Virus record (IMG/VR): IMGVR_UViG_3300025012_000956
Location: 1-64,000 of that record
Length of the DNA: 64,000 bases
Reading direction: 5' to 3' (one strand)
Origin: a virus
Part shown: piece after piece, positions 1 through 64,000 of the stretch
Position numbering within the stretch: the stretch's first letter is position 1
How the letters are laid out: each line of letters opens with the position of its first letter
The notes under the pieces: model-generated
What the model was told of the DNA's origin: nothing
Seen by the model: the letters and a program-made list of their open reading frames with translations, nothing else
The model's database searches: none
Made by a program: the position numbers and the translations under genes

Positions 1-430
1 GATTAACTTATTATTATAATTCTGGTTCAAACACAACTTCAGGTTCAATAAGCAGTCTTCCAACTGGATTAACTTATTATTATAATTCTGGTTCAAACAC
101 AACTTCAGGTTTAATAAGCAGTCTTCCAACTGGATTAACTTATTATTATAATTATGGTTTAAACACAACTTCAGGTTCAATAAGCAGTCTTCCAACTGGA
201 TTGATTACTTATCTTAATTCTGGTTCAAACACAACTTCTGGTTTAATTAGTGCTTTACCCGATGGATTGACTTACTATTATAATTCTGGTTTAAACACAA
301 CTTCTGGTTTAATTAGTGCTTTACCCGCTGGATTGACTTACTATTATAATACTGGTTCAAACACAACTTCTGGTTTAATTAGTGCTTTACCCGCTGGATT
401 GACTTACTATTATAATACTGGTTCAAACAC
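1..430 (+). repeat. 66-bp coding tandem repeat, about 6.5 copies
   Basis: Unit ggattaacttattattataattctggttcaaacacaacttcaggt...; units start near 1, 67, 133, 199, 265, 331, 397. Confidence 0.95.
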
Positions 431-680
431 AGTAGCAGATTATACTGCTGGTAGAACTTGGGCAAATAATCAACAGTATTTTTTAAGTTTACCAACTGTA
501 GGTAATGGTTTGAGCAGCACAGAAGTTGATAATTTGTTAATCGACTTAGCAAATGTTGTCACATGGACTGGAAATAAAGTTATAAATATTGCTGGGAACA
601 ATGCAGCACGAACTTCTGCTTCAGATGCAGCTAAAGCAACTTTACTTGGAAAGGGTGTAACGGTAACAGTAAATGAATAA
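1..680 (+). CDS. 5'-truncated repeat (LRR-like/solenoid) protein, possibly virion or receptor-binding
   Basis: Frame is open from the window start (codons from nt 3) to TAA at 680; 22-aa repeats GLTYYYNSGSNTTSGxISxLPx followed by a non-repetitive C-terminal cap. Confidence 0.7.
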   Translation, partial: LTYYYNSGSNTTSGSISSLPTGLTYYYNSGSNTTSGLISSLPTGLTYYYNYGLNTTSGSISSLPTGLITYLNSGSNTTSGLISALPDGLTYYYNSGLNTTSGLISALPAGLTYYYNTGSNTTSGLISALPAGLTYYYNTGSNTVADYTAGRTWANNQQYFLSLPTVGNGLSSTEVDNLLIDLANVVTWTGNKVINIAGNNAARTSASDAAKATLLGKGVTVTVNE

Positions 681-1023
681 ATTTATTCCAATTTTTGTTT
701 TATTTCCATTATTTATTTTTGCTCAAGCAAAAGTACCAACAAAAGTACCATTCACTATTTCATTATCTGCAGAAGATACAGCACAATATTCTGCATCAAT
801 TAAAAAAGGTAATTATAAAGATGGTAAGATTAATTTTATTGCAAACAAAAGCAATAAAGATATATCCTGGCGTATAGTTTTTGATAATAAAAATATAATT
901 GCATATTTTGAGAGCATCGGCTACACTTATACTATTTTTGATTTATTTGAAGGCATAAAAGAGGAGTGTGAGAAGTTTATTAAAGATAATGGGTTAATAA
1001 TTAAAGAAGTTCTTAATCCATAA
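673..1023 (+). CDS. hypothetical protein with signal-peptide-like N-terminus
   Basis: MNKFIPIFVLFPLFIFAQA; overlaps the upstream stop. Confidence 0.6.
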   Translation: MNKFIPIFVLFPLFIFAQAKVPTKVPFTISLSAEDTAQYSASIKKGNYKDGKINFIANKSNKDISWRIVFDNKNIIAYFESIGYTYTIFDLFEGIKEECEKFIKDNGLIIKEVLNP

Positions 1024-1288
1024 TGCCAACAATGTAGGAAATTCAAAATAAATTAAATGATTTTGGTTATAATAACTGGTTTGTCTTGGAGTGCAGTTTC
1101 TGGTGAAACTGAATATTGCAAAATGCTTGATAGAAAACTATATGGTGAACATAATAAGCAATATTTAGAATATTCAAATAAATGGCAAGGTGCAACAGAT
1201 GGAGCTACGCTTAATGATGCTTCGGCAGGTGACAAGATAAAAAATTTAATCTTATATATTTATTATAATAAGGAAATGGTGGTTAAGA

Positions 1289-2051
1289 ATGGAGTCAACT
1301 AAAATAAAATATAAAAATAAAATTTATTATCTAAATTCGAAAGATTTAGAGGATAAATCTATTAAAAAGTTGTTTGCATATGTAGATAAAGAATGTAAAC
1401 AATTAGCTAAAACATTTGGTGGTAAAACAATGATGTTTGATAAAAATGACATTAAGGATAAATTAAAAGAAACTAAGATAGCAAATAATAAAACGTTAAT
1501 AGAGAGAAAGTGGATATCATGGTCATCTAAAAATGAAAATATTCCAGTTGGAACAAAAGTAAAAATTGGTGGTCATTTTGGTGACATATCCGGAAGAGTA
1601 GGAGTTGTATCTGATGACTCTACGACTGACAATTTCTCAATTGTAAAAATTTCAGAAAAAAACGAACATTCCACAATTCAGATTTATTAATATACGAAAA
1701 TAAGGGAAAAATAAAGACATTCGGAGGAAATAAAATGAAAAAATCAGAATTAAAACATTTAATAAGAGAAGAAGTATATAAATTCTTAGAAGGATGTGGT
1801 GGGAAACCAGTAAAATATAAAAAATATCAAGATGAAAATGTAGAAGAGGTTGAAAATATAGAAGAACCAATAGAACAGAATCCCGATGAAGAAGATAATA
1901 TAGAAGAAGTATCTCCTCCAGGTTGGTCAGGTACTGTAGGGGCTATGAAAAACATAAAGATGATATAGATAATCCTTGGACACTTTCGTGGTATCTAAAA
2001 AATAAAGGCGCACATCCTCACTATAAACCGATAAAAAATAAAGGAGTATAA
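1289..2051 (+). CDS. hypothetical phage protein(s), broken by two A-run frameshifts
   Basis: ORF 1289-1690 (KOW/SH3-like end) rejoins the frame of 1735 if the A7 at 1656-1662 gains one A; ORF 1735-1968 continues ...AMKKHKDDIDNPWTLSWYLKNKG... to TAA 2051 if the A5 at 1948-1952 gains one A. Confidence 0.5.
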
Positions 2052-2054
2052 AAA

Positions 2055-2342
2055 ATGATAAAAGTGAAAGTTCAACATAAATTGGCATGGGAAGGAAATG
2101 AATCAACACCAGCACCTATGGTTTGGGCATTTATTGGTAATACTAAGCCATATGAATCAATTTTTAAAGAAATAACCGGACTAACGGAGACGGCGGACAG
2201 TAGAGAACATGCGGGAAAATTTTATTTTAATAATATCAATAAGTGGTGGTACGTACGAGATAAAAGCGCGGCAAATTTAGCAATTAAAAAAATAAATATA
2301 TTAGAGAAATTCGAGGCAGCTAAACTGTATTGGAATATCTAA
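2055..2342 (+). CDS. hypothetical protein
   Basis: ORF with AGGAG RBS at 2042-2046. Confidence 0.6.
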   Translation: MIKVKVQHKLAWEGNESTPAPMVWAFIGNTKPYESIFKEITGLTETADSREHAGKFYFNNINKWWYVRDKSAANLAIKKINILEKFEAAKLYWNI

Positions 2343-2368
2343 TTTTTAAAACATAACGGAGAAAGGAA

Positions 2369-2896
2369 ATGATAATATCAGGTTCATTTGTAACTGGATC
2401 AGCAATAACTATATCCAGAATTAATAGTTCATCAATATTAGCAGAAGCATTATTTACTACTGTAGAATCTTGTAACATTCAACAAAATGGATTTGTAAAT
2501 GCACTGGCTCAGTTTACCGACTGTGATGCAGACTTTTGGGTAGAACTTGATGGGACACGTGTAGGACCAGTTGGTTCTTTTTCTGCACCCCAATCTGGAT
2601 GGCTGCAAAATATAGCAATATCTAGTGTAACAACCTTACTTAGTTCGGGTGGACACACTGCATCTCTATGTGGTAGAAAAGTAGAAGGCGACGGTATAGT
2701 ATATGTTAATTCAGCAGGATTATCAGTTATACCATTAGAAACAACATCTGGTGAAATAACACGACTTAATAATGTATTAGTAACTGGATCATTAGATATA
2801 TCCGGCTCACTTATATTTACATCTGTTTCTGGAACACAGTGGCAATTGTTTATTAATTCAGTAGATGGATCAGTAACTGCAAGTGCAGTAGTATAA
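2369..2896 (+). CDS. putative structural/tail-fibre-like protein (SGS/TGS-rich, beta-rich)
   Basis: Ser/Gly/Thr-rich composition, VTGSLDISGS motifs, RBS present. Confidence 0.45.
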   Translation: MIISGSFVTGSAITISRINSSSILAEALFTTVESCNIQQNGFVNALAQFTDCDADFWVELDGTRVGPVGSFSAPQSGWLQNIAISSVTTLLSSGGHTASLCGRKVEGDGIVYVNSAGLSVIPLETTSGEITRLNNVLVTGSLDISGSLIFTSVSGTQWQLFINSVDGSVTASAVV

Positions 2897-3036
2897 AAGA
2901 ATAGACAGTGGTACCCTAGATGCGTATAAAAGATTTAGCATATGCTAAAGAATATAAAGAGAATCCATTTTTGTAGATGAAGAAGATGGTACTAAATGTG
3001 CTGTGGTTGATGGAAAAAATAACAGATGCTTATTAA

Positions 3037-5058
3037 ATGAATAAAGATCTTGCAACAATTATAGATCTGGATAAAATAGCCAGTGAACTGGTTTATAGAG
3101 TAGGGATCCCCGATTTTAAGAATAATGACCACTTAGCTATCCTGATAGAAATTTTAAAAAATTTCAATTGGCCCAAACAGGGCATCCAAGCATTAATAAG
3201 AAACCTAATATTAGTTTCAGAAGCAACACCAACATCTCAAAAAAAAGTAAAGGTTTATTTACAAAAAGGAGAAGAAGCTCCTAAGGATAGAAAGGTTAAA
3301 AAGGGTCCTAGAGGTGGGACATATTATGATGCAACATCTGAAGAAAAAGCTAAAATTGAAAAATCAAGAATACAAAAACCTATAAATAATAAATCTACTA
3401 TTGCTCCTGTAGATAAAACAGTTCAGCGTCAACAAAAAATAATTACTAAAGAACCAATACAAAAAAAGAATATAGACACAAAAGAAGAAATTATTACTCC
3501 TGAACATATTCAACGAGTACAGAAGGCACTTGAAAAAACTAAAAGTACTACCAGTTTTTTACAAAATGAACCAGAAACACAGAAAATAGTAAATAGTTTT
3601 ATTGGTGATGTAAATGTATTATTAAAAACAAGAAATAAAGATTTAGCAAAAAAGATGGTGGACAAATATAAACTTGAGCATAATAATGAAAACGCTAAAC
3701 TTGGAGAAAAATCTAAACTTTATTTAAGATCTGTGAACTTAAAATATAGAAAAATATTTAGTGGTCTTGAAGGAAATGTAGCATCAACTACATTGGCAAA
3801 AATATTATATGATTCTGGAGCACTTAGTAAAAAAGGTAAGATGAGTAAAAAGTCTATGACAGCAAATAAAATCTTTACTGAATCTGAGCAATTACCTATT
3901 AAGAAAACTGATGCTGGTATACAAATTGGAAATATAACCGTTAAACATGCTAAAAATTATGATTATAATAAATTACCTCAGATGTTTATGAATTCTCAGG
4001 GTTTAAGTAAGAAAGAAGCAATTCAAAAAACAAAAGAATTAAAACTAAGAGTTGAAAGACACAATTTTATTATAAATAATTTTAGTAGTATTTTTAGTGG
4101 TGCGAATCTAAATACGTTGAAGGTGTGTCCTAAGTGTGATGTTACAACTTCAGAAGGTAGAACTTTTACTAAAAAAACAGCTACAGATATCTTACTAAAT
4201 AAAATAACAGAACTAGGGGGTAAAGATAAAACAATTACTGAAATTACAAAATCACTAAACGCATTAAATAATATTACAGATAAAGATAAATATGAAACTG
4301 AATTAAATGATATATTATTTAAAATATCAAATAATAAATCTACAACTTCAACATCAGCTGACTTAACAGAAATAATTGATTATTTGAGATTATTAAACAG
4401 AGACATAATAGCATATTTTCCATCAGAATCTAATTTTGCCTTAGGAGATATATTAACTTTTACTGATAGGCAACCCACAATAAAGGATATTCTAGGTGCT
4501 AAAAATTTAAGTTCAATATTTGTTAGTTTAGAAAACAGGAGTGTAAAAAAAGGAACAGGTGGAGCATCTTCATCTGAAAATAAAATTAAATTGACAAAAT
4601 TTAAATCTAAAGATACTCAAACTAATTTAGTGAAAATTGTAGATATATATGATTCTCTTATTAACAAAGATAACGTGACAGAAGCAGATAAATTAATCAG
4701 AACATTAGAACAAAAATATTCTAGTTATTTGACAGAAGATGATACTTATGTAAAATATATAAGAGGTAGAGATAATTGGGTTGCAGATAATTCTAAAAAG
4801 CTTCACAATAAAGAAGTATGGAAAAGATATTATCAATTAGGATATATGCTACAAACTATTTATAATAATGATGTGTCAATTCAAGCATTTCAAAATTCAA
4901 AATATAATGTAAGGACAAAGAGTGTAGATCATGAATTATCAGATGGTGTTAATGTAGTTGCAAAACTTGAATTTACACCGAGTATGATAAGAACATCAAC
5001 TAGAAAACCATTGAATAAATATGGAACTAGATTTCATCATGTAGTAAATAAATATTAA
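3037..5058 (+). CDS. large Lys-rich hypothetical protein
   Basis: 673-aa ORF; KGPRGG motif; no confident family. Confidence 0.6.
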   Translation: MNKDLATIIDLDKIASELVYRVGIPDFKNNDHLAILIEILKNFNWPKQGIQALIRNLILVSEATPTSQKKVKVYLQKGEEAPKDRKVKKGPRGGTYYDATSEEKAKIEKSRIQKPINNKSTIAPVDKTVQRQQKIITKEPIQKKNIDTKEEIITPEHIQRVQKALEKTKSTTSFLQNEPETQKIVNSFIGDVNVLLKTRNKDLAKKMVDKYKLEHNNENAKLGEKSKLYLRSVNLKYRKIFSGLEGNVASTTLAKILYDSGALSKKGKMSKKSMTANKIFTESEQLPIKKTDAGIQIGNITVKHAKNYDYNKLPQMFMNSQGLSKKEAIQKTKELKLRVERHNFIINNFSSIFSGANLNTLKVCPKCDVTTSEGRTFTKKTATDILLNKITELGGKDKTITEITKSLNALNNITDKDKYETELNDILFKISNNKSTTSTSADLTEIIDYLRLLNRDIIAYFPSESNFALGDILTFTDRQPTIKDILGAKNLSSIFVSLENRSVKKGTGGASSSENKIKLTKFKSKDTQTNLVKIVDIYDSLINKDNVTEADKLIRTLEQKYSSYLTEDDTYVKYIRGRDNWVADNSKKLHNKEVWKRYYQLGYMLQTIYNNDVSIQAFQNSKYNVRTKSVDHELSDGVNVVAKLEFTPSMIRTSTRKPLNKYGTRFHHVVNKY

Positions 5059-5070
5059 ACGGAAAAAATT

Positions 5071-5475
5071 ATGGAAAGTCAGTTACTTATAACGTTTACA
5101 ACAGGAAAAAAATTAGATGAAACTTTGGTAGAAATTCAAAATGCTTATAAATTATTATATGATAAAATATTTATATTACAAGATGAGGAAAATGAAAAAG
5201 AGGTAATCTGTAGTTATAATATAGATTTACATGAAACTATAGATGGAGATAAGATACCTAGAAATACAATTGGAGTACATAGGAAAAAGCAAACTAATAC
5301 TTTATATACAATAAATGCTTTAAATTATTTGATTACCGTGTTGAACGATGGAAAATTAGATAAACAATTTCCAGTACCATGGCAAAATTATTCTAACATG
5401 GTGTTGGTAACAAATAATGGTGAATTTAAAAAAATTAAAACGAGGTTATTGAAAATTGTAGAATTAAATGGATGA
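5071..5475 (+). CDS. phage hypothetical protein upstream of SSB
   Basis: 134-aa ORF containing HRKKQTNTLYTINALN. Confidence 0.6.
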   Translation: MESQLLITFTTGKKLDETLVEIQNAYKLLYDKIFILQDEENEKEVICSYNIDLHETIDGDKIPRNTIGVHRKKQTNTLYTINALNYLITVLNDGKLDKQFPVPWQNYSNMVLVTNNGEFKKIKTRLLKIVELNG

Positions 5476-5622
5476 AAAAGTTAAATGAAATTCTACTTTA
5501 TTGATAAATTTTTATAATAAAAAGAAATTCTTCTTATATTTATTACTAATGGTAGTTATTTAAATATAATAATTACTTATTAACTATTAAATATTAACTA
5601 ATAAATTACAAGGAGAATTGTT

Positions 5623-6438
5623 ATGAACACATCCAGTCAAACAAATGATCTTTTAAAAAAAGTCAAAGATCGTCTAAAAACACTTCAAGATTCAAACAAG
5701 CGAACAACTGGAACATGGAAACCAAAAGGTGTACATGTTATTAGGATGTTGCCCTACAAGTTCAATGAATATCCGTTTATTGAATTATATTTTCATTATG
5801 ACATATTCAAAAACAGTGAAATATCCCCTATTTCATTTGGTGATCCAGACCCAGTAGTAGAAGCTGCTGAAAAATTAAAAGCAGAACGAGACAAAGAATC
5901 GTTTATATTAAGTAGAAAACTAATGCCTAAACTGAGAACCTACGTTCCCATTATTGTAAGGGGAGAAGAGGCTGCTGGTGTTAGATATTGGGGGTTTGGA
6001 AAAGAAATATATGAAGCTATATTAAAATATATGGATGATCCAGAATATGGTAATGTATTCGATCCTGATACAGGAGTGGATTTTGATCTTGAATATACTC
6101 CTCCAGAACAAGCTGGAAATACTTATGGCAAGATATCAATTAAGGCAAAAAGAAATTCAACCAAATTGGCTGATTCTCCTGAACTGGTTCAGAAGTGGCT
6201 TAATACTCAAACCAATATTAATGAAGTATATAAGGTGAAAAGTTACGAAGAATTAAAGGACATGTTGAATGAATGGTTAGAAAAAGCTAGCGAAGATACT
6301 GGAGAAGAAACTGGAACTGAAGATGAAAAAGAACCTGAAGCTAAAGAGCAAAAAAAAGATGAAGTTAAATCTTCAAAAACAGTAAAAGATGCGAGCGCAG
6401 CATTTAACGAACTATTTAACAAAAACAAAAAAATATAA
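5623..6438 (+). CDS. single-stranded DNA-binding protein (gp32-like)
   Basis: IRMLP, FHY, GVRYWGFGKEIY, D-P-x-x-G-x-D-F motifs and acidic C-terminal region; first gene of the replication operon. Confidence 0.8.
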   Translation: MNTSSQTNDLLKKVKDRLKTLQDSNKRTTGTWKPKGVHVIRMLPYKFNEYPFIELYFHYDIFKNSEISPISFGDPDPVVEAAEKLKAERDKESFILSRKLMPKLRTYVPIIVRGEEAAGVRYWGFGKEIYEAILKYMDDPEYGNVFDPDTGVDFDLEYTPPEQAGNTYGKISIKAKRNSTKLADSPELVQKWLNTQTNINEVYKVKSYEELKDMLNEWLEKASEDTGEETGTEDEKEPEAKEQKKDEVKSSKTVKDASAAFNELFNKNKKI

Positions 6439-6454
6439 TAACCAGAGTTGACGT

Positions 6455-6772
6455 ATGAAGAAAGAAAAAAATAGTACTGAGAAGGCTGACCAATCTGAAA
6501 AAAATGTAGTTAAGCATGAAACCAGAGATAAACTTATTAGCGAAGTTTATAAAATGATTAACGAATCTGAGTCTGATTATTTTGCAACATTTTTAGATGA
6601 GGAAGAATCGACATCAACTATTATAGATTGGGTCTCTACAGGAGACCCAATTTTGGATATCCACATAAGCAATAGAATGAATGGAGGCATTGCAGTCGGG
6701 CGAATTTCAGAAATTAATGGATTAGAGTCATGTGTAACTGAGGATACACTTATTGATATAATAGTTGAATAA
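6455..6772 (+). CDS. uvsX: RecA/UvsX N-terminal fragment (92 aa) plus 13-aa split-intein N-part
   Basis: WVSTG..LD...GGIAVGRISEINGLES is the RecA region up to mid Walker A, followed by CVTEDTLIDIIVE* (intein block A, 6731-6769). Confidence 0.9.
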   Translation: MKKEKNSTEKADQSEKNVVKHETRDKLISEVYKMINESESDYFATFLDEEESTSTIIDWVSTGDPILDIHISNRMNGGIAVGRISEINGLESCVTEDTLIDIIVE

Positions 6773-6847
6773 AATAATGTTCAACCTAAGAATAAGAATT
6801 TTGCAAAGGGTAAAGATAGTAATAGTTATGGAAGATCACCATCAATT

Positions 6848-7300
6848 ATGTCTGGGAGGGGAATCAATGGATATTTAAATTATTACGATAATAAAATATA
6901 TTTTAGAAGTAGTCTAGAGATGTTAGTTTATATTTATTTATGTGAAAATAATGTAAGGTTTGAATTATCCAAACATAGAATAGAGTATGATAACGGAAAT
7001 AAGACATATAATCCAGATATAGTTATTGATAATACAATAATAGAAATAAAACCAAAATTTCTATTAAATTGTAAAACAGTTGTGGACAAATTAGAAGCTC
7101 TCAAAAATTATTGTAATATATTTAACCTTAAATTTAAAATAATTACAGAAGATTCATATGAAATATGGAAATATTTCAATAAAGATTTTATAGAATTGTT
7201 AATAAAAGAAAATAAATTGATATTATCAGATAAACAAAAAGAAAGATTATATAACTATAATTGGAAGTTTAATTATGGACATACAAAAAATAAAAATTAA
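6848..7300 (+). CDS. free-standing PD-(D/E)XK (TnsA-N-like) putative homing endonuclease, probably 5'-truncated
   Basis: FRSSLE...YNPDIVI...IEIKP; frame stays open back to 6773. Confidence 0.75.
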   Translation: MSGRGINGYLNYYDNKIYFRSSLEMLVYIYLCENNVRFELSKHRIEYDNGNKTYNPDIVIDNTIIEIKPKFLLNCKTVVDKLEALKNYCNIFNLKFKIITEDSYEIWKYFNKDFIELLIKENKLILSDKQKERLYNYNWKFNYGHTKNKN

Positions 7301-8579
7301 AGATGTTAAAAAGTTACTCGATTCGGGCAAAATAGTAAGGGTGAAAACTCTAAATGGAGATTTTACTAAGATTAAGAATTATATTACTAAAGGAATACTA
7401 GATACATATGAAATTGAACTTGAAAACCTTAATAAGATTAAGGTTTCGGCAACCCATCTGTTTTTTAGTAATATTGGATGGATTAAAACCGAAAATCTGA
7501 AAGTCAATAAACATAGTTTGTTGTGTGATGATGGTGGGTACCATCTTGTTAAGAAAATAGAATATGTAGGAAAACATAATATAGTTGATATAGGTGTAGA
7601 ACATTTAGAACAGTGCTATTTCGGTAATGGAATACTTAATCATAATTCTGGAAAATCTTTGTTAATCGGTCACATATTAGCAGAAACTCAGAAAAAAGAT
7701 GGAATTGCCGTATTAATAGATACTGAAGATGCGATTGATAGAGATTTTTTAAAAATTATAGGCGTGGATCTAAATAAATTAATTTATGTAAATACAAATT
7801 TAATAGAAGATGTATTTGAAATAATTGAGAGTATTATAGAAAAGGTTAGAAAAGATGACTCTAATAAACTTATTACCATAGCAGTTGATTCTATAATGGG
7901 CGCAACGGATAAAACAGAAGATGAAGCGGGCTGGGACAAAGCAGGTTATAAGACTCAAAAAGCAATTATCATTGGACAAGCAATGAGAAAAATAACTCAT
8001 ACGATTGCAAAATATAGAATTGCGCTTGTGTTTACTAATCAATTAAGAACCAAGCTCGGGGTACTTTGGGGAGATCCTCTCACAACATCCGGAGGTAAAG
8101 CTATTGGATTTCATGCATCACTCAGACTTAGATTAAAAATGTTATCTCAGATAAAATTGAAGGACAAAACTGTTGGTATTAAGGTAAACTGTACTGTAAA
8201 AAAGAGCAGATTTGGTTCAATGTATAATTCATGTAACTTTGATATTTATTTTGATAGAGGACTAGATCCTATTTCAACTTGGTTTGAAGAAGGAAAACGA
8301 TATAAAATAATAATTCCTGCAAAAAAATTGGATGATGTTGGTAAAAAAATGAAAGAAGTGAAGGGATGGAACATGTTAGATACTGATGAAAATCAACCTG
8401 AGCACTTTTTCCAACTACCGTCGTTTGAAGAAAAAATATTAAAAAATTCGGAAAAAAAGGAATACTTATATACAAAATTAGTTGACAATATTCTTCTAAA
8501 ATATAAGAACAGGTCTCAACTTATTCCTATGGATAAAGAAGAGCTGAAGTATATAGGCGATGAAGAAGATGAAGGATAA
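7275..8579 (+). CDS. uvsX: split-intein C-part (124 aa, 7275-7646) plus RecA/UvsX C-terminal fragment
   Basis: SATH (block B), VDIGVE...YFGNGILNHN|SGKS; then IDTEDA, VDSI, FTNQLR, TSGGKAIGFHASLRL RecA motifs. Confidence 0.92.
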   Translation: MDIQKIKIKDVKKLLDSGKIVRVKTLNGDFTKIKNYITKGILDTYEIELENLNKIKVSATHLFFSNIGWIKTENLKVNKHSLLCDDGGYHLVKKIEYVGKHNIVDIGVEHLEQCYFGNGILNHNSGKSLLIGHILAETQKKDGIAVLIDTEDAIDRDFLKIIGVDLNKLIYVNTNLIEDVFEIIESIIEKVRKDDSNKLITIAVDSIMGATDKTEDEAGWDKAGYKTQKAIIIGQAMRKITHTIAKYRIALVFTNQLRTKLGVLWGDPLTTSGGKAIGFHASLRLRLKMLSQIKLKDKTVGIKVNCTVKKSRFGSMYNSCNFDIYFDRGLDPISTWFEEGKRYKIIIPAKKLDDVGKKMKEVKGWNMLDTDENQPEHFFQLPSFEEKILKNSEKKEYLYTKLVDNILLKYKNRSQLIPMDKEELKYIGDEEDEG

Positions 8580-9627
8580 GTTTAGAGCTATTTTAGATGA
8601 AATAGAAAAAGACAATAGAGGTTTAAGTTCACAAAACATAAATTCTAGAATATTACTAGTAGATGGTTTAAATAATTATATTAGAATTTGGGTCATTATG
8701 CCAACTGTTAATGAAGACGGAACTCACGTTGGAGGAATTGTTGGATTTTTACAGACGTTGGGTTTAGCAATTCGGACGCTTCGACCAACTAGACTAATAG
8801 TTACTTTCGATGGGAAGGGCGGCTCCTTGCGTAGGAGAAAACTATATCCACAATATAAACAGAATAGAGGACGAGGCGTTCGTTTAAATAGAACCCATAA
8901 TTGGGCAGATGATGCAGAAGAATCTAAACAGATGATGTATCAATTAATGAGGGTTATAAAATATTTAAGTCAACTACCATGTACAGTAATTTCAGTAGAT
9001 AATATCGAAGCAGATGACACAATAGGATATATATGTGAGTTATGCAGAGAAAATGATGATACTGAAAGTTTATTTATAATGTCTTCAGATAAAGATTTTT
9101 ATCAACTAGTAGATAAAAAAATAAAAATTTGGAATCCAGTTAAAAAGAAAATGACTGAATATAATGATATTATAAATGAATTTAATATTCAGCCATATAA
9201 TTTTTTATTATTTAAGGCTATGAACGGTGACAGTAGTGATAACTTACCAAAGATAAAAGGTATAGGAAAAAAGACAGGAATTAAAAATTTTCCTTTATTA
9301 ACTGAAACAACCCAATATAGTACAACTGATGTATTAAAGTATGCTCAGGAGCACCAGGATAGCTCCAGATTATGCAGAATACTTCTAGATAATAGTAAAC
9401 AATATGAATTAAATTACATACTTATGAGGCTCGCTGGAGGTAATATAAGCAAATCAGCTGCTTTACATATTTTAGATAAGTTCAATTCTAAACCTCATAA
9501 ACTAGATCACCATAGTATTCAAGAACTAGTATTAGAGGACAAACTTTGGTCTTCATTTCCGAACATAAACTCATGGGTAAATTTAAATTTTGCCCGTTTG
9601 AACTTTTTCGCGATGAAAAATAAATAA
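8560..9627 (+). CDS. 5'-3' exonuclease / flap endonuclease (T4 RNase H-like)
   Basis: LLVDG, FDGKGG..RR.LYP.YK.NR, EADDTIG, SSDKDFYQL, GDSSDNLP.IKGIG. Confidence 0.92.
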   Translation: MKKMKDKFRAILDEIEKDNRGLSSQNINSRILLVDGLNNYIRIWVIMPTVNEDGTHVGGIVGFLQTLGLAIRTLRPTRLIVTFDGKGGSLRRRKLYPQYKQNRGRGVRLNRTHNWADDAEESKQMMYQLMRVIKYLSQLPCTVISVDNIEADDTIGYICELCRENDDTESLFIMSSDKDFYQLVDKKIKIWNPVKKKMTEYNDIINEFNIQPYNFLLFKAMNGDSSDNLPKIKGIGKKTGIKNFPLLTETTQYSTTDVLKYAQEHQDSSRLCRILLDNSKQYELNYILMRLAGGNISKSAALHILDKFNSKPHKLDHHSIQELVLEDKLWSSFPNINSWVNLNFARLNFFAMKNK

Positions 9628-9682
9628 TTTTATTACTTTTTAAATTGTAAATTTGTAGAAATTAAAGAATGGTAACATCTAA

Positions 9683-11023
9683 GTGGAAGTAGATAATCTT
9701 GCAAATTTTGGTCAATCATATCAATCGAAAACGATTTATTCTTTGCTTACTGATGGGCCATTTTTAGAACAGATAGAAGATGTTTTATTTACAGAATATT
9801 TTGAATCTGAAGCGAATCAATGGATTGTAAAAATAATCAAACAGCACTTTGAGGTGTTTAAAGTACCCCCTACTTTAGATGTATTTAAATGTGAACTAGA
9901 AAAAGAAACAAATGATTTATTTAAAGAAGAAATCATAAAGAGATTATCAGATGCGCTTGATTATAAAGATGCACAAGACCTGCAATATATAAAGGAAAAC
10001 TTTATTCAGTTCTGTATCAATCAGCACTACAAGATTACATTTTATCAATCCTTAGATGATTATAAAAAAGGAAATTATTCTGCGATTAGAAAAAGATTCG
10101 AAGATGCAGAAAAAGTAGGACAAAGTAGAGATTTAGGTCTTATGTTATTAGACAAAACAGCAGACACTGTAATGAATCAACTTAAGAGAAAAACTATATC
10201 AACTCCATGGGACATAATAAATGATATGACAGAAGGAGGCTTGGCACCTGGGGATTTATCAATAATAGTTGGAGGACCGGGAGCGGGAAAATCATGGTTT
10301 TTATGCAATGTTGGGTCGCATGGTTTAAAATTAGGATTAAACATAATCCATTATACATTAGAACTAGATGATATAATGATTGCAAGAAGATATTATTCTT
10401 TATTTACTGGTATACCGAGTATGGATTTAAAATATAGTTTAAGTGAAATAGATAGTAAAATTACTGTATATAAGAATAAAAATGCAACACTATGTATAAA
10501 GAAATACCCAACAAAACGTGCATCTATTAATACTCTAATTACACATGTTAAAAAATATAAATCCATGGGGTTAAACCCTGACTTAATTGTAGTAGATTAT
10601 GCTGATTTACTTAAGCCAGAAAAATTTTACAAAGACAAACGATTAGAATTAGGTAACATATATGAGGAACTAAGAGGAATGGCTGGTGAACTTCAGGTAC
10701 CAATTTGGACTGGAAGTCAGGCAAACCGTTGTCTATTTTTAGATACAAATGTTATAACATGTGATAAGGGTACTATAAAAATAGTAAATATTACTGTAGG
10801 AGATAAAATATTAACGCATGCTGGGTTTAAAAAAGTAACATTTATATATCCTATAGAAAAACAACCCGTTTATAAAATCAAAACAAAGGGAGGAAAAGAA
10901 ATTTTGGTTTCTGCTAAGCATTTATTTCCAGTTCAATACAATAAGTTCAAATCAATTGATAGTGGTCTAGTTCCAGGTGATAAATTATTTATTAAAAAGC
11001 AAAAATTGACACCTAGTTCATAA
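9683..11023 (+). CDS. replicative helicase (gp41/DnaB) N-fragment (349 aa) plus split-intein N-part (97 aa, 10730-11020)
   Basis: GGPGAGKS, YTLEL, VVDYADL, WTGSQANR|CLFLDT...SAKH. Confidence 0.92.
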   Translation: MEVDNLANFGQSYQSKTIYSLLTDGPFLEQIEDVLFTEYFESEANQWIVKIIKQHFEVFKVPPTLDVFKCELEKETNDLFKEEIIKRLSDALDYKDAQDLQYIKENFIQFCINQHYKITFYQSLDDYKKGNYSAIRKRFEDAEKVGQSRDLGLMLLDKTADTVMNQLKRKTISTPWDIINDMTEGGLAPGDLSIIVGGPGAGKSWFLCNVGSHGLKLGLNIIHYTLELDDIMIARRYYSLFTGIPSMDLKYSLSEIDSKITVYKNKNATLCIKKYPTKRASINTLITHVKKYKSMGLNPDLIVVDYADLLKPEKFYKDKRLELGNIYEELRGMAGELQVPIWTGSQANRCLFLDTNVITCDKGTIKIVNITVGDKILTHAGFKKVTFIYPIEKQPVYKIKTKGGKEILVSAKHLFPVQYNKFKSIDSGLVPGDKLFIKKQKLTPSS

Positions 11024-11070
11024 GAATTTTTTATTTTTCTATATATTATTATAATAAAATAGGAAAATAC

Positions 11071-12200
11071 ATGGAAACAATATCATTCGATGATTTTACA
11101 AAATTCAAAAACATTAAAACATATAGATTAACTAACAAACAAAAACAGCAACTGGTAGACATATTAAATTCATTTGATAAAAATATATATCATCAAATAG
11201 ATATATAATAGAAAACTTTATAAAGTATGATGTAGAATTTGATCCTACTTGGAAAAACAGGTTTATTAAAATTAAAAATATTTTAAAGCATGATTCTTGT
11301 TCACTAGATTCTTTCGTAACCAGATATGGAAAAAGCAATGGACATACATTGTGGTTAGAAAGAAGAAAAGGTATTAGTGTAACTAAAGAAAAATATGCAA
11401 AAAAGCACGGAATAGATAAAGCTAATGAATTATCACGTAAGAAGGCATGTATTGGTAAACATATAATGATAAATAAATATGGAATTGAAGAAGGAACAGA
11501 TAAATGGAATTCATATTTAAAAAAATGGAAACATAGTTATAAAGAAAATAAACAATATCATAAACCATCAAATACCAAATCTCTGAATTTTTGGGTAAAT
11601 AGATTAGGAAAAGAGGAAGGAACTAAAAAATACAATTTTATTATAGGAAAACAGAAGTATAGATTCTCTAAGCAATATTATATTGATACATACGGGAAAG
11701 AACAAGGAGAAATAGAGTGGCAAAATTATATAGCTTCAATGAATAAAACATCATTAACTTCTTTTATAAGTAGATATGGAGATAAAAAAGGAAACAAAAA
11801 ATTTAAAAAATACTTAGAAAAATTAAAAAGAAGCCATCGATCGACATATTATAGTAAAGTTTCTCAGGAACTATTTTGGTCAATTTATAATTTACTACCT
11901 CAAATCACCCAGCAATATTGTAGATTTGCTGAATTTGGTGGAGAAGAAAAAATATACTACATAAATGATTATGATATCTTTTATCCAGATTTTAAGTTGT
12001 GCAATGTTGTAATAGAATTTGATGGTGATTATTGGCACAGCAGAGAAACTACAATTATAGCAGATAAACTCAGAGAAGAAAAATTGATTAGCAAAGGATA
12101 TGAAGTATTGAGAATTAAAGAAAAAGATTATAGTTTAAACGAAGAATTAATACTTGATAATTGTATTGAATTTATAAAGGAAAATATAAATGAAACATAG
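11071..12200 (+). CDS. Vsr/DUF559-like (EDxHD-type) putative homing endonuclease, frameshifted near 11180
   Basis: ATG 11071 with RBS; the frame of 11349 is open from 11181; repeated xYGxxxG units; C-terminal YPDF...IEFDGDYWH...GYEVLRIKE. Confidence 0.75.
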
Positions 12201-12651
12201 GTTAAAGAAGGGGGACTTTATAATAGATGAAATAGAGTCTATAGAATTAGTAGGAGATTTGCCAACAATAGATATTGAAGTAGAAAAAACGCATATGTTT
12301 TTTGCAAATGATATATATGTGCATAATTCTGGTTCCTCAACAGAGTTTATTTCAGGAGAACAAATTGCAGAAGATTACAGTAAAATAATGACAGGAGATT
12401 TTATATTTTCTATTTCACGTAAAATAGAGGATGCAATGCATAAAACTGCTAGAATTTTTATAATAAAAAACAGATTTGGAGTTGATAAAATAATATGTCC
12501 TGCAAAATTTGATGTTTCAAATGGAAATTCTGTAATTCATGATCCATCATCTTTACTAGGCAAAGAAACTAAAGGTCAGATGAATAAAGATGATAATATA
12601 AAGAGTTTAATAAGAGAAAGATTGTTTTCTGACAAAAAAAGAAAAAAATAA
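12190..12651 (+). CDS. split-intein C-part (46 aa, 12190-12327) plus helicase C-fragment
   Basis: TIDIEVEKTHMFFANDIYVHN|SG; then IAEDYSK..TGDFI, IKNRFG. Confidence 0.92.
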   Translation: MKHRLKKGDFIIDEIESIELVGDLPTIDIEVEKTHMFFANDIYVHNSGSSTEFISGEQIAEDYSKIMTGDFIFSISRKIEDAMHKTARIFIIKNRFGVDKIICPAKFDVSNGNSVIHDPSSLLGKETKGQMNKDDNIKSLIRERLFSDKKRKK

Positions 12652-12800
12652 AAAATATTTTAAAATTTTTTAGTAAAAAAGAAATTCGACTACTAATTAT
12701 TATATGTGCACATAACGCGTTATTGAATCTAAAAATATATTAGATATCCTTATTAAAGGTACCCTTTAATAGCTAGCCATATTATAAATACTGTATTTAT

Positions 12801-12856
12801 ACTTTAAAACTTTAAAACTTTAAAACTTTAAAACTTTAAAACTTTAAAACTTTAAA
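12801..12856. repeat. perfect 8-bp tandem repeat (ACTTTAAA)x7
   Basis: Read directly; intergenic between helicase and nrdJ. Confidence 0.95.
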
Positions 12857-12917
12857 TCTATTTTAAATTAATTAATAACTTTTAAATTATAAATACCACC
12901 TAACTGGAGAAGTTTTA

Positions 12918-14234
12918 ATGATAAAGTTTGAAGATGTAAAAAATATTACCAATGAAGAATATTTCAATGGAAATCAATTTTCTATTGATGCTTATAATAA
13001 AAAATATGCAGCCTATCCAGAAGAAACTTACGTAAAAGCCCTCAAACGAGTATGTGATTTTGTAGCATCTGTTGAGGCTACAGAAGAACTTAAAAAATAT
13101 TGGAGTGAAAAATGGTTCGATGAAATTTATAATGATTGGTGGCATCCTGCTGGGAGTATAATGCAAGGAGCAGGTTCTGGTAGAAAAATTTCATTATCTA
13201 ATTGTACTACAATTTCAATGGGTGTCCTAGATGATAATAAGGAATGGGATAATTTAGAATCTATAATAAAAAATACAGGTTATACATTAGCAAAAGCTGC
13301 TGCATATCGTCAAGGATCAGGAATCGATGGTTCACGACTTCGTCCAGAAGGATCCTCAGTTTTAAATTCTGCTAATACTAGTACTGGAGTATTACACTGG
13401 CTACAGTGGTTAGATAGTATGGCATATTGTGTAGGGCAAAACGGACGCAGGCCGGCAATGCTTTTCTCATTATCTTGTTCCCACCCAGATATAGAAAAAT
13501 TTATAACTGTTAAATCTGATTACACTACAATTCAAAATGCTAACATTAGCGTTCAAATTACAAATAAATTTTACGAAGCAGCAGAAAAGAATGAAGATTG
13601 GGAATTATATTTTAAGGTATCTAAAACTAAAAAAGGTGACAAAATATATTTGGATATACATTCTATAGACATAGATTGTTTATGGGATAAAGAAGTTAAG
13701 TCTTGGTATAGAATTGCCACGCACGATAAAAAAGAACAGGTTATAAGAAAAACGGTTAATGCTAGAAAGCTTTTAGAATTGATTGCCGAAAATATGAGTA
13801 ACAATGCAGAACCAGGAATTCAAAATATTGACATAGCCAGAGAGTACTCAAACTCAGACGTTTTTTATGATCCAGAAAATAAAGAATTCGATCCTAGAAT
13901 TATTTCTACAAATGCCTGTTGTGTAGTAGAAGAAACGAAGGTGATGACTGACAAGGGATGGTTAACGATGGAACAGATTTATGATACAATGATTAATAAA
14001 AAAGAAACATTATTAGGAATGAGCTATAATATTAAAGAAAAATTATATGAGTTTAAACCTATATCAAATGTATATCAACATAGAAATGATGTTACTGTTA
14101 ATTTAGAAATAGAAGAAGAAGGAAAAATTTATAGAATAGAGTGCTCATCTGATCATCCTATATTAACAGAGAATAGAGGATTTGTAAAAGCTATTAGTTT
14201 GTCTAAAGATGATAACATAGTAATTTATAAATAA
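12918..14234 (+). CDS. nrdJ: class II (B12) ribonucleotide reductase N-fragment (334 aa) plus split-intein N-part (104 aa, 13920-14231)
   Basis: PAGSI, LSNC, LRPEG, QNGRRPA, NANISV, AEPG, STNAC|CVVEET...SSDH. Confidence 0.9.
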   Translation: MIKFEDVKNITNEEYFNGNQFSIDAYNKKYAAYPEETYVKALKRVCDFVASVEATEELKKYWSEKWFDEIYNDWWHPAGSIMQGAGSGRKISLSNCTTISMGVLDDNKEWDNLESIIKNTGYTLAKAAAYRQGSGIDGSRLRPEGSSVLNSANTSTGVLHWLQWLDSMAYCVGQNGRRPAMLFSLSCSHPDIEKFITVKSDYTTIQNANISVQITNKFYEAAEKNEDWELYFKVSKTKKGDKIYLDIHSIDIDCLWDKEVKSWYRIATHDKKEQVIRKTVNARKLLELIAENMSNNAEPGIQNIDIAREYSNSDVFYDPENKEFDPRIISTNACCVVEETKVMTDKGWLTMEQIYDTMINKKETLLGMSYNIKEKLYEFKPISNVYQHRNDVTVNLEIEEEGKIYRIECSSDHPILTENRGFVKAISLSKDDNIVIYK

Positions 14235-14259
14235 AATACTGTTCATTTATTATAGACTT

Positions 14260-14270
14260 CTATATTTATA
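14260..14270 (+). promoter_or_regulatory. recurrent CTATATTTAT motif, putative phage promoter
   Basis: Also at 17027, 43797, 47429, 53539; variants at 1256, 5534, 11039, 19351, 19420, 24887, 63218; intergenic, mostly shortly upstream of an ATG. Confidence 0.6.
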
Positions 14271-14298
14271 ATAAACAATACTTAATAGGAGATTTATT

Positions 14299-15315
14299 AT
14301 GAATAATTGTATAAGGATGAAAGGTAGAATAAAAAGAGGAAACTATAGTTTAGGAAGAGGATATAGTGGTTGGTATACCACTAAATATAATAAAAATGTG
14401 TTCTTACGATCTTTACAAGAATTTGTTTTCGCTAAAGAATTAGATTTTAATAAAATTCCTTTCTTAACAGAACAAACAATATTTAGGATTAACAAAGAAA
14501 ATTATAAACCAGATTTTTTTATATATTCAGATAATATATTTAAAAACTTGATAAAAATAATAGAGTTAAAAAACTCTGAAGATGATTTTAAAAGATATTT
14601 AGATTATATTCCGTATTTTAAGAATATAAACGTAGAGTATGAATTAATAACAGGAAAGGATTTAAGAAAAAATTATATATTCTGTTCAGTTGATGATATG
14701 AATGTGTGGAGGCAGAGTAGTATAAATTCAAGTATCATACTTTCTGGTATACATAATCCAATGTATGGAATGCACCATACAGAAGAAACAAAGAACAAAA
14801 TAGGAAATAAAACTAGAGAATATATGAAGGACCCCACCACAAAAAGAAAACATTCAGAAAATATAAAGGCATTTTGGAATAGTAGTAAATCAGATCATGT
14901 AAAGAAAAAATATAGAAAATTAAGAAAGATAGAAAAAATAAAAAGATTAGAATTAAAAAACATATTAGATCCTATTATAAATTGTAATTGTATTATATGT
15001 GAATCAAAGTTTAAAAAAAGAAAATCATCTAAGAGATTAACATGTTCTGGAAGTTGTGAACAAAAATATACATGGAGAATAGGTAAAAGAAAGTATGTCG
15101 ATTATGCGGATATTGCAAAAAAAACATATAGAAAACGAATACTGGGTTATATGAAAATAATGAATGAAGATATAAATTTGAATAGTATGAGTACGTTGAT
15201 AGATAAGTATAAAAATAATAAATTAATTCCAAATACCTTTGGGTTGAATATTAATATTATTAATAAATATTTTGGAAACTTGGACAATCTGAAACTGGAG
15301 ATAAATAATGGGTAA
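14299..15315 (+). CDS. putative homing endonuclease (TnsA-N-like PD-(D/E)XK plus NUMOD3 plus Cys cluster)
   Basis: GRGYSG, LRSLQE, YKPDFFI, IELK; HNPMYGMHHTEETK. Confidence 0.8.
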   Translation: MNNCIRMKGRIKRGNYSLGRGYSGWYTTKYNKNVFLRSLQEFVFAKELDFNKIPFLTEQTIFRINKENYKPDFFIYSDNIFKNLIKIIELKNSEDDFKRYLDYIPYFKNINVEYELITGKDLRKNYIFCSVDDMNVWRQSSINSSIILSGIHNPMYGMHHTEETKNKIGNKTREYMKDPTTKRKHSENIKAFWNSSKSDHVKKKYRKLRKIEKIKRLELKNILDPIINCNCIICESKFKKRKSSKRLTCSGSCEQKYTWRIGKRKYVDYADIAKKTYRKRILGYMKIMNEDINLNSMSTLIDKYKNNKLIPNTFGLNINIINKYFGNLDNLKLEINNG

Positions 15316-17014
15316 ACTATTATCTATAGAAATATGTGATAAAATAAAAAGGTTATATGATATAGAGATCAAAGACAATAATAATTTTATTGTTAATGAT
15401 GGAATAGTCATACACAATTCTGAACAATACCTAAACCGAGACGGAGGATGTTTCTTAGCGTCAATAAATATGGAGAAATTCGAAACAAATTCATCAACAT
15501 ATAGACCTCAGTTAATTTTAATAGGAGAATCTATAAATAGATTTTTAGATAATGTTGTTTCATGTGAATTGGTTTATCATACTTATGCAACTCCTCATCA
15601 AAGACTTTCAAATGAAATGCTAAGAAGAACAGGTGCAGGGGTTACAAATATCGGTGGGTGGTTATTTAAATTAAATTTGGAATACGGAAGTAAGATAGCA
15701 AATGAAAAAGTAGAGGAATTTTTAGATGTTTATAATTTTAGCTTATACTTATCTACTGTTAATTTAGGTAAGGAAAAAGGAAATTTTAAATTATTTGATA
15801 AAGAAAAAATACTTAAATCTAAATTTATAAAACAACTTATTAAGAGATGGCCAGAATTAACATTTAATACTATGAGAAATGTTACTGTTTCCACCATAGC
15901 TCCATGTGGCACTCTAAGTCTTATGTTCAGACATATGGGTATGGGTTATGGAGTCGAGCCATCATTTGGAATATATTATTGGAAGAGAACAAGAATAAGT
16001 GGTAAATATGAATATTATTTCATAGTTCCTTATATTGTGAGAGAAGCATTTGACACAGCAGGAATTCCTATTCCAATGAAATCAGACACTATTAAAGATA
16101 CGTGGGATGGAAAATATGGTATACCAATAGCACAATTCATAGATGAAAATAAATCTAAATTAGACATACATTTTAAATCTGCAACTGAAATAAATCCATT
16201 AAATAAATTAGATTTAATGATTAGAGCAATGAAGTCAGTTGATTCTTCTATCTCAGTAACATACATGTTACCGGAGAGTAGCAACCCTAAAGATGTATAT
16301 GAGTTTATATTAAAAGCACATGAAGGTGGAGTAAAATCTATTGCTGCATTTCCTGATAGAAAAATGTATGGGATTATTTCTTATGTTCCATTTAAAGAAT
16401 TAGCGAATAAATTATTATCAGAAAATACCATTATAACACCACAGAACTTTACTGAAGGGGAATTGCAAGAATTGAACATGTCATTAGATTTTATTAAAGC
16501 TAGTTCAGCTCCGAAGAGGCTTAAAAAATTACCAGCAGATATTTATAATATTACAGTTAAAACTGAAAAATTTATTGTTGCTATTGGTTTATTAAATGGA
16601 GCCCCATATGAAATTTTTTGCGGTAAAATGAATGGATTAAATTTTAAATTTGTTCATAAGAAAGGTATAATTGAAAAGGTTAAACGCGGTCAATATAAAT
16701 TAGATATAGGTGAAGATATTTCAGTAGAAGATTTCTCCGGATATTTTAAACCTGTAGAAGCAGAATTGTTTAGGATGGTTTCTACTGCGCTTAGACACGG
16801 CGTACCCATTAGATTTTTGGTAGAACAATTAAGTAAATCTGCAGAAGATTTACAATCATTAACAATTGCAGCTGCTCGCGTATTGAAGAAATATATAAAG
16901 GCAGGAGAAGTAACTGGAATTCAATGTCCTCAGTGTTGTTCTTCTGTTATATATGACGAAACAGGGTGTACTACATGTACAAACTTACAATGTGGATGGG
17001 CTAAATGTTTTTAA
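15308..17014 (+). CDS. nrdJ: split-intein C-part (37 aa, 15308-15418) plus NrdJ C-fragment
   Basis: LYDIEIKDNNNFIVNDGIVIHN|SEQYL; CFLASIN, RRTGAG, TIAPCGT, GVEP, DSSISVT; TSCPD-type tail with Zn ribbon. Confidence 0.9.
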   Translation: MGKLLSIEICDKIKRLYDIEIKDNNNFIVNDGIVIHNSEQYLNRDGGCFLASINMEKFETNSSTYRPQLILIGESINRFLDNVVSCELVYHTYATPHQRLSNEMLRRTGAGVTNIGGWLFKLNLEYGSKIANEKVEEFLDVYNFSLYLSTVNLGKEKGNFKLFDKEKILKSKFIKQLIKRWPELTFNTMRNVTVSTIAPCGTLSLMFRHMGMGYGVEPSFGIYYWKRTRISGKYEYYFIVPYIVREAFDTAGIPIPMKSDTIKDTWDGKYGIPIAQFIDENKSKLDIHFKSATEINPLNKLDLMIRAMKSVDSSISVTYMLPESSNPKDVYEFILKAHEGGVKSIAAFPDRKMYGIISYVPFKELANKLLSENTIITPQNFTEGELQELNMSLDFIKASSAPKRLKKLPADIYNITVKTEKFIVAIGLLNGAPYEIFCGKMNGLNFKFVHKKGIIEKVKRGQYKLDIGEDISVEDFSGYFKPVEAELFRMVSTALRHGVPIRFLVEQLSKSAEDLQSLTIAAARVLKKYIKAGEVTGIQCPQCCSSVIYDETGCTTCTNLQCGWAKCF

Positions 17015-17081
17015 ATTTTAGAATTTCTATATTTATAATAAAAACTGTTAACTTTAAATTGAAAAAAGGATATATTATAAT

Positions 17082-17669
17082 ATGAAAAATAAGAAGATAT
17101 TAGACTCAGGTTTTTCTGTTTATTTTAAAACTCTTAAACATAAAATAGAACCTAAAAAACTAATAAAATTAGTAAAATTAGATGAAGCAGAAAGTGTTTC
17201 AAAAGGTGGTCCCCTGATTTCTAAGAAAACTAGAGCATTTTATCATTGGTCATATCAAATAAAACCTGCAATATTTGATATCGACTTTAAATATAATGTG
17301 GTCTTCGATCTAAATAAAATAAAATTAGATTATACAGATCCTGACAATCCTAAAAAGGCAGATTTTAATTCGTTTTATACTGAACATATTCAGCCTATGT
17401 TTTCAGAAAGAGGAATTTGGATAAAAGGTAAGAGTATAGCAGTAGATAATTTTAAAGTTGATTATATTACCTATCTTTCAGATACAACAGATAAGGCATT
17501 GAATCCAAATAGAAAAAATAAATATACGTTTTCCCATACATTTACAATCGAAGCATTAGATAATAAGGATTATAATAAAAAGGATATCCAAAAAATTGCT
17601 CAAGAATTTGTAAATAAAATTGAGAATCAATTGTATCAAGACACAGAGTATTATAAGATTACAAAATAA
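17082..17669 (+). CDS. hypothetical protein
   Basis: 195-aa ORF preceded by CTATATTTATA motif and RBS. Confidence 0.65.
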   Translation: MKNKKILDSGFSVYFKTLKHKIEPKKLIKLVKLDEAESVSKGGPLISKKTRAFYHWSYQIKPAIFDIDFKYNVVFDLNKIKLDYTDPDNPKKADFNSFYTEHIQPMFSERGIWIKGKSIAVDNFKVDYITYLSDTTDKALNPNRKNKYTFSHTFTIEALDNKDYNKKDIQKIAQEFVNKIENQLYQDTEYYKITK

Positions 17670-17731
17670 GGAACTAAAATGGTTATATTATATCCTATTA
17701 GAAAAATAGAACTACTGAGTGAATAGAGTTT

Positions 17732-19333
17732 ATGGTTACTACAAAAGACTGGAAACAATATTTTCCATATCCTGAGATAAGGCCAATTCAAGAAAAGTCA
17801 ATTAATTTAATTTTAAATTCTTTTGTTAATTCCAACATAAGGTACTTTCTTTTAAATGGACCTCCTGGTTCAGGAAAATCCGCGATTGCAATAACAATAT
17901 CCAAATATTTTGAAAATATAGGTGTGTCTAATTCTATTTTTAATAAAACATCTTGGATACTGACAACACAAAAAATTTTACAACAGCAGTATCAAAAAGA
18001 TTTTAGTTGGTTACCAAGTGTTTGGTCTAAAAGTAATTATGAGTGTGTTAAAAGAGTTGGAGTATCTTGTCAGTTAGGTCTTTGGATGAATTCAATATTT
18101 AAAGGTACATATTGTAATTGTGTATATCTAAAAGATAAAAAAAAATTCTTAGAAGGTAATATATCACTAACTAATATTTCATTTTTTATAAATCACGTAG
18201 AATATGGACATGGAGAAATATCACAGAGAAAATTGTTAATTGTAGATGAATGTCACGTAGTAGATGAAAGCATTACCAACTTCGTTTCAATAAAGCTTAA
18301 TAAATATATAATATTAGATTATGGTATACTATGGGTCGGCACTTCTAAAAGCATTCAGGAAGTAGTATTGTGGATAAAAACAGAACTGCTACCTCCTTTA
18401 ACAATTTTAAAGAATAAAATATCAAATGATATAAAAGCATCTGATAAGAATACAATCTTAGGTACTCCAGAGGGTAGAAATTTAGTTAAGAGATTTGATG
18501 ATATAGATAGATATATGTGTCAACTTAATAGGTGTGTAGAAAGATTTAATAAAGATGAATGGGTAATGAGTATAAATTCTGCTTATGATGAAATATCTCT
18601 GAAGCCTATATTCTCTTCTAGATATTCTTATAATCAATTATTTTGTATGGGTGAAAAAATACTATTAATGAGCGGAACTCTTTTAGATAAAGAAACATTC
18701 TGTAGGAATGTTGGAATTCCAGAACACAATGCAGAATTTGTTTCACTGGAATCTCCATTTGAACTGAAAAATAGACCTATATTTTATATTAATGTAGGTT
18801 CAATGAGTTATAAAAATATAGATGAGACATTGCCAAAGATGGTAGTTGTTATAAAAGATATAATTTTTTCAGAAGATCATAAAAGAGATAAAGGAATAAT
18901 TTTTTCCCATACCTATAAAAATGCAAAATATATATATGATCACATTAAAACTAAAAGATTTCTATTACATGATTCTTCTAATAGAATGGAAGTTTATAAT
19001 TTTCATTTAAATTCTAAAGAACCTACTATATTGCTTTCCCCTTCCCTGACAGAAGGAATTGATCTATTTGATAATCTATCTAGGTTTCAAATAATAGTGA
19101 AAGTACCATTTCCATATTTAGGAGATAAGTTTGTAATAGAGAAGATGAAACGAATTAAGAATTGGTATAATTGGGAAACAATAAAAACTATAATACAGGC
19201 ATCCGGACGCTCAATAAGAAATGTAGATGATTATTCCATAACATATATCCTGGATAAAGATTTTGAATTTTTTTATAAAAATAATATTTCTATGTTTCCA
19301 GTTTGGTGGAGAAATTCTGTTCAATCTGTTTAA
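17732..19333 (+). CDS. DinG/XPD-like SF2 helicase
   Basis: Q motif RPIQ, GPPGSGKS, Cys cluster, VDECH, MSGT, EGIDL, QASGRSIR...D. Confidence 0.88.
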   Translation: MVTTKDWKQYFPYPEIRPIQEKSINLILNSFVNSNIRYFLLNGPPGSGKSAIAITISKYFENIGVSNSIFNKTSWILTTQKILQQQYQKDFSWLPSVWSKSNYECVKRVGVSCQLGLWMNSIFKGTYCNCVYLKDKKKFLEGNISLTNISFFINHVEYGHGEISQRKLLIVDECHVVDESITNFVSIKLNKYIILDYGILWVGTSKSIQEVVLWIKTELLPPLTILKNKISNDIKASDKNTILGTPEGRNLVKRFDDIDRYMCQLNRCVERFNKDEWVMSINSAYDEISLKPIFSSRYSYNQLFCMGEKILLMSGTLLDKETFCRNVGIPEHNAEFVSLESPFELKNRPIFYINVGSMSYKNIDETLPKMVVVIKDIIFSEDHKRDKGIIFSHTYKNAKYIYDHIKTKRFLLHDSSNRMEVYNFHLNSKEPTILLSPSLTEGIDLFDNLSRFQIIVKVPFPYLGDKFVIEKMKRIKNWYNWETIKTIIQASGRSIRNVDDYSITYILDKDFEFFYKNNISMFPVWWRNSVQSV

Positions 19334-19442
19334 CTTCATAGAAATTCATTTTATATTTATTAATAACAAACCTCACTAAAATAAAAGTTATAAATAAAGT
19401 GTATTTTTTTACACTTTTCCTATATATTATAAAGAACATATT

Positions 19443-19604
19443 ATGAAAACAATTAAAATTGATGATCTATCTTATGAAATACTGAAGAAATACTGTAATA
19501 AGATTGGATTAAAAATAACTAGATTTGTTTCTAATATGATTGTGGAATATATAGAGAAAAAAGATGGAATTAAAATTAATAAGAAAATGTCCGAATCCAA
19601 ATAA
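19443..19604 (+). CDS. small ribbon-helix-helix-like protein (53 aa; below the ORF-track cutoff)
   Basis: MKTIKIDDLSYEILKKYCNKIGLKITRFVSNMIVEYI; paralogues at 43811 and 53565. Confidence 0.7.
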   Translation: MKTIKIDDLSYEILKKYCNKIGLKITRFVSNMIVEYIEKKDGIKINKKMSESK

Positions 19605-20412
19605 TAATCCTAGATGTAAATGTATATTAAATTATACAACTAAAAAGGGATATCTAGGTGCTTTACGTAGAAATACTATGTGTAAAAGTTGTTCAATGAG
19701 TAAATCTCCCAATAAATTAGTCTATGAAAGAATATGTCCTAATCCTAAAGATAATCCAGGTTGTAGAGTAAATTTAAAATATAAAAGTAAACAAAAATAT
19801 TATATAGCATTAGAAAAAAATTCTACATGTCATAGTTGTTGTTCCTATAGTAATGCATATAATATCTGTAGAAAATGTTCAAATGAAACGAAGAAAAAAT
19901 TATCTATTATATTTAAAGGTAGAAAATTTACTGATGAGTGGAAAAATAATATTAGAATTGCAAGATTAAAGATGATCGAGTCTGGAAAAAACTTTGGAAT
20001 GTATGGAAGTAGTATGTATGATAGTTGGTTAATTAAATATGGTAAAGAGGAAGCAGATAAAAAACAGATAGAAAAAATAAAGAAAATCAGATTAAAACTT
20101 CACACGAGATTGAAGGATAAATTTAATTGTATTAGTCCAGCATTCTTTAATCCAGAAGCATGCAAAATAATAGATGAATATGGTAAAACTAACGGCTATT
20201 CATTCCAACATGCTCTAAACGGTGGAGAATTTTATATTAAAGAATTGGGTTATTGGGTAGATGGGTATGATAAAGATAAAAACGTTGTTATAGAAATTGA
20301 TGAAAAGCATCATTTTGATAAAAATGGAAATTTAAGAGAATCTGATAGTAATAGACAGGCCGAAATAGAAAATTTACTATGTTGTAAAAAATTCATTAGA
20401 GTAAAAATTTAA
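19564..20412 (+). CDS. Zn-finger/NUMOD3/Vsr-like putative homing endonuclease
   Basis: Two RxCPNPxxNPxC...CxSC repeats; NPEACKIIDEYGK...HALNGGEF...YWVDGYD...IEIDEKHH. Confidence 0.8.
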   Translation: MELKLIRKCPNPNNNPRCKCILNYTTKKGYLGALRRNTMCKSCSMSKSPNKLVYERICPNPKDNPGCRVNLKYKSKQKYYIALEKNSTCHSCCSYSNAYNICRKCSNETKKKLSIIFKGRKFTDEWKNNIRIARLKMIESGKNFGMYGSSMYDSWLIKYGKEEADKKQIEKIKKIRLKLHTRLKDKFNCISPAFFNPEACKIIDEYGKTNGYSFQHALNGGEFYIKELGYWVDGYDKDKNVVIEIDEKHHFDKNGNLRESDSNRQAEIENLLCCKKFIRVKI

Positions 20413-23400
20413 TGTATACGAATATATATTATGATAGAGAGCGTAATAGAATATCCTTATGGGACGACAAATTTGGATATAGGTCATTCCCATATAAAAA
20501 ATATGCATATATAGAAGATGCTGAAGGTGACTTTTCTACCATCTTTGGTACTAAAGTGAAAAAAATTACAAGTTGGAATAATAATATGGAAGATAAATTA
20601 TATGAATCAGATTTATCTCCAGAGATGAGAACTTTAATAGATGTATATTATGATTCACCTGATAACTTATATCCAGACAATAATATTGTTATATTAGATA
20701 TTGAAGTTGAGACATCTCATTCGCTACCAGATGTATATAAGGCTGAAAATGCTGTTACTGGAATAAGTATTCATGAAAGCAAAAACGATAAATATTATTC
20801 TTTTATATTAGATCTTGATAATAAAATAGATGATAGTAAAATATTTACAGATTCAAAAGGGAATAATGTAATACTTAAAGCTTGTATTTCTGAAAGTCAG
20901 ATGCTTCAGGAATTCATAAATTTGATAGTATTAATTAAACCAACAATATTAACAGGATGGAACATAGAATTCTTTGATATACCATATTTAATTAATAGAA
21001 TAGCAGGTATGTTAGGTGAGGCGATTGTTAAAACATTGTCACCAATAAATATAATTAGATATTCCGAATTTAAAAAAAGATATATTATAGCAGGAATATC
21101 AATTATAGATTATTTAAGTATCTATAAAAAGTTTACATTCTCAGAAGAAGCATCATATAGGTTGGATTCAATAGCTAAGAAAGAAATTGGAAGAGGTAAA
21201 ACTGGATTTGATTGTTCTCTACAAGAATTATATGAAAAGGATATCCATAAATTTATTGAGTATAATATAAATGATGTTGAATTGGTTTTAGAAATAGATA
21301 AAAAGAAAAAATTTATAGATTTAGTAGTAGGTATTTCTCATAAAGGCAGGATTCCATATGAGGATATATTTTATTCTTCTCGTTATCTAGAAGGTGCAAT
21401 TTTATGTGATTTAAAATCTAAAAACTTAGTTGCACCAAATAAACCAAATAGAACTTTAACTAGAGATGTTAGTTTTATAGGTGCATATGTTAAAGATCCA
21501 AAAGTAGGATTTCATGAATGGGTGTTTGATTTAGATTTAACATCTTTATATCCATCAATTATTATGTCACTGAATATATCTCCTGAAACAAAGGTTGGTA
21601 AAATATTAGATTGGAATGCAAATGAATTTACAAGTAGAAAACAGAGAACTTGGAAAGTTTTTAATTTTATAAAAAATGTTGAAGCGGATGTAGATACTAA
21701 AGACTTATGGGATTTTTTAGAAGTTTCTAAATATTATATATCATCAAATGGAATTATCTACCAATCAACGCATCAAAGAGAAGGAGTTATTCCGAAAATA
21801 TTATCTAAGTGGTTCGATGAAAGAGTAGAATATAAAAATCTAATGAAGAAATTTGGTAAAGATAATAAAAAAGACAAGTATGATTTCTATGACAGACTCC
21901 AAAATATACAAAAAGTATTATTAAATTCACTCTATGGTGTACTAGGGTTACCTATTTTTAGATTTTATGATTTAGATAATGCCGCATCTGTTACGGAAAC
22001 AGGTAGATCTATTATAAAATTTTCCGAGAAAAAAGGAGATGAATATTTTAATAATGTTTTGAAAACTAATAATAATTATTGTTTAGCCGGAGACACCGAT
22101 TCTGTTGGAAAAGACAGTGTTATTGATACTAATTTATATGGTAAAATTACATTATTACAGTGTTTTGATAACTTAACTATTAGAGGAGAATGCGATATCT
22201 ATTCCGATATCTCTAACAGAAAATTTATATTCCCAGACAATTTAGTTTTACCCTACTATGATGAAGATAATAAAGAAATATCATATGGTAAGGTGAAATA
22301 TATTGAAAAACACATTATTAACAAGAGAATGTTTAGAATTAAAACAAAATCAGGTAAATTTGTAGACATTACAGAAGATCATTCTTTAATGATTTTAGAT
22401 GAATCGACTAAAAAATTAAAGGAAATCAAACCAAATAAATTAAAAAAAGGTGATAAAATTATTAAATTAAAGTATGACATAGATGAAGTAGACGAGATTA
22501 TAGATTTAGGAATAAAGAAAGAAGTTGTTTTTGATGTGGGCATGGATGATAGTCCACATACGTTTTTTGCAAATAATATTTTAGTACATAATTCAGTATA
22601 TTTCTCAGCATCTCCATTACTTAAATATTTATATCCTAATTTGGATTATTCAAATGAAAAACTTGCTACAGATGCAGTATCTCATATAGTTAGTGATGTA
22701 CAAAAGTATATAAATGATTCATATGATGACTTTGCTAAAGAAATATTAAATATAACGACAGGACATAGATTTAATATAAAACAAGAATTAATTTGTAAGT
22801 CTGGGTTATGGACTGCAAAGAAACGATATGCATTAAAGGTTGTAAATAGAGAAGGAATATTAGTTGATAAATTAGAAGTTAAGGGATTAGATACTGTGAG
22901 GTCTAGTTTTCCTCCAGCATTTAAAGGATTTTTAGAAAAAATGTTAATATCTATATTAGATAAAGAGTCACAGGATAAAATTGATGATGATATAGTTAAG
23001 ATGGAAAACAAATTGAATTCATTTACTATAAACGAAGTATCTAAAAATACCTCAATAACGGATATAGTAAAATATACAGATGAAGTAAGTGGTTATTATG
23101 CAGATAGAATATTTTCTGCTATAAAGAAAGCTACTCCTGCACATGTAAGAGCTGCAATTGCTTTTAATGATTTATTAAAGTATTATGGTTTAGATAATTC
23201 TATTAGTCCGATTAAAAATGGAGAAAAGATTAAGTGGTGTTATCTAAAAAATAATAATTTTGGTTTAGATAAGATTGCATTCAGAGGATATGATGATCCA
23301 AAGGAAATTTTAGATTTTGTAAATACATATATTGATAGGCAACGTATATATGAAAGTGAATTAAAATCTAAAATAGAAAATATATATGCAGCACTTCAGT

Positions 23401-23453
23401 GGAAATTTCCAAGTAGATACAAAAAGTTAGCTAAACAATTTTTCAATATTTAA
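20412..23453 (+). CDS. family B DNA polymerase with contiguous mini-intein
   Basis: DIEVET, TGWNIEFFDIPY, YNINDV, DLTSLYPSII, KVLLNSLYG, GDTD|S, KKRYA. Confidence 0.97.
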   Translation: MYTNIYYDRERNRISLWDDKFGYRSFPYKKYAYIEDAEGDFSTIFGTKVKKITSWNNNMEDKLYESDLSPEMRTLIDVYYDSPDNLYPDNNIVILDIEVETSHSLPDVYKAENAVTGISIHESKNDKYYSFILDLDNKIDDSKIFTDSKGNNVILKACISESQMLQEFINLIVLIKPTILTGWNIEFFDIPYLINRIAGMLGEAIVKTLSPINIIRYSEFKKRYIIAGISIIDYLSIYKKFTFSEEASYRLDSIAKKEIGRGKTGFDCSLQELYEKDIHKFIEYNINDVELVLEIDKKKKFIDLVVGISHKGRIPYEDIFYSSRYLEGAILCDLKSKNLVAPNKPNRTLTRDVSFIGAYVKDPKVGFHEWVFDLDLTSLYPSIIMSLNISPETKVGKILDWNANEFTSRKQRTWKVFNFIKNVEADVDTKDLWDFLEVSKYYISSNGIIYQSTHQREGVIPKILSKWFDERVEYKNLMKKFGKDNKKDKYDFYDRLQNIQKVLLNSLYGVLGLPIFRFYDLDNAASVTETGRSIIKFSEKKGDEYFNNVLKTNNNYCLAGDTDSVGKDSVIDTNLYGKITLLQCFDNLTIRGECDIYSDISNRKFIFPDNLVLPYYDEDNKEISYGKVKYIEKHIINKRMFRIKTKSGKFVDITEDHSLMILDESTKKLKEIKPNKLKKGDKIIKLKYDIDEVDEIIDLGIKKEVVFDVGMDDSPHTFFANNILVHNSVYFSASPLLKYLYPNLDYSNEKLATDAVSHIVSDVQKYINDSYDDFAKEILNITTGHRFNIKQELICKSGLWTAKKRYALKVVNREGILVDKLEVKGLDTVRSSFPPAFKGFLEKMLISILDKESQDKIDDDIVKMENKLNSFTINEVSKNTSITDIVKYTDEVSGYYADRIFSAIKKATPAHVRAAIAFNDLLKYYGLDNSISPIKNGEKIKWCYLKNNNFGLDKIAFRGYDDPKEILDFVNTYIDRQRIYESELKSKIENIYAALQWKFPSRYKKLAKQFFNI
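22101..22592 (+). other. 164-aa cis mini-intein in PolB motif C (GDTD|S), Ser1 / Ser+1
   Basis: SVGKDSVI...ITEDHS...VFDVGM...FFANNILVHN|SVYF; no endonuclease domain. Confidence 0.93.
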
Positions 23454-23465
23454 TCAGAGGTTATA

Positions 23466-24218
23466 ATGAATATTACTAAAAACAGATTATTAAGCTTTAT
23501 AAGAAAGTATAATCTAGGTGGAGAAGTCCAGACGGTTTTATGGACCATTAAAGATAATATATTAAATGTTAAATTTATAATAGATGATGAATCCCTTAGA
23601 GGAGAAGTTAACTGTGAGAATGTAGATCATGAGGATTTAGAATTCGTTATTTATGAAACAGATCCTTTAATAAAAATGCTTTCTGTTTTAGATGACAATA
23701 ATTTTGATGTAACAATATCTCCAATTGCGTTAAATTTTAAAGATGGTAATTCTAAACTTAAATATGTATTAGCAGATAAAAGTTTAGGTCGACGTGTAAA
23801 AAATGTAACTTATCCTAAAGATTTTATAACTATATATGAAACAGAAGATATATTAACAAAGTTTACAAAGGCACTTTCGTCTTTTACTAGGTGTGAAATT
23901 TTTGGAATAATTGCAGATGAATTAGAATCTAAAATAATATTTTCTATGAGAGAAGGTAGTACGGTTGATGTAGATGAAAGCAATTTGTCAGAACAAAAGA
24001 CTCATACATTTAATATTGATATAAAATCTGAAGAAGTTACTTTAGATATTCCTATGTTAAACTTTAATTCTAAAAGATTTAAATCTATAATTGACACTAA
24101 TAAGGGCTTTACAATGTGTAAAATTAAAATATTTAAAGTTGGAATGTTAGAATTAATATTTAAACATGAAGATGATAAAATAGATACAAATTATCAATTA
24201 GTAGCATTACAAAAATAA
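23466..24218 (+). CDS. sliding clamp (gp45/PCNA-like)
   Basis: 250 aa, acidic, beta-rich, lies between polymerase and clamp loader. Confidence 0.65.
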   Translation: MNITKNRLLSFIRKYNLGGEVQTVLWTIKDNILNVKFIIDDESLRGEVNCENVDHEDLEFVIYETDPLIKMLSVLDDNNFDVTISPIALNFKDGNSKLKYVLADKSLGRRVKNVTYPKDFITIYETEDILTKFTKALSSFTRCEIFGIIADELESKIIFSMREGSTVDVDESNLSEQKTHTFNIDIKSEEVTLDIPMLNFNSKRFKSIIDTNKGFTMCKIKIFKVGMLELIFKHEDDKIDTNYQLVALQK

Positions 24219-24226
24219 GGTGTATA

Positions 24227-24853
24227 ATGGAATTAAAAATTAATAGTCTGTTCGCAGAAAAATATAGACCTAATAATTTAGATGAATTTGTGGGTAATAA
24301 ACCCATTATAGATAAATTTAAATTATATATAAAAGAAAAGGATATACCTCATTTATTATTGGTTGGCCCACAGGGATGTGGAAAAACTTCCATCTCAAAA
24401 ATATTAGCAAAGACTATATCTCCAGATGACTATTTATATATAAATGCTTCTGATGAAAATAATATTGAAACCGTTAGAAACAAAATTAAAAATTTTGCTA
24501 TCTCTATTTCTATGAATAGTACAATAAAAATAATTATATTGGATGAATGTTTAGATGAGAATACTCCAGTTTCTGTTCTTAGATGCGGTAAAGAAGTTTT
24601 AATAAAAATTAAGGATTTAGATGATTCTGGAGATTTAGTGAAGTCTTTTAATATTAAGAAAAATAGAATAGAATATATGCCTTTTAATTTAATTGATAAA
24701 GGCATCAGCGATGATTGTTTAGAAATAGAATTAGAAACCGGTGAAATTGTTATATGTTCAAAAACACATGGATGGTATATTGAAAATGAGACCGGCGAAA
24801 TTATAATGGTTAAAGCATCTAATTTGAACAAACACATGCACATTATGACATAA
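24227..24853 (+). CDS. clamp-loader AAA+ subunit (gp44/RFC-like) N-fragment (107 aa) plus split-intein N-part (101 aa, 24548-24850)
   Basis: EKYRP, GPQGCGKT, INASDE, IIILDE|CLDENT...SKTH. Confidence 0.92.
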   Translation: MELKINSLFAEKYRPNNLDEFVGNKPIIDKFKLYIKEKDIPHLLLVGPQGCGKTSISKILAKTISPDDYLYINASDENNIETVRNKIKNFAISISMNSTIKIIILDECLDENTPVSVLRCGKEVLIKIKDLDDSGDLVKSFNIKKNRIEYMPFNLIDKGISDDCLEIELETGEIVICSKTHGWYIENETGEIIMVKASNLNKHMHIMT

Positions 24854-24910
24854 TTTTATACAAAGTGTGATTTTTCTAGATCATACCTATATATATAATT
24901 AAGAAACCTA

Positions 24911-26365
24911 TTGGAGAAAGATGTGTTTGTAAAAATATTAGGAAAAAAAATTGAATCAAATAGAAGTATAACAAATTTATTAAGAAATAAATTTAAAACT
25001 GTTGAAGTTGCATACTTATTGGAGCACGGTATGGATGCACCAAAGTGCAAATATTGTGGATTTAAGTGTATGTTTATTAGTTTTTTTAAAGGATATTTGG
25101 ATAGATGTAATTCAAATGAGTGTATACATAGAAGCGTTGTTGATTCCAATAAAATGTTGGGAAAGAAACGTGTTTTGAACAAGTTGAATAAGGACAGTGA
25201 TTTTTATAAATATATCATACAAAATTCAAATTTTTATATAAACAATTTTAAAAAGATAAATATAATAGAACCCTTTACAGGGATACGTACTGGAAAGCTA
25301 ACTCTACGATCCTTTTTACGAAGACGTATTTCTAAAGAATGTTTTTACACATATAAAGATTGTATATATTGTAATTCATCATTCTTAACAGATATTTTTA
25401 TTAATAGAAAATATTGTCATAATTCTAAATGTGTTGAAAAAGCACGTAGAAAATACATTATAAGTTCTAAACAGTTTACTCCTCAAGAGATAAACAATCT
25501 ATATCAGGTTTTTAGAATAGATGGAATATCTCATGTGGATGCGATGACTAAGATAAGAACCGAATATACATCGGACTATGTGTTAATTAATAAAATTTAC
25601 AAATATTATGACGATTACTCAATACTAAAAATTAAATACTTAACATGTCCAGTTACCGGGTTTATTATACCACTTAGATCAAGATCAAACATTTTAAAAA
25701 AACACTGCTTTATTCATAATATAGATATCAATTCATATATAGAAAAGTATTTTCCGAATTTCATCAGTAGGTGTTTATTATGTGCCGACTTTTCAGAAGT
25801 GAAATCAGATCTTATTAAAGAAACACATAAAAAGTTTTGTAACAGGGATCATTATTTACAATACAAAAAAATTAACCCCGATAAATATAGGTGTAGTGAT
25901 GATCAAAAGAATAAACAATCTAAAATAATTAAAAACTTAATTTTAAGTGGTAAATTTACTCCTAAGACTCAAAATAGGTTTACTCACTTTGAGCAAAAAA
26001 TAGTAATTAATAATATAGAGTATAAGTTTAGGAGTTCTTGGGAAGCTGCATTTTTTGTATCTAACAATATAAATTATGAAAAATCGTATGAGAAGTTGAG
26101 AATTTTATATCGTGATAAGCTTGGTAAATCCCACATATATATTTCTGATTTTTATTTACCAAACACTAATACATTATATGAATTAAAACCAAGAAATTTA
26201 TATAAAATACAAAAATATAAAATGAATGAGGTAATTAAATATTGTAAGACTAATAACATCAAATTTATATGGATTAATGAAGATAATTTATTAAATTTCT
26301 TAAACATTGAAATAGTAAAAAATTATCCAACTATTTTCGATAAGATTAAAGGAATAATAAAGTGA
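24911..26365 (+). CDS. Cys-rich putative homing endonuclease with C-terminal PD-(D/E)XK domain
   Basis: Several CxxC pairs; FRSSWE...YISDFYL...YELKP. Confidence 0.78.
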   Translation: MEKDVFVKILGKKIESNRSITNLLRNKFKTVEVAYLLEHGMDAPKCKYCGFKCMFISFFKGYLDRCNSNECIHRSVVDSNKMLGKKRVLNKLNKDSDFYKYIIQNSNFYINNFKKINIIEPFTGIRTGKLTLRSFLRRRISKECFYTYKDCIYCNSSFLTDIFINRKYCHNSKCVEKARRKYIISSKQFTPQEINNLYQVFRIDGISHVDAMTKIRTEYTSDYVLINKIYKYYDDYSILKIKYLTCPVTGFIIPLRSRSNILKKHCFIHNIDINSYIEKYFPNFISRCLLCADFSEVKSDLIKETHKKFCNRDHYLQYKKINPDKYRCSDDQKNKQSKIIKNLILSGKFTPKTQNRFTHFEQKIVINNIEYKFRSSWEAAFFVSNNINYEKSYEKLRILYRDKLGKSHIYISDFYLPNTNTLYELKPRNLYKIQKYKMNEVIKYCKTNNIKFIWINEDNLLNFLNIEIVKNYPTIFDKIKGIIK

Positions 26366-27105
26366 ATAAAATAAAAATAAAATCAATAAAAAATTACACA
26401 CAGCCCACTCACCTATATGATTTGCATGTATCATCGAATCATAATTTTTTTATCGGCGAAATGGGTACAATTCTCACTCACAACTGTGACTATATGACTC
26501 CTAATGCCCAGGCAGCGTTGAGAAATTTAATGGAAACTTATAGTAGACATACTAGATTTATCTTAACTGCTAATTATTATAATAGAATCTATGAACCTAT
26601 AATTTCTAGGTGTACAGTTTTTGAAATGGGACAAATGCCAAAACCGGATATGGCAAACAGAGTTGCAAACATTTTAGATATAGAAAAGGTAATATATAAA
26701 CCTGAGGATGTGGTTTTATTGATAAACTCTTTTTATCCGGATATGAGACAAATATTAAATGTAACCCAAAGATCAATTACAAATTGGAAACTTGAGGTAA
26801 ATAGTAATGAGATATTAGAATCAGATTATAGGTTGAAAATAATAGATATACTAAAAGATAAAAAGTTATTAAGTGAAACTAAATTTGCGAATATTAGAAA
26901 ATTAATAGCAAATCATCAGATAAAACAATTCACAGATGTGTATAGAATAATGTATGAAAATATAGATGATATTGCAAAAAATGTTTCAGATGTAATCTTA
27001 ATAATTGCAGAACAACAATATCAAGAATCATTTGTGATAGATAAGGAGATCTCCTTTATTGCATGTGTCGTGCGTATATTAAATAGTAATGATATGGAAA
27101 GATAA
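26362..27105 (+). CDS. split-intein C-part (41 aa, 26362-26484) plus clamp-loader C-fragment
   Basis: LYDLHVSSNHNFFIG...ILTHN|CDYMTPNAQAALRNLME, FILTANY, ISRC. Confidence 0.92.
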   Translation: MNKIKIKSIKNYTQPTHLYDLHVSSNHNFFIGEMGTILTHNCDYMTPNAQAALRNLMETYSRHTRFILTANYYNRIYEPIISRCTVFEMGQMPKPDMANRVANILDIEKVIYKPEDVVLLINSFYPDMRQILNVTQRSITNWKLEVNSNEILESDYRLKIIDILKDKKLLSETKFANIRKLIANHQIKQFTDVYRIMYENIDDIAKNVSDVILIIAEQQYQESFVIDKEISFIACVVRILNSNDMER

Positions 27106-27370
27106 TGTTTATTAAAAATGCCAGAAATTTTAAATATGATTATCTATGTCCTATATGTGGCGGAGATTTGATGTATTTAAGAGAATTAAATTTATGAGAA
27201 TATTCGATGGTAATTCTGTATTTGAATGTTCTAATAATAGAGAGCATAGATTTTGGAAAAATAGCAGAGAAGAACATGGTATTTTACATCTAAATAAGCA
27301 TGCTACACAGTTTCTGTTCCATTCTGATAAAGATTATGTTTGGAATGAAAGTGTGAGGGCGTGAGAATAA

Positions 27371-27601
27371 ATGGCGATATATGACTTTGTTTGTAATAAT
27401 TGCGGATCAGAAAGATTTGATGTACACACTGATTGGCAAACTGCACACTTTAATATGCCTAAATGTTCGATTTGTAAAATAGGGACATTAGTACCTAAGT
27501 TTCCAAGATCAACAACATTTAAATTGGTGGGTGACAATTGGAGTAAAGACGAATACGGAATTAAACCAATAAAACAGGAGAAAAATAATGAATGGAAATA
27601 A
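27371..27601 (+). CDS. FmdB-like zinc-ribbon protein
   Basis: MAIYDFVCNNCG...CSIC...FKLVGDNW. Confidence 0.7.
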   Translation: MAIYDFVCNNCGSERFDVHTDWQTAHFNMPKCSICKIGTLVPKFPRSTTFKLVGDNWSKDEYGIKPIKQEKNNEWK

Positions 27602-27845
27602 CAATCTAGGGAGAGACTTAAAATTAAATGTAGACTTAAGGACTGTTCCTAATTTAACATGTGAGTCATGTGGCAATGGTTTTTTTAAAACGGTTTTCGT
27701 TTTGAAGAGACTGTCTCCACTCATTACAGGACAACCAAAACCGGTAATAGTTCCAACTGAATTATTTGCATGTGAAAAGTGCGGTCATGTTAATGATGAA
27801 ATTAATCCATTCCGTGTAATAGAAGATGAAAAGCCAAAAGTCTAA
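27588..27845 (+). CDS. zinc-ribbon hypothetical protein
   Basis: CESCG...CEKCG. Confidence 0.65.
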   Translation: MNGNNNLGRDLKLNVDLRTVPNLTCESCGNGFFKTVFVLKRLSPLITGQPKPVIVPTELFACEKCGHVNDEINPFRVIEDEKPKV

Positions 27846-28236
27846 ACAGTTTTTCGATCATCTAAATCATTTGATGAAAATTCAGTCTAAGAATTACTGG
27901 TCTACGTTGTCTGAGGAGGAAAGAAAAACCTGGAGTACTTTTATGATTAATCGGTATTTATCTATGGACTACAATTTAATAGAGATTGTAGATATATTTC
28001 AAAAGTATACCCCACAACTATCTAACGAAATGGTTTATAGATTATATGCTGGCATTGTACCAAAGTCTAATAAATTTCTGAGGTATATCAAAAGAGATTC
28101 TAAAGATAAAATAGATAAAGATAATATAGAAAAAATTTCAATATATTATGGGTGTTCGCTGTCAGAAGCAGAACAATATTGTGAAATATTAACAAAAGAA
28201 GAAATTAAACAAATAACTAAAATGTTTGGAGGATAA
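27826..28236 (+). CDS. clamp-loader small subunit (gp62-like)
   Basis: FMINRYLSM...LY...PK...RYIK...YYGCS..EAEQY pattern; operon position. Confidence 0.65.
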   Translation: MKSQKSKQFFDHLNHLMKIQSKNYWSTLSEEERKTWSTFMINRYLSMDYNLIEIVDIFQKYTPQLSNEMVYRLYAGIVPKSNKFLRYIKRDSKDKIDKDNIEKISIYYGCSLSEAEQYCEILTKEEIKQITKMFGG

Positions 28237-28995
28237 AATGAGTGATGAAAAAACGAACAGTGGTAAATCAAACTTTATTAAAAAGTGGTTAATTAAGAAA
28301 TTTAATCTAACATTAAAGGGTGATACTTGTCAAGGAATTGCACCAAACATATCAGATTTTTCTTTAAATGATCGATATGTTTTTGACTTTAGAGCGGGTT
28401 ATTGGAGAGGAGAGTCTATTGGTATTAATCAAACACCTATGGCCGCGGGCAACACATCAGAGTATACTGGGCAAAAAACTATTAAAAAAATATTTGTTAA
28501 GCCTGTTGATGTTTTAAAAGAATTAGAGGAAAAACCTAGATTTTTTGAAACTGATAATTTAGAAGAAAAAATAGCAATGATGAATGATAGAAGAGAATTG
28601 ATAAAAGAATCATATTCTAGAAGAGAATTAGATGGTTTGGTCATGTGTCTAGAGAACAGAAAAAATATGACAGAGCATTTTTTGGTCAATTTACTACTAC
28701 TACTTTAGAAAAAATAAACAATCTATTAGAAACGTATGAATTAATAATGCAGTCTGCAGATTTATTTATTCTAGATTTTCCTAAAGAAGCAATAGATACA
28801 ATGAAATTATATAAAGATAAGGTAAAAGAATTATTAGATAAAGATGCTATTTTTTATGTTATAGCCACTAATAGTTCTTTTTCAAGTGTTACTAGTAAAA
28901 GAGATCCAATATTACTTGCACAGTCTCCATTTGGATTTTACTATGATATTTTAGGTGCGTGGGATGAAGAAATGTTAGTATTATCAAAATTATAA
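28226..28995 (+). CDS. hypothetical protein, frameshifted at the A6 run 28660-28665
   Basis: ORFs 28226-28708 and 28645-28995 join as ...CLENRKKYDRAFF... with one extra A. Confidence 0.6.
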
Positions 28996-29007
28996 GAGGA
29001 AAGTTAT

Positions 29008-29535
29008 ATGGGAAACAATTTATTTTTTACAAAGGTTAGAGATGTAAAATCACCTACACGTGGAACACCAGGCAGTGCCGGCATCGATTTCTATGTCCCA
29101 AAGTTTACTGAAAGTTTTATAACGGATCTTGTTAATAAAAATCCAGGTTATTATCACAGGCCAACTATTAATGGAATTGTTATGCATCCTCATGATAGAA
29201 TTTTAATTCCATCTGGAATTTGCGTTAGCATACCCCATGGGTATACTTTAATAGGTCACAATAAAAGTGGGGTAGCAAGTAAAAAAGGATTGGATATATT
29301 AGCAAGCGTTATTGACGAAGACTATCAATCTGAAATTCATTTAAATGTAGTAAATACGGGATTAACAATTCAGGATATACTTGAAGATGATAAGTTGCTT
29401 CAGTATATTTTAATTCCAGTTGTAATATCGGAAATATTGGAAATTCCTACATTGGAGGAATTATATCCTGTAAAAACAGATCGTGGAGTCGGTGGGTTTG
29501 GTTCGACGGATGAAAGAGATGAAAGAATTGTTTAA
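29008..29535 (+). CDS. dut: trimeric dUTPase
   Basis: SAGIDF, NKSG, VIDEDYQSEI, RGVGGFGST. Confidence 0.93.
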   Translation: MGNNLFFTKVRDVKSPTRGTPGSAGIDFYVPKFTESFITDLVNKNPGYYHRPTINGIVMHPHDRILIPSGICVSIPHGYTLIGHNKSGVASKKGLDILASVIDEDYQSEIHLNVVNTGLTIQDILEDDKLLQYILIPVVISEILEIPTLEELYPVKTDRGVGGFGSTDERDERIV

Positions 29536-30707
29536 TGAGATGGGCAACTATCATACCGTTAATAGGTGGACAATCAATAGGAACATACCAATTTCTAAAG
29601 GAGGAACCAGAGGTTATTGCTTCCTTTAGACAATTTAAAAATAACGAAAGGTATTTAAAGCAGTATTGGCCATCATTTAATTATAAGATACTTGACAAAA
29701 CTAATATTAATTTGAAATTAAAGAATATCGATTTTATAAATACTTTGTGTCCATGTGCAGGGTTATCAGAATTAAATAGTGGGAAAGACTCAGAGTTAGC
29801 TCGTGGAGTCGAAGCATTACAAAACAATTGGATGTATTTAACTGCAGAATATGTTCTGCAAAATGTTAAACCCAAGGTGTTTTATGGTGAGAATACAGAT
29901 AACTTATTTTCAGGCAAAATAGGATCAGAGATATCTGATAGGTTATATAAAATTGCTGTAGATAATGGTTATTCATTTTCGATGTTAAGAACAGATGCGA
30001 GATTTCACGGGCTTCCTCAGAAAAGAATTCGTACATTTTATTTTTTCTGGAATTCTAAACGAGCTCCTAGTATTCCTATTAATAGTTTAACCACCAATGA
30101 AGATTTAGGAATGTTTTTAGGAGAAGATTATTTAATAAATGAACAATTAAATAAGGCAACTGATAGATTAGTTAACAATATATATTATAAATATGTTATA
30201 AAAGAATTTGGTCAAGATTATAGATCTTTATATTCAGGAATTCCATTGACACTGATGGAGTTGATTGTTAAAAACAATAAGCTACTAGATTTTGAAATAT
30301 TTGTCAAAGATATTATGGACCAAAAAGTTTTATTGAAAATAGAAAAACATAAAAATAAGTTAGGTTATTGGGATGACTCACCAATAATAGTAAAAGATTA
30401 TACAAACTCGGCGACAAGTAGAAATATAAATACAATCCACCCTACAGAAGAAAGAATTTTAACCTTAGGTGAATGGATAAAAATTATGGGAATGCCACCA
30501 CAATTTCTAACATATTTATCAGATAGAAGAACTTCATACTTACACTTATTTCAAAATGTTCCAGTAGATGTTGCTAGAGATGTTGCTAGATATGTCGTAC
30601 AGTTTATAAATGGGGATTTAAGTTTTGCTAATACTGATTATGTTAAGCAAGACTGGGTTACCACAAAATTTGAAGATATAGGTAAATTTAAACATTCGTT
30701 TTTTTAA
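29535..30707 (+). CDS. DNA cytosine-C5 methyltransferase-like protein with deviant motif I
   Basis: IPLIGG (I), PCAGLS (IV), EN (VI), GLPQKRIRTF (VIII), HPTEERILT, QNVP (X). Confidence 0.8.
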   Translation: MRWATIIPLIGGQSIGTYQFLKEEPEVIASFRQFKNNERYLKQYWPSFNYKILDKTNINLKLKNIDFINTLCPCAGLSELNSGKDSELARGVEALQNNWMYLTAEYVLQNVKPKVFYGENTDNLFSGKIGSEISDRLYKIAVDNGYSFSMLRTDARFHGLPQKRIRTFYFFWNSKRAPSIPINSLTTNEDLGMFLGEDYLINEQLNKATDRLVNNIYYKYVIKEFGQDYRSLYSGIPLTLMELIVKNNKLLDFEIFVKDIMDQKVLLKIEKHKNKLGYWDDSPIIVKDYTNSATSRNINTIHPTEERILTLGEWIKIMGMPPQFLTYLSDRRTSYLHLFQNVPVDVARDVARYVVQFINGDLSFANTDYVKQDWVTTKFEDIGKFKHSFF

Positions 30708-30717
30708 GAGGTATAAT

Positions 30718-31269
30718 ATGGAACCAAAAGTAATTGTGCTTGAAGGTCCGGATTCCGGAGGTAAAAGTACCCAAGCAAAAATGTTATTAAAATATTTATT
30801 AGATAAACCAACCTATGTAATTCATTTTTCTAATATATCTGGAATCACTTCAGAGCAATCAAGAGAATATAGTTATAAGTTATATAATGATGCATTTGTA
30901 ATGATGCAAGAAGCATATTCTAATAACAGAAATTTAATATTTGACAGGTGTCATATCGGTGAGTATGTATATTCTCCAATATATAGAGATTATTCAGGAG
31001 ATTTTATATTTGAAATAGAGAATAAATTTAAAAATAAAAACTTTTTTAAAAACGTATATCTATTTTTATTTGAAGATTTAATAGAAAATCTTATAAAGAG
31101 AGATGATGGTCATTCATTTTCTACTGAACCGGATGTTAAGATTAGGGAATTAAAACTGTTTAAAGAAGCATTTGAAAAATCTCACATTCATCATAAGTTT
31201 ATAGTGAATATATTTAATTCTCCTAAAGAAGAGGTTAATGATTTTATTGTTAAAGCATTAGGAATTTAA
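30718..31269 (+). CDS. deoxynucleoside monophosphate kinase (thymidylate-kinase family)
   Basis: IVLEGPDSGGKST, IFDR.H..EYVY. Confidence 0.85.
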   Translation: MEPKVIVLEGPDSGGKSTQAKMLLKYLLDKPTYVIHFSNISGITSEQSREYSYKLYNDAFVMMQEAYSNNRNLIFDRCHIGEYVYSPIYRDYSGDFIFEIENKFKNKNFFKNVYLFLFEDLIENLIKRDDGHSFSTEPDVKIRELKLFKEAFEKSHIHHKFIVNIFNSPKEEVNDFIVKALGI

Positions 31270-32027
31270 TGTTAGAAGAAACATTACTTCCTTTTATTAT
31301 ACCAACGTTCAATTTAAATGAACTTAAAGATGAATATTGGGAATTAATCGGTATACATAAATTTAAATATACATTACCTCAGAATTTTATAGATATGAGT
31401 GGTATAATGTTTCCCGGATTTAAATTTTCTAGTAAAGAAGCAGCTAAATTTTATGATGAAACTGTTTTAGACTTTGTAGTAAATGAATTAAAAGCATTTA
31501 CAACTCCTAGAGGGAATTTAAGTAAAGAAAATAATATAATAATGATAGGTCAAAGACCAGGTCATTTTGGTGCACATTTAAGTAAAGCAGAATCTGCTTG
31601 GTTGTTGGGTCCATCGAGTAAAATGTTGGTTAATTTATGTAAAGAATTAAAAATATATCCATATTTTACAAACTTTTATCATTCGCACTATGTAGATCCA
31701 GATAGAGCTTGGTATAATATCTATAAGGAATTAGTTGGTATATTTACTTTATACAAAAATTTTTATAATAAATCCGATTTTAGAATCGTTTTCTTAGGTA
31801 ACTATAGTGAATATGATGAATTGAAAATAGAGTTAGAAAAGCTTACAGACTTAAAATTACAATTTATTAAAATTTGGCATCCTGCATACTTGCTAAGAAA
31901 CAGTAATCCTAATTTATTTAGTCAGTGGGTAACTAGTTTAGGAAGACAGTTAGTAAAAGAAGAAATTCCAGGTTATTATTTAGACCATAAATTTAAAGGT
32001 AAATACAAATATGATAAAATTATCTGA
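31269..32027 (+). CDS. uracil-DNA glycosylase-superfamily protein
   Basis: IMIGQRPG motif 1, YFTN, VFLG, WHPAYLLR motif 2. Confidence 0.65.
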   Translation: MLEETLLPFIIPTFNLNELKDEYWELIGIHKFKYTLPQNFIDMSGIMFPGFKFSSKEAAKFYDETVLDFVVNELKAFTTPRGNLSKENNIIMIGQRPGHFGAHLSKAESAWLLGPSSKMLVNLCKELKIYPYFTNFYHSHYVDPDRAWYNIYKELVGIFTLYKNFYNKSDFRIVFLGNYSEYDELKIELEKLTDLKLQFIKIWHPAYLLRNSNPNLFSQWVTSLGRQLVKEEIPGYYLDHKFKGKYKYDKII

Positions 32028-32625
32028 TATTATTAATTATTTAATTCAACAGAATAATTTTAATTCTTATTTAGAAATAGGAGTATCAACTGGAGTTTGT
32101 TTCGGTGCAGTAAATTGTAAATTTAAAGATGTCGTAGATCCTGTTAAACAAACGTCTGATGTTAATTATAATATGACGTCCGATGCGTTTTTCAAAGTGG
32201 TCGACCCTAATAAAAAATATGATGTAATATTAATTGATGGGTTGCACACCACAGAACAGGTATTAAAAGATTATAATCATTCATTATCTCACCTATCAGA
32301 AACTGGATATATTTTACTGGATGATACTTGTCCGTATGATGAATCTTGGGTAATCCCAGAAGGAAATCCTGGTGGCTGGTGTGGTACTATATATAAGTTT
32401 ATGATCGATCTTGCGTATAATAACTGTGATATTAATTATAATACGGTTTTTGTACCCCATGGACATACAATAATAACAAGAGGAAAACGAGAACCCTTGT
32501 ATCTTCAATATTCTGATGATTGGTCATTCTTTGATAGATATAGATCTGTTATATTAAACTTAATTTCAGAAGAAGATTTTTATATGATGTACATGAAAAA
32601 ACAAAATGAAACTAGCAGTTATTAA
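32011..32625 (+). CDS. class I SAM methyltransferase (Methyltransf_24-like)
   Basis: YLEIGV, VDP, TSDAFF, YDVILIDGLH, ILLDD. Confidence 0.85.
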   Translation: MIKLSDIINYLIQQNNFNSYLEIGVSTGVCFGAVNCKFKDVVDPVKQTSDVNYNMTSDAFFKVVDPNKKYDVILIDGLHTTEQVLKDYNHSLSHLSETGYILLDDTCPYDESWVIPEGNPGGWCGTIYKFMIDLAYNNCDINYNTVFVPHGHTIITRGKREPLYLQYSDDWSFFDRYRSVILNLISEEDFYMMYMKKQNETSSY

Positions 32626-33727
32626 ATTTGGTGGCAGAATGAATGCCAATGCAGATGGTGCAGTTGGTGGTGAGGTAATGGCTGCGATTGATCTATTAGT
32701 TAGAGGTGACAATGAAGTACATTACTATACACATATTAATAATAAAGATGTTGCACTACCAGGTGCACACGGTCAGAATATAGAATATTTTGGCAATGAT
32801 ACTAGTTTTGATGCATTAATAGTAATAAATGGTAATATAAATTATTATGGTGGTGCTGAACCGGAACTCGAGATGAAAAATTTAAGATTGCTCAATTCTT
32901 TTCCGGGAAAAGTTTTCTATATAATGTTTGATCCTATGCTACCACTTCGACAACATTGGAAAGGTGTAAGTAATAAGCAAGAAAAATATAAGTGGAATAA
33001 TAAATATTCTAAAGAAGAAATAGAAATAGTTAGAGATGATATTATTTATATTTCACAGCCGTATGACCTAACAGCAGTTAGAGAAATGTTAGATGGTTTA
33101 GGAGTACCTTATAAGGATGTATTACACTATCCTTTATATAAAATGCATTTAGTATTTTATGATAGGTTACTTAAAATAAAATCGCCATCAGGAGAATATA
33201 GAACTGTAGATTTGACATACGGTGGTACTTTTAGAAATAAAAAACGAGAAGATAAACTTATAAAATTTTATTTTGGGTACCCATGTACTGTCAATGTTGA
33301 GATATTTGGTAAGATTAAGCTATCAGACTTCAATAAGAATAAGATAAAAGGACTGAGAGCACCTTTATTTACTGGACAAATTAAACATAATCTAGTTCGA
33401 CGGAAGATGTCTAGGGCATATGCCACTGTATCAATTGGCGATAAGTGGTATGAAGGTAGAAATCTAGCACAGCGAATTTATGAAAGTATATTATCAAATT
33501 GTATTACATTTATTGATGAAGAATTAGATCCTCAACACGTAGTATATGGAGAAGAATTGCCTAAATTTTATGTTAAAGATAGGGATCAGGTTCTTGAGCA
33601 ACTATTATTAATTAAAATATTTGAGGAAAAATTTGATGAAATACTTGATCAACAATATGATATAGTAAAGATAGATAAACAAGAATTTGTAAACGGATTA
33701 ACTAATCTCATAGGTAATAATTTATGA
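32606..33727 (+). CDS. T4 DNA beta-glucosyltransferase homologue
   Basis: Collinear matches to T4 BGT as recalled: LIVINGNINYYGG / DLTYGGTFR..RE.K / APLFTG.I / IGDK.Y / R.YE / IDEELD. Confidence 0.85.
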   Translation: MKLAVIKFGGRMNANADGAVGGEVMAAIDLLVRGDNEVHYYTHINNKDVALPGAHGQNIEYFGNDTSFDALIVINGNINYYGGAEPELEMKNLRLLNSFPGKVFYIMFDPMLPLRQHWKGVSNKQEKYKWNNKYSKEEIEIVRDDIIYISQPYDLTAVREMLDGLGVPYKDVLHYPLYKMHLVFYDRLLKIKSPSGEYRTVDLTYGGTFRNKKREDKLIKFYFGYPCTVNVEIFGKIKLSDFNKNKIKGLRAPLFTGQIKHNLVRRKMSRAYATVSIGDKWYEGRNLAQRIYESILSNCITFIDEELDPQHVVYGEELPKFYVKDRDQVLEQLLLIKIFEEKFDEILDQQYDIVKIDKQEFVNGLTNLIGNNL

Positions 33728-33775
33728 CAACGTTGGACTGGGAATTGGTAAAAGAAAAATAACAGATATAGAACT

Positions 33776-35587
33776 ATGATAAAAACAGATAAAATAAAAA
33801 TAGTAATATTTTCAGGTGGGCACGGTGCCTCTAATATTCTAGAAGGATTATATGCGTTAGATAAAACCGGAGAAGCACTTCAGATAACTCAAATTGTCAA
33901 TGGACTAGATGATGGGGCATCAGGTGGAATTGTAAGAAGAGTAATGAATGTACTGTGTCCTGGAGATTTAAGAAAAAATCAATTTAAACATTATTGCCTT
34001 ACTCATAAAGGAAACGTGAATATGGCGATTGTTGAATTTTGTGACAAGCGATATGATTTGACTCTTGGTTCTGAATTACATGATGTGTTAAAACTATTAG
34101 ATATTTGGGATTTTCCAGAAAAATTATTATTTAAAGAATTAGCAACTAAATTCTTTAGTGTAGCGAGTTCTTTTAAAGAAAAATTTAATTTCTTCGGAAT
34201 CAATATCTCAAATATTATATATGCATCTATGATTAATAGTATTGGATATGATGAAACGTTTAAGTATTTTAAGAAGTTCTTTGGGATAAAACATGACGTA
34301 ATGTTGATATCAGAAGATAATTTACAGTTGCGTGCGATCACTAAAGACTGGACACTAATAGAAACAGAAACTCCTGGAATAATAAAACATAATAATAAAG
34401 AAAATTATATTATGGATATATTATTTGAACGATTTAATCCTCTTAGTTCTAAATCTGAACATACGACTGCGTTAGCATCAAAGATAATAATATATTCTGA
34501 AGAAAAAATAAAAGACGCAGATTTAATTATATTTGCACCTGGTACTCAATGGAGTTCTTTAATTCCAACATATGCTACAGTTGGACTAGATGATGTATTG
34601 AAGAAATCTAAGGCTAAAAAGATTTTAATAATGAATAATGATGAAGATGGAGATTCAATAGGAAGAACTGCGGGTGATTTACTAAATAGTATATCAAAAT
34701 ATTTAACATTAGATAATATAAATATATTTATTAATAATCTTGCCAGTGAGCCACTTCAGAATATAGAAAATTTTAAAAATAAAAACAATATAACGATCTA
34801 TATTAAGGTATTAGGTCATGGTTTAGCTAGATCATCTAAAACTGTAGAAGAAATATTTAAGCTATATTATAATTTAACTAAACCTGATTTTATATTCTGT
34901 GATTTTGATGATACTATTTATTCTAGAGATCCAACACACAGTAAGATTTCAGAAGAAAATTTGATTTTATTGGATAAAATTTCTAAAAAAATTCCTACTA
35001 TTATTGTTTCAGGTAATGATTATGAAACTATTCACAGTAAACTAATTAAGAATTTTGGAAGTTCTGGTCTAAATAATATTAAATTTGATATCTGGGCAGA
35101 TGGTGGTTTAGTTAAATATGAACAGGGTATACCCGTTATAAGAACAGCACTTTTGGACAATACTAAAGAAACACTGTCTTATTTACAAGGCGACATACTG
35201 GGTTTACCTAAAGATAAAATATTTCTTAGAGGTGATTGGCCAAAACAAGATATAAAAAATATTACGTGTATAGGAATAAAACCTCTTACGGAATTAGAAA
35301 AAACGTTATTGATAAATATTTTAAATATATTTTTTAAAGAAAATCGCTTTTATAATGTTGCCAAAAGAATAGGTTTAACTGGTATAGATATTATATCTGT
35401 TAATAGTGACAAGAAAAAAGTTTTACATTATTATAATTCATCATATGGAAAAACTACATTGTACATAGGAGATGAATTGAGAGATGGAAATGATGAAAAT
35501 ATTTCTAGTGCATGTAATTTTAAATATAATGTTAAATCACCATATGACACAAATATACTGTTACAACTAATAAATGAGGAATTGTAA
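33776..35587 (+). CDS. CofD/YvcK (UPF0052) family domain fused to HAD-IIB phosphatase/phosphomutase
   Basis: FSGGHG, DDGASGG, PGDLR, ADLIIFAPGTQWSSLIP; then CDFDDT, VSG, K, IGDE...GND. Confidence 0.8.
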   Translation: MIKTDKIKIVIFSGGHGASNILEGLYALDKTGEALQITQIVNGLDDGASGGIVRRVMNVLCPGDLRKNQFKHYCLTHKGNVNMAIVEFCDKRYDLTLGSELHDVLKLLDIWDFPEKLLFKELATKFFSVASSFKEKFNFFGINISNIIYASMINSIGYDETFKYFKKFFGIKHDVMLISEDNLQLRAITKDWTLIETETPGIIKHNNKENYIMDILFERFNPLSSKSEHTTALASKIIIYSEEKIKDADLIIFAPGTQWSSLIPTYATVGLDDVLKKSKAKKILIMNNDEDGDSIGRTAGDLLNSISKYLTLDNINIFINNLASEPLQNIENFKNKNNITIYIKVLGHGLARSSKTVEEIFKLYYNLTKPDFIFCDFDDTIYSRDPTHSKISEENLILLDKISKKIPTIIVSGNDYETIHSKLIKNFGSSGLNNIKFDIWADGGLVKYEQGIPVIRTALLDNTKETLSYLQGDILGLPKDKIFLRGDWPKQDIKNITCIGIKPLTELEKTLLINILNIFFKENRFYNVAKRIGLTGIDIISVNSDKKKVLHYYNSSYGKTTLYIGDELRDGNDENISSACNFKYNVKSPYDTNILLQLINEEL

Positions 35588-36343
35588 ATGTTGGGCCTAA
35601 TTCTCTGTGCGGGTAAACAAACCAGATTTAATTCTGGAGTACCTAAGGCATTAATGCCTTATAATAAAGATAAAACTATTTTAGGTAAAAATATAGAAAC
35701 TATGATAGAATTCGTAAATGATATTATTTTAGTACTTAATAAAGATAATAATAATACTTTATATGAGGAATATGCTAATAATTTTGTTAGGATTATAGAA
35801 ATAGAATCAGGTCATGGAAGTGGAGATGCTATCCTTCAAATATTTAATCAGTTGAAGACTGTAGAAGAAATATTCGCAGACATTTTTTTAATCTGGGGTG
35901 ATTCTATACAAGACAGTACTGCTCTATATAGAACTACATTAAATAATTATAATGATTATTGCACGGTTCCTATTAGATTAGAAAATGAACCCTATACTCA
36001 TTTTGTATGTGATCATGATAATATTATCAAGTCAGTGGAATTTAAAAACAGAGGTGCTAAATATATTCAAGGTTACCATGATTTTTCTCTATTTTTATTT
36101 AATTTAGTTAAAATGAATGTTATTTTAGATTCTTATAATTTAATGAAATGGTTACCGGAGAATAATAAATATGATACAATAAATGGTGAATTTGAATTTT
36201 TAGATATATTTAACCAATTTAATTATCTAGAATTTGCAAAAGCTGTTATAATTGATAATATAAAATCTAACAATGCATTCAATACAATGGAAGAATATTT
36301 GAAATTAATTAATGGGGTTACAGATGAGAATAGTAAGCAATAA
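35588..36343 (+). CDS. sugar-phosphate nucleotidyltransferase
   Basis: LILCAGKQTRF...PKAL, GSGDA, WGD, FNT.EE. Confidence 0.85.
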   Translation: MLGLILCAGKQTRFNSGVPKALMPYNKDKTILGKNIETMIEFVNDIILVLNKDNNNTLYEEYANNFVRIIEIESGHGSGDAILQIFNQLKTVEEIFADIFLIWGDSIQDSTALYRTTLNNYNDYCTVPIRLENEPYTHFVCDHDNIIKSVEFKNRGAKYIQGYHDFSLFLFNLVKMNVILDSYNLMKWLPENNKYDTINGEFEFLDIFNQFNYLEFAKAVIIDNIKSNNAFNTMEEYLKLINGVTDENSKQ

Positions 36344-37226
36344 TTTTGCAGAAATATATAAAGATCTATTAACAACAATATATTATAATCCAGATCATAT
36401 TATTTCTCCACGAGAATACCAGACAAAAGAGTGTTGTAATGTTGAATTAGTTTTAACAGATCCAACTTCAAACTTATTTACAAATAAAATTAGAAGTCCT
36501 AAGTTAAATTATTTATATCCTGAATTGTTATACTATTTTTTAGGTAGAAATGATTTAGAATTTATTTCTAAATATTCTACTTTCTGGAATAAAATAGCAA
36601 ATAATGATAGAACTGTAAATAGTGCATATGGATATCTTTTATTTAGAGAGAGGAATATACATGGCTGGACAGAATATCAATGGGCATTTAATTCACTTAT
36701 TGTAGATAAAAATTCTAGGCAAGCTATTTTAAGATTTAATAAACCAGAACACTCATATTTAGATAATAAGGATTTTGTGTGTACATTGAATGGTATATTT
36801 CATATCAGAAAAAATAAAGAATTAAACTGTGATGTATTAAATTTTACAACAACAATGAGATCACAAGATGTTTGGTTTGGAATTATATATGATATTCCTT
36901 TTTATACTTTGTTGCAGCAACAAATGTTAAATCATTTAAAACAAGAAAAATATCCTGATTTACAGCTTGGTAAATATACTCATTATATATTAAGTGAACA
37001 TATATATAAAAAAGATTTTGAAAATATAGAAAAAATGCTAAATGAAGAATTTATATCGGACAGTACTCCGTTACTAGTTAAAAATTTAATAGAACCCAGT
37101 GGTAATCCAACGCAAGAATTATATTTAATATTACAAACAGTAGAAAATAATAATGAGTATACAGATTTTGGAGATGAACTAATAAATAAAATAGTAAAAT
37201 TTTCTTTAAGGGAAAACAATGAATAA
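36312..37226 (+). CDS. thymidylate-synthase-family enzyme, dCMP hydroxymethylase (T4 gp42) type
   Basis: NSAYG, SRQA, DFVCT, MRSQDVWFGIIYD (Asp where dUMP-specific TS has Asn), HIY; likely start 36324. Confidence 0.8.
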   Translation: MGLQMRIVSNNFAEIYKDLLTTIYYNPDHIISPREYQTKECCNVELVLTDPTSNLFTNKIRSPKLNYLYPELLYYFLGRNDLEFISKYSTFWNKIANNDRTVNSAYGYLLFRERNIHGWTEYQWAFNSLIVDKNSRQAILRFNKPEHSYLDNKDFVCTLNGIFHIRKNKELNCDVLNFTTTMRSQDVWFGIIYDIPFYTLLQQQMLNHLKQEKYPDLQLGKYTHYILSEHIYKKDFENIEKMLNEEFISDSTPLLVKNLIEPSGNPTQELYLILQTVENNNEYTDFGDELINKIVKFSLRENNE

Positions 37227-37683
37227 ACAACAGAGATTAGATAAAATATTTATTAATATTGCACTGGAATTTGCAACATTATCTCATTGTGTTACTTATA
37301 AAGTGGGCGCAGTTGCAGTTAATGATAATAGGATTATTGCTACAGGAATTAATGGTACTCCAGAAGGAATGTTAAACTGCGATCGAGTATTTAAAAATTA
37401 TAATTCTGAGACAGATAGAGAAGAACACCATATGTGGAGTGAAATACATGAGCTCCACGCTGAATTAAATGTTATACTTTTTTGTGCAAAAAACGGAATT
37501 TCATTAAAAGGAACAACAGTTTATTCTACTGTTCAACCATGTCAACAGTGTCTGAAAAATATGTTGCAATGTGGTATAGTAAGAATAGTTTATAAATACC
37601 CATATGACAAAGCAGTTGAAAGTAAACTTATAAAAGAATATATGAAAGAAAAAAATATAATAATAGAACAAATAGAGGAGTAA
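37219..37683 (+). CDS. dCMP deaminase
   Basis: VGAV, TGINGTP, HAELN, PCQQC. Confidence 0.92.
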   Translation: MNKQQRLDKIFINIALEFATLSHCVTYKVGAVAVNDNRIIATGINGTPEGMLNCDRVFKNYNSETDREEHHMWSEIHELHAELNVILFCAKNGISLKGTTVYSTVQPCQQCLKNMLQCGIVRIVYKYPYDKAVESKLIKEYMKEKNIIIEQIEE

Positions 37684-37685
37684 AT

Positions 37686-38057
37686 ATGAAAACAGATATA
37701 AAATTATCTAATGAAGATTTAATATTAACGACTGAGATGGAGAAAAAATATCCCAAAATGACAGCTGAGTTTAGAAATATATGTGCAGAACAATATTTAA
37801 TGTTTTTAAAAAAACAGCATGATTATGGTCCCTCAAATATTGCAATAAACACACAACTAGAAACAGACGAGGATATCAAAAATTCATTGATTGGAATTAC
37901 TGTTAGATGTAGTGATAAGGTAAGTAGATTGGTTAATTTAATATTAAAGAGAAAAGATGAGAAACCAAAAAACGAATCGATTGTAGACACTTTTGTTGAT
38001 ATGAGTATTTATTCTAAAATTGCAATGATTGTCCTAAGAGGAAAATGGGCAAAATGA
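37686..38057 (+). CDS. DUF1599 / nucleotide-modification-associated domain protein
   Basis: KKQHDYG..NI, R..DK..RL.NL, ESI.DT..D...Y. Confidence 0.75.
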   Translation: MKTDIKLSNEDLILTTEMEKKYPKMTAEFRNICAEQYLMFLKKQHDYGPSNIAINTQLETDEDIKNSLIGITVRCSDKVSRLVNLILKRKDEKPKNESIVDTFVDMSIYSKIAMIVLRGKWAK

Positions 38058-38914
38058 TACACTTATCTTTTTCACAATATAACATATGGAAGACATGTCC
38101 ATTTCAATGGAAACTACTCTATATAGATAAAATTAAAATACCTTCTGCTAGTATAGATTTGGTTTTTGGTTCATCACTTCACCATGTCCTACAGGAATAC
38201 TTAGATACATTTTATAAGTTAACAGAAAAGAAAGCAAACGAACTAGATTTAGAAAAATCACTTTTAGATTCTATGGTTAAAGAAATAGAAGAATATAGAA
38301 AAAAGGGTATAGAAGATTTTACAACACCAGAAGAATTAATAGAATATTATATAGATGGAATTGAAATAATTCATTGGTTTAAGAAACACAGAGCAGATTA
38401 TTTTAGTAAAAAAAATATAAAGATGATTGGCTATGAGGTACCTATAGATATTGAAATATTACCAGGGGTTAAATTTATTGCAAAATTGGATTTTGTGACA
38501 GAGGATAAAAGAGATAATAATTATGTAATTGTAGATTTTAAAAAGTCTTATAGAGGATGGGGAGCAAATAAAAAAGCAAATAAAATGGTACAGGCACAGC
38601 TGCAATTATATAAACATTTTTTTTCAGAAGTTAAAAAGATAGTTCCAGCTAATGTTAATATTTTATTTTTAATTTTTAAACAAAAACTCTATAAAGATTC
38701 ATTATATCCTCAAAAAAGAGTTCAAAAATTTGAACCTAGTAGTGGAAAAAATACGTTGATTAAGGTTAAAAACGAATTTATGGAATTTGCAAAGCGTGTT
38801 ACAAAAGATGGTGATTATAATGCAAATATAGAATATTCAGCAAACCCATCTGACTTCAACTGTAAATATTGTCCATTTAAAAATAAAAAAGAGTTATGCC
38901 CAGTAGGAGTTTGA
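38045..38914 (+). CDS. Cas4/RecB-like PD-(D/E)XK exonuclease
   Basis: SFSQY..W..CP, FGSSLH, E..., LD, VDFK, QL.LY, C-terminal CKYCPF...C. Confidence 0.85.
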   Translation: MGKMIHLSFSQYNIWKTCPFQWKLLYIDKIKIPSASIDLVFGSSLHHVLQEYLDTFYKLTEKKANELDLEKSLLDSMVKEIEEYRKKGIEDFTTPEELIEYYIDGIEIIHWFKKHRADYFSKKNIKMIGYEVPIDIEILPGVKFIAKLDFVTEDKRDNNYVIVDFKKSYRGWGANKKANKMVQAQLQLYKHFFSEVKKIVPANVNILFLIFKQKLYKDSLYPQKRVQKFEPSSGKNTLIKVKNEFMEFAKRVTKDGDYNANIEYSANPSDFNCKYCPFKNKKELCPVGV

Positions 38915-39381
38915 TTATGAAAAAAATGAATATGTTTATAATTAGAATAGAATTAGTACCTCAATTGGCTGATATTTTAGATAGTATAAATGACTTTATA
39001 GAAATATTTAAAAAAGAAACCAAAGCAGAATTACGTATAATATTTTGGTATAATAAGTCTAGGGTGTTGAAACCAATTGAAGATAAATTTTTAGAATCTA
39101 TAAATAATAAAATGAAACAATATTCACTTAATATTTATGATCATTGTGTTTTTAAAAAAGGAATATTCTGTGATCTATATTTGAGTATTTCAGAAGATGC
39201 TAGATCCGGAAAAGATGATAATTGTAAATTTTATTTGACTTATTATGACCCAAATTCGTTTATAATAAGTTTATTTGAATTGTTTAGTTTTATTAAAGCA
39301 AAACTTAATTATGAATCTCAGCAAGCTATTGACCGAAATGTTAGAAAAGTAATATTTTCTAATAAAGTTAAAAATAATTAG
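38896..39381 (+). CDS. hypothetical protein
   Basis: ORF within the operon. Confidence 0.55.
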   Translation: MPSRSLIMKKMNMFIIRIELVPQLADILDSINDFIEIFKKETKAELRIIFWYNKSRVLKPIEDKFLESINNKMKQYSLNIYDHCVFKKGIFCDLYLSISEDARSGKDDNCKFYLTYYDPNSFIISLFELFSFIKAKLNYESQQAIDRNVRKVIFSNKVKNN

Positions 39382-39448
39382 ACAGAATAGTTACCTTTTT
39401 GTACTTTATCTATTAAATTGTAAATTTATAGAGATTAAAGAGTGGTAA

Positions 39449-39853
39449 GTGCGGTTAGGAATAATAGGAAACAAATATTACTATAAAAAATTAGAAATAA
39501 AGGAATTTCTGTGGAAAATAAAACAGAGAAATGATGATGAAATTAAAGTTATTTCTATAGGAAGAAAATCCGGCGCAGATAAATATATAAGGGATTACTG
39601 TTTACAGTTTAACATAAATTACGGTGAATTTATTCCTTATCATGAGAACTATAATTCATTTTGTATTGAGGAGAGATATATGTTTTCGCGAGAATATTCT
39701 CCAAAATATTATTTTGCTATTTATAAGAGATTTGTTGATTATTGTGATAACTTTGTTATATTTGAATATTCTAGTAAACGGGATGATGTGGTAACGAGAA
39801 TTTTAAAAACTATCAACAAACAAAACAAATACCATGTAATTTTACAAGAGTGA
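39449..39853 (+). CDS. SLOG/YspA-like protein
   Basis: LGIIG..Y, ISIG..SGAD.Y pattern. Confidence 0.5.
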   Translation: MRLGIIGNKYYYKKLEIKEFLWKIKQRNDDEIKVISIGRKSGADKYIRDYCLQFNINYGEFIPYHENYNSFCIEERYMFSREYSPKYYFAIYKRFVDYCDNFVIFEYSSKRDDVVTRILKTINKQNKYHVILQE

Positions 39854-39888
39854 TATATATATAATTACATATATCTAAGAGGAAACTA

Positions 39889-40101
39889 ATGAATATAGGA
39901 GATGAGAAACTAACAACTGTTAGGGTATCTGTAAATGAATATGATAAATTTAAAATAAACTGCATAAAACAAAAAACAAATTTTAAAAAAGTAGTAGCTA
40001 AGATGCTTCATTTGATTAATAATTACGAAGATATAAAGTACTTGATGACAACTGATATTTTATATGTTTCAGGTAGTTTAAATTTAGGAGATGATGTATG
40101 A
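39889..40101 (+). CDS. small RHH-like DNA-binding protein heading the glycan island
   Basis: KLTTVRV...YDKFKINC....NFKKVV; RBS GAGG. Confidence 0.55.
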   Translation: MNIGDEKLTTVRVSVNEYDKFKINCIKQKTNFKKVVAKMLHLINNYEDIKYLMTTDILYVSGSLNLGDDV

Positions 40102-41546
40102 TAATAAATGGATATGAGTACATACCAAGAGAACAAAGAAAGCACATATTACTTCTTAGTGATGATCTCCGAATGAGTTCAGGGGTAGGAACAGCATCTA
40201 GAACATTTGTTATGGGAACAGCTCATAGATTTAATTGGTTTCAATTGGGTACTGCAATCAATCATCCAGAGATGGGTAAAAGATTTGATCTATCCCAAGA
40301 CTTAAATAATAGATTGGGAATAACAGATGCTCAGGTAATGGTACAACCTCATAATAATTATGGAGATCCAGACTTAATAAGAATGCTATTACATGAGTTT
40401 AAGTTTGATGCAATAATGCACTTCACAGATCCAAGACAGTGGCTTTGGTTATATAATATGGAACATGAAATTAGGTTACAAATGCCCATATTTTTTTACC
40501 ACGTTTGGGATAATTTACCATATCCTGAATATAATAAAACATATTATCAATCGTGTGATTGGATTGCGTGTATAAGTAAACAAACAGAAAATATTGTAAA
40601 GAATGTTTGGAATGAATTTGGACCAGAAGATTGGCAAGTTACATATATACCCCATGGTATAGATGAAAAAGAATATTACCCCACAACAGAACTAGAACCT
40701 GGGTTAAACAGAGAGGTTGAGGGTCATATTAAAACTGATTATGATATGATGTTAGATATGAAAAAGAAGATATTTGGAGAAAATGAGTTCGACTTTATAG
40801 TATTTTATAATAATAGGAATATAAGAAGAAAAAGTCCATCGGATATTATATTGGCATTTGTAGAATTATTAAAATCTTTACCTAAAGAAAAAGCAGATAA
40901 GTGTGCCTTACTTATGCACACTCATGTTGTAGATTTTAATGGTACAGATTTGAATGAGGTTAGGAATATGGTTGGACGTGGCTGGGAAAGAAATATTCAT
41001 TTTCATGAGACTAAAGTTAATCCTATAGAATTAAATTATCTTTATAATATGAGTGATATCACAATAAACATAGCTGCCGCAGAGGGATTTGGATTATCAA
41101 CTGCGGAATCATTGATGGCGGGTGTGCCAATTTTAGCAACTGTTACAGGTGGATTACAAGATCAAATGGGATTTAAAGATGAAAACGGAAAATATATAAA
41201 GTTTACAAAGGACTTTGGTAGCAATCACGATGGCAAAATAAAAGGTACTCATGGTGAATGGGTATTTCCTATATTCCCAGCAGCTAGAAGCTTAGTTGGA
41301 TCTCCTCCTACACCATATATATTTGATGATAGAGTACGATGGGAAGATACGGGAATATTGTTAAGGGAAATTTATGATTTGGGTAAAGATGAATTAAGAA
41401 GACGTGGGTTAGAAGGAAGAAAGTTTGTATTAAAAGAAGAAGTTGGAATGAGTGCTAGCAATATGTGTAATAGATTTATTACTGGAATGGAAAAGGCCTG
41501 GGAAAAATGGAAACCTAGAAATAGGTACAGCATAATTAAATTTTAA
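40098..41546 (+). CDS. GT-B (GT4-like) glycosyltransferase
   Basis: SGVG, IPHGID, NRNIRRK, EGFGLSTAESL.AG.P. Confidence 0.9.
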   Translation: MIINGYEYIPREQRKHILLLSDDLRMSSGVGTASRTFVMGTAHRFNWFQLGTAINHPEMGKRFDLSQDLNNRLGITDAQVMVQPHNNYGDPDLIRMLLHEFKFDAIMHFTDPRQWLWLYNMEHEIRLQMPIFFYHVWDNLPYPEYNKTYYQSCDWIACISKQTENIVKNVWNEFGPEDWQVTYIPHGIDEKEYYPTTELEPGLNREVEGHIKTDYDMMLDMKKKIFGENEFDFIVFYNNRNIRRKSPSDIILAFVELLKSLPKEKADKCALLMHTHVVDFNGTDLNEVRNMVGRGWERNIHFHETKVNPIELNYLYNMSDITINIAAAEGFGLSTAESLMAGVPILATVTGGLQDQMGFKDENGKYIKFTKDFGSNHDGKIKGTHGEWVFPIFPAARSLVGSPPTPYIFDDRVRWEDTGILLREIYDLGKDELRRRGLEGRKFVLKEEVGMSASNMCNRFITGMEKAWEKWKPRNRYSIIKF

Positions 41547-41571
41547 AAATATAAATGAAATATATGAAAAC

Positions 41572-41700
41572 ATGGACAAAATTAAACATTATATAGTATA
41601 TAAAACAACTAATCTAGTTAATGGTAAAATTTATATAGGAATACATTCTACTTTTAATTTATCAGACATAAATAATAAATTGGAGTATAATTATGAATAA
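41572..41700 (+). pseudogene. truncated GIY-YIG (Seg-like) endonuclease remnant, 42 aa
   Basis: MDKIKHYIVYKTTNLVNGKIYIGIHST then degenerates into the next gene's RBS region. Confidence 0.75.
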
Positions 41701-43042
41701 ACCACTGTTATTATGTATTTCTCCTGTTAGAGCTCGGGCCGGGTACGGGTCGCATTCTAGAGATATCGTGCGTTCTTTGATTAAATTAAACAAATATGAT
41801 ATTAAAATTTTAAGTATTCGTTGGGGTACAACACCGTTAAATGTATTAAAACCTGGTATTGATGATGATATTTTAAGTAGACTTCTTTTAAGACCAGAAT
41901 TATCTAAGAAACCTGAGATAACTGTTCAAATTTCGGTTCCAAATGAATATAATGGTGACTTAGGTTTGTTTAATATAGGAATAACAGCTGGTGTTGAAAC
42001 AACAATTTGTTCTCCTCAGTGGTTAGAGGGGTTGAATAGAATGAATTTTAATATAGTGCCATCTAAATCTGCTAAAAGCGTATTTGAAAATTCTGTGTAT
42101 GGTAAAAAAGATCAAATGGGTAATATAGTTTCAGAACTTCGATGTCAGAAGCCTATTTATGTTCTATTTGAAGGTGTAGATACAAATGTATTTAAGAGAA
42201 ACGAAAATATTACTGGAAATATTAAAAGAAAGTTAAATGAATTTCCAGAAGATTTTCTTTTCTTATTTGTAGGTCACTGGTTGAATGGTGAATTGGGTGC
42301 AGATAGAAAAGATACAGGTATGTTAATTAAAATATTTTTGGAAACATTTAAGAATAAATTAAATAAACCTGCACTATTACTTAAGACTGGAAATACTTTT
42401 TCTTATACTGAAAGACAGGAATTATTAGCTAAAGTTAATAGAATAAAAAATGTGATACAGGGGGATTTGCCAAATATATATATACTGTTTGGTGATCTGA
42501 CTCAAGAAGAAATGAATGATTTGTATAACCATACAAAAGTCAAAGTTCATATAACATTTACAAAAGGTGAGGGATTTGGACGTCCACTATTAGAGGCTAG
42601 TTTAAGTGAGAAACCGATAATCGCTAGTGGGTGGAGTGGTCATTTAGATTTTTTGCCAAAAGAAAAAGCAATATTATTGCCAGGTACTATATCCCAAGTT
42701 CATCCAAGTGCAGTTTGGAATGGAGTTATTGAACCAAATTCTCAGTGGTTTAATGTAAATTATTCATATGCTTCTAACATAATGACTGATGTTTGGAAAA
42801 ATTATCAGAAATATGTACCTATGGCAAAGTTATTAGCACAAGAAAACAAAGAAAAATTTTCATTAGATAAGATGGTAGAAGAATTAGATAAATTATTTAA
42901 TGAACATGTTCCAAAATTCGCAGAACAAAAAACTTTTAATATTCCACAGTTACCTCGTTTAACACCAATTAAAATAAAAAATGAAGGTAAAGAAGATAAT
43001 AAGGAAACAGAAGAAATTAAAGAAGTACAAGAAAAACAATAA
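41693..43042 (+). CDS. GT-B (GT4-like) glycosyltransferase
   Basis: AGYG, FLFVGHW, DRKD, GEGFGRPLLEA. Confidence 0.9.
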   Translation: MNKPLLLCISPVRARAGYGSHSRDIVRSLIKLNKYDIKILSIRWGTTPLNVLKPGIDDDILSRLLLRPELSKKPEITVQISVPNEYNGDLGLFNIGITAGVETTICSPQWLEGLNRMNFNIVPSKSAKSVFENSVYGKKDQMGNIVSELRCQKPIYVLFEGVDTNVFKRNENITGNIKRKLNEFPEDFLFLFVGHWLNGELGADRKDTGMLIKIFLETFKNKLNKPALLLKTGNTFSYTERQELLAKVNRIKNVIQGDLPNIYILFGDLTQEEMNDLYNHTKVKVHITFTKGEGFGRPLLEASLSEKPIIASGWSGHLDFLPKEKAILLPGTISQVHPSAVWNGVIEPNSQWFNVNYSYASNIMTDVWKNYQKYVPMAKLLAQENKEKFSLDKMVEELDKLFNEHVPKFAEQKTFNIPQLPRLTPIKIKNEGKEDNKETEEIKEVQEKQ

Positions 43043-43053
43043 GGAGAACCAAA

Positions 43054-43287
43054 ATGTATTATATTAATAAAGTTACAAAAATGCTGGTCAATGCTAAAAA
43101 ATATGATCGTGATGATCCAAAAGTTGAAATATTAACTGAAAATCATTTGGTTACAAAGTCAATAAAAGAAACGCAGTGGTTAGTTATGATATTGGATTCT
43201 GATAAAAACGTAAAAGATGTTATTATATTAGAGGATCAAATATTTAATTCTACCTTTGAACCATTTAAACAGATATTACACGGATAA
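43054..43287 (+). CDS. hypothetical protein
   Basis: AGGAG RBS; 77 aa. Confidence 0.55.
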   Translation: MYYINKVTKMLVNAKKYDRDDPKVEILTENHLVTKSIKETQWLVMILDSDKNVKDVIILEDQIFNSTFEPFKQILHG

Positions 43288-43753
43288 AATTATGGAAAAA
43301 CAAAACTGTCCAAGCTGTAAAACAGAAAATGTAATAGTTGAAAATTTTGAACTTCATAATAAAACAGTGACTACTTTTTTATGCGTTAGATGTGGATATA
43401 CGTCAAATTCAGAGTATAAGATAAATTCTCCTATAGTTCAGCAGATATTTGATAATAAAGATACATCTAAATTAATATTAGATTTACATATATTTGATGA
43501 AAATACTTCTCTATTTTGGTTTCCAATTGTACTAATGAAGAATGATGGAGGAATATTTCCAGAGGGTACACTAGAAGATTGGAAATGGTCATATGTGCCT
43601 ATTATCAAAATAAAAGAAGATGAGAAAGAACAATACGGTTCAGAATTTGAAACTAGATTTGCGGTTGAATTAAAAGAAGTGTTTGATAAATATGATTTTT
43701 TAAGTGCATGTAAAAAATTAGGATTAATTTCCCAAGAAATAATGGTGGATTAA
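43256..43753 (+). CDS. zinc-ribbon hypothetical protein
   Basis: CPSC...CVRCGYTSN; likely start at MEKQ. Confidence 0.6.
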   Translation: MNHLNRYYTDKIMEKQNCPSCKTENVIVENFELHNKTVTTFLCVRCGYTSNSEYKINSPIVQQIFDNKDTSKLILDLHIFDENTSLFWFPIVLMKNDGGIFPEGTLEDWKWSYVPIIKIKEDEKEQYGSEFETRFAVELKEVFDKYDFLSACKKLGLISQEIMVD

Positions 43754-43810
43754 TGCTTAAATATTTTATAATTTTTTATAATTTTTTACAATTTCTCTAT
43801 ATTTATTACT

Positions 43811-43981
43811 ATGAAAACAATACAAATAAAAGAAGAAACTCATTCAAAATTTAAAGATTATTGTAAACAGAATAATCTTAAAATCAATAGTTTTATTGAT
43901 ACTATCTTAGATGAACATATGGAGAAATTAATTGAAAAAGAAAAAAGAAGTTTGGACAAGAATTTGCTCAAATCCAAATAA
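43811..43981 (+). CDS. small RHH-like protein (56 aa)
   Basis: MKTIQIKEETHSKFKDYCKQNNLKINSFIDTIL; paralogue of 19443. Confidence 0.7.
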   Translation: MKTIQIKEETHSKFKDYCKQNNLKINSFIDTILDEHMEKLIEKEKRSLDKNLLKSK

Positions 43982-44878
43982 TAATTCTAACTGTAAAAAA
44001 ATAATAAAATGTAAAAAATCTAAATTTTGTACGAATTGTTCTAAAGTAGGTAAAAATAATCCCAATTTTAGGAAGCATCCGTCTAAAGAAACTATAAGTA
44101 AAATGTCTGAGGCCAATAAAGGTAAAAATAATCCATGGTTTGGTAGACATCGTTCTAAAGAGACTATAGAAAAGATAAGTAAAACCAAAACAGGAAAACA
44201 CCATTCAGAAGAAGCTAAATCAAAAATGTCTGAGTCACATAAAGGGAAACACCTTTCAGAAGAACATAAGAGAAACATATCTAAGGTGCGCAAAGGTAGA
44301 CATCATTCTGAAGAAACTAAGAAAAAATATCTGAGGCACGAAAAGGTAAAATTTTATCTGAAGAAACTAAAAAGAAATTATCTGATGTAAAAAAAGGTAA
44401 ATCCGGGAACAGATTAGGAATACACCATTCTGATGAAACTAAAAGAAAACTATCTGTTGCGCAAAAAGGTAAAAAGAGAAAACCATTTTCAGAAGAACAT
44501 AAGAAAAAACTATCTGACGTGGCGAAAGGCAGAGCTTTATCAGATGAACATAAGAGAAAACTAAGAATAGCAGCTATAAAAAGAATAGAAGAAAATAAAT
44601 TAAATGGTAATCAACTGTGTCCTTCTTACAATCCAATAGCATGTAAAACGATAGACGAGTATGGTAAAGCTAACGGATATTCATTCCAGCACGCAGAAAA
44701 CGGTGGAGAATTTCGTATACTAGAACTCGGTTACTGGGTAGACGGATATGATAAGACTCGAAACGTGGTAATAGAATATTATGAGAAAGCACATAAAAAT
44801 AACATCAATAAAGATGAAAGAAGAAAACAAGAAATTATTAATTTTTTAAACTGTGAATTTATAGAAATTAAAGAATGA
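43932..44878 (+). CDS. Zn-finger/multi-NUMOD3/Vsr-like endonuclease, frameshifted at the A6 run 44322-44327
   Basis: [10 protein letters not shown]; many HSEETKxKxS repeats; joins ORF 44519 (NGGEF...YWVDGYD...IEYYEKAH) with one extra A. Confidence 0.8.
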
Positions 44879-44893
44879 TAAACGAGGATTGTT

Positions 44894-45343
44894 ATGACTA
44901 ATTTTATCGGTGAACATAAAATAAAAAGAATAGAAGAATATATACCTACAAAATATAATGATATTGTAGAAGGAAATATTATTTATTTCAAATATAATAA
45001 ATCTGTACACAATTCAAATCCACATGTGCTGGTTGTTAACAAGCAGTGGAACCACAAGTTACATGGCCTGGTAATAGATTATATGTCTTTATTAGAACTT
45101 CATAAACTTAGGGATTTTATTATTTCTGAAGCAGAAGAAGTAGAACCTAATACAAAAGATACACTTGCAGCTTCTATATATGAATTAAATAGATCTTCTC
45201 AGACACCTCTAACTTTTTATGATACAAGATTAAAGCCTTATTTGAAACAATATTTTAAAGATAGATCTATCTATAGAACATATGAGATAACAGAGATAGG
45301 TAATTTACAATTAGTAAAATATAATTTTGGGAAACTAATATGA
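44894..45343 (+). CDS. hypothetical protein, weakly like T4 gp2 DNA-end protector
   Basis: YFKY...P.VLV...HGL..DY...YRTY pattern. Confidence 0.4.
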   Translation: MTNFIGEHKIKRIEEYIPTKYNDIVEGNIIYFKYNKSVHNSNPHVLVVNKQWNHKLHGLVIDYMSLLELHKLRDFIISEAEEVEPNTKDTLAASIYELNRSSQTPLTFYDTRLKPYLKQYFKDRSIYRTYEITEIGNLQLVKYNFGKLI

Positions 45344-45537
45344 AAAAAATAAAACAATTACAATGCAGATATTCTGGAATTAAATCTAATCGATTTTGGA
45401 AAATTATAAATTCTAGTAAAAAAAATAAAGATGAATTATATTCTCTTGGGTGTGTTTTACAAAATGTTGAAGATTTTGTTTTACGTAGAATAGAGGAAGC
45501 AAATCCAGGTTCAGTTAAACCTGATCAATATTATTAA
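45340..45537 (+). CDS. hypothetical protein
   Basis: Coupled small ORF. Confidence 0.5.
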   Translation: MKKIKQLQCRYSGIKSNRFWKIINSSKKNKDELYSLGCVLQNVEDFVLRRIEEANPGSVKPDQYY

Positions 45538-45539
45538 AG

Positions 45540-46217
45540 ATGGAGAACAAAATGGAAACAATAAGTTATGCAGTATTAGTAAAAGATGAAGTTGAAGAAA
45601 TTTCTAGACTTATAAAATTGCTGAGTCAATATAAAAATGGTGATGAAATAGTCGTAGTTCAAGATATAAGTACGGAAACTGAAAATACGAAGAAAGTAAA
45701 AGAGGTGTTAACAAATTTAATTTTAACAAGTAAGATTACAGATTTGTCATGGTATAAATTTGATGGAGATTATTCTAATATTAAAAACTTTTTAATATCT
45801 AAATGTGTGAATAATTGGATATTTAATATAGATGCAGATGAATATCCAGATGTTTCTTTATTAGACAGTTTACATTCTATTTTAGAATCAAATTCTGGCG
45901 TAGAATTATTTTGGGTACCCAGAATAAATATTGTAAAAGGATTAACAGAACAACATATAAAGGAGTGGCGATGGGTAATGAGTAATATAGAAGGGGTTGC
46001 TGATGAACAAGTTGTGAATTTTCCAGATTATCAAGGTAGAATATTCCGAAATAATAAACAAATCAAATGGAAATATAGGGTACATGAAGTTATAATCGGA
46101 AATACAAATTATGTGCAGTTACCACCTGAACGAGAGTTTGCACTGTGGCACATAAAAGACATACAGCGACAGGTTTTTCAAAACGAATATTATAAAACAA
46201 TAAAAAGGATTGAATAA
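45540..46217 (+). CDS. GT2 glycosyltransferase
   Basis: WIFNIDADE, VPRIN, PDYQGRIF, VHE. Confidence 0.88.
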   Translation: MENKMETISYAVLVKDEVEEISRLIKLLSQYKNGDEIVVVQDISTETENTKKVKEVLTNLILTSKITDLSWYKFDGDYSNIKNFLISKCVNNWIFNIDADEYPDVSLLDSLHSILESNSGVELFWVPRINIVKGLTEQHIKEWRWVMSNIEGVADEQVVNFPDYQGRIFRNNKQIKWKYRVHEVIIGNTNYVQLPPEREFALWHIKDIQRQVFQNEYYKTIKRIE

Positions 46218-46452
46218 TATGACTAAATTTTATTACATTAAACTTCTCAAATTAAAAATAGATCTTCTTGAAAATTATGATGTTGAATTGGATAAGATAG
46301 AGGGAAGATCGTGTGGGGAACTACTAAAAATGAAAAGTGATTTTTTAATGATTCATATACCAATTGATATCAATTATAAATTACTTGAAGATCCTAGTTT
46401 AGCTAGAAATGAAGTTATAATAAATGATAAATTAGTTCGTTTAAATGAATAA
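46210..46452 (+). CDS. hypothetical protein
   Basis: Coupled small ORF. Confidence 0.45.
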   Translation: MNNMTKFYYIKLLKLKIDLLENYDVELDKIEGRSCGELLKMKSDFLMIHIPIDINYKLLEDPSLARNEVIINDKLVRLNE

Positions 46453-47401
46453 TAAAAAAATACTTTTTATAACAGAAAATAATTTTGTTGGTAAAGTTCC
46501 TAGGAATTATCTTAATATGAGGACTGAATATAGCTGGATGCATTCATTAGATGCTTATCATGTGCCCTTATTCGGTACCTGGAATTTAGATAAAGAAGAT
46601 AATTATGATTTGGGTATAATTATTATTCCAAAAAAAATTGAAAAGATGAATAAAGAATTAGATTGGATATCTTTATTTAGAAAATATTGTAAAAAGGTTG
46701 CAATTATGCAAGAAGGTCCTGGGGATTTTTTTCACACCTATTCTATAGAGAATCAGTTTTTTTATTACAATTTGCTTTTAGATTCTGATTTTTTATTATG
46801 TCATAATTCTACTGATGTTCCTTACTATAAAGGGCTGACGGGAAAAAATACATACCCATTACAAAGTTTAATGATTACAGATAATATTAAACCACGAGAA
46901 AAAGAAACCAAGGTTATGATAGGTGGCACATTTTGTTCTTGGTATTCAGGATTTGATTCTTATATTGTAGCACGCGAATTTAGCTGTCCTATATTTGCCC
47001 CATCTATGGGTAGAAAACAAGCTCAAGAAGATTATATTTCTGGCCTAACTTATTTGCCATATATGATTTGGGCTGATTGGATTTATATATTATCGGAATT
47101 TAAATATGCAGTACATTTGATGAGAACATATGCAGCTGGTACGTTTTCACTTAATTGTGCATTTTTATCCATACCTTGTATAGGATATAATTCAATAGAT
47201 ACACAGAATATATTGCATACCAGATTGTCAGTTGATGAAGGTGATATAGAAGCAGCTAAATATTTAGCTGTAAAACTTAGAGATGATAAAGAATTTTATG
47301 AATATCAATCTAGGAAATGTAAAGAGAATTATAATTTATTTTATAGTGAAGAAATATTTCTTCGTAAGTTTGATGAAATTCTTATGAGTGAAAATGTTTA
47401 A
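46445..47401 (+). CDS. putative GT-B glycosyltransferase
   Basis: AAGTFSLNCA...IPCIG C-terminal GT-B-like segment; island context. Confidence 0.55.
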   Translation: MNNKKILFITENNFVGKVPRNYLNMRTEYSWMHSLDAYHVPLFGTWNLDKEDNYDLGIIIIPKKIEKMNKELDWISLFRKYCKKVAIMQEGPGDFFHTYSIENQFFYYNLLLDSDFLLCHNSTDVPYYKGLTGKNTYPLQSLMITDNIKPREKETKVMIGGTFCSWYSGFDSYIVAREFSCPIFAPSMGRKQAQEDYISGLTYLPYMIWADWIYILSEFKYAVHLMRTYAAGTFSLNCAFLSIPCIGYNSIDTQNILHTRLSVDEGDIEAAKYLAVKLRDDKEFYEYQSRKCKENYNLFYSEEIFLRKFDEILMSENV

Positions 47402-47445
47402 ATTTTTGTTTTACTTTTTTTGTTTTACCTATATTTATATATAAG

Positions 47446-47601
47446 ATGGGAAGAAAGAAACTATATATAACACCCAAGGAGATTAAATTGGCCAACACAA
47501 AAAAATCTCTTAAATATTATTATAAAAATAGGACTACAATAAATAAAAAAAGAATGAAATTGTATTATGAAAGAAAAGATATTTCGAAGAAATTGTCCTA
47601 A
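47446..47601 (+). CDS. small basic protein (51 aa) preceding an endonuclease
   Basis: MGRKKLYITPKEIKLANTKKSLKYYYKNR...; same position in the cassette as the RHH ORFs. Confidence 0.55.
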   Translation: MGRKKLYITPKEIKLANTKKSLKYYYKNRTTINKKRMKLYYERKDISKKLS

Positions 47602-48183
47602 TCCAGACAATAATCCAAAATGTAAAAAGAAAATTGTATATAAAAATAAAAGATATTATATAAATGGACTAAAGAAAAAAACTGTATGTAATAGTTGCCA
47701 TTGCTATGGTATACATCCTTCTGAAGAAACAATAAAAAAATAAGCAAAGGTAATTTGGGTGAAAATAATGGAATGTATGGAAAACACCAAAGTATAGAAA
47801 CTATAGAAAAAATTCGCGCTCGAGCTAAAAAAAGGTTTGAGGATCCAAAAGAAAGAGAAAAACAGAGACTTACAGCTATAAAAAGAATAGAAAATAATTT
47901 ATCAATTGGTGGTCAAATTCAACCATGGTTTAATCCCAGGGGTTGTCAAATAATAGATAACTATGGAAATAAAAATGGCTATAAATTTAAACATGAAATG
48001 AACGGAGGCGAAATTTGTATCAGTGGATATTTTCCAGATGGATTAGACGAAGAAAGAAAAACAATAATTGAAATAGATGAGAAACACCACTATGATACAC
48101 ATGGTAATTTAAAAAAGAAAGATGTTGATAGACAGAAATATCTTGAAGGTTTAGGTTATAAGTTTATTAGAATTAAAATATGA
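47567..48183 (+). CDS. Zn-finger/NUMOD3/Vsr-like endonuclease, frameshifted at the A7 run 47734-47740
   Basis: RNCPNPDNNPKC...; joins ORF 47755 (NGGE...FPDGLD...IEIDEKHH) with one extra A. Confidence 0.78.
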
Positions 48184-48608
48184 AAAAAAATAAAAAAATA
48201 ATAGGCGTAGTGGCTTCTAGCTTCGACATCTTCCACCCAGGCCACATAATGATGCTCAAAGATGCCAAAACCATGTGCACATATTTGATTGCGCTGGTAC
48301 AAATTAATCCCGCTTCGGAAAGACCTGATAAAAATAAACCAATTCAGACAATAGAGGAAAGACAGATCATGTTGAAGGGCATTAAATATGTTGATGAAAT
48401 TTACGTATATACAACTGAGGAACAATTATTAGGTCTATTGAAAGTTTTAAATCCTGATGTCCGAATAATGGGTACTGATTGGAAAGGTAAACAATTTACT
48501 GGTTATGAACTGAATATTCCTATATATTGGCATGAACGCAATGCCCATTCATTTTCGACAACATCATTAAGACGTAGAATATGGGAAGAAGAAAATAAAA
48601 AAGGTTAA
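48180..48608 (+). CDS. cytidylyltransferase (TagD/RfaE-like)
   Basis: SSFDIFHPGH (HxGH), KP....ER, G.DW, STTSLR. Confidence 0.9.
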   Translation: MKKNKKIIGVVASSFDIFHPGHIMMLKDAKTMCTYLIALVQINPASERPDKNKPIQTIEERQIMLKGIKYVDEIYVYTTEEQLLGLLKVLNPDVRIMGTDWKGKQFTGYELNIPIYWHERNAHSFSTTSLRRRIWEEENKKG

Positions 48609-48610
48609 AT

Positions 48611-49462
48611 ATGGTTATAAGTATTATACATAATCTATATAAAAGAAATCCCTATATATTAGAAACCGTTAAGTTAAATATAAAGGCACTTGTTGATGCA
48701 GGTGTAGATTTTCAATATATTTTATTTAATGATAGTGGTGATAGAGAAATAGAAAATGATTTAGAAGATTATTTATCATATTCAATTGCATATGCTGGGT
48801 ACAAGTTGAAATATTTTTATAGTCCTATAAACTACGGAATGCATATGTGTGCAGGAGGGTATGTTGGAGCTGAAAAAGAAGGATTAGTTAGAGGAGATAT
48901 TATACACAACATCGGTCAAGATGATGTAATGACTTCTTTATTATATTCTAATGCTTTAAAATATTTTAAAACAGAACCTGATTTATACTTTGTAAGTTCA
49001 AATGGGTATAGAGTTGATGAATCATTGAGGTTTTTGGGAATCATGACTGACTTAAGATTTAATTTAGATTTTAGATATCCGTTAGATGCATTTAAATTGT
49101 GGTTTGGGATGGCACCTCCAGAATATAAAGTAACGCGCGCAAATAATTATTTTTTAGCAAGTGGTACCATGTATAGAAAAGAATTACATAATTTAATAGG
49201 ATATCCAGATTTAGATAATTTTACAGGCGCAGCGGATTTTGAATATTGGGCAAGGATATTATTTAATGGTTATAAAGGTCACTATACCCCTGAGCCAAGT
49301 TGGTATTATAGAATGTCTAAATATTCTGTTGGTGATGAAATAGTGGATGGTTTAATAAATAGAGGAACTATGGAGAAACCTGGACACCAACAATTAGCTG
49401 TTCAGAGAATAAAAGAACATTTTGCTAAGTTAGTAGAAGAACAAAAAGAAAGATTTATATGA
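48611..49462 (+). CDS. GT2-like glycosyltransferase
   Basis: FNDSG, GQDD, ADFEYWAR, YYR. Confidence 0.8.
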   Translation: MVISIIHNLYKRNPYILETVKLNIKALVDAGVDFQYILFNDSGDREIENDLEDYLSYSIAYAGYKLKYFYSPINYGMHMCAGGYVGAEKEGLVRGDIIHNIGQDDVMTSLLYSNALKYFKTEPDLYFVSSNGYRVDESLRFLGIMTDLRFNLDFRYPLDAFKLWFGMAPPEYKVTRANNYFLASGTMYRKELHNLIGYPDLDNFTGAADFEYWARILFNGYKGHYTPEPSWYYRMSKYSVGDEIVDGLINRGTMEKPGHQQLAVQRIKEHFAKLVEEQKERFI

Positions 49463-50275
49463 AAGTATCAGTTATACATAATTTATTTAGAAGAAATCCT
49501 TATGTAAATGATAGTGTGATATTAAATTTAATAGCACTCAGAAACGCACATGTAGAATTTGAATATATTTTATTTAACGACCATGGTGATATTGAAATAA
49601 AAGAAGATGTTAAGGAATATACTGATCTTCCTAACATTAAATATATCTATTCTAATATTAATTATGGAAATCGGATGTGTAGTGGTGGTTGGGTAGGTGC
49701 ACTTACATACATAACAGGAGATTTAATTCATAATATTGGTCAAGATGATGTATTCTCTAGTTTATTTTATGAGATATTTAGAAGCAGAACCTGATCTATA
49801 TTTTATAAGTCAAAATGCTTATAAAGTATCAGAAACATATGATACATTCGGTCTTATGTTGGATGAGAATATATATTTTGATTATAGATTTCCACGTGGT
49901 GCACTTATTCAATGGCTGGGCATATATCCTCCTCATTTTAAAGTTCAAAGGTTATCAAATTATTTCTTAGCACCAGGTACAATGTATAAAAGAAAATTAC
50001 ATGATTTAATAGGACCACCAGATATAGAAACATTCCTCGCGGCAGCAGATCTAGAATATTGGTTGAGAATTTTATATAATAATTATAAAGGGCATTATAT
50101 TTCAACACCTACTTGGTTTTATCGAATGTCAAATTATTCTACTCATAATGAGATAATCGATGGAGTAGTAAACGATGGAGGATTTGAAAACCCTGGACAC
50201 GAACAGGCTGCGGGAAATAGAGTACAGGATAAATATACAAAACTAGTTGAAGAAAATAAGGAGAAATTTATATGA
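49459..50275 (+). pseudogene. tandem paralogue of 48611, frameshifted near 49770-49775
   Basis: ORFs 49459-49794 and 49736-50275 align end-to-end with 48611; about 10 nt missing relative to the paralogue. Confidence 0.75.
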
Positions 50276-50302
50276 ATTATCTTATAACAGGGTTATTATA
50301 AA

Positions 50303-51247
50303 ATGAATAATATAATATGTACGGGGGGTGTGGGATTTATAGGGTCTCATTTAGTAGAAAGGTTATTAAAAGAAACAGATGCTCCAAAAATATATATTGT
50401 CGATAATTTGGTACGGACACATTCGTTGAGGAATATTCAGTATTTACTATTTGATCCAAGAGTTGAATTCATTTATGGTGATATTTCCACAATTAAATAT
50501 GAAACCTATTTTAATCCACCTGACATAGATTGGGTTTTTCATTTAGCTGCAACTCGTATCAACAGATGTAATAGTTATAATTTAGAAGGACATCAATATA
50601 TTGCAACAGGTGGAGCAAGATTAATAGATTGGGTAAGTAAATACCATATCAAAATATTTTTTGCGAGTAGTGCAAGTGTGTATCAATCACCAAAAACGTT
50701 GCCTATTAAAGAAGAAGATCCTTGCAATCCACACACAATATATGGGGCTGGAAAATTATATACTGAAAATTTATTGAGAAGTTATCATATATTATATGGC
50801 CTAGAGTATGTAATAAATCGATTTTTTAGCGTATATGGTGAACGAATTGATTCCGAAGGAAGTTATACTGAAATAATATTTAATTTTTTTAATCAAATAA
50901 AAAAAGGAAAAACTGACATAACTTTATATGGAAATCCAGATGAAAAGATTTTAGATTTAATTTATGTAGATGACGTCGTCAATGCTATTTTATTGACTAT
51001 GAAAAAATCAAAAAATGATGCATTTAATGTTTCTACTCAGACTGGGATAACACTCACAGAGTTAGTAAGCTTAATAGAAAGTATAACTAACACTAGATTG
51101 AATAAAATAATATTACCAGAGAAAAGAACAGATATAGAGTTAAAACGAATAGGTGATGTTTATAAATTAAAAAATTTAGGTTGGCAATTAAATACTACAA
51201 TAGAATCTGGATTAACTAAAACGTGGAATTGGATAAAAAATTTATGA
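50303..51247 (+). CDS. NAD-dependent nucleotide-sugar epimerase/dehydratase
   Basis: TGGVGFIGS, HLAA, SSASVY, YGAGK. Confidence 0.92.
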   Translation: MNNIICTGGVGFIGSHLVERLLKETDAPKIYIVDNLVRTHSLRNIQYLLFDPRVEFIYGDISTIKYETYFNPPDIDWVFHLAATRINRCNSYNLEGHQYIATGGARLIDWVSKYHIKIFFASSASVYQSPKTLPIKEEDPCNPHTIYGAGKLYTENLLRSYHILYGLEYVINRFFSVYGERIDSEGSYTEIIFNFFNQIKKGKTDITLYGNPDEKILDLIYVDDVVNAILLTMKKSKNDAFNVSTQTGITLTELVSLIESITNTRLNKIILPEKRTDIELKRIGDVYKLKNLGWQLNTTIESGLTKTWNWIKNL

Positions 51248-52090
51248 AAAAGAAAAAATTTTTTAGGATATGTCCTAAGTGTGGAAATAAAGTTTGGCAT
51301 ACTCAAAAAAACCATAGAAACAGTGCTGATAAAAATAAAAAAATATGTAATAAATGTTCAACCCGAGGAGAAAAAAACGGATTTTATAATAAAAAACATT
51401 CTATAGAAACAATTGAAAAGATATCCATGAATACTAAGTTGGCTATGAAGAAACCTGAAGTTTTTGAAAAAATTAAAAAATATCACGATGATATTAAAAA
51501 TAAAACTTATAAGGAAAGATATGGTAAAGAAAAATCAATAGAAATTAGAAATAAACAAAGTAAATCAATTAAGGGAATGTTCAGTGGAGATAAACATTAT
51601 CAATTTGGAAAAAAACAAAGTAGAGAAATTATTGAAAATAGAATATTAAAAAATACTGGTAAAAAAAGAACTAAGGAGCAAATAGAAAATATAAGAAATT
51701 CATTGGTTGGAAGAACACTTTCTAGGGAACATATAAAGCGTCTTCGTTTGGCTGTCATAAAAAGAATAGAAGATAGACATGGTACCATATTTCCAAATTA
51801 TAATATAGAAGCATGCAAAATCATAGAAGAATATGGTAAAGAAAATGGCTATAATTTACAGCATGCTGAAAATGGTGGAGAATACTACATCAAAGAACTT
51901 GGATATTTTTTAGATGGTTATGATAAAAATAAAAATGTTGTGATAGAATATTATGAAAGACATCACTATACGCTTGGTAATTTAAGAGAAAAAGATTTAA
52001 AAAGAAATTATTCAACAACTTGGTTGTAAGTTCATTAGAATAAATGCGTTTGATAAAAATAATTTAAAGATAGAGGTAATACATGGATAA
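51244..52090 (+). CDS. Zn-finger/NUMOD3/Vsr-like endonuclease with frameshifted C-terminus
   Basis: CPKC...CNKC; HAENGGEY...FLDGYD...IEYYERHH; tail EIIQQLGCKFIRINAFDK lies in another frame after about 52003. Confidence 0.78.
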
Positions 52091-52541
52091 GATTTTACCA
52101 CCTTGGAATGAATTAAAAAACATAGTTGGTAAAAGATTTAATGATTTTTGTATTATTAGAGGAGACGAATTTATTGAATGGGGTGATGATGTCTGGGTGG
52201 GTTATTTTTGTTTAATTGATGGAAGTGGTGGATTGGAAATAGGTAACCATGTATCTATTAGTTCAGGAGTTCACATATATACACATTCTAGTGTAGATTT
52301 TAGAAGACTAAATTTAAATAAAGATCCTATAAATGGTACACACATTAAAAGAGCTCCAGTCAAAATAGGAAATTTTGTCCAAATCGGGGCAAATGCTGTT
52401 GTTCTTCCCGGGATAACAATAGGTAACAACGTGATTATTGGAGCATTGTCATTAGTTAACAAAGATATACCAGACAACTGTGTTGCATTTGGTATACCAG
52501 CTAAAATAAAGGAAACAAATAATAGAGAAACTAAACTGTAA
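52083..52541 (+). CDS. hexapeptide-repeat acyltransferase
   Basis: LEIGNHVSIS, VKIGNFVQIGANAVVLPGITIG, GIPAK. Confidence 0.9.
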   Translation: MDKILPPWNELKNIVGKRFNDFCIIRGDEFIEWGDDVWVGYFCLIDGSGGLEIGNHVSISSGVHIYTHSSVDFRRLNLNKDPINGTHIKRAPVKIGNFVQIGANAVVLPGITIGNNVIIGALSLVNKDIPDNCVAFGIPAKIKETNNRETKL

Positions 52542-52599
52542 ATTTATACGAATGAATGCATTTGATAAAAATAATATTAAAATCGAAAGGGTAAATTAG
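52513..52599 (+). pseudogene. C-terminal scar of a deleted Vsr-like endonuclease gene
   Basis: Alternate frame reads KQIIEKLNCKFIRMNAFDKNNIKIERVN*, closely matching the 52004-52090 tail. Confidence 0.7.
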
Positions 52600-52600
52600 T

Positions 52601-53512
52601 ATGTTGCCTAAAGTGATTCTTTGTGGATTTGGTAGATGGGGAAAAATTTGGTTTAACACAATAAAAAAATCAGGTTATCAATGTGTAGGAATAGTAGACC
52701 CAAAAATACTCATGACAGAGATAGAAGGAGTTACTGTTTATAATCGTAGTACTGAGGTACAAAATAGAGAATATACCCATGTTATCTTAGCAACACCACC
52801 AGAAACTCATCTTAAATTATTTCAATATTTTTCACAAAGAATAAATCCGAGAAATATTCTAGTTGAAAAACCTATGGGAATAAGCAGTTCTGAAGCAAGT
52901 AAGATGATAAATTGTTTTCCTGGATTAGTATTTCTTTATGATCCAATTACTCACTATATTAAAAAAAATATGACTATTATAGGAGAACCACTTTTATATA
53001 AATCTACGCGAGCTAGTATGGGTCCAACAATTAGAAGTGAAATTTCTGTTGTTGAGGATTATTTAATACATGATATTAGTATTTTCATATGGTTATTTTG
53101 CAGAAAAATAAAAATTATTAATGCTTTTAAAACTAATAAATTTGTTAATGATTCAGTAAAAAATGATACTGTGATTGTTGTAGGTGAATCAAATAACCTT
53201 ATAATTGATATGTTTAGCTCGTGGATATATCCTATTAAAGAACGGTCAACTTATATTATAGGGACACGTGGTTCATTTATATGGAAAAATGATGAACTAT
53301 ACTTTGATGATACTCACTATAATTTTGACAATATTTCTATAGATAGATATAAGTTAATAGTTGGTATCAACAATAAAATAATAATAGATAAAAAATACAG
53401 TACTTTAGAACTTCAATTGAAACATTTCATAGAAGATAAGAAGATTAATATGAATATTTTAGATATATGGGATACTATTGATGATATAAATATAAAATGT
53501 AATTTTTTGTAA
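52601..53512 (+). CDS. Gfo/Idh/MocA-family NAD-dependent oxidoreductase
   Basis: GFGRWG, ATPPETH, LVEKPM, IHDI. Confidence 0.9.
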   Translation: MLPKVILCGFGRWGKIWFNTIKKSGYQCVGIVDPKILMTEIEGVTVYNRSTEVQNREYTHVILATPPETHLKLFQYFSQRINPRNILVEKPMGISSSEASKMINCFPGLVFLYDPITHYIKKNMTIIGEPLLYKSTRASMGPTIRSEISVVEDYLIHDISIFIWLFCRKIKIINAFKTNKFVNDSVKNDTVIVVGESNNLIIDMFSSWIYPIKERSTYIIGTRGSFIWKNDELYFDDTHYNFDNISIDRYKLIVGINNKIIIDKKYSTLELQLKHFIEDKKINMNILDIWDTIDDINIKCNFL

Positions 53513-53564
53513 AATACTGGTTACATTTTGAAAAATCTCTATATTTATATATAAAGGAGTTAAT

Positions 53565-53726
53565 ATGAAATATAAATCAAGACCGATTAGAATAGATGAA
53601 GAAGTTTATATTAAGTTAAGAGATTATTGTGATATAAATTCTTATAAAATTTCTAGATGGGTTAGTAGAATTTTATTAGAGAAATTAAATGATTTACAAA
53701 AGAAAGTGTCCAAACCTAAAAAATAA
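53565..53726 (+). CDS. small RHH-like protein (53 aa)
   Basis: AGGAG RBS; PIRIDEEVYIKLRDYCDINSYKISRWVSRIL. Confidence 0.7.
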   Translation: MKYKSRPIRIDEEVYIKLRDYCDINSYKISRWVSRILLEKLNDLQKKVSKPKK

Positions 53727-54009
53727 TCCAAACTGTAGGGAGATTATTAGATATATAAGTGAAGGTGGATATTATTACTCGATAAAAAATAATTCTTTCT
53801 GTACTAGTTGTAGACACTTTGGAAAACCTGTAGGATTTAGTGGACACAAACACAAAAAATCTACAATAATTAAAATGAAAAAACCAAAGACACAAGAACA
53901 CAAAAATAAAATAGGATTAGCATTAAAAGGTAGAAAATTTTCTAAAGAACACATTAAGAATTTAAAAATTGGATCTGATAAAAGAATAGGAAAAAGTAGA
54001 GAAATGTGA
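53689..54009 (+). pseudogene. Zn-finger/NUMOD3 endonuclease remnant lacking the nuclease domain
   Basis: RKCPNLKNNPNC...CTSC, NUMOD3-like repeats, early stop. Confidence 0.65.
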
Positions 54010-54095
54010 ATAAACAATATATCAAGGAATCAAGCGAGATGCCAACTTCAGAAACAAAATTAAAGAATCATGGAAAAAAAGAAAGGAAATAAACG

Positions 54096-55256
54096 ATGAA
54101 AAATCTACCTCTAGGTCGACCTTATTTAAAACCTGAGTTGATTTTAGAAGAAATAGAAAAAGTACTACAGACTCGTTGGATTTCCGGAGGACCCGCGATT
54201 TCCAGGTTCGAAACTGCACTGAAGGAATATAATGGAGACCCGGATAGAAAATATATAGCAGTTTCAAACGGTACAACTGCGATAGAATTAGCATTATTAA
54301 TGTTAAACGGTGGTTATAATTATAAACCTGACGATGAAATTATCACTCCTTCGTATTCCTGGGTTGCAACCGGATTTTCAGTTCCTAGAGTTGGTGCGAA
54401 ACCTGTCTGGATAGATGTAGATATATTTGGAGTACCAACTGCAAAAGAAATAGAAAAAAATATCTCAGATAAAACTGTAGCTATAATTGTTGTCCATCAA
54501 ATGGGTATACCATGTGATATGGATGCAATAAATGATGTGGCTAATAGGTATGGGATTCCTATAATTGAAGATGCTGCATGCGCAATTGGGTCTGAATATA
54601 AAGGGAAAAAAATAGGAGCATTTACAAAAAACATAGTTACTTATTCCTTTCAAGCTAGAAAAGTATTGACTACTGGTGAAGGTGGTATGATAGTAGTAAG
54701 TGATGAAGAAGATGAAAAGTGGTTAAGATCATATAGAGCATTCGGTACAAATTCACCTCCACTTGATAGAGACAAAACAGCTAATATAAATAAAGAATAT
54801 TTTGATAAACTAGGTGGTAATTATAAGTTATCAGATATTGCTTCTGCAGTTGGATTAGCACATTTAAAATATTTAGATGAAGAAATAGAATTGAGAACAA
54901 ATGCTGGTTATTATTATAATACTATAATTAAAGAAAAGAATTTAGATACACTTCTTGGTAATCAAATTCCAGAATATTGTACAAGATATAACTGGCAAAA
55001 TTATCATATTATATTACCACCACATTATAATAGAGATTTAGTGGTACAGAAATTAAAGGAAAAAGGAATTGGTTGCAAATGGGATATTCAAGCAATTAGT
55101 AGTGAACCTGTAATATCTAGTTCAAAGGTGTTACCTATTACAGAGGAGTTTTCAAACCGGGGACTCTGGCTTCCGTTTTATGCGGAAATTACTAAAGAAG
55201 ATCAAACATTTGTTATTGATAATTTAAAGGATATTTTAAATGAAACTAAATCCTAA
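54096..55256 (+). CDS. DegT/DnrJ/EryC1/StrS PLP sugar aminotransferase
   Basis: SNGTTA, IEDAACAIG, SFQARKVLTTGEGG, NYKL. Confidence 0.93.
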   Translation: MKNLPLGRPYLKPELILEEIEKVLQTRWISGGPAISRFETALKEYNGDPDRKYIAVSNGTTAIELALLMLNGGYNYKPDDEIITPSYSWVATGFSVPRVGAKPVWIDVDIFGVPTAKEIEKNISDKTVAIIVVHQMGIPCDMDAINDVANRYGIPIIEDAACAIGSEYKGKKIGAFTKNIVTYSFQARKVLTTGEGGMIVVSDEEDEKWLRSYRAFGTNSPPLDRDKTANINKEYFDKLGGNYKLSDIASAVGLAHLKYLDEEIELRTNAGYYYNTIIKEKNLDTLLGNQIPEYCTRYNWQNYHIILPPHYNRDLVVQKLKEKGIGCKWDIQAISSEPVISSSKVLPITEEFSNRGLWLPFYAEITKEDQTFVIDNLKDILNETKS

Positions 55257-56127
55257 GCTATGTTCTATATGTTGTAATGAATTAGATTCTTATTCTAAAG
55301 TTATTTATAAAGATAGTAGGCATAAATATGTAGTATGTGGTGCATGCGGATTTGTTTGTCAAAACCCAGGTTATAATAAAGAATATTATAAGAATTTGGG
55401 CTATGATACTCAACATAATTATATTGAACATGCTATGAACAGAGCAAAATATATTTTTAATTTTATTCAATATAATTTAATGATAACCAACTATAAACGA
55501 GATACAATTGATATATTAGATATTGGATGTGGGCGCGGCGGTGTATTATATTACTTAGGAATATCTATGAAACATTTTTATAATAATGTTCATTTAGATG
55601 CTATTACCCTACATGAAGATGATTATAATAACAAACACCATAGTATAAATATGTCAGTGTTGGATATAGAAGATGAAATTGATGTCTTTGTTAAAACCCA
55701 ACCTACTAGAAAATATGATTTAATAATCATGAGTCATGTATTAGAACATTTACATGATCCAGGTAAGGCATTAAGACAAATAAAAGAAAAATTATTAGAA
55801 CCATTTGGACAAATTTATATAGAGGTACCTAGTTTTTACAGAGTAGAAGTTAGAGCTAAAAAGGTTTTTGTTCCTGTACATATATCATATTTTACCGAAA
55901 CTTCATTAAATAATTTATTACTTCTATGTGGGTTTAAAACAATAAAAGTAAAAGATAGCAACTGGTGGGGCAACATTAAGTGTTTAGTTACAAAAATTCA
56001 AGACGATTATGTATATGATCATTTTAGAACGGAACATCTTGTTAAGACAAAATATTATTTATATAAGATAATAAATTTATTTTATGAGTCTATTAGTAAA
56101 TTCAAACATATAGAAAGTAATGACTAA
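55240..56127 (+). CDS. SAM methyltransferase with N-terminal Zn-binding region
   Basis: CSIC...CGACG, LDIGCGRG, SHVLEHL, EVP. Confidence 0.88.
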   Translation: MKLNPKLCSICCNELDSYSKVIYKDSRHKYVVCGACGFVCQNPGYNKEYYKNLGYDTQHNYIEHAMNRAKYIFNFIQYNLMITNYKRDTIDILDIGCGRGGVLYYLGISMKHFYNNVHLDAITLHEDDYNNKHHSINMSVLDIEDEIDVFVKTQPTRKYDLIIMSHVLEHLHDPGKALRQIKEKLLEPFGQIYIEVPSFYRVEVRAKKVFVPVHISYFTETSLNNLLLLCGFKTIKVKDSNWWGNIKCLVTKIQDDYVYDHFRTEHLVKTKYYLYKIINLFYESISKFKHIESND

Positions 56128-57080
56128 TGAAGCGAATGCTCTGGATAATGCAATTGAAGGACAAAACAGGTTATTACTATAGTCCGGGGATTATATGGTG
56201 GTATTCTGTGTTGGAAAATATGGGTTACGAATGTAATTATTATTCATATGAGAAATATGACATAGAGGATTTATATAAACGTGTAAAAGAATATAAACCT
56301 GATTTTATAATAGTTTTAGCATACGATCACCTACACACAGAATTAATTAGATTAAAGGAATTTACAAAAGTTGGAGTTTTGCAATCTGATGATAAATGGC
56401 GCTATGGAAATTTTTCAAGATTTTGGATCCCGTTTGTAGATTTTGTGTTAACATTTGAAGGTGAAGAAGCAAATTATGTTTCTGATGGATTAAAATCAGA
56501 CAGTTTTTGTAAAATGAGATGGGCATTCAATCCTACTACAATGGCATATTTAAATAGTGTTGAAGATACATTATCATATCATGTCTCACATACAGGTGGA
56601 ATGCACGGAAATAGAAAAGAAATTATAAACGAATTTAGTAAAAGAGGTATTACTATACACATTGATCAAGATCCAAATTATGATGTAACAAAGGATATTT
56701 GGAATCACTCATCTTATTCACTCTGTATTACAAATAATTCACTGAACACAGGTAAAGAATTAAAGGGTAGAGTTGTAGAAATACCAAACTGGTGTGTACT
56801 AGTAACTGAACCATTTCCTGATATGGAACAATATTATGATATGGACAAAGAATGTGTATTGTTTAATTCTGTAGATGAGGCAGTAGATAAAATAAAATAT
56901 TTAGATAATAATCAAACGGAATATAAGAAAATAAAAGAGGCTGGTAAAAGAAAATTGTGGAATTCTAATACTGTCTACCATCAATGGGATACTATTTTAC
57001 ATAAAATAGATCCTGATTATAAAAAAATAGATGTAATTAAATTATTAAAAGAAAAACATGGAGAACATTATTATGAATAA
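56127..57080 (+). CDS. CgeB-like glycosyltransferase
   Basis: DD.WR, KGRVVEIP, E....F.S.DE. Confidence 0.7.
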   Translation: MKRMLWIMQLKDKTGYYYSPGIIWWYSVLENMGYECNYYSYEKYDIEDLYKRVKEYKPDFIIVLAYDHLHTELIRLKEFTKVGVLQSDDKWRYGNFSRFWIPFVDFVLTFEGEEANYVSDGLKSDSFCKMRWAFNPTTMAYLNSVEDTLSYHVSHTGGMHGNRKEIINEFSKRGITIHIDQDPNYDVTKDIWNHSSYSLCITNNSLNTGKELKGRVVEIPNWCVLVTEPFPDMEQYYDMDKECVLFNSVDEAVDKIKYLDNNQTEYKKIKEAGKRKLWNSNTVYHQWDTILHKIDPDYKKIDVIKLLKEKHGEHYYE

Positions 57081-57267
57081 CGATATAACACCAGATGATT
57101 TGATGAAATATTATCCAGCTGATAAATTAATAGATTTAACTAAGGATGAATTATTAATAATTGCACGTAAATTCGTTGAATTATCAAAAGAATATTTTCC
57201 TGGAACTGAAAAAGAAATAGAAGAAATTATTAATAATGAAATAAAAAGAAAGGCTAATTTAAATTGA
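57058..57267 (+). CDS. hypothetical protein
   Basis: Small coupled ORF. Confidence 0.45.
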   Translation: MENIIMNNDITPDDLMKYYPADKLIDLTKDELLIIARKFVELSKEYFPGTEKEIEEIINNEIKRKANLN

Positions 57268-57725
57268 TCAGAAAATTTTATTCAAAGATAGAAAAAGATA
57301 AATTGTTGCATATTGTATATGGACCTGATAAATATCCTGACTGGTCTCGTGGTAATTATATATTCAGAGAAGATATATCTCCAAATAAAATGTTTTTGCA
57401 ATCTGCATTTATTTATATTCCCCAAGCAGGTCATAAATTTAAAGCTCACATACATAAACCACTTTATAGAGCAAGTTTAATAACCCAGGAAAGTTGGATC
57501 GTGTTGAGAGGACTAATTAGAGTTACTTTTTATGATTTAGATTCTACTTATTTAGATGAAACTGTATTATATCCTACATGGATGAGCATTACGTTTTACG
57601 GTGGACATGGTTATGAATGTCTAGAAGATAACACAGAAGTCTTGGAATATAAGCTTGGTCCGTATTTTGGAGTAGAATCAGATAAAGAAAATATCAAGGA
57701 AGAAGTACGTGAACCAATTAATTGA
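57264..57725 (+). CDS. cupin-fold protein (WbuC/sugar isomerase-like)
   Basis: AHIH...QESW...G, GGHGY, EYKLGPY. Confidence 0.75.
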   Translation: MIRKFYSKIEKDKLLHIVYGPDKYPDWSRGNYIFREDISPNKMFLQSAFIYIPQAGHKFKAHIHKPLYRASLITQESWIVLRGLIRVTFYDLDSTYLDETVLYPTWMSITFYGGHGYECLEDNTEVLEYKLGPYFGVESDKENIKEEVREPIN

Positions 57726-58431
57726 TGCATTTAATAATAGAGAACGAGGTGGAATGATTAAGGAAACTCACTTTTTTGATATATATGATAGTGAATTAAA
57801 TGCAATAAAGAATAATTTTATAAATATATTAATTCTAGGTGTTTATAACGCAGGTGATCTTTATATGTGGAAAAAATATTTTTCAAATTGTAAAAATATT
57901 ATTGGGATAGATATTGATAAATATACAAAACAATTCGAAGATAGATCTAAAAATATTTTTATTGAAATTGGAGATCAATCTAATGTTAATTTTTTAAAAG
58001 AAATAAACAATAAATATGGAAAATTTGATTTAATAATTGATGATGCCTCACATGAAAATTATCCTACAATCACATCATTAAAAACTTTATTTCTATTATT
58101 AAATGACAGTGGTATTTATGTTATTGAAGATACATTTTGTTCGTATGATAAAAATTGGGACAGTGATAGAGATAAAGATACATTTGGTAATATTACAAAC
58201 ATGATTCATGGTGATAATTCATATTCAGTTATGGAATATTTAAAATCGTTAGCAGATAAATTACATCCATATGCATATAATAGAAAATATGAGGAAGCTG
58301 ATGAATTTGAAAAAAAATTATTTTCTATTCATTTTTACGACGGAATTTGTTTCCTGTATAAATTTCCAAGAAATAAAGATATGAAATATGGTTATTCAAA
58401 ATATTGGCATGCCAAGGAAAATTATGAGTAA
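57709..58431 (+). CDS. SAM O-methyltransferase
   Basis: GIDID, GDQS, FDLIIDDASH, GIYVIED. Confidence 0.85.
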   Translation: MNQLIDAFNNRERGGMIKETHFFDIYDSELNAIKNNFINILILGVYNAGDLYMWKKYFSNCKNIIGIDIDKYTKQFEDRSKNIFIEIGDQSNVNFLKEINNKYGKFDLIIDDASHENYPTITSLKTLFLLLNDSGIYVIEDTFCSYDKNWDSDRDKDTFGNITNMIHGDNSYSVMEYLKSLADKLHPYAYNRKYEEADEFEKKLFSIHFYDGICFLYKFPRNKDMKYGYSKYWHAKENYE

Positions 58432-59113
58432 TTATAAAAAAATAGATATAAAAGAATTAGTAGAAAAGGATATTTTATTTGAAAAAAATAATATCTCAGA
58501 AATTTTAGAAAAAATAGAAAAAATTGCAACATGGGAAGATATCAAAGTTTTTTATGAAAATGAAAAACCTGTGTTTGGAGCAACAGGTTTAAATGATCAA
58601 TGGGTTTATAAAAAAGACGTAGTATCTCCTGAGATGTGGAGAGCAATATATAAATATAGTTATGAATATGGAAGCGTGATGCATTCAAATTGTGATTATC
58701 ATAACGTAGATGAAAATATTCTAAGCAATGAAAACTGTAAATTATTAGATTTTGGGTCCGGACCAAATCCTACTATAGCAAATAACTACGCATGTCAATT
58801 TTATCTCGTAGAAATAAACGATACATCGGTCATTAATCTAAAAGAAGGGTTTAAAAATCGTTCAAATATTAAAATTTTTAACTGTTTATCTGATGTTGTT
58901 AAACTGAATATAAAATTTGATGTAGCGTTTTCATCAGAGACCTTAGAACATGTTAGATATATAAATGAACACCTATATATTTTATATAATCTCTGTAAGG
59001 AAGATGGTCAATTTTATCTACAATATCCGTTTGATCATGACTGTGGTGGTCATGTATATGGATTATATAAAGATACTATTACACGAGAAACATTTTTAAC
59101 AATAGGACATTAA
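58424..59113 (+). CDS. SAM methyltransferase
   Basis: LLDFGSG, ETLEHV; ATG 58424 overlaps the upstream stop. Confidence 0.8.
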   Translation: MSNYKKIDIKELVEKDILFEKNNISEILEKIEKIATWEDIKVFYENEKPVFGATGLNDQWVYKKDVVSPEMWRAIYKYSYEYGSVMHSNCDYHNVDENILSNENCKLLDFGSGPNPTIANNYACQFYLVEINDTSVINLKEGFKNRSNIKIFNCLSDVVKLNIKFDVAFSSETLEHVRYINEHLYILYNLCKEDGQFYLQYPFDHDCGGHVYGLYKDTITRETFLTIGH

Positions 59114-59117
59114 TGAG

Positions 59118-60050
59118 ATGAATAAACTAAAAATAAATATTGTTACAGATTCTAAAATGAGCAGAACTCTAGGGTTCGAACCTGGTAAAATCCCAACTAA
59201 AATAGAATATGTTACAGGTGAATATAACTATGACGGATTGACTATTTTTATTGATAAATGTTTCGATCCTGATCAGATAGATATTTTAGATAAAATTAAG
59301 GGTAAAATTCGCTGTGTGTGGATGCATGATCCAAGACCAATTAATAATTTACAGGAAATTAGATACAAAAACGTAGAAAAATCATTAGACAAAGTAGATT
59401 ATATTTTCACATACGATGAGTATCTTTTAGATAAGTATCCAGAAAAATGTGTATTTGCTGCAGATAATGGTACGTGGATCCAAAATGATAATATAAAAAT
59501 ATATCCTAAAACAAAATTAATATCTATGATTTATTCATGGAAAAATTGGACAGAAGGTCATAAACTTCGTCATGAAATTGCAGAACAAAATATAGAAGGA
59601 TTAGATTTGTATGGTGACGGGTCAAATCATCCCATACAATTTAAAGAAGAAGGAATCGCTCCCTACAAATTTTCAATTACTATAGAAAATTCAAGAGCCA
59701 AATATTATTATACAGAAAAACTATTAGATTGTTTGGCATGTGGAACCGTACCCATATATTGGGGTTGTAAAAATCTTGATAATTTTTTTGATACTAAAGG
59801 AATTATTCAATTTGAAGAACCAAAGGAATTAATAAATATATTCTATAAGATTATGGAACCTGATTATTATGAGAGCCTAATGCCATATATTAAAAACAAT
59901 TTTGACAAGGTATTAGAATATTCTATTTATGATGATTGGATGTATGAAAATGTTTATAAAAAAATATTACCAAAATATGAATTAGATAAATTAAATAAGG
60001 ATTATAGAGATATGACATTACAAGAAAAATTTCCAGGAATAAAAAGATGA
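59118..60050 (+). CDS. GT10 (alpha-1,3-fucosyltransferase-like) glycosyltransferase
   Basis: YKFSITIENS..YYTEKLLDC...GTVPIYWG. Confidence 0.85.
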   Translation: MNKLKINIVTDSKMSRTLGFEPGKIPTKIEYVTGEYNYDGLTIFIDKCFDPDQIDILDKIKGKIRCVWMHDPRPINNLQEIRYKNVEKSLDKVDYIFTYDEYLLDKYPEKCVFAADNGTWIQNDNIKIYPKTKLISMIYSWKNWTEGHKLRHEIAEQNIEGLDLYGDGSNHPIQFKEEGIAPYKFSITIENSRAKYYYTEKLLDCLACGTVPIYWGCKNLDNFFDTKGIIQFEEPKELINIFYKIMEPDYYESLMPYIKNNFDKVLEYSIYDDWMYENVYKKILPKYELDKLNKDYRDMTLQEKFPGIKR

Positions 60051-60241
60051 CATATGAATTGTGGGATATTATTGGATTGACAGAAGGAGAAGTAGCTATT
60101 CCCTTTACTAGATTATATGAAGATGATTCTTTTATAAAGGTATATGATAAATTTTTAAAGCATATGCAAAATAATGAGCTCTGTGTTATTATAGTTAATA
60201 AAGACGATACTAGTTTAAAATATAAAAGTATATCATTATAA
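60047..60241 (+). CDS. hypothetical protein
   Basis: Coupled small ORF. Confidence 0.45.
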   Translation: MTYELWDIIGLTEGEVAIPFTRLYEDDSFIKVYDKFLKHMQNNELCVIIVNKDDTSLKYKSISL

Positions 60242-60323
60242 TGAGTATAATTTTTAGGTATTAAAGGAGGAAAAGGACTTCATTCGCAGAAATTGATGAT
60301 GATAAAAAATAAAGGAGAACATA

Positions 60324-60920
60324 ATGATTAAATTACATATAGGATGTGGTCCACGAGATTTTGGAACTAGTTGGATTAGTATTGACGGAGGAAAATTTCC
60401 TCATGTTAAAAATTATGATGTAACATTAAGATCTGAAGAAGCAAAAGATTTTGTAGATATAATATATTCATCTCATCTAATTTCTTATTTTGACAGAGAA
60501 GAAATTGTTCCAATATTAGCTAAGTGGTATTTAGTATTAAAGCCAGGAGGAATATTAAGATTAGCAGTTCCTGATTTTGAGGCGATGTCCAAATTATATA
60601 TAGATCACAAATACAAAAAAGGACCTAAGAGTACTAGATATTCTTTAAAATCTTTTTTGGGAATGCTCTATGGTAAAATGAAGATGGACGATAAATTTAT
60701 ATACCATAAAACAGTATACGATAAAGAAACACTGACAGATTTATTACTTAATGTAGGATTCAAAAATATTAGAAAATGGGACTGGAAACAAATGAAAGCT
60801 GAAGGTTATCCGGACGATTGTTCACGTTCGTTCTTACCCCACGATCTAGATTGTATATATAGAGGAGAGTTTAGAGATAATCAAACATTAATGAGTTTGA
60901 ATTTGGAGGCTATTAAATGA
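60324..60920 (+). CDS. SAM methyltransferase (type 11-like)
   Basis: KLHIGCG, IYSSH, LKPGGILRLAVPD. Confidence 0.85.
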   Translation: MIKLHIGCGPRDFGTSWISIDGGKFPHVKNYDVTLRSEEAKDFVDIIYSSHLISYFDREEIVPILAKWYLVLKPGGILRLAVPDFEAMSKLYIDHKYKKGPKSTRYSLKSFLGMLYGKMKMDDKFIYHKTVYDKETLTDLLLNVGFKNIRKWDWKQMKAEGYPDDCSRSFLPHDLDCIYRGEFRDNQTLMSLNLEAIK

Positions 60921-62077
60921 AAATGAAAATAACAGATAAACCAACTGAAACTGTAAAAGGTACACGTGAGCCAGTTAATAATAATCTTAGTACAGGTTTA
61001 TCTTTTTCATATGATTTTACATCTGATGGTTATTATAAATTTTTAACAATTGCTTATATTATACAAACAATTATAGATAAATATTTAAATATTACGGTTA
61101 AGAATGAACGCAGTTATGAATATAATTATGATTTTAACAAATATAAACAAATAGTAATTGAAGGAGACATAATTTTTTATTATAATAAACAATTATTTAT
61201 TTATAAGATTAGTACAGATGGTTTCAAAAATAAAATATTATCTAATGGGTCGACCCATCTATTTGTCAAAATAATTAAAGATGAAATTAAAAATAATAAT
61301 CCACTTAGAAACAAACATCTATATATATATGATACTAGTGACTGTTTAGCTGGTACTATTAAAAAAAGACCAACTGTAAATTTTTCAGATGTAATATTAG
61401 ATGATACCTTAAAGTCTGATATATATGATAATACTATATTTCATTTGGAAAAAATGGTAGAAAATAATGGTATTATATTATTTGGGAAACCAGGTGTTGG
61501 TAAATCATTGGTATGTTCTGCTATCATAAATGAGGCTATTAATAAGGGTTTTAGTACATGTTATTTGTGTAGTAAGGTAAATTTTGAGTCGCTATCTGAA
61601 CTTATAAGAGAATTTTTAACTCCTTGTATCTTAATATATGAAGATATAGATTCCTTGGGTCAAGATAGAAAAGAAACTATAAATACAGAATTGTCGTCAT
61701 TTTTACAATTTATAAATGGATTAACGGAAGGAAATGATCGCATTGTATTTATAGCAACAACAAATTATCTAGAACATTTAGATGATGCAATTAAAAATAG
61801 ACCTATGAGATTTAATAGAAAATTCGAATTTAAATATCCCAATAATGATCAAATTAATAAGTTAATAACATTATACTTTGATAAAAAAACAAGTGATAAA
61901 TATTCTACCACGTGCTATAATAAGAATTTCACTGGAGCACATATAAAAGAAATAAAAAGAACAGCTACTATTTTATCTGTAAAGGATAACACTGATATAG
62001 ATAGTGTATTTGAAAAATCGGTAAAATTAGTATATGATAACTTTAGCATAACACTAAGAAATAAACCTGGATTTTAA
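60917..62077 (+). CDS. AAA+ ATPase
   Basis: GKPGVGKS, YEDID, ATTN, RPMRF. Confidence 0.9.
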   Translation: MKMKITDKPTETVKGTREPVNNNLSTGLSFSYDFTSDGYYKFLTIAYIIQTIIDKYLNITVKNERSYEYNYDFNKYKQIVIEGDIIFYYNKQLFIYKISTDGFKNKILSNGSTHLFVKIIKDEIKNNNPLRNKHLYIYDTSDCLAGTIKKRPTVNFSDVILDDTLKSDIYDNTIFHLEKMVENNGIILFGKPGVGKSLVCSAIINEAINKGFSTCYLCSKVNFESLSELIREFLTPCILIYEDIDSLGQDRKETINTELSSFLQFINGLTEGNDRIVFIATTNYLEHLDDAIKNRPMRFNRKFEFKYPNNDQINKLITLYFDKKTSDKYSTTCYNKNFTGAHIKEIKRTATILSVKDNTDIDSVFEKSVKLVYDNFSITLRNKPGF

Positions 62078-62079
62078 AT

Positions 62080-63156
62080 ATGAAAACGGAAATAAGTCAA
62101 TTTACTCCCTGGATAAGGCCTATATATGCACTAAATACTACAAAGACTATAATGTCAAGTTTTATTGGTCCTGGAAAAGAAGTAGAAAAGTTTGAACTAA
62201 ATATATTAAAAACAATCGAACATTCGAATGAATATTGTATAGCAACTACAAGTGGTACTGTAGCGTTAATAATGGTAATTAAAGCATTAGAATTAAAACC
62301 TGGTTCCACTATATTGTTTCCTGCATATACATTTTTAGCGGGAGCAAATGCTGCTAAGTTTTTAGGATATAATATAAAGCTAATAGATATTGATGAGGAT
62401 AATTTATGTATGGATCCTAAATTAGTAGAAAAAGAATTGAAGGAAATTAAGAATATGAGTGCGATAATATATGTTCATCATAATGCATACGATGGTGGTA
62501 CAGAGTTAGGAGATATCAATGATTTATGTATAGATTATAATATAAAACTTATTCAAGATGCCGCACAATGTATTGATGTTCCAATTCATTTATATGGAGA
62601 AATGGCCACTTATTCATTTTCAGTACCAAAGATAGTTACCACCGCACAGGGTGGTGCGGTGGTAACTAAAGATGAAAATATATATAACAAGTTAAAACAA
62701 ATTAGAGATCATGGAGATGATAATTGGAAAAAAACAAAGCTTCATACAAATTTAGGAGTAAATTTTAAATTTAACGATATTTTAGCCTCATTTGGAAATT
62801 CTCAATTCAATCATTTTAATGAAATAATAAAAAAGAAAGATAATATATTTGAGTGGTATAGAAATCATATTAAAATTAAAGATTTTTTTCAAGAAAGAAC
62901 TTGGATGGTAATATATGAAAATTCACCTATAATTATAAATAAAGTAAAAGAACAACTTAAATTGAATAATATAGGTTCTGAACAATATTATAAACCAATT
63001 CATTGGAATCCACCATATAAAACAGAGGATAGTTTTCCAATAGCAGAAAAAATGTATGAAAGGTTATTGTATTTACCATCATCATTAACATTAAATAAAT
63101 CAGATGTAGATAGAATTTGTAGTATAATAAAGAAAGTAGAAATAGAAAATGGGTAA
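62080..63156 (+). CDS. second DegT-family PLP sugar aminotransferase
   Basis: TSGTVAL, IQDAAQ, SFSVPKIVTTAQGG, NFK, LPS. Confidence 0.92.
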   Translation: MKTEISQFTPWIRPIYALNTTKTIMSSFIGPGKEVEKFELNILKTIEHSNEYCIATTSGTVALIMVIKALELKPGSTILFPAYTFLAGANAAKFLGYNIKLIDIDEDNLCMDPKLVEKELKEIKNMSAIIYVHHNAYDGGTELGDINDLCIDYNIKLIQDAAQCIDVPIHLYGEMATYSFSVPKIVTTAQGGAVVTKDENIYNKLKQIRDHGDDNWKKTKLHTNLGVNFKFNDILASFGNSQFNHFNEIIKKKDNIFEWYRNHIKIKDFFQERTWMVIYENSPIIINKVKEQLKLNNIGSEQYYKPIHWNPPYKTEDSFPIAEKMYERLLYLPSSLTLNKSDVDRICSIIKKVEIENG

Positions 63157-63190
63157 AAAAGCCTGGATATCCGGAATCACTTACTTTTAG
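63149..63190 (+). pseudogene. 5' stub resembling the GDP-mannose 4,6-dehydratase N-terminus
   Basis: MGKKAWISGIT then YF*; Gmd consensus is KxALITGITGQDG; ATG is coupled to the upstream stop. Confidence 0.55.
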
Positions 63191-63242
63191 TAATATCAGT
63201 AAAAAATGCAAAATCTCCATATATATTAATAACAGTGGAGAT

Positions 63243-64000
63243 ATGCATATGAAACTAAAAGATATTATTATAGAAAAAAATTGTCATCTTGCTTCGTGTA
63301 ATAAATTATTTTTAACAAATTCTACTAAAAAAGGAAAAAACAGAAAATATTGTTCTAATATATGTGCGCGTATAGGAAACGGTAGAAATAATAAAGGAAG
63401 ACACCACACACCTGAAGCAAGAAAGAAAATATCAGATGCTATGTCAGGAGAAAAAAATTCTTTTTATGGTAGAAAACACACAGAAGAAGTTAAAAGGAGA
63501 ATAGGTAAAATAAACAGTGGGACATATGAGGAGAGGTTTGGAGAAGAAAAATCAAAAGAAATAAAAGCAAAGTTGTCAGATGCACTAAGTGGACAGAATA
63601 ATCCGTTTTATGGAAAAAAATTAACAAAAGAACATATAGAAAAAAGAACAAACACCGTCGTAAATAGAGGTTCTTATAAGGGTGAAAATAATCCTATGTA
63701 TGGAAAAGGTTATTTGATTTCAGGAGAAAAAAATGGAGCGTGGCAGGGTGGTAGCTCGTTTGGAGAATATGGATTAGAGTTTACAGATGAACTGAGAACA
63801 GAAATAAGAAAGAGAGATAATTTTACATGTCAGGTCTGTAATAGCAATGGATATACAGTCCATCACATAGATTATATAAAACATCACAACAATAAAAAGA
63901 ATTTAATCACTACATGCACATCATGTCATGGAAAAACTGGATTTAATAGAGACAGTTGGATAAGTTTTTTTAAAACTAGAATACAGGAGATTTATGGAAA
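63243..64000 (+). CDS. HNH homing endonuclease with NUMOD3 repeats (runs off the window)
   Basis: Hand translation: C..C/YCS..C finger, GEKNSFYGRKHTEE, RDNFTCQVC...VHHIDY...NLITTCTSCH. Confidence 0.88.
   Translation, partial: MHMKLKDIIIEKNCHLASCNKLFLTNSTKKGKNRKYCSNICARIGNGRNNKGRHHTPEARKKISDAMSGEKNSFYGRKHTEEVKRRIGKINSGTYEERFGEEKSKEIKAKLSDALSGQNNPFYGKKLTKEHIEKRTNTVVNRGSYKGENNPMYGKGYLISGEKNGAWQGGSSFGEYGLEFTDELRTEIRKRDNFTCQVCNSNGYTVHHIDYIKHHNNKKNLITTCTSCHGKTGFNRDSWISFFKTRIQEIYG

Follow-up and report, generated by a model that had tools for sequence, protein, structure and literature searches.

Four core genes in the window (the whole 64,000-nt stretch analysed here), encoding UvsX/RecA, the gp41 helicase, the ribonucleotide reductase NrdJ and the gp44 clamp loader, are each divided between two open reading frames that flank a free-standing nuclease gene. 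Their products are very probably joined by protein trans-splicing, as in the fractured genes of Dassa et al. (2009), following intein invasion and nuclease insertion. The window is a piece of a T4-like phage of roughly 200 kb, uncultured, from groundwater or soil (CheckV completeness 37%). The sequence-only reading had named and located all four splits, and they were found where it placed them, as confirmed by ORF coordinates, Pfam domains and homologue alignments. A fifth intein, overlooked in that reading, resides in polB, so that five replication/recombination genes of a single 20-kb module carry an intein. Such density is unusual, although not unique: related contigs contain four to five inteins each in other combinations, and the present case lies on a continuum with them.

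Organization of the four fractured loci

All features described below are on the plus strand. In each gene, the N-terminal part runs into an intein N-half; a free-standing nuclease gene follows, and after it comes the C-terminal part, headed by the intein C-half. Pfam recognizes RecA, DnaB_C, ribonucleotide reductase barrel and AAA halves, with Intein_splicing pieces on the expected sides. All four C-half ORFs begin within the 3' end of the nuclease ORF, a feature missing from the sequence-only reading, and each is preceded by a Shine-Dalgarno-like sequence located there. The spacers between the N-half stop and the nuclease gene measure 75 (UvsX), 325 (gp41), 64 (NrdJ) and 57 nt (gp44). A CTATAT(A/T)T(A/T)TAA motif stands ahead of the nuclease genes of the NrdJ and gp44 loci (HEN3 and HEN4), and a similar sequence, CTATATATTAT, precedes a small ORF (11071-11208, 45 aa) within the long gp41 spacer upstream of HEN2.

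The N-part ORF of UvsX (6455-6772) comprises a 92-aa N-extein (6455-6730) ending in EINGLES, which matches the N-terminus of uninterrupted UvsX in L048-L051, G001 and Mel-JY01, and an intein N-half of only 13 aa, CVTEDTLIDIIVE, with its stop (6731-6772). The nuclease HEN1 (6848-7300, 150 aa) is a TnsA_N/endonuclease I-like PD-(D/E)xK protein, a homologue of which (47% identical) precedes the split UvsX of G007. The C-part ORF (7275-8579) starts with a 124-aa C-half (7275-7646) ending in LNHN and continues into the C-extein (7647-8579), whose first residues are SGKS of the Walker A motif. The nearest UvsX relatives are uninterrupted at the junction (..EINGLESSGKSLLIGHIL), and in G001 the two halves match adjacent nucleotides (22034|22035).

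The UvsX intein has an S1-type layout, its short N-half ending after strand 2 and block B lying on the C-half. The 13-aa N-half, absent from the sequence-only reading, falls below the published natural range of 15-37 aa for atypically split (S1) inteins (PMC13014065), and since it is shorter than any characterized natural one, its activity is not guaranteed. Tails of 13-14 aa are shared with P0002 and P0003; the family further includes about ten clusters of C-fragments as well as contiguous forms, of which P0015-17 run on through the coil that follows strand 2, at the break point. In an AF2 model of a contiguous homologue, of moderate quality only, the intein region (pLDDT 60-89) consists mostly of beta strands.

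The gp41 N-part ORF (9683-11023) encodes a 349-aa gp41/DnaB-like N-extein ending in SQANR (9683-10729) and a 97-aa intein N-half with its stop (10730-11023). The nuclease HEN2 (11349-12200; start uncertain, frame open from about 11174) has a Vsr/DUF559-like C-terminus, and its homologue (36% identical) is found within the split gp41 of G006. A 46-aa C-half ending in IYVHN (12190-12327) and a C-extein beginning with SGSS (12328-12651) make up the C-part ORF (12190-12651).

In the NrdJ locus, the N-part ORF (12918-14234) contains a 334-aa N-extein of this class II ribonucleotide reductase (12918-13919), ending with the thiyl-radical Cys of TNAC, and a 104-aa intein N-half with its stop (13920-14234). 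HEN3 (14299-15315, 338 aa) combines an N-terminal D..ExK motif with NUMOD3. The C-part ORF (15308-17014) is formed by a 37-aa C-half ending in IVIHN (15308-15418) and a C-extein that starts with SEQ (15419-17014).

The N-part ORF of the gp44/RFC-like clamp loader (24227-24853) includes a 107-aa N-extein (24227-24547), which ends in the Walker B sequence IIILDE, and a 101-aa intein N-half with its stop (24548-24853). HEN4 (24911-26365, 484 aa) has a Cys-rich N-part and a TnsA_N-like PD-(D/E)xK C-terminus, with homologues in 35 related loci. The GTG start of the C-part ORF (26362-27105) overlaps the HEN4 stop; this ORF encodes a 41-aa C-half ending in ILTHN (26362-26484) and a C-extein beginning with CDYMT (26485-27105).

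Within polB (20412-23453), the fifth intein (22101-22592, 164 aa) is a contiguous mini-intein inserted in motif C (GDTD|S...HN|SVYF). A free-standing Vsr-like nuclease gene, HEN5 (19564-20412), lies directly upstream of polB and has five paralogues elsewhere on the contig.

Junctions, splicing residues and routes to a joined product

When the intein parts are removed, the products align gap-free over each junction with uninterrupted homologues (RecA, gp41, PolB and gp44 of Mel-JY01 and NrdJ of LR756502 served as references for the junctions), which upholds the earlier claim that each motif is restored. The joined halves amount to 137 (UvsX), 143 (gp41), 141 (NrdJ) and 142 aa (gp44), that is, to complete class-1 mini-inteins. 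Position 1 is Cys in the four split inteins and Ser in PolB, the terminal HN is present in all five, and the +1 residue is Ser everywhere except in gp44, where it is Cys. Block B reads SATH (UvsX), SAKH (gp41), SSDH (NrdJ), SKTH (gp44) and TEDH (PolB). The usual block B Thr is thus missing in gp41 and NrdJ, as it is, according to alignments of PDB entries, in gp41-1 (SEEH) and NrdJ-1 (TPDH). The N-halves of gp41 and NrdJ match these two split inteins with E-values of 1.7e-13 (PDB 6QAZ) and 5.7e-9 (PDB 8UBS), respectively, and for this reason the intein likeness is not attributed to chance. Intact catalytic residues together with homology to validated split inteins make trans-splicing plausible; a search for the stretch in RNA runs gave no match.

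The source being a metagenomic assembly, the stop codons or inserts might be artefacts of assembly or sequencing, a concern that the sequence-only reading had itself raised for the stops. Four runs, each from a different study, nevertheless yielded contigs that agree completely (0 differences, 0 gaps) at all N-half stops, nuclease genes and C-half starts, and the only joints seen had sides of 20-22 nt and were spurious, leaving this explanation with a negligible probability.

The pieces could also be joined as RNA, with the nuclease ORF residing in a group I intron, or be bridged by translational bypass; group I introns with nucleases occur frequently in recA, nrd and pol genes of phages (PMC2677866, PMC3239194). 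No Rfam family was detected on either strand of the region 5500-27500 at E<=1, pointing to the absence of an intron, while intein blocks A/B and F/G stand in frame exactly at the gene ends and some alleles of the same families are contiguous, in-frame mini-inteins. We consider joining by these routes highly improbable.

One or more of the fractured genes might instead be decaying pseudogenes whose function is supplied by the host or by a copy in the missing 63% of the genome. Phage replication modules tolerate much selfish DNA, and although no second copies of the four genes occur on the contig, it covers only about 37% of the genome, so that intact paralogues may lie elsewhere in it. Decay is, however, at odds with halves that lack frameshifts and internal stops and have good ribosome-binding sites, with the identical sequence in at least 14 studies, and with the conservation of the same fractured layouts in relatives at 45-56% protein identity. 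Moreover, in G004, a 100%-complete relative of 221 kb, gp41 and gp44 are matched only by fractured genes. The pseudogene explanation is accordingly rated as very unlikely.

Finally, the halves may assemble non-covalently, the intein pieces acting as a protein zipper that forms no peptide bond, as happens with the divided NrdA of Aeromonas phage Aeh1. Split ribonucleotide reductases that function without splicing are known (PMC3045599), and GenBank contains a crAss-like phage whose NrdJ is divided at this very loop (NPC|G) and lacks intein pieces altogether. Against this, the residues needed only for splicing are intact in all four inteins; across 43 complete loci of the gp44 family, neither Cys1 nor the His of block B varies, and HN|C was matched in 34 of the 43. 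In addition, free chain ends would hardly be tolerated where the breaks fall, namely within the Walker A and Walker B motifs and the radical loop. Purely non-covalent assembly is therefore very unlikely.

On the favoured reading, mobile inteins colonized five conserved active-site motifs of the replication module, and the coding sequences of four of these inteins were invaded by free-standing homing-endonuclease genes, each splitting its host gene in two. Each half would be translated from its own start, the intein halves would associate, and class-1 splicing (Cys1, block B His, terminal Asn, Ser/Cys +1) would ligate the exteins, restoring the Walker A motif of UvsX, the gp41 segment right after SQxxR, the thiyl-radical loop of NrdJ and the Walker B motif of gp44. 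Four genes would then need post-translational ligation before the phage could replicate.

Possible mutual orthogonality of the co-resident inteins

Pairwise identity is 20-33% among the inteins and 16-40% between halves, the gp41 pair shows opposite charge polarity, and gp41-1 and NrdJ-1 are used as orthogonal pairs (PMC7090010); the mutual orthogonality of the four pairs, proposed in the sequence-only reading, is plausible on these indirect grounds. The chances are about even that all four pairs both splice and do so without cross-reaction, in which case they would form a natural, co-evolved orthogonal set of three canonical inteins and one S1-type intein. Among its members would be an N-half shorter than any natural one so far, whose 13 aa are readily accessible to peptide synthesis, and a family of split clamp-loader inteins without a published description in the literature searched. 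Split inteins serve as tools of protein engineering. The co-resident set, with its low mutual identity and very short UvsX N-half, offers candidates for orthogonal ligation and semisynthesis.

Comparison with known systems

The sequence-only reading had called the split clamp-loader intein unfamiliar. It is indeed not described in the literature searched, nor was one found in 50,697 GenBank phage records, but it proves to be common in uncultured phages, with 47 IMG/VR loci in contiguous, split and split-plus-nuclease forms. The 43 complete related loci comprise 35 split with a nuclease gene, 3 split without one and 5 contiguous. No PDB match at E<=1 was obtained for the gp44 N-half of the window itself; through the contiguous relative L022, the most similar solved structure of the family is the Spl DnaX mini-intein (PDB 7CFV, E 7e-9). 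Like the cyanobacterial DnaX (PolIII gamma) mini-intein, which directly follows Walker B, and the RFC-S inteins of archaea (PMC4760082), the gp44 intein (DE|CD) resides in a clamp-loader AAA+ ATPase at or next to Walker B. The DnaX and RFC-S inteins are contiguous and belong to cellular genes, whereas the gp44 intein belongs to a phage gene and is split around a nuclease gene.

The gp41 intein shares with gp41-1 (PDB 6QAZ/6RIZ) its host protein, the canonical split, Cys1 and Ser+1. An identical insertion point was considered and rejected: in a gap-free local alignment the junction corresponds to R352|S353 of P-SSM2 gp41, three residues upstream of gp41-1 (position 356 according to Dassa et al., 2009), whose residues +1 to +3 are SSS (PMC7090010). 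The NrdJ intein, which also has Ser+1, does occupy the same point as NrdJ-1, directly after the thiyl-radical Cys and one residue past the NrdA site (Dassa et al., 2009); its junction TNAC|..|SEQ aligns against NPC|GEQ. It differs from NrdJ-1 in its diverged sequence and in the intervening NUMOD3-bearing PD-(D/E)xK-like nuclease.

The UvsX intein resembles VidaL (16-aa N-half, PDB 6VGV) and PolB16 OarG (15 aa, PMC10189870) in that the break directly follows strand 2, at the S1 position (PMC13014065), leaving block B on a long C-half and only a few residues on the N-half; it is distinguished by its shorter N-half and by its host site, the Walker A motif of UvsX. The VidaL match is remote (E 0.42). 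The PolB intein is homologous to Aes123 PolB1 (PDB 9HTH, E 1.3e-14) and to the PolB split inteins of Pseudomonas phages MIJ3 and PA5oct, which it resembles in Ser1/Ser+1 chemistry and in the motifs of blocks A, B and G (PMC6892783). Those inteins are split, with the nuclease gene inside, whereas the present one is contiguous and its nuclease gene lies upstream of polB.

As the sequence-only reading noted, the layout of split inteins with free-standing endonucleases, gp41 and NrdJ included, is an established one; it was described in 2009 (Dassa, London, Stoddard, Schueler-Furman and Pietrokovski; PMC2677866), and the present case leaves the fractured-gene concept unchanged. Shared features are the single strand, the succession of N-part with N-half, spacer, nuclease gene, and C-half with C-part, the overlap of the C ORF with the nuclease ORF, and host genes for phage-like DNA-metabolism enzymes. 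The spacers of 27-51 nt in that study were non-coding and held control elements brought in ahead of the endonuclease (PMC2677866). At the same sites, related contigs are empty or carry a contiguous mini-intein, a split intein without nuclease or a split intein with nuclease, and this presence of all intermediate states gives direct comparative support to the gene-breaking model of Dassa et al. (2009). The nucleases are Vsr-like or PD-(D/E)xK here, those of the UvsX and gp44 loci being TnsA_N-like, versus GIY-YIG or Vsr-like in 2009, and UvsX and the clamp loader lie outside the eight host types of that study. Compared with the earlier cases, a single genome here holds four loci of this type plus a fifth intein within one 20-kb module, which illustrates how heavily a phage replisome can be burdened by selfish inteins and homing endonucleases.

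Anatomy of the fractured loci

Translation and Pfam searches recovered four fractured loci exactly where the sequence-only reading had put them, all on the + strand and each consisting of an N-part, a nuclease gene, and a C-part. The UvsX N-part (6455-6772) finishes with NGLES and then a Cys-led tail of 13 aa closed by a stop codon, the nuclease HEN1 (6848-7300; 150 aa) is TnsA_N-like, and the C-part (7275-8579) opens with 124 aa holding intein blocks B, F, and G up to the junction NHN|SGKS. The gp41 helicase N-part (9683-11023; SQANR|C, 97-aa N-half) is followed by the Vsr/DUF559-like nuclease HEN2 (11349-12200) and the C-part (12190-12651; 46-aa C-half, VHN|SGSS). The NrdJ locus comprises the N-part (12918-14234; TNAC|C, 104-aa N-half), the NUMOD3 nuclease HEN3 (14299-15315), and the C-part (15308-17014; 37-aa C-half, IHN|SEQ). 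The clamp-loader gene gp44 is divided into the N-part (24227-24853; ILDE|C, 101-aa N-half), the nuclease HEN4 (24911-26365; 484 aa, with a TnsA_N-like C-terminus), and the C-part (26362-27105; 41-aa C-half, THN|CDYMT).

The joined inteins of UvsX, gp41, NrdJ, and gp44 are 137, 143, 141, and 142 aa long, respectively, and all four possess Cys1, the block B His, the terminal His-Asn, and Ser or Cys at +1. The reading that removal of the intein parts restores each host motif was borne out: the in-silico spliced products are gap-free across every junction when aligned with uninterrupted homologues (RecA, gp41, PolB, and gp44 of Microcystis phage Mel-JY01, and the NrdJ of LR756502.1). At all four loci the nuclease ORF overlaps the start of the C-half ORF, which lies in its final 4-26 nt and has a GGAG/AAGGA-type site ahead of it.

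Assembly errors as the source of the stop codons are contradicted by contigs of four sequencing runs, each from a different study, which are identical over the N-half stops, the nuclease genes, and the C-half starts. The contigs compared contain no credible nuclease-less or intein-less population variants; all apparent variant joints had sides of 20-22 nt and were rejected as contig-overlap artefacts, and a 1-nt insertion at 14042, seen in a single contig of depth 4.7, was disregarded. With respect to joining at the RNA level, a search of both strands of 5500-27500 against Rfam gave no match at E<=1, and hence no recognisable intron in this interval. Protein trans-splicing is the best explanation of the fractured genes and a very probable one, and the window is a well-supported, real instance of this design in dense form.

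The window makes up the first 64 kb of one IMG/VR virus record, 74.5 kb long and with a CheckV completeness of 37%, and near-identical DNA occurs in sequencing runs of at least 14 studies (groundwater, soil, and sediment). The runs listed for this DNA include no RNA run. The region has a GC content of 25-32%, and its + strand carries every long ORF. The gene order gp32, UvsX, 5'-3' exonuclease, gp41 ... PolB, clamp, gp44 is that of Mel-JY01, the nearest cultured relative, where all corresponding genes are uninterrupted. At the protein identity of about 50% to the nearest relatives, synonymous sites would be saturated for a dN/dS estimate. A promoter and terminator scan (74 sites vs. 83.6 expected) is uninformative in such 28% GC DNA. 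The 266-nt gap between the gp41 C-part and the NrdJ N-part contains a perfect tandem array, (ACTTTAAA)x7, at 12801-12856, which may have a regulatory or origin-like role.

The PolB intein and nuclease cassettes

A fifth intein, absent from the sequence-only reading, interrupts motif C of PolB (20412-23453) as a contiguous 164-aa Ser1/Ser+1 mini-intein (22101-22592). It is homologous to Aes123 PolB1 (9HTH, E 1.3e-14) and has block motifs in common with a split PolB intein published for phage MIJ3 (PMC6892783); the same intein is split in the related record G008. A regular-expression search over six frames of the 74.5 kb and a six-frame Pfam scan found no inteins beyond these five.

The Vsr-like nuclease HEN5 (19564-20412) lies directly upstream of polB rather than within the intein, and is preceded by a 53-aa small ORF (19443-19604) and a CTATAT motif. 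Five further HEN5 paralogues (33-61% identity; 44489-44872, 47567-48153, 51727-52005, 53683-53988, and 65361-65882 in contig coordinates) are scattered over the contig, and this nuclease type is therefore a proliferating free-standing family. The motif CTATAT(A/T)T(A/T)TAA is exact at 14260, 17027, and 24887, shortly upstream of HEN3, orf195, and HEN4, respectively, and similar sequences at about 11038 and 19420 lie upstream of the small ORFs preceding HEN2 and HEN5. With one mismatch permitted it has 35 matches in the window vs. 20 expected, and it may be a phage promoter travelling with nuclease cassettes. The small ORF ahead of HEN2 (45 aa, 11071-11208) fills the spacer; HEN2 has an open frame from about 11174 to 12200 with no ATG, GTG, or TTG before 11349, so that 11349 is a putative start and the nuclease gene may be coupled to the small ORF. 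A search for a fixed-offset HEN2 start behind this ORF found none.

Split and contiguous states in related viruses

Pfam scans of ten related records detected one to five inteins per fragment, with different states at the same insertion sites. In G001, UvsX is intact (matches to both halves adjoin at nucleotides 22034|22035), gp41 is split without a nuclease gene, gp44 is split, and PolB has no intein. G006 has an intact UvsX, a doubly interrupted gp41, and a PolB intein at another place, G007 has UvsX split with a HEN1-like nuclease and a contiguous gp44 intein, and G008 has a split PolB and a gp44 apparently in three pieces. At the latter locus (13131-17631), matches to gp44 residues 3-53 and 34-200 are followed by a nuclease and then the C-part. 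Among the records examined, the window holds the most split pairs, but as part of a continuum.

The closest UvsX relatives (four loci, 56-63% identity) read unbroken through EINGLESSGKSLLIGHIL. Two other UvsX N-fragments end in same-type tails of 13 and 14 aa, the intein C-fragments form about ten clusters, and the intein is contiguous in three proteins of 531-534 aa. One of the latter, P0015, was modelled with AF2 (mean pLDDT 58.7), and the model was used for the intein region alone (pLDDT 60-89). The 13 N-half residues form the first two modelled strands and the break falls in coil after them, which places the predicted split at the S1 position.

Homologues 42-56% identical and extending through the gp44 intein N-half were found at 47 IMG/VR loci. 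The 43 complete loci comprise 35 in which the split comes with a HEN4-like nuclease, 3 in which it does not, and 5 where the mini-intein is contiguous; neither Cys1 nor the block B His varies. The split clamp-loader intein, described earlier as unfamiliar, is so with respect to the literature searched, which yielded no description, and to 50,697 GenBank phage records, which contain no match to its N-half, but not with respect to IMG/VR. Pelagibacter phage Mosig, considered as a carrier of the C-half, has an uninterrupted gene and was rejected as a spurious alignment extension.

Comparison with characterized inteins

In the literature searched, the only clamp-loader inteins described are contiguous ones, those of archaeal RFC-S and of PolIII gamma in cyanobacteria (PMC4760082). 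Among solved structures, the Spl DnaX mini-intein (E 7e-9) is the nearest relative of the gp44 family; the N-half from the window has no PDB match at E<=1. The NrdJ N-half is homologous to NrdJ-1 (8UBS, E 5.7e-9), and its insertion site, after the radical Cys, is that of NrdJ-1 (Dassa). In the published genome of crAss-like phage cr108_1 (MT774385.1), NrdJ is annotated in two separate CDS with the break at TNPCG, the pieces and a middle gene for a 309-aa hypothetical protein spanning 308-1243, 1377-2303, and 2345-3916; no intein pieces were found in this split NrdJ, which is broken at the same hotspot without an intein. The gp41 N-half is homologous to gp41-1 (6QAZ, E 1.7e-13), although its insertion at R352|S353 is three residues earlier than the gp41-1 site (position 356 of P-SSM2 gp41).

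The five inteins share 20-33% overall pairwise identity (16-40% for N- or C-parts). Net charges of IntN/IntC are -4/+4 for UvsX, +10/-5 for gp41, -4/-1 for NrdJ, and -6/+2 for gp44, the gp41 polarity thus being reversed relative to gp44 and UvsX; charge sets the gp41 pair apart but cannot account for every pairing. Judged from sequence, cross-reaction among the split pairs is unlikely, because of the low identity, the reversed gp41 polarity, and the use of gp41-1 and NrdJ-1 as orthogonal pairs (PMC7090010).

Novelty is limited to the host sites, UvsX Walker A and gp44 Walker B, and to the 13-aa N-half. The UvsX intein matches VidaL only remotely (6VGV, E 0.42), and its N-half of 13 aa compares with 15-37 aa for published natural atypical N-halves, the record being 15 aa (PMC10189870, PMC13014065).

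Follow-up and report, generated by a model that had tools for sequence, protein, structure and literature searches.

A UvsX intein split after 13 residues in a phage genome and predicted to splice in trans

The phage represented in the window (the whole 64,000-nucleotide stretch of DNA that was analysed) is likely to make its UvsX recombinase as two polypeptides, which would be rejoined by trans-splicing of a split intein. The first polypeptide would consist of an N-extein of 92 residues followed by an N-terminal intein fragment (IntN) of 13 residues, and the second of a C-terminal intein fragment (IntC) of 124 residues followed by a C-extein of 310 residues. We infer association and trans-splicing because the catalytic residues are all intact, because the conservation of IntC is close to that of the extein, and because the split has been kept in many lineages without an endonuclease. 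In addition, an artificial IntN of 11 residues works in M86, the structurally closest intein (PMC13014065). The 13-residue peptide may associate weakly with IntC.

The uvsX locus and the extein junction

The uvsX region consists of three open reading frames (ORFs) on the + strand (6455-6772, 6848-7300, and 7275-8579). Its neighbours are a gene matching gp32 in Pfam (5623-6438) and one with 5'-3' exonuclease matches (8560-9627). The host of the split uvsX is an uncultured T4-like phage. IntN and IntC are encoded on separate genes, the former ended by the TAA at 6770 and the latter starting at an ATG at 7275 in another frame. The N-fragment ORF (6455-6772) has 105 residues, of which 92 are N-extein and the rest IntN, followed by TAA. 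The C-fragment ORF (7275-8579) has 434 residues. The features of the locus are as follows.

6455..6730, + strand: UvsX/RecA-like N-extein, 92 residues, ending EINGLES, the first half of the Walker A loop (ORF list, BLASTP)
6731..6769, + strand: IntN, 13 residues CVTEDTLIDIIVE, intein block A, predicted strands β1 and β2 (sequence)
6770..6772, + strand: TAA stop, which terminates the N fragment and creates the split
6773..7300, + strand: PD-(D/E)xK (TnsA-like) homing endonuclease gene, free-standing and reduced to a remnant by loss of its 5' part (Pfam, BLASTP, tblastn)
7275..7646, + strand: IntC, 124 residues, MDIQKIKIKD...GILNHN (ORF list; Pfam Intein_splicing, E 1e-5)
7647..8579, + strand: UvsX/RecA-like C-extein, 310 residues and stop, starting SGKSLL, the second half of the Walker A loop with the Ser+1 nucleophile (Pfam, BLASTP)

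The original prediction had placed IntN at 6731-6769 and had assigned 124 residues and blocks B and F/G to IntC; checked against the sequence and the ORF list, its coordinates and residues are exact. The Pfam RecA match is weak in the N-extein and strong in the C fragment (E 8.7e-40 over residues 124-330). The first 26 nt of the IntC coding sequence are shared, in a different frame, with the end of the endonuclease ORF. Terminator-like sites were not found between the three ORFs, and a promoter scan of the region gave sites no more frequently than in shuffled sequence. No GenBank phage matched the locus in blastn. The exact N-fragment protein recurs on 37 contigs, and 23 contigs carry the C fragment, which excludes an assembly slip as the source of the split.

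Alleles of uvsX without an intein (L001-L004) define the junction. Two of them, from viral contigs (L001 and L004), carry the unbroken sequence EINGLESSGKSLL, i.e., GLES-SGKS. In BLASTP comparison with L004, the N fragment aligns over residues 1-92 (57% identity, E 4e-32) with Cys1 opposite Ser92, and the C-extein resumes at residue 92 (60% identity, E 4e-129). These alignments and the unbroken relatives put the insertion point exactly at GLES/SGKS, within the Walker A loop.

The first residue of the intein is a Cys (6731-6733) directly after GLES, and Cys1 is invariant among contiguous relatives. In IntC, block B is S58-A-T-H61, block F contains D105 (IVD105I), and block G ends in H123-N124, followed by Ser+1 of SGKS. 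S58, H61, D105, H123, and N124 are invariant across the 18 sequences compared. Block B reads S-x-x-H instead of T-x-x-H throughout the whole family. By its residues and its modelled HINT fold the element is a class 1 intein, and it is predicted to splice. Trans-splicing would begin with an acyl shift at Cys1, continue with transfer onto Ser+1, and end with cyclisation of Asn124, aided by His123. The outcome would be a restored Walker A loop (GLES-SGKS) in a recombinase of 402 residues.

The two halves of UvsX might also associate through the intein pieces while staying unjoined, for which a precedent is described in the fragmented phage ribonucleotide reductase, whose gene was broken by a mobile element (PMC3045599). 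We rejected such non-covalent assembly as very improbable for UvsX, as the break lies inside the Walker A loop, and keeping 137 residues there would disrupt this loop. Moreover, conservation extends to Cys1, the block B His, the block F Asp, the terminal His-Asn, and Ser+1, and would be unexplained if UvsX assembly needed no chemistry.

IntN length and persistence of the split among relatives

Related inteins were collected by scanning viral and metagenome contigs with the pattern G-L-x-x-CVTEDT and reading every match to its stop. About 35 of the 77 metagenome matches were unrelated chance matches and were excluded. The tally of distinct UvsX-context sequences, window included, came to 42.

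IntN of 13 residues (including the window): 21 of 42
IntN of 14 residues: 8 of 42
IntN of 16 residues: 1 of 42
Contiguous intein: 10 of 42
Sequence running off the contig: 2 of 42

Forms split at the β2/β3 turn thus account for 30 of the 42 sequences (the window and at least 29 related ones), and 13 residues is the commonest IntN length (21 of 30). The stop at codon 14 is present in 23 distinct DNA versions (TAA in 12, TGA in 6, and TAG in 5). Four cases of TAG at codon 14 probably represent sense codons and were tallied as IntN of 14 residues; the phages concerned are TAG-recoded, with 15-21 in-frame TAGs within uvsX. A stop at the same codon in half of the tallied sequences, with all three stop codons in use, shows that IntN is no chance tail.

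I or V occupies residues 8, 10, and 12 of IntN in every case, with 3-5 different codons in use, while residues 7, 9, 11, and 13 are polar and variable. As judged from these sequences, the pattern is that of a selected β-strand. The scan fixed residues 1-6 (CVTEDT), so the conservation of these six is partly by design, and bias is absent only from residues 7-13 and the stop position. Four sequences found through IntC or the N-extein (L006, L007, P0016, and P0017) independently carry the CVTEDT motif.

Similarity search with IntC identified 13 homologues (E 9e-20 to 2e-39). Ten of them start within a few residues of the start of IntC in the window, and the other three are contiguous UvsX proteins of 531-534 residues. 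Among loci found by this route, L006 has an IntN of 13 residues and a gap of 97 nt, and L007 has an IntN of 14 residues and an endonuclease of 368 residues. In L008 the intein is contiguous, and 13 residues lead directly to an IntC-like part that retains its initial Met. Homologues of the N fragment include P0016, with a terminal IntN of 13 residues, and P0017, with one of 14. Four contiguous relatives (L087, L104, L133, and L171) have inteins of 137 residues, exactly 13 plus 124. IntC conservation is close to that of the host protein (for P0006, 55% over the IntC region vs. 59% over the whole protein). The gap between the IntN stop and the IntC start varies across the family from 9 nt (L097) to 1347 nt, indicating that the split long outlasts loss of the endonuclease.

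These comparisons bear on whether uvsX is a dead gene, inactivated by insertion of the endonuclease, with the intein pieces as decaying relics that do not splice. The endonuclease at this locus is indeed decaying. Within the 74.5-kb virus record, the RecA family is matched by the C-extein alone; given the record's completeness of only about 37%, however, the phage could encode another recombinase elsewhere. We nevertheless regard a dead gene as unlikely, since both exteins are intact (57-60% identical to UvsX without an intein), every catalytic residue of the intein is retained, and the amino acids of IntN are conserved over varied codons. The same split with intact pieces is also found in all 30 divergent split sequences, many of them without an endonuclease.

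The split site and the endonuclease remnant

Structures were modelled with AlphaFold for a contiguous relative of 137 residues (L087:6535-6945, with an alignment of 18 sequences) and for the IntC of the window alone. The L087 model (pLDDT 96.1, pTM 0.86) has strands at residues 2-3, 7-12 (β2), and 15-20 (β3), and a helix at 23-29. From these strand positions, the break that follows residue 13 is within the two-residue β2/β3 turn, which agrees with the original prediction of an atypical split just after the first strands. By the L087 model the split thus lies at the S1 site, as in VidaL and PolB16, and not at the site of the endonuclease domain; S1 denotes a break directly after strand β2 (PMC13014065).

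Foldseek comparison of the L087 model with the PDB gave the crystal structure of VidaL (6vgv) as the best match (TM 0.89, rmsd 1.7 Å, 22% identity). In VIA-align, the Z scores of the Ssp DnaB mini-intein (21.7), M86 (21.5), and VidaL (21.1) amount to a tie, and coverage is greatest for VidaL (133 of 137 residues). All 50 matches listed by VIA-align have the HINT fold, and nearly all are inteins (Z 15.6-21.7). The family profile also matches VidaL (E 6e-10), in an alignment that begins at the first IntC strand. The IntC of the window modelled alone (pLDDT 91.9) has HINT strands and the same elements as L087. Its first seven residues have no strand assignment and a lower score; as a soft point, this is consistent with a strand awaiting its IntN partner. 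In the complex, IntN would contribute β1 and β2 to the intein fold, and the face formed by I8, I10, and V12 would pack against the IntC core. Strand β2 would run antiparallel to the first IntC strand.

Attraction between an acidic IntN and the Lys-rich strand opposite it may assist this pairing, as the original prediction had proposed. The charges themselves are as described, with a net charge of -4 for IntN and +2 for the first IntC strand in the window and the same pattern in most relatives. Lys-rich IntN tails pair with less basic or acidic IntC starts in five relatives (L139, L141, L148, L185, and L149), the first four of which are TAG-recoded. Covariation across the family is weak (Spearman -0.42, p 0.035, n=25, a statistic that ignores relatedness), and charge pairing as a family trait is suggestive only.

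The gap between the two intein fragments contains the remains of an endonuclease gene. Its ORF runs from an ATG at 6848 to 7300 (150 residues) and has weak matches to TnsA-like and endonuclease I nucleases, including a Pfam TnsA-like N match just below the cut-off (E 1.2e-5, 26.2 bits vs. 26.5). BLASTP aligns it to residues 215-363 only of the 368-residue endonuclease of L007 (33% identity, E 4e-19). In tblastn, the in-frame reading that follows the TAA has counterparts, from residue 4-5 on, in ten related loci (E 1e-25 to 2e-40), where it matches the final ~160 codons of inserts ~1130-1350 nt long. Homology to full-length copies begins at about 6782, just past the IntN stop, and indicates a deletion of ~640 nt of the 5' part of the gene that ends at most ~10 nt from that stop. 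The core motif E...PD...ExK is retained. Compared to full-length copies, ~210 N-terminal residues (two-fifths or more) are missing, presumably the DNA-binding part, which makes endonuclease activity doubtful. Still smaller 3' remnants are present in L102, L089, and L105.

The closeness of the deletion to the IntN stop could mean that the deletion also clipped a longer ancestral IntN, and some relatives do have an IntN of 14 or 16 residues. Truncation of this kind, which the original prediction had proposed to look for in related genomes, is highly improbable, and we rejected it because 13 residues is the usual length in the family. This length is found at loci with a full-length endonuclease (L093, L096, L098, L103, and L162) and at the almost gapless locus L097 (9 nt), and the 137-residue contiguous relatives contain the same 13 residues joined to 124. 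The window copy of IntN is not truncated.

The N fragment and the endonuclease ORF are in the same frame, parted by a single TAA, and read-through of this codon (6770) might yield an IntN-endonuclease fusion or a contiguous intein. There is very little likelihood of this. IntC, whose start shares 26 nt with the endonuclease ORF, is in a different frame, the endonuclease of L007 is out of frame with its N fragment, and all three stop codons occur at this position in the family. The 5' deletion accounts for the shared frame in the window, and read-through was rejected on these grounds.

We propose that a free-standing PD-(D/E)xK homing endonuclease gene caused the split by inserting into a 137-residue mini-intein at its β2/β3 turn. 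The later deletion of ~640 nt in this genome would have stripped the 5' part of the endonuclease gene while IntN and its stop were kept.

Known split inteins and significance of the UvsX family

Unevenly split inteins are an already known kind of element, and the UvsX family is a populous example. Intein entries named "VidaL UvsX-1/-2" exist, and their activity is unpublished. The range given for natural atypical IntN fragments in a 2026 paper from the Mootz laboratory is 15-37 residues; the 15 residues of PolB16 were termed "record-short", and VidaL has 16 (PMC13014065, PMC10189870). The literature searched, with the original VidaL and AceL papers and supplements outside the search, reports no natural IntN of fewer than 15 residues. 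The original prediction that 13 residues would be at or below the shortest natural IntN holds against the published range (PMC13014065), and being two residues below the shortest natural fragment in that literature is a modest record.

VidaL is similar to the UvsX intein in being natural, Cys-dependent, split at S1 with an ultra-short IntN, and derived from environmental phage-like DNA (PDB 6vgv/6vgw; Neugebauer 2017 and Burton 2020, cited in PMC13014065). The fold predicted for the UvsX family is that of VidaL (TM 0.89; Z 21.1), and the two are distant sequence relatives (E 6e-10). They differ in sequence (~22% identity) and in IntN length (16 residues in VidaL). Splicing of VidaL has been demonstrated, with a half-time of ~1 min at 37 C (PMC13014065), whereas that of the UvsX intein is predicted. 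PolB16 OarG also has a natural S1 split, and its IntN of 15 residues, the shortest characterised, was made by peptide synthesis (PMC10189870). However, it is a cysteine-less intein in a DNA polymerase, and its splicing is slow with a side reaction (PMC13014065). The UvsX intein has Cys1 and Ser+1, and its IntN is two residues shorter.

The Ssp DnaB mini-intein and M86 (PDB 1mi8, 6frg) are the best VIA-align matches (Z 21.7 and 21.5, rmsd 1.3), and M86 splices with the artificial 11-residue IntN at this same site (PMC13014065). Unlike the UvsX intein, split M86 is not natural; its split was engineered, in a bacterial helicase intein improved by directed evolution. AceL TerL and GOS TerL, also natural split inteins, come from metagenomic phage DNA and have a short IntN (PMC13014065). 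They differ in their S2 split after helix α1, in IntN length (25 and 37 residues), and in their host, the terminase large subunit. The UvsX intein leaves the concept unchanged, as natural S1-site splits and a functional artificial 11-residue IntN were already known.

A short IntN is valued because its peptide synthesis is feasible and it disturbs the tagged protein little (PMC13014065, PMC10189870). We rate the chances as about even that the UvsX Walker A family has the shortest natural IntN known and that a synthetic 13-mer supports its efficient trans-splicing. If this is true, the family would be a ready set of ultra-short ligation tags, possibly mutually orthogonal. The variety of such tags would include the 137-residue contiguous forms, endonuclease-free forms with a 9-nt gap, and the Lys-rich "charge-swapped" IntN of TAG-recoded phages. 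With at least 29 distinct natural split partners, contiguous controls, and opposite-charge variants, the family should be useful for building semisynthesis tools and for learning what minimal part of an intein is enough for recognition. It also displays all stages of the homing cycle at one site (mini-intein, endonuclease insertion, decay, and the bare split or contiguous form), and in it a split after just 13 residues stays stable through long divergence.

The arrangement of the locus resembles the fractured genes of Dassa et al. 2009, in which a phage DNA-metabolism gene is divided into two ORFs and the split-intein halves flank a free-standing homing endonuclease gene whose end overlaps the IntC start (PMC2677866). 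The endonucleases described for those genes are of the GIY-YIG or Vsr-like types, and UvsX is described as a neighbouring gene (PMC2677866). In the window, the host gene encodes a UvsX/RecA-like recombinase, a protein of phage replication and repair, and intein-less alleles exist, as in a fractured gene. The inteins of Dassa et al. 2009 are probably split at the usual endonuclease site. The UvsX locus differs from them in its S1 split and in its TnsA-like PD-(D/E)xK nuclease, which is 5'-deleted. Three further loci with the fractured-gene arrangement are present within the same window.

Junction between the N fragment and the nuclease frame

In the window, the nuclease ORF, a 5'-deleted remnant of a PD-(D/E)xK homing endonuclease, lies in frame with the N fragment across positions 6770-6850, and the TAA at 6770 is the sole separator between them. 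Such an arrangement could be read as a design for read-through across this stop codon. This reading was rejected because the match to full-length endonucleases begins directly after the TAA, and the alignment therefore identifies 6770-6850 as the scar of a 5' deletion.

Splits with short spacers and contiguous relatives

Some related loci are split with almost no spacer. In L097, 9 nt separate the IntN stop from the IntC start, and the corresponding distance is 73-97 nt in L099, L092, and L151; no trace of an endonuclease was found in these four split forms. A Met at the exact position of the IntC start is retained in contiguous forms, for example L087. Together, the near-spacerless splits and this Met hint that split inteins may have been re-fused, or that the endonuclease may have been lost precisely.

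Further breaks in uvsX

C fragments of the family (IntC homologues P0002, P0004, and P0007) can carry a further ultra-short IntN at their C-terminus, at the DPW| site. In P0004, encoded on a 103-kb contig, this C-terminal IntN has 15 residues, CVDPFTTKIKIRYKK. Since these fragments end in a second IntN, their sequences indicate that uvsX of some phages carries two independent S1-type split inteins.

The uvsX gene of L008, on the contig shared with L087 (IMGVR_UViG_3300035703_000206), is broken into at least four pieces.

Features of the L008 uvsX region
3240-6391, uvsX
Walker A loop, Walker-A intein in contiguous form
DPW|TTSGG site, second atypically split intein, whose IntN is about 31 residues long
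4406-4792, ORF encoding the IntC of the DPW|TTSGG intein, C-terminal end VNHN|TTSGG
5047-5913, 288-residue endonuclease ORF at the third break, directly after TTSGGIS

No recognisable intein pieces were found at the third break, where the endonuclease ORF lies.

TAG-rich relatives and the helicase intein

Five relatives (L139, L141, L148, L166, and L185) have 15-21 in-frame TAG codons each in uvsX and 0-1 other stops, and judging from these counts they are probably TAG-recoded phages. They keep the Walker-A intein family with Lys-rich IntN tails. L166 is the sole contiguous form among the five, and TAG-TAA follows IntN residue 13 at three loci among the TAG-rich relatives.

Elsewhere in the window, a helicase ORF (9683-11023; Pfam DnaB_C and Hint/Intein_splicing) has an IntN of conventional length at its end.

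What the first reader, a model, noticed from the sequence alone, without database searches (positions are those of the whole stretch)
19420..54009. Repeated two-gene mobile cassette: promoter, tiny RHH-like ORF, overlapping CPNP Zn-finger/NUMOD3/Vsr-like endonuclease
Seen: four dispersed copies (19420-20412, 43797-44878, 47429-48183, 53539-54009) share a T-rich tract, a CTATAT(A/T)T(T/A)AT motif and a 51-56-aa ORF missed by the ORF track. Three of these ORFs are paralogous (I.I.....xK.YC....KI). Each small ORF's stop falls within the RxCPNPxNNPxC codons of the downstream gene. Three copies, plus 51244, share the C-terminal 'C.II..YG..NGY...H..NGGE.....GY..DG.D....IE..E..H' nuclease domain. Inference: a family of intergenic homing elements carrying their own repressor or inhibitor, resembling C-protein or antitoxin control. 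I do not know this described for free-standing homing endonucleases.
Basis: partly seen in the sequence, partly recalled or inferred. Interest (0 to 1): 0.75.

Follow-up and report, generated by a model that had tools for sequence, protein, structure and literature searches.

The report
Homing endonuclease genes with private regulators
An uncultured phage carries five copies of a small mobile cassette in which a tiny DNA-binding-protein gene, with its own promoter and its own repeated upstream sites, overlaps the start of a homing endonuclease gene, and the same layout recurs in many other phage sequences with several unrelated nuclease types.

Summary
The 74.5-kb viral contig has five cassettes, four in the window and one at 65012-65903. 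Each has upstream repeats, a CTATAT(A/T)T(A/T) motif and a 48-56-aa ORF. In all five, a Zn-finger/NUMOD3/Vsr-like endonuclease gene starts 118-124 nt into that ORF in the +1 frame.

Four small ORFs are ribbon-helix-helix-like by sequence (PHROG Arc-like repressor, PDB 2kel). The fifth (47446-47601) belongs to a different, unannotated family with 772 clusters.

In other viral contigs both kinds of small ORF sit in the same overlapping +1 position. They precede GIY-YIG, HNH, LAGLIDADG, TnsA-like and Vsr-like endonuclease genes. The unannotated family is under purifying selection (median dN/dS 0.18). Tandem direct repeats lie upstream and differ between cassettes. In one comparison the repeats and the small ORF are exchanged together, while the promoter core and the endonuclease gene stay homologous.

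Best reading, at about 0.5: a portable autoregulator, analogous to restriction-modification C proteins or IS605 Arc. No binding or expression was shown. The direct-inhibitor (antitoxin-like) reading is disfavoured. My searches found no description in print, except a passing note of Arc genes next to homing endonuclease genes.

The parts
19396..19417 (.). c1 candidate operator: 8-nt inverted repeat (arms 19396-19403 and 19410-19417) just upstream of the promoter-like motif. A + strand TATAAATA lies at 19389.
   Evidence: Sequence read; TATAAATA position. Its function is inferred.
19420..19430 (+). c1 promoter-like motif CTATATATTAT, 12 nt before the small-ORF ATG
19443..19604 (+). c1 small ORF, 53 aa, RHH-like
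   Evidence: PHROG Arc-like repressor E 3.5e-3. Pfam DUF6290 E 0.019, below cut-off. Family profile hits PDB 2kel E 8.1e-5.
19564..20412 (+). c1 homing endonuclease gene, 282 aa. It is the only intact copy, with two Cys4 fingers, NUMOD3-like repeats and a C-terminal Vsr/DUF559-like nuclease. It starts 121 nt into the small ORF in the +1 frame.
43760..43799 (.). c2 candidate operator: three to four tandem 10-bp units, T-rich with a TATAA/TACAA core
43797..43807 (+). c2 promoter-like motif CTATATTTATT, 3 nt before the ATG, with no Shine-Dalgarno sequence
43811..43981 (+). c2 small ORF, 56 aa, RHH-like
   Evidence: PHROG Arc-like repressor E 7.2e-6. Pfam ParG E 0.024, below cut-off. Paralogue of c1, E 4.9e-5.
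43932..44878 (+). c2 endonuclease gene, broken: 43932-44390 (TTG start, Zn finger plus NUMOD3 repeats) and 44519-44878 (nuclease domain, GTG)
   Evidence: NUMOD3 E 3.1e-20.
47403..47428 (.). c3 candidate operator: two direct copies of T-run plus GTTTTAC, period 14, ending at the promoter-like motif
47429..47439 (+). c3 promoter-like motif CTATATTTATA. Its reverse complement contains TATAAATA.
47446..47601 (+). c3 small ORF, 51 aa. It belongs to an unannotated family (MGRKKKY..T.EE....YY.KN....YY) and is not RHH-like.
   Evidence: no family; family; dN/dS
47567..48183 (+). c3 endonuclease gene, broken: 47567-47743 and 47755-48183 (nuclease domain)
   Evidence: DUF559 E 4.1e-6.
51223..52029 (+). 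Sixth endonuclease copy without a small ORF. It has a GTG start that overlaps the 3' end of the upstream gene (50303-51247) by 25 nt.
53539..53549 (+). c4 promoter-like motif CTATATTTATA, followed by AAAGGAG and the ATG
53565..53726 (+). c4 small ORF, 53 aa, RHH-like
   Evidence: PHROG Arc-like repressor E 0.018. Paralogue of c1, E 3.9e-4.
53689..54009 (+). c4 endonuclease remnant, 106 aa (finger plus NUMOD3-like part). The nuclease domain is lost.

Best explanation
Each cassette is a self-contained, mobile transcription unit. From 5' to 3' it holds short tandem (or inverted) repeats, an AT-rich promoter element (TATATTTAT-like), and a gene for a ~40-residue DNA-binding domain. That domain is either ribbon-helix-helix or the unannotated 'GRKKKY...YY.KN' type. 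The 3' end of this gene overlaps the start of a homing endonuclease gene in the +1 frame.

I propose that the small protein binds the repeats at its own promoter and autoregulates transcription of itself and the endonuclease, most likely by repression. The endonuclease would be translated at a low level from a start codon buried in the small ORF. In the RHH type, the Shine-Dalgarno-like GAGA/GGAG comes from the Glu-Lys codons at the end of helix 2. Translation may be coupled to ribosomes finishing the small ORF.

The result would be a portable controller that keeps a potentially harmful nuclease at a set dose in whichever phage the cassette invades.

Shown here: the anatomy, its recurrence, the coding constraint, the sequence similarity to RHH repressors, the enrichment of repeats, and the joint exchange of repeats and small ORF.

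Inferred: DNA binding, the sign of regulation, the transcription start, and translational coupling.
For: Anatomy in the contig:
- 5 of 5 cassettes have the same order and the +1 overlap, with offsets of 118-124 nt.

RHH similarity:
- PHROG Arc-like repressor: E 7.2e-6 (c2), 7.2e-5 (c5), 3.5e-3 (c1), 0.018 (c4).
- A relative, L084, reaches Pfam RepB-RCR_reg at 21.6 bits against a cut-off of 21.
- The family profile hits PDB 2kel at E 8.1e-5.

The unannotated c3-type family:
- 73 viral loci hold it, 46 of them distinct.
- The downstream ORF is in the +1 frame in 42 of 42 cases.
- The first ATG of that frame is at offset 121 in 28 of 46.
- Codons 1-40 have a median dN/dS of 0.18, and 63 of 63 usable pairs are below 1.

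Genes served:
- Pfam on the 42 downstream ORFs: NUMOD3 23, GIY-YIG 13, NUMOD1 5, I-HmuI NUMOD-like 5, HNH 2, LAGLIDADG 1, TnsA-like 1.
- RHH-type ORFs precede GIY-YIG (L203) and TnsA-like (L228) genes in the same geometry.

Repeats:
- A direct repeat of 10 nt or more (at most 1 mismatch, period 8-22) occurs in 33 of 46 c3-type upstream regions.
- The same is true of 15% of 176 other ORF upstream regions in the same loci, and of 33% of the 69 AT-rich ones among them.
- Against shuffles the figures are 66% of 56 regions versus 18%.
- The repeat cores differ between cassettes and follow the protein subfamilies.

Joint exchange:
- L203 (RHH) and L143/L144/L153 (c3-type) share the promoter core (-27 to +2) and the endonuclease gene from about +121 onward.
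- They differ in both the upstream repeats and the body of the small ORF.

Precedents read:
- Overlap with upstream ORFs and reinitiation by scanning were proposed for T4 segC, segF, mobA and mobC, and I-TevI represses its own promoter (PMC2988022, section 13 and passages).
- C proteins and the omega RHH repressor (PMC3874152, passages).
- Arc represses IS605 promoters (preprint abstract).
Against: - There is no experimental or expression evidence. No RNA run holds the stretch.
- The fold of either small protein was not modelled.
- RHH hits for the window's own copies are below Pfam cut-offs.
- The c3-type family resembles no known DNA-binding domain.
- Repeat cores and proteins could co-vary simply because they are inherited together. 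The loci are related, so the counts are not independent. The exchange example is a single case, and its short promoter match has E 6e-4.
- T-rich repeats could instead be curved-DNA or UP-like promoter elements.
- The orientation of the promoter element is uncertain. Its reverse complement contains TATAAATA (the T4 late-promoter consensus, recalled) at c3, c4, c5, 14270 and 17037.
- Most relatives of this nuclease (45 of 49 distinct loci) do without any small ORF.
- 28 of 33 distinct RHH relatives are not followed by an overlapping gene.
- 3 of 42 c3-type ORFs precede non-nuclease genes: a methylase, DnaB and TerL.
Confidence: 0.5

Rival explanations
1. The small protein is a working partner of the endonuclease rather than a regulator. 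It would be an extra DNA-binding or targeting module acting with the enzyme, or a shield for the phage's own copy of the target.
For: - Rare in-frame fusions of the c3-type domain to nuclease-type proteins exist. Among longer proteins there are 5 hits in 8000 scored candidates, including GIY-YIG-like, HNH-like and Endonuclease_7 proteins.
- 7 of the best 150 library hits are longer than 100 aa, and some carry tandem copies.
- Homing endonucleases are modular and commonly add small DNA-binding units (NUMODs; PMC3239194 passages).
Against: - The same two small-ORF families serve at least five unrelated nuclease folds with different targets. A specific protein-protein partnership is therefore unlikely.
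- The repeats sit at the cassette's own promoter, not in a neighbouring target gene.
- Fused forms are rare against at least 296 stand-alone small proteins, and each is a single-member cluster that could be an assembly error.
- Some small ORFs precede non-nuclease genes.
Confidence: 0.17
2. The small ORF and the endonuclease are joined by programmed +1 frameshifting or transcriptional slippage, which would give the enzyme an optional N-terminal DNA-binding domain.
For: - The downstream gene is in the +1 frame in 5 of 5 cassettes in the contig and in 42 of 42 c3-type cases.
- Two of the five endonuclease ORFs in the contig have only TTG starts.
- Rare fused proteins exist.
Against: - There is no conserved slippery or stimulatory sequence.
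- The overlap varies from 11 to more than 90 nt, and its sequence is that of whichever endonuclease follows.
- The +1 frame is closed by a stop 0-7 codons before the endonuclease start in the five cassettes of the contig. It opens at offset 112 or 97 in 27 of 46 c3-type loci.
- An ATG at a conserved place (offset 121 or 97), and in the RHH type a GAGA/GGAG 7-9 nt upstream, point to independent initiation.
- A shift at the small-ORF stop would skip the first zinc ligand of the endonuclease.
Confidence: 0.08
3. The small ORF acts only in cis as an upstream ORF that throttles or couples endonuclease translation, and its peptide has no function of its own.
For: - The overlapping geometry resembles the T4 seg and mob genes that overlap upstream ORFs (PMC2988022 section 13).
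- The copy at 51223 overlaps an ordinary upstream gene instead.
Against: - There is strong purifying selection on the amino-acid sequence (median dN/dS 0.18).
- Two defined protein families occupy the position, one with RHH repressor similarity.
- The c3-type family has 772 clusters at 50% identity.
- The domain also occurs in tandem in longer proteins.
Confidence: 0.05
4. The small protein neutralises the nuclease directly, as an antitoxin or immunity protein would.
For: - Many RHH proteins are antitoxins. There is a weak PHROG hit to HicB-like antitoxin for c2 (E 0.047).
- The order 'small gene, then harmful nuclease' resembles toxin-antitoxin operons.
Against: - After the ~40-residue domain the tails are only 7-18 residues. 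They are not conserved and are dictated by the endonuclease codons read in another frame.
- The same families accompany unrelated nuclease folds.
- Small ORFs persist beside broken or truncated endonuclease genes in 4 of 5 cassettes.
Confidence: 0.05

Closest known systems
Controller (C) proteins of type II restriction-modification systems, e.g. C.PvuII
   Same: - A small DNA-binding autoregulator gene lies just upstream of, and overlaps, the gene of a potentially lethal endonuclease.
- The operator sits at its own promoter.
- Specificity groups are defined by operator sequence (PMC3874152 passages; PMC2997769 passages).
- Natural C-endonuclease fusions are reported (PMC3850674, title and start of abstract only), which parallels the rare fusions seen here.
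   Different: - C proteins are helix-turn-helix proteins. Here the proteins are RHH-like or of an unannotated family.
- There is no methyltransferase whose head start has to be secured.
- The host element is a phage homing endonuclease gene, not a restriction-modification system.
- Whether activation, repression or both occur here is unknown.
Arc (RHH) repressor of IS605-family transposons (bioRxiv 10.64898/2026.09.24.754181)
   Same: - An RHH microprotein encoded inside a selfish element binds the element's own promoter.
- It represses the genes for the element's nuclease and transposase.
- It is often missed by annotation.
- The authors note Arc genes adjacent to homing endonuclease genes (abstract and passages).
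   Different: - That work concerns bacterial insertion sequences, not free-standing phage endonuclease genes.
- In the passages I saw there is no fixed overlapping +1 geometry, no second non-RHH family, and no exchange between nuclease families.
- I did not test relatedness of those Arc proteins to the ORFs here.
I-TevI transcriptional autorepression in phage T4
   Same: Homing endonuclease expression is held down by a protein binding an operator that overlaps the gene's own promoter (PMC2988022 passages).
   Different: In T4 the endonuclease itself is the repressor. Here a separate small gene would do the job.
T4 segC, segF, mobA and mobC overlapping upstream ORFs
   Same: The endonuclease start codon lies 11-24 bp inside the preceding ORF and has a poor initiation region. 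Low-level reinitiation by scanning ribosomes was proposed (PMC2988022 section 13, read whole). The copy at 51223 in the window looks like this.
   Different: In T4 the upstream ORF is a resident phage gene. Here it is a dedicated small gene that travels with the endonuclease gene and has its own promoter.
EDxHD homing endonucleases (I-Bth0305I, Hef)
   Same: N-terminal NUMOD-type DNA-binding repeats and a C-terminal Vsr-like nuclease. They are free-standing or sit in fractured genes of environmental phages (PMC3239194 passages).
   Different: A 46-sequence profile of the nuclease domain gave no PDB hit at E up to 10, so no match to any solved chain was detected. Only one copy reaches Pfam DUF559.

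Membership tests
Ribbon-helix-helix (Arc/MetJ/CopG) superfamily: small ORFs c1, c2, c4, c5 | Significant sequence or profile match to RHH families | tested here: met
   - PHROG Arc-like repressor families: E 7.2e-6 (c2), 7.2e-5 (c5), 3.5e-3 (c1), 0.018 (c4).
- The family profile A6 hits PDB 2kel_A at E 8.1e-5 and ParG 1p94 at E 0.68.
- A relative, L084, scores 21.6 bits on Pfam RepB-RCR_reg against a cut-off of 21.
- The window's own copies stay below Pfam cut-offs.
Ribbon-helix-helix (Arc/MetJ/CopG) superfamily: small ORFs c1, c2, c4, c5 | Beta-strand, helix, helix fold forming an intertwined dimer | not testable with these tools
The Atlas holds no model.
Ribbon-helix-helix (Arc/MetJ/CopG) superfamily: small ORFs c1, c2, c4, c5 | Binds repeated operator sites | not testable with these tools
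   Only candidate repeats were seen.
Ribbon-helix-helix superfamily: small ORF c3 (47446-47601) | Sequence or profile match to RHH families | tested here: not met
   - No Pfam or PHROG family.
- hhalign against the RHH-type alignment gives probability 0.1%.
- No PDB hit at E up to 10.
EDxHD (I-Bth0305I-type) homing endonucleases | N-terminal NUMOD DNA-binding repeats plus a C-terminal nuclease domain | tested here: met
   NUMOD3 at E 3.1e-20 (c2 fragment) and 1.4e-5 (51223). The nuclease domain is at the C-terminus.
EDxHD (I-Bth0305I-type) homing endonucleases | Vsr-like catalytic domain with the composite E, D, x, H, D residues | tested here: inconclusive
   - Nearly invariant E45, D56/D59, E67/E70, H73 and D84 occur in that order in 46 sequences.
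- The c3 copy hits Pfam DUF559 at E 4.1e-6 and MTES_1575.
- The profile finds no PDB chain at E up to 10, and no structure could be modelled.
Free-standing homing endonuclease gene (mobile) | Present or absent between conserved flanking genes in related genomes | tested here: met
   In L245 the helicase and the DNA polymerase are 63 nt apart, against 1079 nt in the window. This is 1 of 1 related loci that kept the helicase neighbour, out of 25 examined.
Free-standing homing endonuclease gene (mobile) | Site-specific cleavage of the empty allele | not testable with these tools
   Needs an enzyme assay.
C-protein-type controller of a nuclease operon (functional class) | Small regulator gene upstream of, and overlapping, the nuclease gene in one unit | tested here: met
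C-protein-type controller of a nuclease operon (functional class) | Helix-turn-helix C-protein fold and C-box operators | tested here: not met
   No HTH or C-protein family was hit. The repeats are direct with periods of 10-14 nt, not C-box palindromes. This is an analogue, not a member.
C-protein-type controller of a nuclease operon (functional class) | Regulator binds its own promoter and sets nuclease expression | not testable with these tools
   Inferred only.

The most novel reading that the evidence does not exclude
Phage homing endonuclease genes of at least five catalytic families share a previously unrecognised control layer. It is a portable 'controller' microgene with a private tandem-repeat operator, and it comes in two interchangeable forms. 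One form is a new ~40-residue DNA-binding domain family (772 clusters at 50% identity, no Pfam or PHROG entry) that also occurs in tandem in longer proteins. If true, this is the homing-endonuclease counterpart of restriction-modification C proteins, and a natural library of tiny, mutually orthogonal repressor-operator pairs.
Probability: 0.4. Interest if true: 0.8.

Novelty: new variant of a known kind. Interest (0 to 1): 0.7.

Why it matters
How free-standing homing endonuclease genes are kept in check is an acknowledged gap. [quoted passage not shown]

A dedicated microgene that travels with the nuclease gene would explain how such genes can land between essential genes of many phages without harm. 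It would also add a regulatory module to the known parts of these elements.

The finding defines a large unannotated small-protein family with a testable function. It supplies many natural pairs of tiny protein and short repeat, which could serve as orthogonal switches if binding is confirmed.

It also gives gene callers a rule for finding about 50-codon genes that are routinely missed.

Tried and rejected
The Atlas holds no model for c3 or for P0012.

First motif scan. My degenerate pattern gave 9 matches against 5.5 expected and missed two cassettes. I replaced it with exact words.

The search for related loci with the six-sequence RHH alignment returned an error because no stretch was conserved enough. 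I repeated it with five closer sequences.

Expression. No RNA holder was listed for 43700-48300.

Laying contigs of four DNA runs on 43000-54300 gave short pieces. The joints mostly had sides of 20-24 letters, between paralogous nuclease copies. I draw nothing from them.

tblastn of P0012 and of the c2 small ORF against 50,697 phage records found no match at E up to 0.01. With 50-residue queries, and with the low-complexity filter on, this is weak evidence.

Rfam found no family in the window.

The nuclease profiles A2 and A8 gave no meaningful PDB hit apart from the I-TevI NUMOD-type region (E 0.38).

Rejected readings:
- The c3 ORF as a diverged RHH.
- The promoter motif as cassette-specific.
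- A canonical sigma-70 -35/-10 pair. The spacings I counted by eye do not fit. This was not computed.

The tally '32 nuclease-like, 7 unclear, 3 other' rests partly on my own regular expressions, not only on Pfam.

Rows dropped:
- Identical sequences were collapsed before all counts.
- 2 of 44 distinct c3-type loci had no downstream ORF of 50 aa or more and are not in the 42.
- 4 of 67 dN/dS pairs had unusable dS values.

Full report
WHAT IS IN THE WINDOW

A fifth lies beyond the window at 65012-65903.

Each cassette has, in order:
- a T-rich stretch with short repeats;
- the word CTATATTTAT, or CTATATATTAT in c1;
- a small ORF of 48-56 codons, starting 3-29 nt after that word;
- an endonuclease ORF that starts inside the small ORF.

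The endonuclease start lies 121, 121, 121, 124 and 118 nt after the small-ORF start. It is in the +1 frame in all five, with overlaps of 41, 50, 35, 38 and 29 nt.

Only the c1 endonuclease (19564-20412, 282 aa) is intact. Those of c2, c3 and c5 are split by frame breaks, and c4 has lost its nuclease domain. All five small ORFs are open. Because they are about five times shorter than the endonuclease genes, this alone proves little.

A sixth nuclease copy (51223-52029) has no small ORF. Its GTG start instead overlaps the end of the preceding gene by 25 nt.

THE ENDONUCLEASE

The endonuclease has Cys4 fingers, NUMOD3 repeats (E 3.1e-20 for the c2 fragment) and a C-terminal domain. In the c3 copy that domain reaches Pfam DUF559 (E 4.1e-6).

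In 46 sequences the nearly invariant residues E45, D56/D59, E67/E70, H73 and D84 appear in the order of the composite EDxHD motif described for I-Bth0305I (PMC3239194 passages). However, neither profile found any solved nuclease. I therefore call the domain Vsr/DUF559-like and leave family membership open.

THE SMALL ORFS ARE TWO DIFFERENT PROTEINS

c1, c2 and c4 are paralogues (E 4.9e-5 and 3.9e-4 within the contig). Together with c5 they match Arc-like repressor families of PHROGs, with E 7.2e-6 (c2), 7.2e-5 (c5), 3.5e-3 (c1) and 0.018 (c4).

A five-sequence profile hits PDB 2kel at E 8.1e-5 and ParG at E 0.68. One relative passes the Pfam cut-off for RepB-RCR_reg. By sequence these are ribbon-helix-helix proteins. 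The fold could not be modelled.

c3 is different:
- It has no Pfam or PHROG family.
- There is no PDB hit at E up to 10.
- hhalign against the RHH group gives probability 0.1%.

It belongs to a family with the pattern MGRKKKY.T.EE....YY.KN....YY. That family has 296 members at E up to 1e-3 among 414 near-length candidates of the 90% clustered collection, all unnamed. It has 772 representatives at 50% identity, of which 96 score at E up to 1e-10.

Among the best 150 hits, 7 are longer than 100 aa. Some carry the unit two or three times.

THE SAME LAYOUT ELSEWHERE

Starting from the nuclease, 105 viral stretches encode relatives, of which 80 were kept and 49 are distinct. Only four have such a small ORF: two of the RHH type (L066, L084) and two of the c3 type (L076, L078). 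All four are in the +1 frame. The small ORF is therefore optional for this nuclease.

Starting from the c3-type ORF, there are 73 loci, of which 46 are distinct:
- The next ORF of 50 aa or more is in the +1 frame in 42 of 42 cases.
- The first ATG of that frame is at offset 121 in 28 of 46, and at offset 97 in 6.
- That ATG is built into the conserved Tyr-Tyr/His-Glu/Asp codons.

Pfam on those 42 proteins gives NUMOD3 23, GIY-YIG 13, NUMOD1 5, I-HmuI NUMOD-like 5, HNH 2, LAGLIDADG 1 and TnsA-like 1. It also gives one DNA methylase, one DnaB and one large terminase. My tally, partly from my own patterns, is 32 nuclease-like, 7 unclear and 3 other.

Starting from the RHH type, there are 107 relatives, of which 80 were kept and 33 are distinct. 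Five have an overlapping +1 gene:
- a GIY-YIG gene (L203);
- a TnsA-like gene (L228);
- a NUMOD-type gene (L236, below cut-offs);
- the Vsr-like type (L169);
- one glycosyltransferase (L165).

The other 28 form a stand-alone RHH family.

IS THE SMALL ORF A REAL GENE?

For the c3-type family, codon-position entropy is 0.89, 0.73 and 1.13. Codons 1-40, which lie before the overlap, give a median dN/dS of 0.18, and all 63 usable pairs are below 1. The pairs are not independent, but the signal is uniform.

For the RHH type in the window the evidence is weaker. It consists of the retained RHH pattern at 24-40% identity and the family matches.

REPEATS AND PROMOTER

Upstream of c3-type ORFs there are typically two direct copies of a T-run followed by a 5-8-nt core. 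The period is 11, 12 or 14 nt, and the second copy ends 13-30 nt before the ATG. The TATATTTAT-like element follows.

A repeat of 10 nt or more is found in 33 of 46 such regions. It is found in 15% of 176 other ORF upstream regions in the same loci, and in 33% of the 69 AT-rich ones among them. Against shuffles the figures are 66% of 56 regions versus 18%.

The cores differ between cassettes and follow the protein subfamilies. The conserved block begins at the first repeat, as seen when L156 is compared with L148, L151 and L159.

RHH-type cassettes tend to have period-10 repeats (c2, L084, L203, L228). c1 has an inverted repeat instead.

In most cassettes only 3-7 nt separate the element from the ATG and there is no Shine-Dalgarno sequence. 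This suggests a leaderless or nearly leaderless message, which is an inference.

The element is not specific to these cassettes. The five other + strand copies in the contig precede other genes, at least two of them nuclease-type by Pfam. Its reverse complement contains TATAAATA at c3, c4, c5, 14270 and 17037. The active strand is therefore unproven.

MODULAR EXCHANGE

L203 (RHH type) and L143, L144 and L153 (c3 type) carry homologous GIY-YIG genes. DNA similarity runs from about +121 onward (67-77% identity) and across the promoter core (-27 to +2; 82% over 33 nt, E 6e-4). It is absent from the small-ORF body and from the repeats.

L236 against L142 and L161 shows the same downstream boundary.

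The repeats and the small ORF, although separated by a conserved promoter core, have therefore been exchanged together. This is what a matched operator-regulator pair predicts. It is one clear case, not a statistic.

The tails of the small ORFs after residue ~41 are simply the endonuclease codons read in another frame. L203 and L143 share a tail despite having unrelated bodies.

MOBILITY

In the closest related contig (L245, polymerase 58% identical) the helicase gene ends 63 nt before the polymerase gene. In the window the gap is 1079 nt and holds c1. None of the other 24 loci examined had the helicase upstream.

HOW IT MOST LIKELY WORKS

I favour a portable autoregulated unit, at about 0.5. 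The small protein binds the repeats at its own promoter and limits transcription of itself and the endonuclease. The endonuclease is translated weakly from a start buried in the small ORF, possibly by ribosomes that have just finished that ORF.

Three precedents bear on this:
- Scanning reinitiation was proposed for the T4 seg and mob genes that overlap upstream ORFs by 11-24 bp (PMC2988022 section 13).
- For PvuII, the overlapping C and R genes proved translationally independent (PMC2997769 abstract passage). Coupling here is therefore open.
- Controller proteins, the omega RHH repressor and IS605 Arc show the same logic in other selfish nuclease modules.

The rivals are weaker for the following reasons:
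- Programmed frameshifting is unlikely. No conserved shift site exists, and the +1 frame is closed just upstream of the start.
- A peptide-independent upstream ORF conflicts with the purifying selection.
- A direct inhibitor conflicts with the variable tails and with service to unrelated nuclease folds.
- A working partnership on DNA remains possible because rare fusions exist.

NOVELTY

Five searches found no description of a dedicated regulator gene for free-standing homing endonuclease genes. The T4 review lists the endonuclease itself, RNA hairpins and overlap with resident genes as controls.

The 2026 Arc preprint notes Arc genes next to homing endonuclease genes without following this up.

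I rate the finding a new variant of a known kind of control. It includes one unannotated protein family.

Noticed in passing
window 11039-12200: The same promoter-like word (11039) precedes a 45-aa ORF (11071-11208). After a 140-nt gap comes a 283-aa protein with a DUF559/MTES_1575-type nuclease end (11349-12200). This may be a third kind of leader ORF or a broken N-terminus.
   Followed up: partly
window 14260-15315 and 17027-17669: CTATATTTATAA also precedes a 338-aa NUMOD3 protein (14299-15315) and a 195-aa protein with no Pfam family (17082-17669). Both have ordinary leaders with Shine-Dalgarno sequences and no small ORF.
   Followed up: partly
window 47439, 53549, 14270, 17037; contig 65022 (minus strand): The reverse complement of the promoter-like element is a perfect TATAAATA, the T4 late-promoter consensus as I recall it. 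It points away from the cassette. Which strand is active is unknown.
   Followed up: no
P0170, P0249, P0193, P0251, P0228 (library proteins): The c3-type unit occurs two or three times in tandem at the N-terminus of longer proteins. Several have a composition unlike phage proteins. The unit may be a general small DNA-binding module.
   Followed up: no
L171-L241 (viral contigs): A well-conserved stand-alone RHH family ending in KKD(I/L)YGE has its own direct repeats upstream (e.g. CTACC x2, CATACTT x2-3) and no overlapping downstream gene.
   Followed up: partly
window 20412-23453: The DNA polymerase ORF appears to carry an in-frame insertion around its DTDS motif (Cys ... His-Asn-Ser). By eye it looks like a mini-intein.
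   Followed up: no
contig 70384-74465 (outside the window): A cluster of nine tRNA genes (aragorn) is interspersed with two further endonuclease-like genes, at about 70.5 kb (GIY-YIG-like by eye) and 73.9 kb (HNH-like by eye). Each lies behind CTATATTTATTA.
   Followed up: partly
window 44162-44571: Contigs of two soil metagenome runs skip 408 nt inside the NUMOD3 repeat region of the broken c2 endonuclease (side 37 letters). This may be a variant with fewer repeats.
   Followed up: no

Follow-up and report, generated by a model that had tools for sequence, protein, structure and literature searches.

The gene array at positions 29008–38057 of the window (the whole analysed stretch of viral DNA, i.e., positions 1 to 64,000 of the IMG/VR record IMGVR_UViG_3300025012_000956) probably encodes a T4-like hydroxymethylcytosine DNA pathway with an attached, self-contained sugar-donor cassette. 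The most likely maker of the activated sugar is a conserved and unstudied enzyme pair, namely a fusion of a YvcK/CofD-like domain with a HAD domain and an NTP transferase. If the cassette makes its own activated sugar, the sugar on the phage DNA may differ from the glucose of T4. The analysis shows families, folds, active-site signatures and a conserved synteny; from these we infer all the enzymatic steps, the flux direction, the identity of the sugar and what the YvcK-like domain does.

Layout of the gene array

The carrier is a large uncultured phage. Its record is 74.5 kb long and ~37% complete, which gives an estimated genome of ~200 kb. The array consists of eleven ORFs, all on the + strand, which overlap or lie no more than 48 nt apart, and no terminator-like sites were found on the + strand within 29008–38057. 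The initial annotation had described one coupled operon, and we recovered all of its ORFs at the same coordinates, tightly packed on the same strand. Pfam, PHROGs and NCBIfam profile searches also found all the families it had named, although the UDG-like and DUF1599 matches proved weak. A separate glycan island of ~23 kb lies at 40098–63156 of the window; its counterpart in Flavobacterium phage immuto comes without any BGT and with a normal ThyA.

Predicted synthesis of the modified nucleotide

The TS homologue (36312..37226; PF00303, 4e-16) is predicted to be a dCMP 5-hydroxymethylase of the gp42/MilA type. Its best PDB matches were MilA (8.5e-17) and T4 gp42 (4e-7), and both motifs reported initially, VCT and FGIIYD, are present. 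We read its active site by the residue criteria for TS-family cytosine enzymes, 5hodCMP synthases included, of PMC13326640 (Lee et al., NAR 2026). The signature DFVCT, RSQD, GIIYD has an Asp at the ThyA-N177 position (GIIYD), another Asp three residues ahead of the catalytic Cys (DFVCT), and a retained D169 (RSQD), in keeping with the gp42 type that had been proposed. It is common to 7/7 full-length TS homologues that adjoin the cassette in other phages.

D169N marks every tested 5hodCMP synthase (PMC13326640), so the retained Asp predicts hmC rather than 5hoC. A glycosylated 5-hydroxycytosine, as in RB69, DLP3 and RL38J1, would be in line with MilA being the top PDB match, as it is the best structural match of the known 5hodCMP synthases too (PMC13326640, Table 1), and with a layout (TMPK-like kinase, glycosyltransferase, HAD enzyme and NTP transferase) that resembles the DLP3 and RB69 clusters. 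However, D169N is absent from the TS homologue and from the seven full-length neighbouring homologues, and the transferase is a homologue of BGT, which in T4 acts on hmC. We therefore regard this base as highly improbable.

In the favoured hydroxymethylcytosine pathway, the TS homologue would convert dCMP to 5-hydroxymethyl-dCMP. The latter would be phosphorylated by a thymidylate-kinase-like dNMP kinase, the putative 5hm-dCMP kinase (30718..31269; PF02223, 1e-6; phrog_761, 4e-18), and the phage polymerase would then incorporate hm-dCTP. In 10 viral loci the kinase is conserved close to the TS homologue or to the cassette, and the clusters for cytosine modification of DLP3 and RB69 likewise contain a TMPK-like kinase (PMC13326640, Table 1).

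The dC and dU pools would be balanced by a dCMP deaminase (37219..37683; PF00383, 4e-20; phrog_174, 2e-47) and a trimeric dUTPase-family enzyme (29008..29535; PF00692, 8e-13; phrog_135, 2e-29), a pyrophosphatase for dUTP and possibly also for dCTP. Motifs 1–5 of the latter are all readable, including the C-terminal RGVGGFGST, and its homologues adjoin the cassette in loci L004, L010, L020, L024, L025, L026 and L064. Since no MazG-type dCTPase was found in the 74.5-kb record (~37% of the genome), full replacement of C is not established. The last ORF (37686..38057) encodes a small DUF1599 protein (PF07659 under the cut-off; phrog_1485, 2e-17) without a match in the PDB search, which is kept at 58% identity in the closest relative, L004.

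Two further genes are harder to place. The product of 29535..30707 (PF00145, 1e-18) is, by its motifs, a divergent C5 cytosine methyltransferase-like protein: PC (CPCAGLS), GEN, QKRIR and NVPV are recognizable and motif I reads PLIGGQSIG. Homologues occur in the Cyanophage S-TIM5 group and in Pseudoalteromonas phage XG4, and such a gene within the array fits poorly with complete C5 substitution. The UDG-superfamily-like assignment of 31269..32027 is a weak lead. The PF03167 score was 18.3 bits, under the 24.3 cut-off, and a PDB sequence search gave no match; comparison with UDG clusters in the ESM Atlas gave a feature score of 0.96, and the structure reached TM 0.54 to family-4 UDG clusters. 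Homologues of this protein, 47% and 37% identical, adjoin BGT in L013 and L020, respectively.

The predicted glycosyltransferase and its probable donor cassette

The product of 32606..33727 (PF09198, 7e-14; phrog_7922, 1e-52) is a homologue of the T4 beta-glucosyltransferase (GT63) and a predicted DNA hmC glycosyltransferase. Aligned to T4 BGT (PDB 1bgt, 2e-38), it keeps D100, R191, R195, R269 and E272, comprising the catalytic Asp and the UDP-binding Arg and Glu residues. As an inverting GT-B enzyme, it would transfer a sugar from a UDP- or NDP-sugar to the hydroxymethyl group in DNA. The two genes downstream would make this donor.

The first of them (33776..35587; PF01933, 8e-27) encodes the fusion, with a YvcK/CofD-like domain at residues ~1–345 and a PMM-type HAD domain at ~370–603. 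Its AlphaFold2 model (pLDDT 92) matched YvcK (1e-14), PMM (5e-10) and CofD (4e-8) in Foldseek, and the family profile matched YvcK (5e-29) and PMM (6e-16); from the single sequence, the C-terminal half matched PMM2 at only 1e-3. The best matches of the C-terminal domain were eukaryote-type PMM and alpha-PGM. Sugar phosphatases and T6PP were also among the Foldseek matches of the HAD domain, which could be a phosphatase and not a mutase. Across 32 fusion homologues, SGGxG, D45 of YDDG, DxD at 376/378, K546 and GDE..GND are invariant.

The second gene (35588..36343; PF12804 [NTP_transf_3], 6e-8; TIGR01173 glmU, 4e-9) encodes a protein with the conserved motifs AAGxxxR..PK, SGxGxG and WGD. Its model (pLDDT 92.6) gave GlmU (TM 0.80) and RmlA as top Foldseek matches, with the GlmU pyrophosphorylase domain and RmlA in the TM range 0.74–0.81; neither CofC nor MobA was among the matches listed (ranks to 50). 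Sequence and model thus liken it to a sugar-1-phosphate nucleotidyltransferase such as the GlmU N-domain and RmlA, unlike CofC, so the probable product of the cassette is an NDP-hexose that the neighbouring glycosyltransferase would use.

In such a scheme, the PMM-type HAD domain would turn hexose-6-phosphate into hexose-1-phosphate, from which the GlmU/RmlA-like enzyme and an NTP would give NDP-hexose. As a mutase and a nucleotidyltransferase suffice for NDP-hexose, the scheme leaves the YvcK-like domain without a required role. GlmR/YvcK is reported to make UDP-GlcNAc from GlcNAc-1-P and UTP (PMC10128056). The domain may act in the same small-molecule pathway as its two partners, as a second uridylyltransferase (an activity reported for Listeria GlmR), in UDP-sugar binding or in a phosphotransfer step. 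As for the donor, we tentatively place a hexosamine, a mannose-type sugar or a methylated hexose, taken together, at a little under an even chance and UDP-glucose at or just below that, with other sugars making up the rest.

One form of the preferred explanation introduces no new base: the chemistry would be that of T4, the cassette would only boost UDP-glucose (Glc-6-P to Glc-1-P to UDP-Glc) and the DNA would carry beta-glucosyl-hmC. The BGT homologue retains the residues with which the T4 enzyme binds UDP and performs catalysis, Lactococcus alpha-phosphoglucomutase (4bnd) fits the HAD domain as well as PMMs do, and the NTP transferase is as close to the glucose-1-P enzyme RmlA as to GlmU. 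In addition, a ~200 kb phage with fully glucosylated C would presumably need a large UDP-Glc flux. We nevertheless consider such a supply boost rather unlikely. Under it the YvcK-like domain, conserved throughout the cassettes, would have no function, and T4 and its relatives need no donor genes. Moreover, a SAM methyltransferase lies within or beside the cassette in 7/27 phage loci, the present array counted, and this points to a tailored sugar in some of the phages at least.

In the array this gene is 32011..32625 (Methyltransf_24; PF13578, 5e-9). Its product would be a class I SAM-dependent methyltransferase, possibly a sugar methylase. No homologue was found in the phage collection; in six viral loci an unrelated class-I methyltransferase holds the equivalent place within the cassette. 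Neither the Methyltransf_24 nor the C5-MTase-like protein had a hit among the loci of the cassette, 26 of them viral and 80 from genomes, so that their membership of one pathway is uncertain.

Conservation of the cassette in phages and bacteria

We surveyed 26 viral loci (27–45% identity) and 80 genome loci. The NTP transferase adjoins the fusion in 25/26 viral loci and the BGT homologue in 20/26, and gp42-type TS homologues, kinases and deaminases recur within a few kb. The carriers include the cultured Ralstonia jumbo phage RsoM2USA (ORF2, ORF1, ORF486) and LR756500. In the closest relative, L004 (45% identity), BGT and the fusion are present and the NTP transferase is absent from the 22.6-kb fragment. 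The initial proposal that the HAD, CofD/YvcK and NTP-transferase enzymes build a donor for BGT is thus strongly backed by synteny across very divergent phages. The neighbourhood search that it had suggested, for CofD-HAD alongside BGT and gp42 homologues, showed them to be linked.

In bacterial MAGs, the fusion and the NTP transferase are adjacent, without BGT or TS, in 36/37 loci with a full-length fusion. The bacterial pair, at ~30% identity, adjoins other glycosyltransferases, in further agreement with the donor proposal: GT2 polysaccharide synthases are found in 4/4 annotated loci, upstream in L035, L033 and L038 and downstream, with LicD, in L053. Stand-alone CofD-like proteins occur with an NTP transferase in MAGs of SAR86, Moraniibacteriota (candidate phyla) and the small archaea Nano-, Woese- and Pacearchaeota. 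In L024 it is the NTP transferase, and not the CofD-like domain, that carries the HAD domain as a fusion, and in P0030 a GT2 is fused to a CofD-like protein.

The bacterial contexts could suggest that the cassette is an auxiliary sugar-nucleotide module for glycosylation of virion proteins or the host envelope, merely neighbouring nucleotide-metabolism genes. The pair serves GT2 exopolysaccharide-type synthases there, and the glycan island lies nearby, its immuto counterpart having a normal ThyA and no BGT. We find this scarcely credible, as the fusion has a homologue of a DNA glucosyltransferase for a neighbour in most viral loci, at 27–45% identity, with the cytosine-modification genes repeatedly close by.

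The same contexts bear on the phospho-moiety that had been suggested as an alternative to a sugar. In F420 synthesis the CofD family transfers a phospho-compound from NDP-X, and CofC is one of the MobA-like NTP transferases. By analogy, the NTP transferase would make NDP-X and the CofD-like domain would place X-phosphate on hmC or on the BGT-placed sugar, giving a phosphodiester-linked group. The CofD family carries out exactly such a transfer, Pfam puts the NTP transferase in NTP_transf_3, and its pairing with CofD-like genes, stand-alone ones included, is very widely conserved. On the other hand, the fold of the NTP transferase is that of GlmU/RmlA, and the N-domain of the fusion appears far nearer to YvcK than to CofD, both in NCBIfam (TIGR01826, 4e-26, vs TIGR01819, 0.008) and in Foldseek. 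Service to GT2 synthases in bacteria also makes a DNA-specific acceptor for the fusion unlikely. The phosphodiester is accordingly disfavoured, and we hold it to be very unlikely. In our literature searches we came across no study that connects CofD or YvcK with DNA modification in phages, matching the earlier statement that no such base-modification pathway was known.

Comparison with known systems

With CofC/CofD (FbiD/FbiA) of coenzyme F420 synthesis, the cassette shares the CofD superfamily fold and an NTP_transf_3-family partner gene. It differs in its score against the CofD equivalog (15 bits, cut-off 257), in its GlmU/RmlA-like partner and in a context with no other F420 gene.

In both sequence and fold, the N-domain is best matched by YvcK/GlmR (UPF0052), which in Firmicutes binds UDP-GlcNAc and serves as an accessory uridylyltransferase. 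The motifs GGTG, DDG..S.G and G..(Y/W)(T/S)S..P are kept, and with them the two Asp residues that were mutated in Listeria GlmR3. Unlike YvcK/GlmR, the domain scores under the NCBIfam cut-off (92 vs 196 bits), has no GlmS or YvcJ link, and is fused to a PMM-type HAD, with a GlmU-like nucleotidyltransferase and a glycosyltransferase as its partners.

The arabinosyl-5-hydroxycytosine clusters of RB69, DLP3 and HY126 (AfhE/AfhF; PMC13326640) likewise combine a TS homologue, a TMPK-like kinase and DNA glycosyltransferases with phage-encoded NDP-sugar synthesis through a HAD enzyme and a sugar-1-P nucleotidyltransferase. In contrast, the array keeps D169, predicting hmC in place of 5hoC, and has neither an arabinose-5-P isomerase nor a kinase domain. 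Its HAD enzyme, of the PMM type, forms a fusion with a YvcK/CofD-like domain, and its transferase is BGT-type, not GT4.

The 5hmC pathway of T4 consists of the gp42 dCMP hydroxymethylase, the gp1 dNMP kinase, the cd deaminase, the gp56 dCTPase/dUTPase and the beta-glucosyltransferase. The array shares with it a TS-family enzyme with a cytosine and hydroxymethylase signature, a GT63 BGT homologue with the catalytic and UDP-binding residues kept, and a dCMP deaminase. However, the kinase is TMPK-like and not gp1-like, a trimeric dUTPase-family pyrophosphatase is present and no MazG-type dCTPase was found in the 74.5-kb record, and C5-MTase-like, UDG-like and SAM-methyltransferase genes are added. 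Finally, T4 draws UDP-glucose from its host, whereas the array adds a predicted donor cassette of its own.

Gene array and its surroundings

The window is the initial 64 kb of an IMG/VR record of 74.5 kb, whose completeness is estimated at ~37%. It has a GC content of ~28%, and almost every long ORF, among them all annotated genes, is on the + strand. Between positions 29008 and 38057 we observed eleven ORFs that overlap or lie no more than 48 nt apart. The terminator scan found no + strand terminator-like sites among these ORFs, and neither it nor the promoter scan gave a signal beyond chance. A Megablast search of the phage collection with the 9-kb region returned no match. The gene array described here in the initial annotation was confirmed, and all the families it named were retrieved by Pfam, PHROGs or NCBIfam. 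Two assignments, the UDG-like and DUF1599 proteins, are weak, both being under the Pfam cut-off. The DUF1599 protein has a clear match to phrog_1485 and none in a PDB sequence search.

Replication genes lie upstream of the array: those for an intein-containing PolB, a split clamp loader and the small subunit of a clamp loader. In this region (20412-27105), the family B DNA polymerase carries an intein-splicing match, and intein fragments together with an ORF for a TnsA-like nuclease lie between the two halves of the clamp-loader ATPase.

The nearest relative of the operon is a 22.6-kb viral fragment (L004, IMGVR_UViG_3300021949_000015), with protein identities of 45-65%. It encodes a dUTPase, a kinase, a Dam-type N6A methyltransferase, a BGT homologue, the YvcK/CofD-like–HAD fusion, a TS homologue, a deaminase, DUF1599 and a PD-(D/E)XK nuclease. 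On this fragment we found no genes for the NTP transferase or the C5-MTase-like, UDG-like and Methyltransf_24 proteins.

DUF1599 is followed by a PD-(D/E)XK nuclease, small ORFs, two GT4 genes and a ~23-kb glycan island. Flavobacterium phage immuto, whose ThyA is normal and which lacks BGT, also carries the nuclease, the GT4 pair and a similar glycan cluster. Its two GT4 genes lie side by side ahead of the glycan cluster, and their products share 43-48% identity with the window's pair. Because of this recurrence without a BGT, we left the genes after DUF1599 out of the hmC pathway. On the same grounds we rejected the two GT4 genes (40098-43042) as candidate DNA transferases that extend the sugar.

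The glycan-biosynthesis island (40098-63156) is interrupted by homing endonucleases. It encodes two GT4 proteins, a GT2, a cytidylyltransferase-like protein, an NDP-sugar epimerase/dehydratase, a GFO/IDH/MocA oxidoreductase, two DegT aminotransferases, two Methyltransf_23 proteins, a Glyco_trans_1_2 protein and a GT10-like protein. In one related viral locus (L013:12587-14944), a GT4a homologue lies downstream of the cassette. It is 785 aa long and has Hint and intein-splicing domains, which would be an intein within a glycosyltransferase.

A hydroxymethylase-type TS homologue and a BGT homologue

The TS homologue (36312..37226, +) belongs to PF00303 (4e-16). Among proteins of solved structure, it is closest to MilA, a CMP hydroxymethylase (8.5e-17), and T4 gp42 (4e-7). 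The Cys of its DFVCT motif aligns to T4 C148 and to the MilA Cys. Three positions are informative for the chemistry of such enzymes: cytosine specificity is conferred by Asp at ThyA N177, hydroxymethyl rather than methyl products are accompanied by an acidic residue at ThyA L143, and D169N marks flavin-dependent 5-hydroxy-dCMP synthases (Lee et al., NAR 2026, PMC13326640). In the window protein, GIIYD aligns to T4 FRND (D179), which places Asp at the N177 position, and DFVCT aligns to T4 DFMCT, which places an acidic residue at L143. The RSQD motif keeps Asp at D169, so the substitution of the RB69 gp48 type was not found. Thus, the residues (acidic, Asp, Asp) fit the pattern of the hydroxymethylases and differ from that for 5hoC, and the product predicted from them is 5hm-dCMP. 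No MazG-type dCTPase, ThyX or second TS-family gene was found in the 74.5-kb record (~37% of the genome).

The BGT homologue (32606..33727, +) scores 52.4 bits against PF09198 (cut-off 27) and matches phrog_7922 (1e-52) as well as PDB 1bgt (2e-38, across residues 66-355). In the HMMER alignment, T4 BGT residues D100, R191, R195, R269 and E272 are all conserved. In T4 BGT, D100 is the catalytic base and the other four residues bind UDP. Given the match to T4 BGT and the retention of all five residues, the natural reading is a predicted inverting UDP-sugar-dependent DNA glycosyltransferase. Both the gp42-type enzyme and the BGT homologue named in the initial annotation were recovered.

Domains of the fusion protein and the NTP transferase

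The fusion protein (33776..35587, +) was modelled with a pLDDT of 92. Its N-terminal domain best matches YvcK/UPF0052 (family profile 5e-29; Foldseek to 2hzb/2o2z 1e-14), with a score of 92 bits against the YvcK/GlmR model TIGR01826, under the cut-off of 196. CofD/FbiA was matched weakly by NCBIfam, Foldseek and the family profile. The nucleotide-binding motifs GGTG and DDG are present, and S13, G14, G15, G17 and D45 are invariant in 32 homologues.

The C-terminal domain matches eukaryote-type phosphomannomutases (family profile 6e-16, Foldseek 5e-10) and the atypical alpha-phosphoglucomutase 4bnd (family profile 5e-12). It carries HAD motifs I-IV and a PMM-type cap, as is characteristic of the PMM type (HAD subfamily IIB, PF03332), and D376, D378, T380, K546, G565, D566, N572 and D573 are invariant in the 32 homologues. 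Sugar phosphatases of HAD subfamily IIB are likewise fold matches of this domain, and mutase is a candidate activity.

The adjoining NTP transferase (35588..36343, +) has a fold like that of RmlA and of the pyrophosphorylase domain of GlmU (TM 0.74-0.81). Its conserved motifs are AAGxxxR..PK, corresponding to the G-x-G-x-x-R...PK signature, and WGD, which includes the Mg-binding GD. Neither CofC nor MobA was among the fold matches listed (ranks to 50).

CofD identity for the fusion was rejected, as TIGR01819 scored 15 bits against a cut-off of 257 and the partner folds as GlmU/RmlA. Of the CofD/YvcK–HAD fusion proposed initially, the YvcK fold and the HAD domain held.

Conservation of the cassette

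A protein search gave 229 matches to the fusion family. Searching for related loci with the single fusion sequence returned none, and loci were obtained with the family alignment as the query. We examined 26 viral loci: 24 from IMG/VR and two from GenBank, namely the Ralstonia jumbo phage RsoM2USA and the huge phage LR756500. These loci are only 27-45% identical to the window; the nucleotidyltransferase adjoins the fusion in 25 of them and a BGT homologue does so in 20. Beside the cassette in other phages, all seven full-length TS homologues have the hydroxymethylase pattern; an eighth (in viral locus L020) is a truncated ORF. The check proposed in the initial annotation, that the fusion should co-occur with BGT and gp42 homologues elsewhere, thus gave a positive result.

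In RsoM2USA, the trio consists of ORF2 (BGT), ORF1 (fusion) and ORF486 (NTP transferase, across the record ends), and ORF10 nearby is a gp42-type TS. The published annotation names a beta-glucosyl transferase for ORF2 and a putative thymidylate synthase for ORF10, and GenBank gives ORF1 as "hypothetical protein".

In bacterial MAG loci with a full-length fusion, the nucleotidyltransferase adjoins it in 36 of 37 cases, and BGT and TS homologues are absent. The carriers include gut Clostridia, Christensenellaceae, Lachnospiraceae and others. Three of these loci (L035, L033, L038) have an EpsU/PgaC-like GT2 directly upstream, and in another (L053) GT2 and LicD genes lie downstream. NCBIfam typing of the GT2 neighbours gave only EpsU- and PgaC-like matches, which do not reveal the sugar. 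One protein match (P0030) is a GT2 fused to a CofD-like protein. In viral locus L024 (3924-6288), the HAD domain is joined to the nucleotidyltransferase (444 aa, DFDDT start) and the CofD-like domain is on its own. Compared with the window, where HAD is on the CofD-like domain, this amounts to a domain swap.

As the composition of the module is constant while the neighbouring transferase varies, chance adjacency is ruled out, and the module is most simply explained as one for donor synthesis. The same pattern makes a DNA-specific role of the YvcK-like domain unlikely.

Stand-alone CofD/YvcK-like proteins without HAD were observed within ~2 kb of an NTP-transferase homologue, mostly adjacent to it (L067-L070, L083, L092, L093, L097, L100), in MAGs of SAR86, Moraniibacteriota, Nanoarchaeota, Pacearchaeota and Woesearchaeota. 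The pairing of these two proteins is therefore far wider than phages.

Methyltransferases and the UDG-like gene

Six viral loci carry a class-I SAM methyltransferase of the Methyltransf_23/31 type inside the cassette region (L010:1498-2322, L016:9192-10004, L019, L025:8781-9587, L022:8979-10001 and L026:11796-12509), either in the gap between BGT and fusion or in that between fusion and NTP transferase. The L010 and L016 proteins are 56% identical, and those of L019 and L025 are about 56% identical to L010. In the window, a Methyltransf_24 gene (32011..32625) abuts BGT; it is unrelated to the in-cassette enzymes, and its product has no relative in the phage collection. The methyltransferases within the cassette and the one abutting BGT hint at methylated sugars in some lineages.

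The C5-MTase-like protein (29535..30707) matches PF00145 (1e-18) and scores 44 bits against TIGR00675 (cut-off 100). Motifs IV and VIII and versions of VI and X are present, and motif I reads PLIGGQSIG as against FxGxG. Neither this gene nor Methyltransf_24 is conserved alongside the cassette in related loci.

The C5-MTase-like protein has homologues in two further groups of phages, beside cytosine-specific TS homologues: in Pseudoalteromonas phage XG4 (L110, 82-804 and 5423-6577) and in Cyanophage S-TIM61 (L109, 3757-4593 and 6977-8194). Asp occupies the ThyA N177 position both in the XG4 TS-family protein (SDFMCT...FPND) and in the S-TIM61 'ThyA' (...GVPLD).

The UDG-like protein (31269..32027) scores 18.3 bits against PF03167, under the cut-off of 24.3, and a PDB sequence search gave no match. 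In the ESM Atlas it has a feature score of 0.96 and a TM of 0.54 to family-4 UDG clusters, and its membership in the UDG superfamily is a lead. The gene recurs in two related loci.

Possible roles of the YvcK-like domain

Since a mutase and a nucleotidyltransferase would suffice to make a donor, the YvcK-like domain requires explanation. Listeria GlmR is reported to be an accessory uridylyltransferase (PMC10128056), and the YvcK-like domain of the fusion retains the putative catalytic Asp pair of that protein. A regulatory role through binding of UDP-sugars and a phosphotransfer step, the latter by analogy with the kinase-plus-HAD logic of AfhE/AfhF in arabinosyl-5-hydroxycytosine clusters (PMC13326640), are equally possible.

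A more specific proposal, which we regard as tentative and rather doubtful, is that the domain catalyses a step of an undescribed activated-sugar route, as an anomeric phosphotransferase or a hexosamine uridylyltransferase. As a phosphotransferase, it would make hexose-1,6-bisphosphate, which the fused PMM-like domain would trim to hexose-1-P, as in the AfhE/AfhF analogy; as a uridylyltransferase, it would act on a hexosamine. The product, further methylated in some phages, would lead to an undescribed hypermodified cytosine, a non-glucose, amino- or methyl-hexosyl-hmC, both in RsoM2USA and in numerous uncultured phages.

Significance and comparison with known systems

Full-text search found no paper that ties CofD or YvcK to DNA modification in phages, in agreement with the initial statement that no described base-modification pathway is known to use an enzyme of this fold. 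The donor pathway proposed at that stage was partly supported, conserved synteny backing the donor-building cassette.

Hypermodification of phage DNA determines how restriction, CRISPR and type IV defence turn out, and it is a source of enzymes for epigenetic sequencing. The cassette ties the YvcK/GlmR family, whose function is disputed, to a concrete and testable job, that of supplying a DNA glycosyltransferase. It is carried by dozens of very different phages and by gut bacteria, there with other transferases. If the sugar is not glucose, both a modified base and an NDP-sugar route would be new. If it is glucose, the cassette shows that large phages bring a UDP-glucose supply with them, and it still offers a handle on YvcK biochemistry. 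RsoM2USA is a cultured carrier, so the question of the sugar can be answered directly.

Taken together, the array is a predicted hmC glycosylation system of the T4 type with an uncharacterised, widely conserved donor cassette. The TMPK-like kinase (30718..31269) adjoining the TS homologue is conserved together with the TS homologues of related loci, and it has parallels in the clusters of DLP3 and RB69, which also include TMPK-like kinases (PMC13326640).
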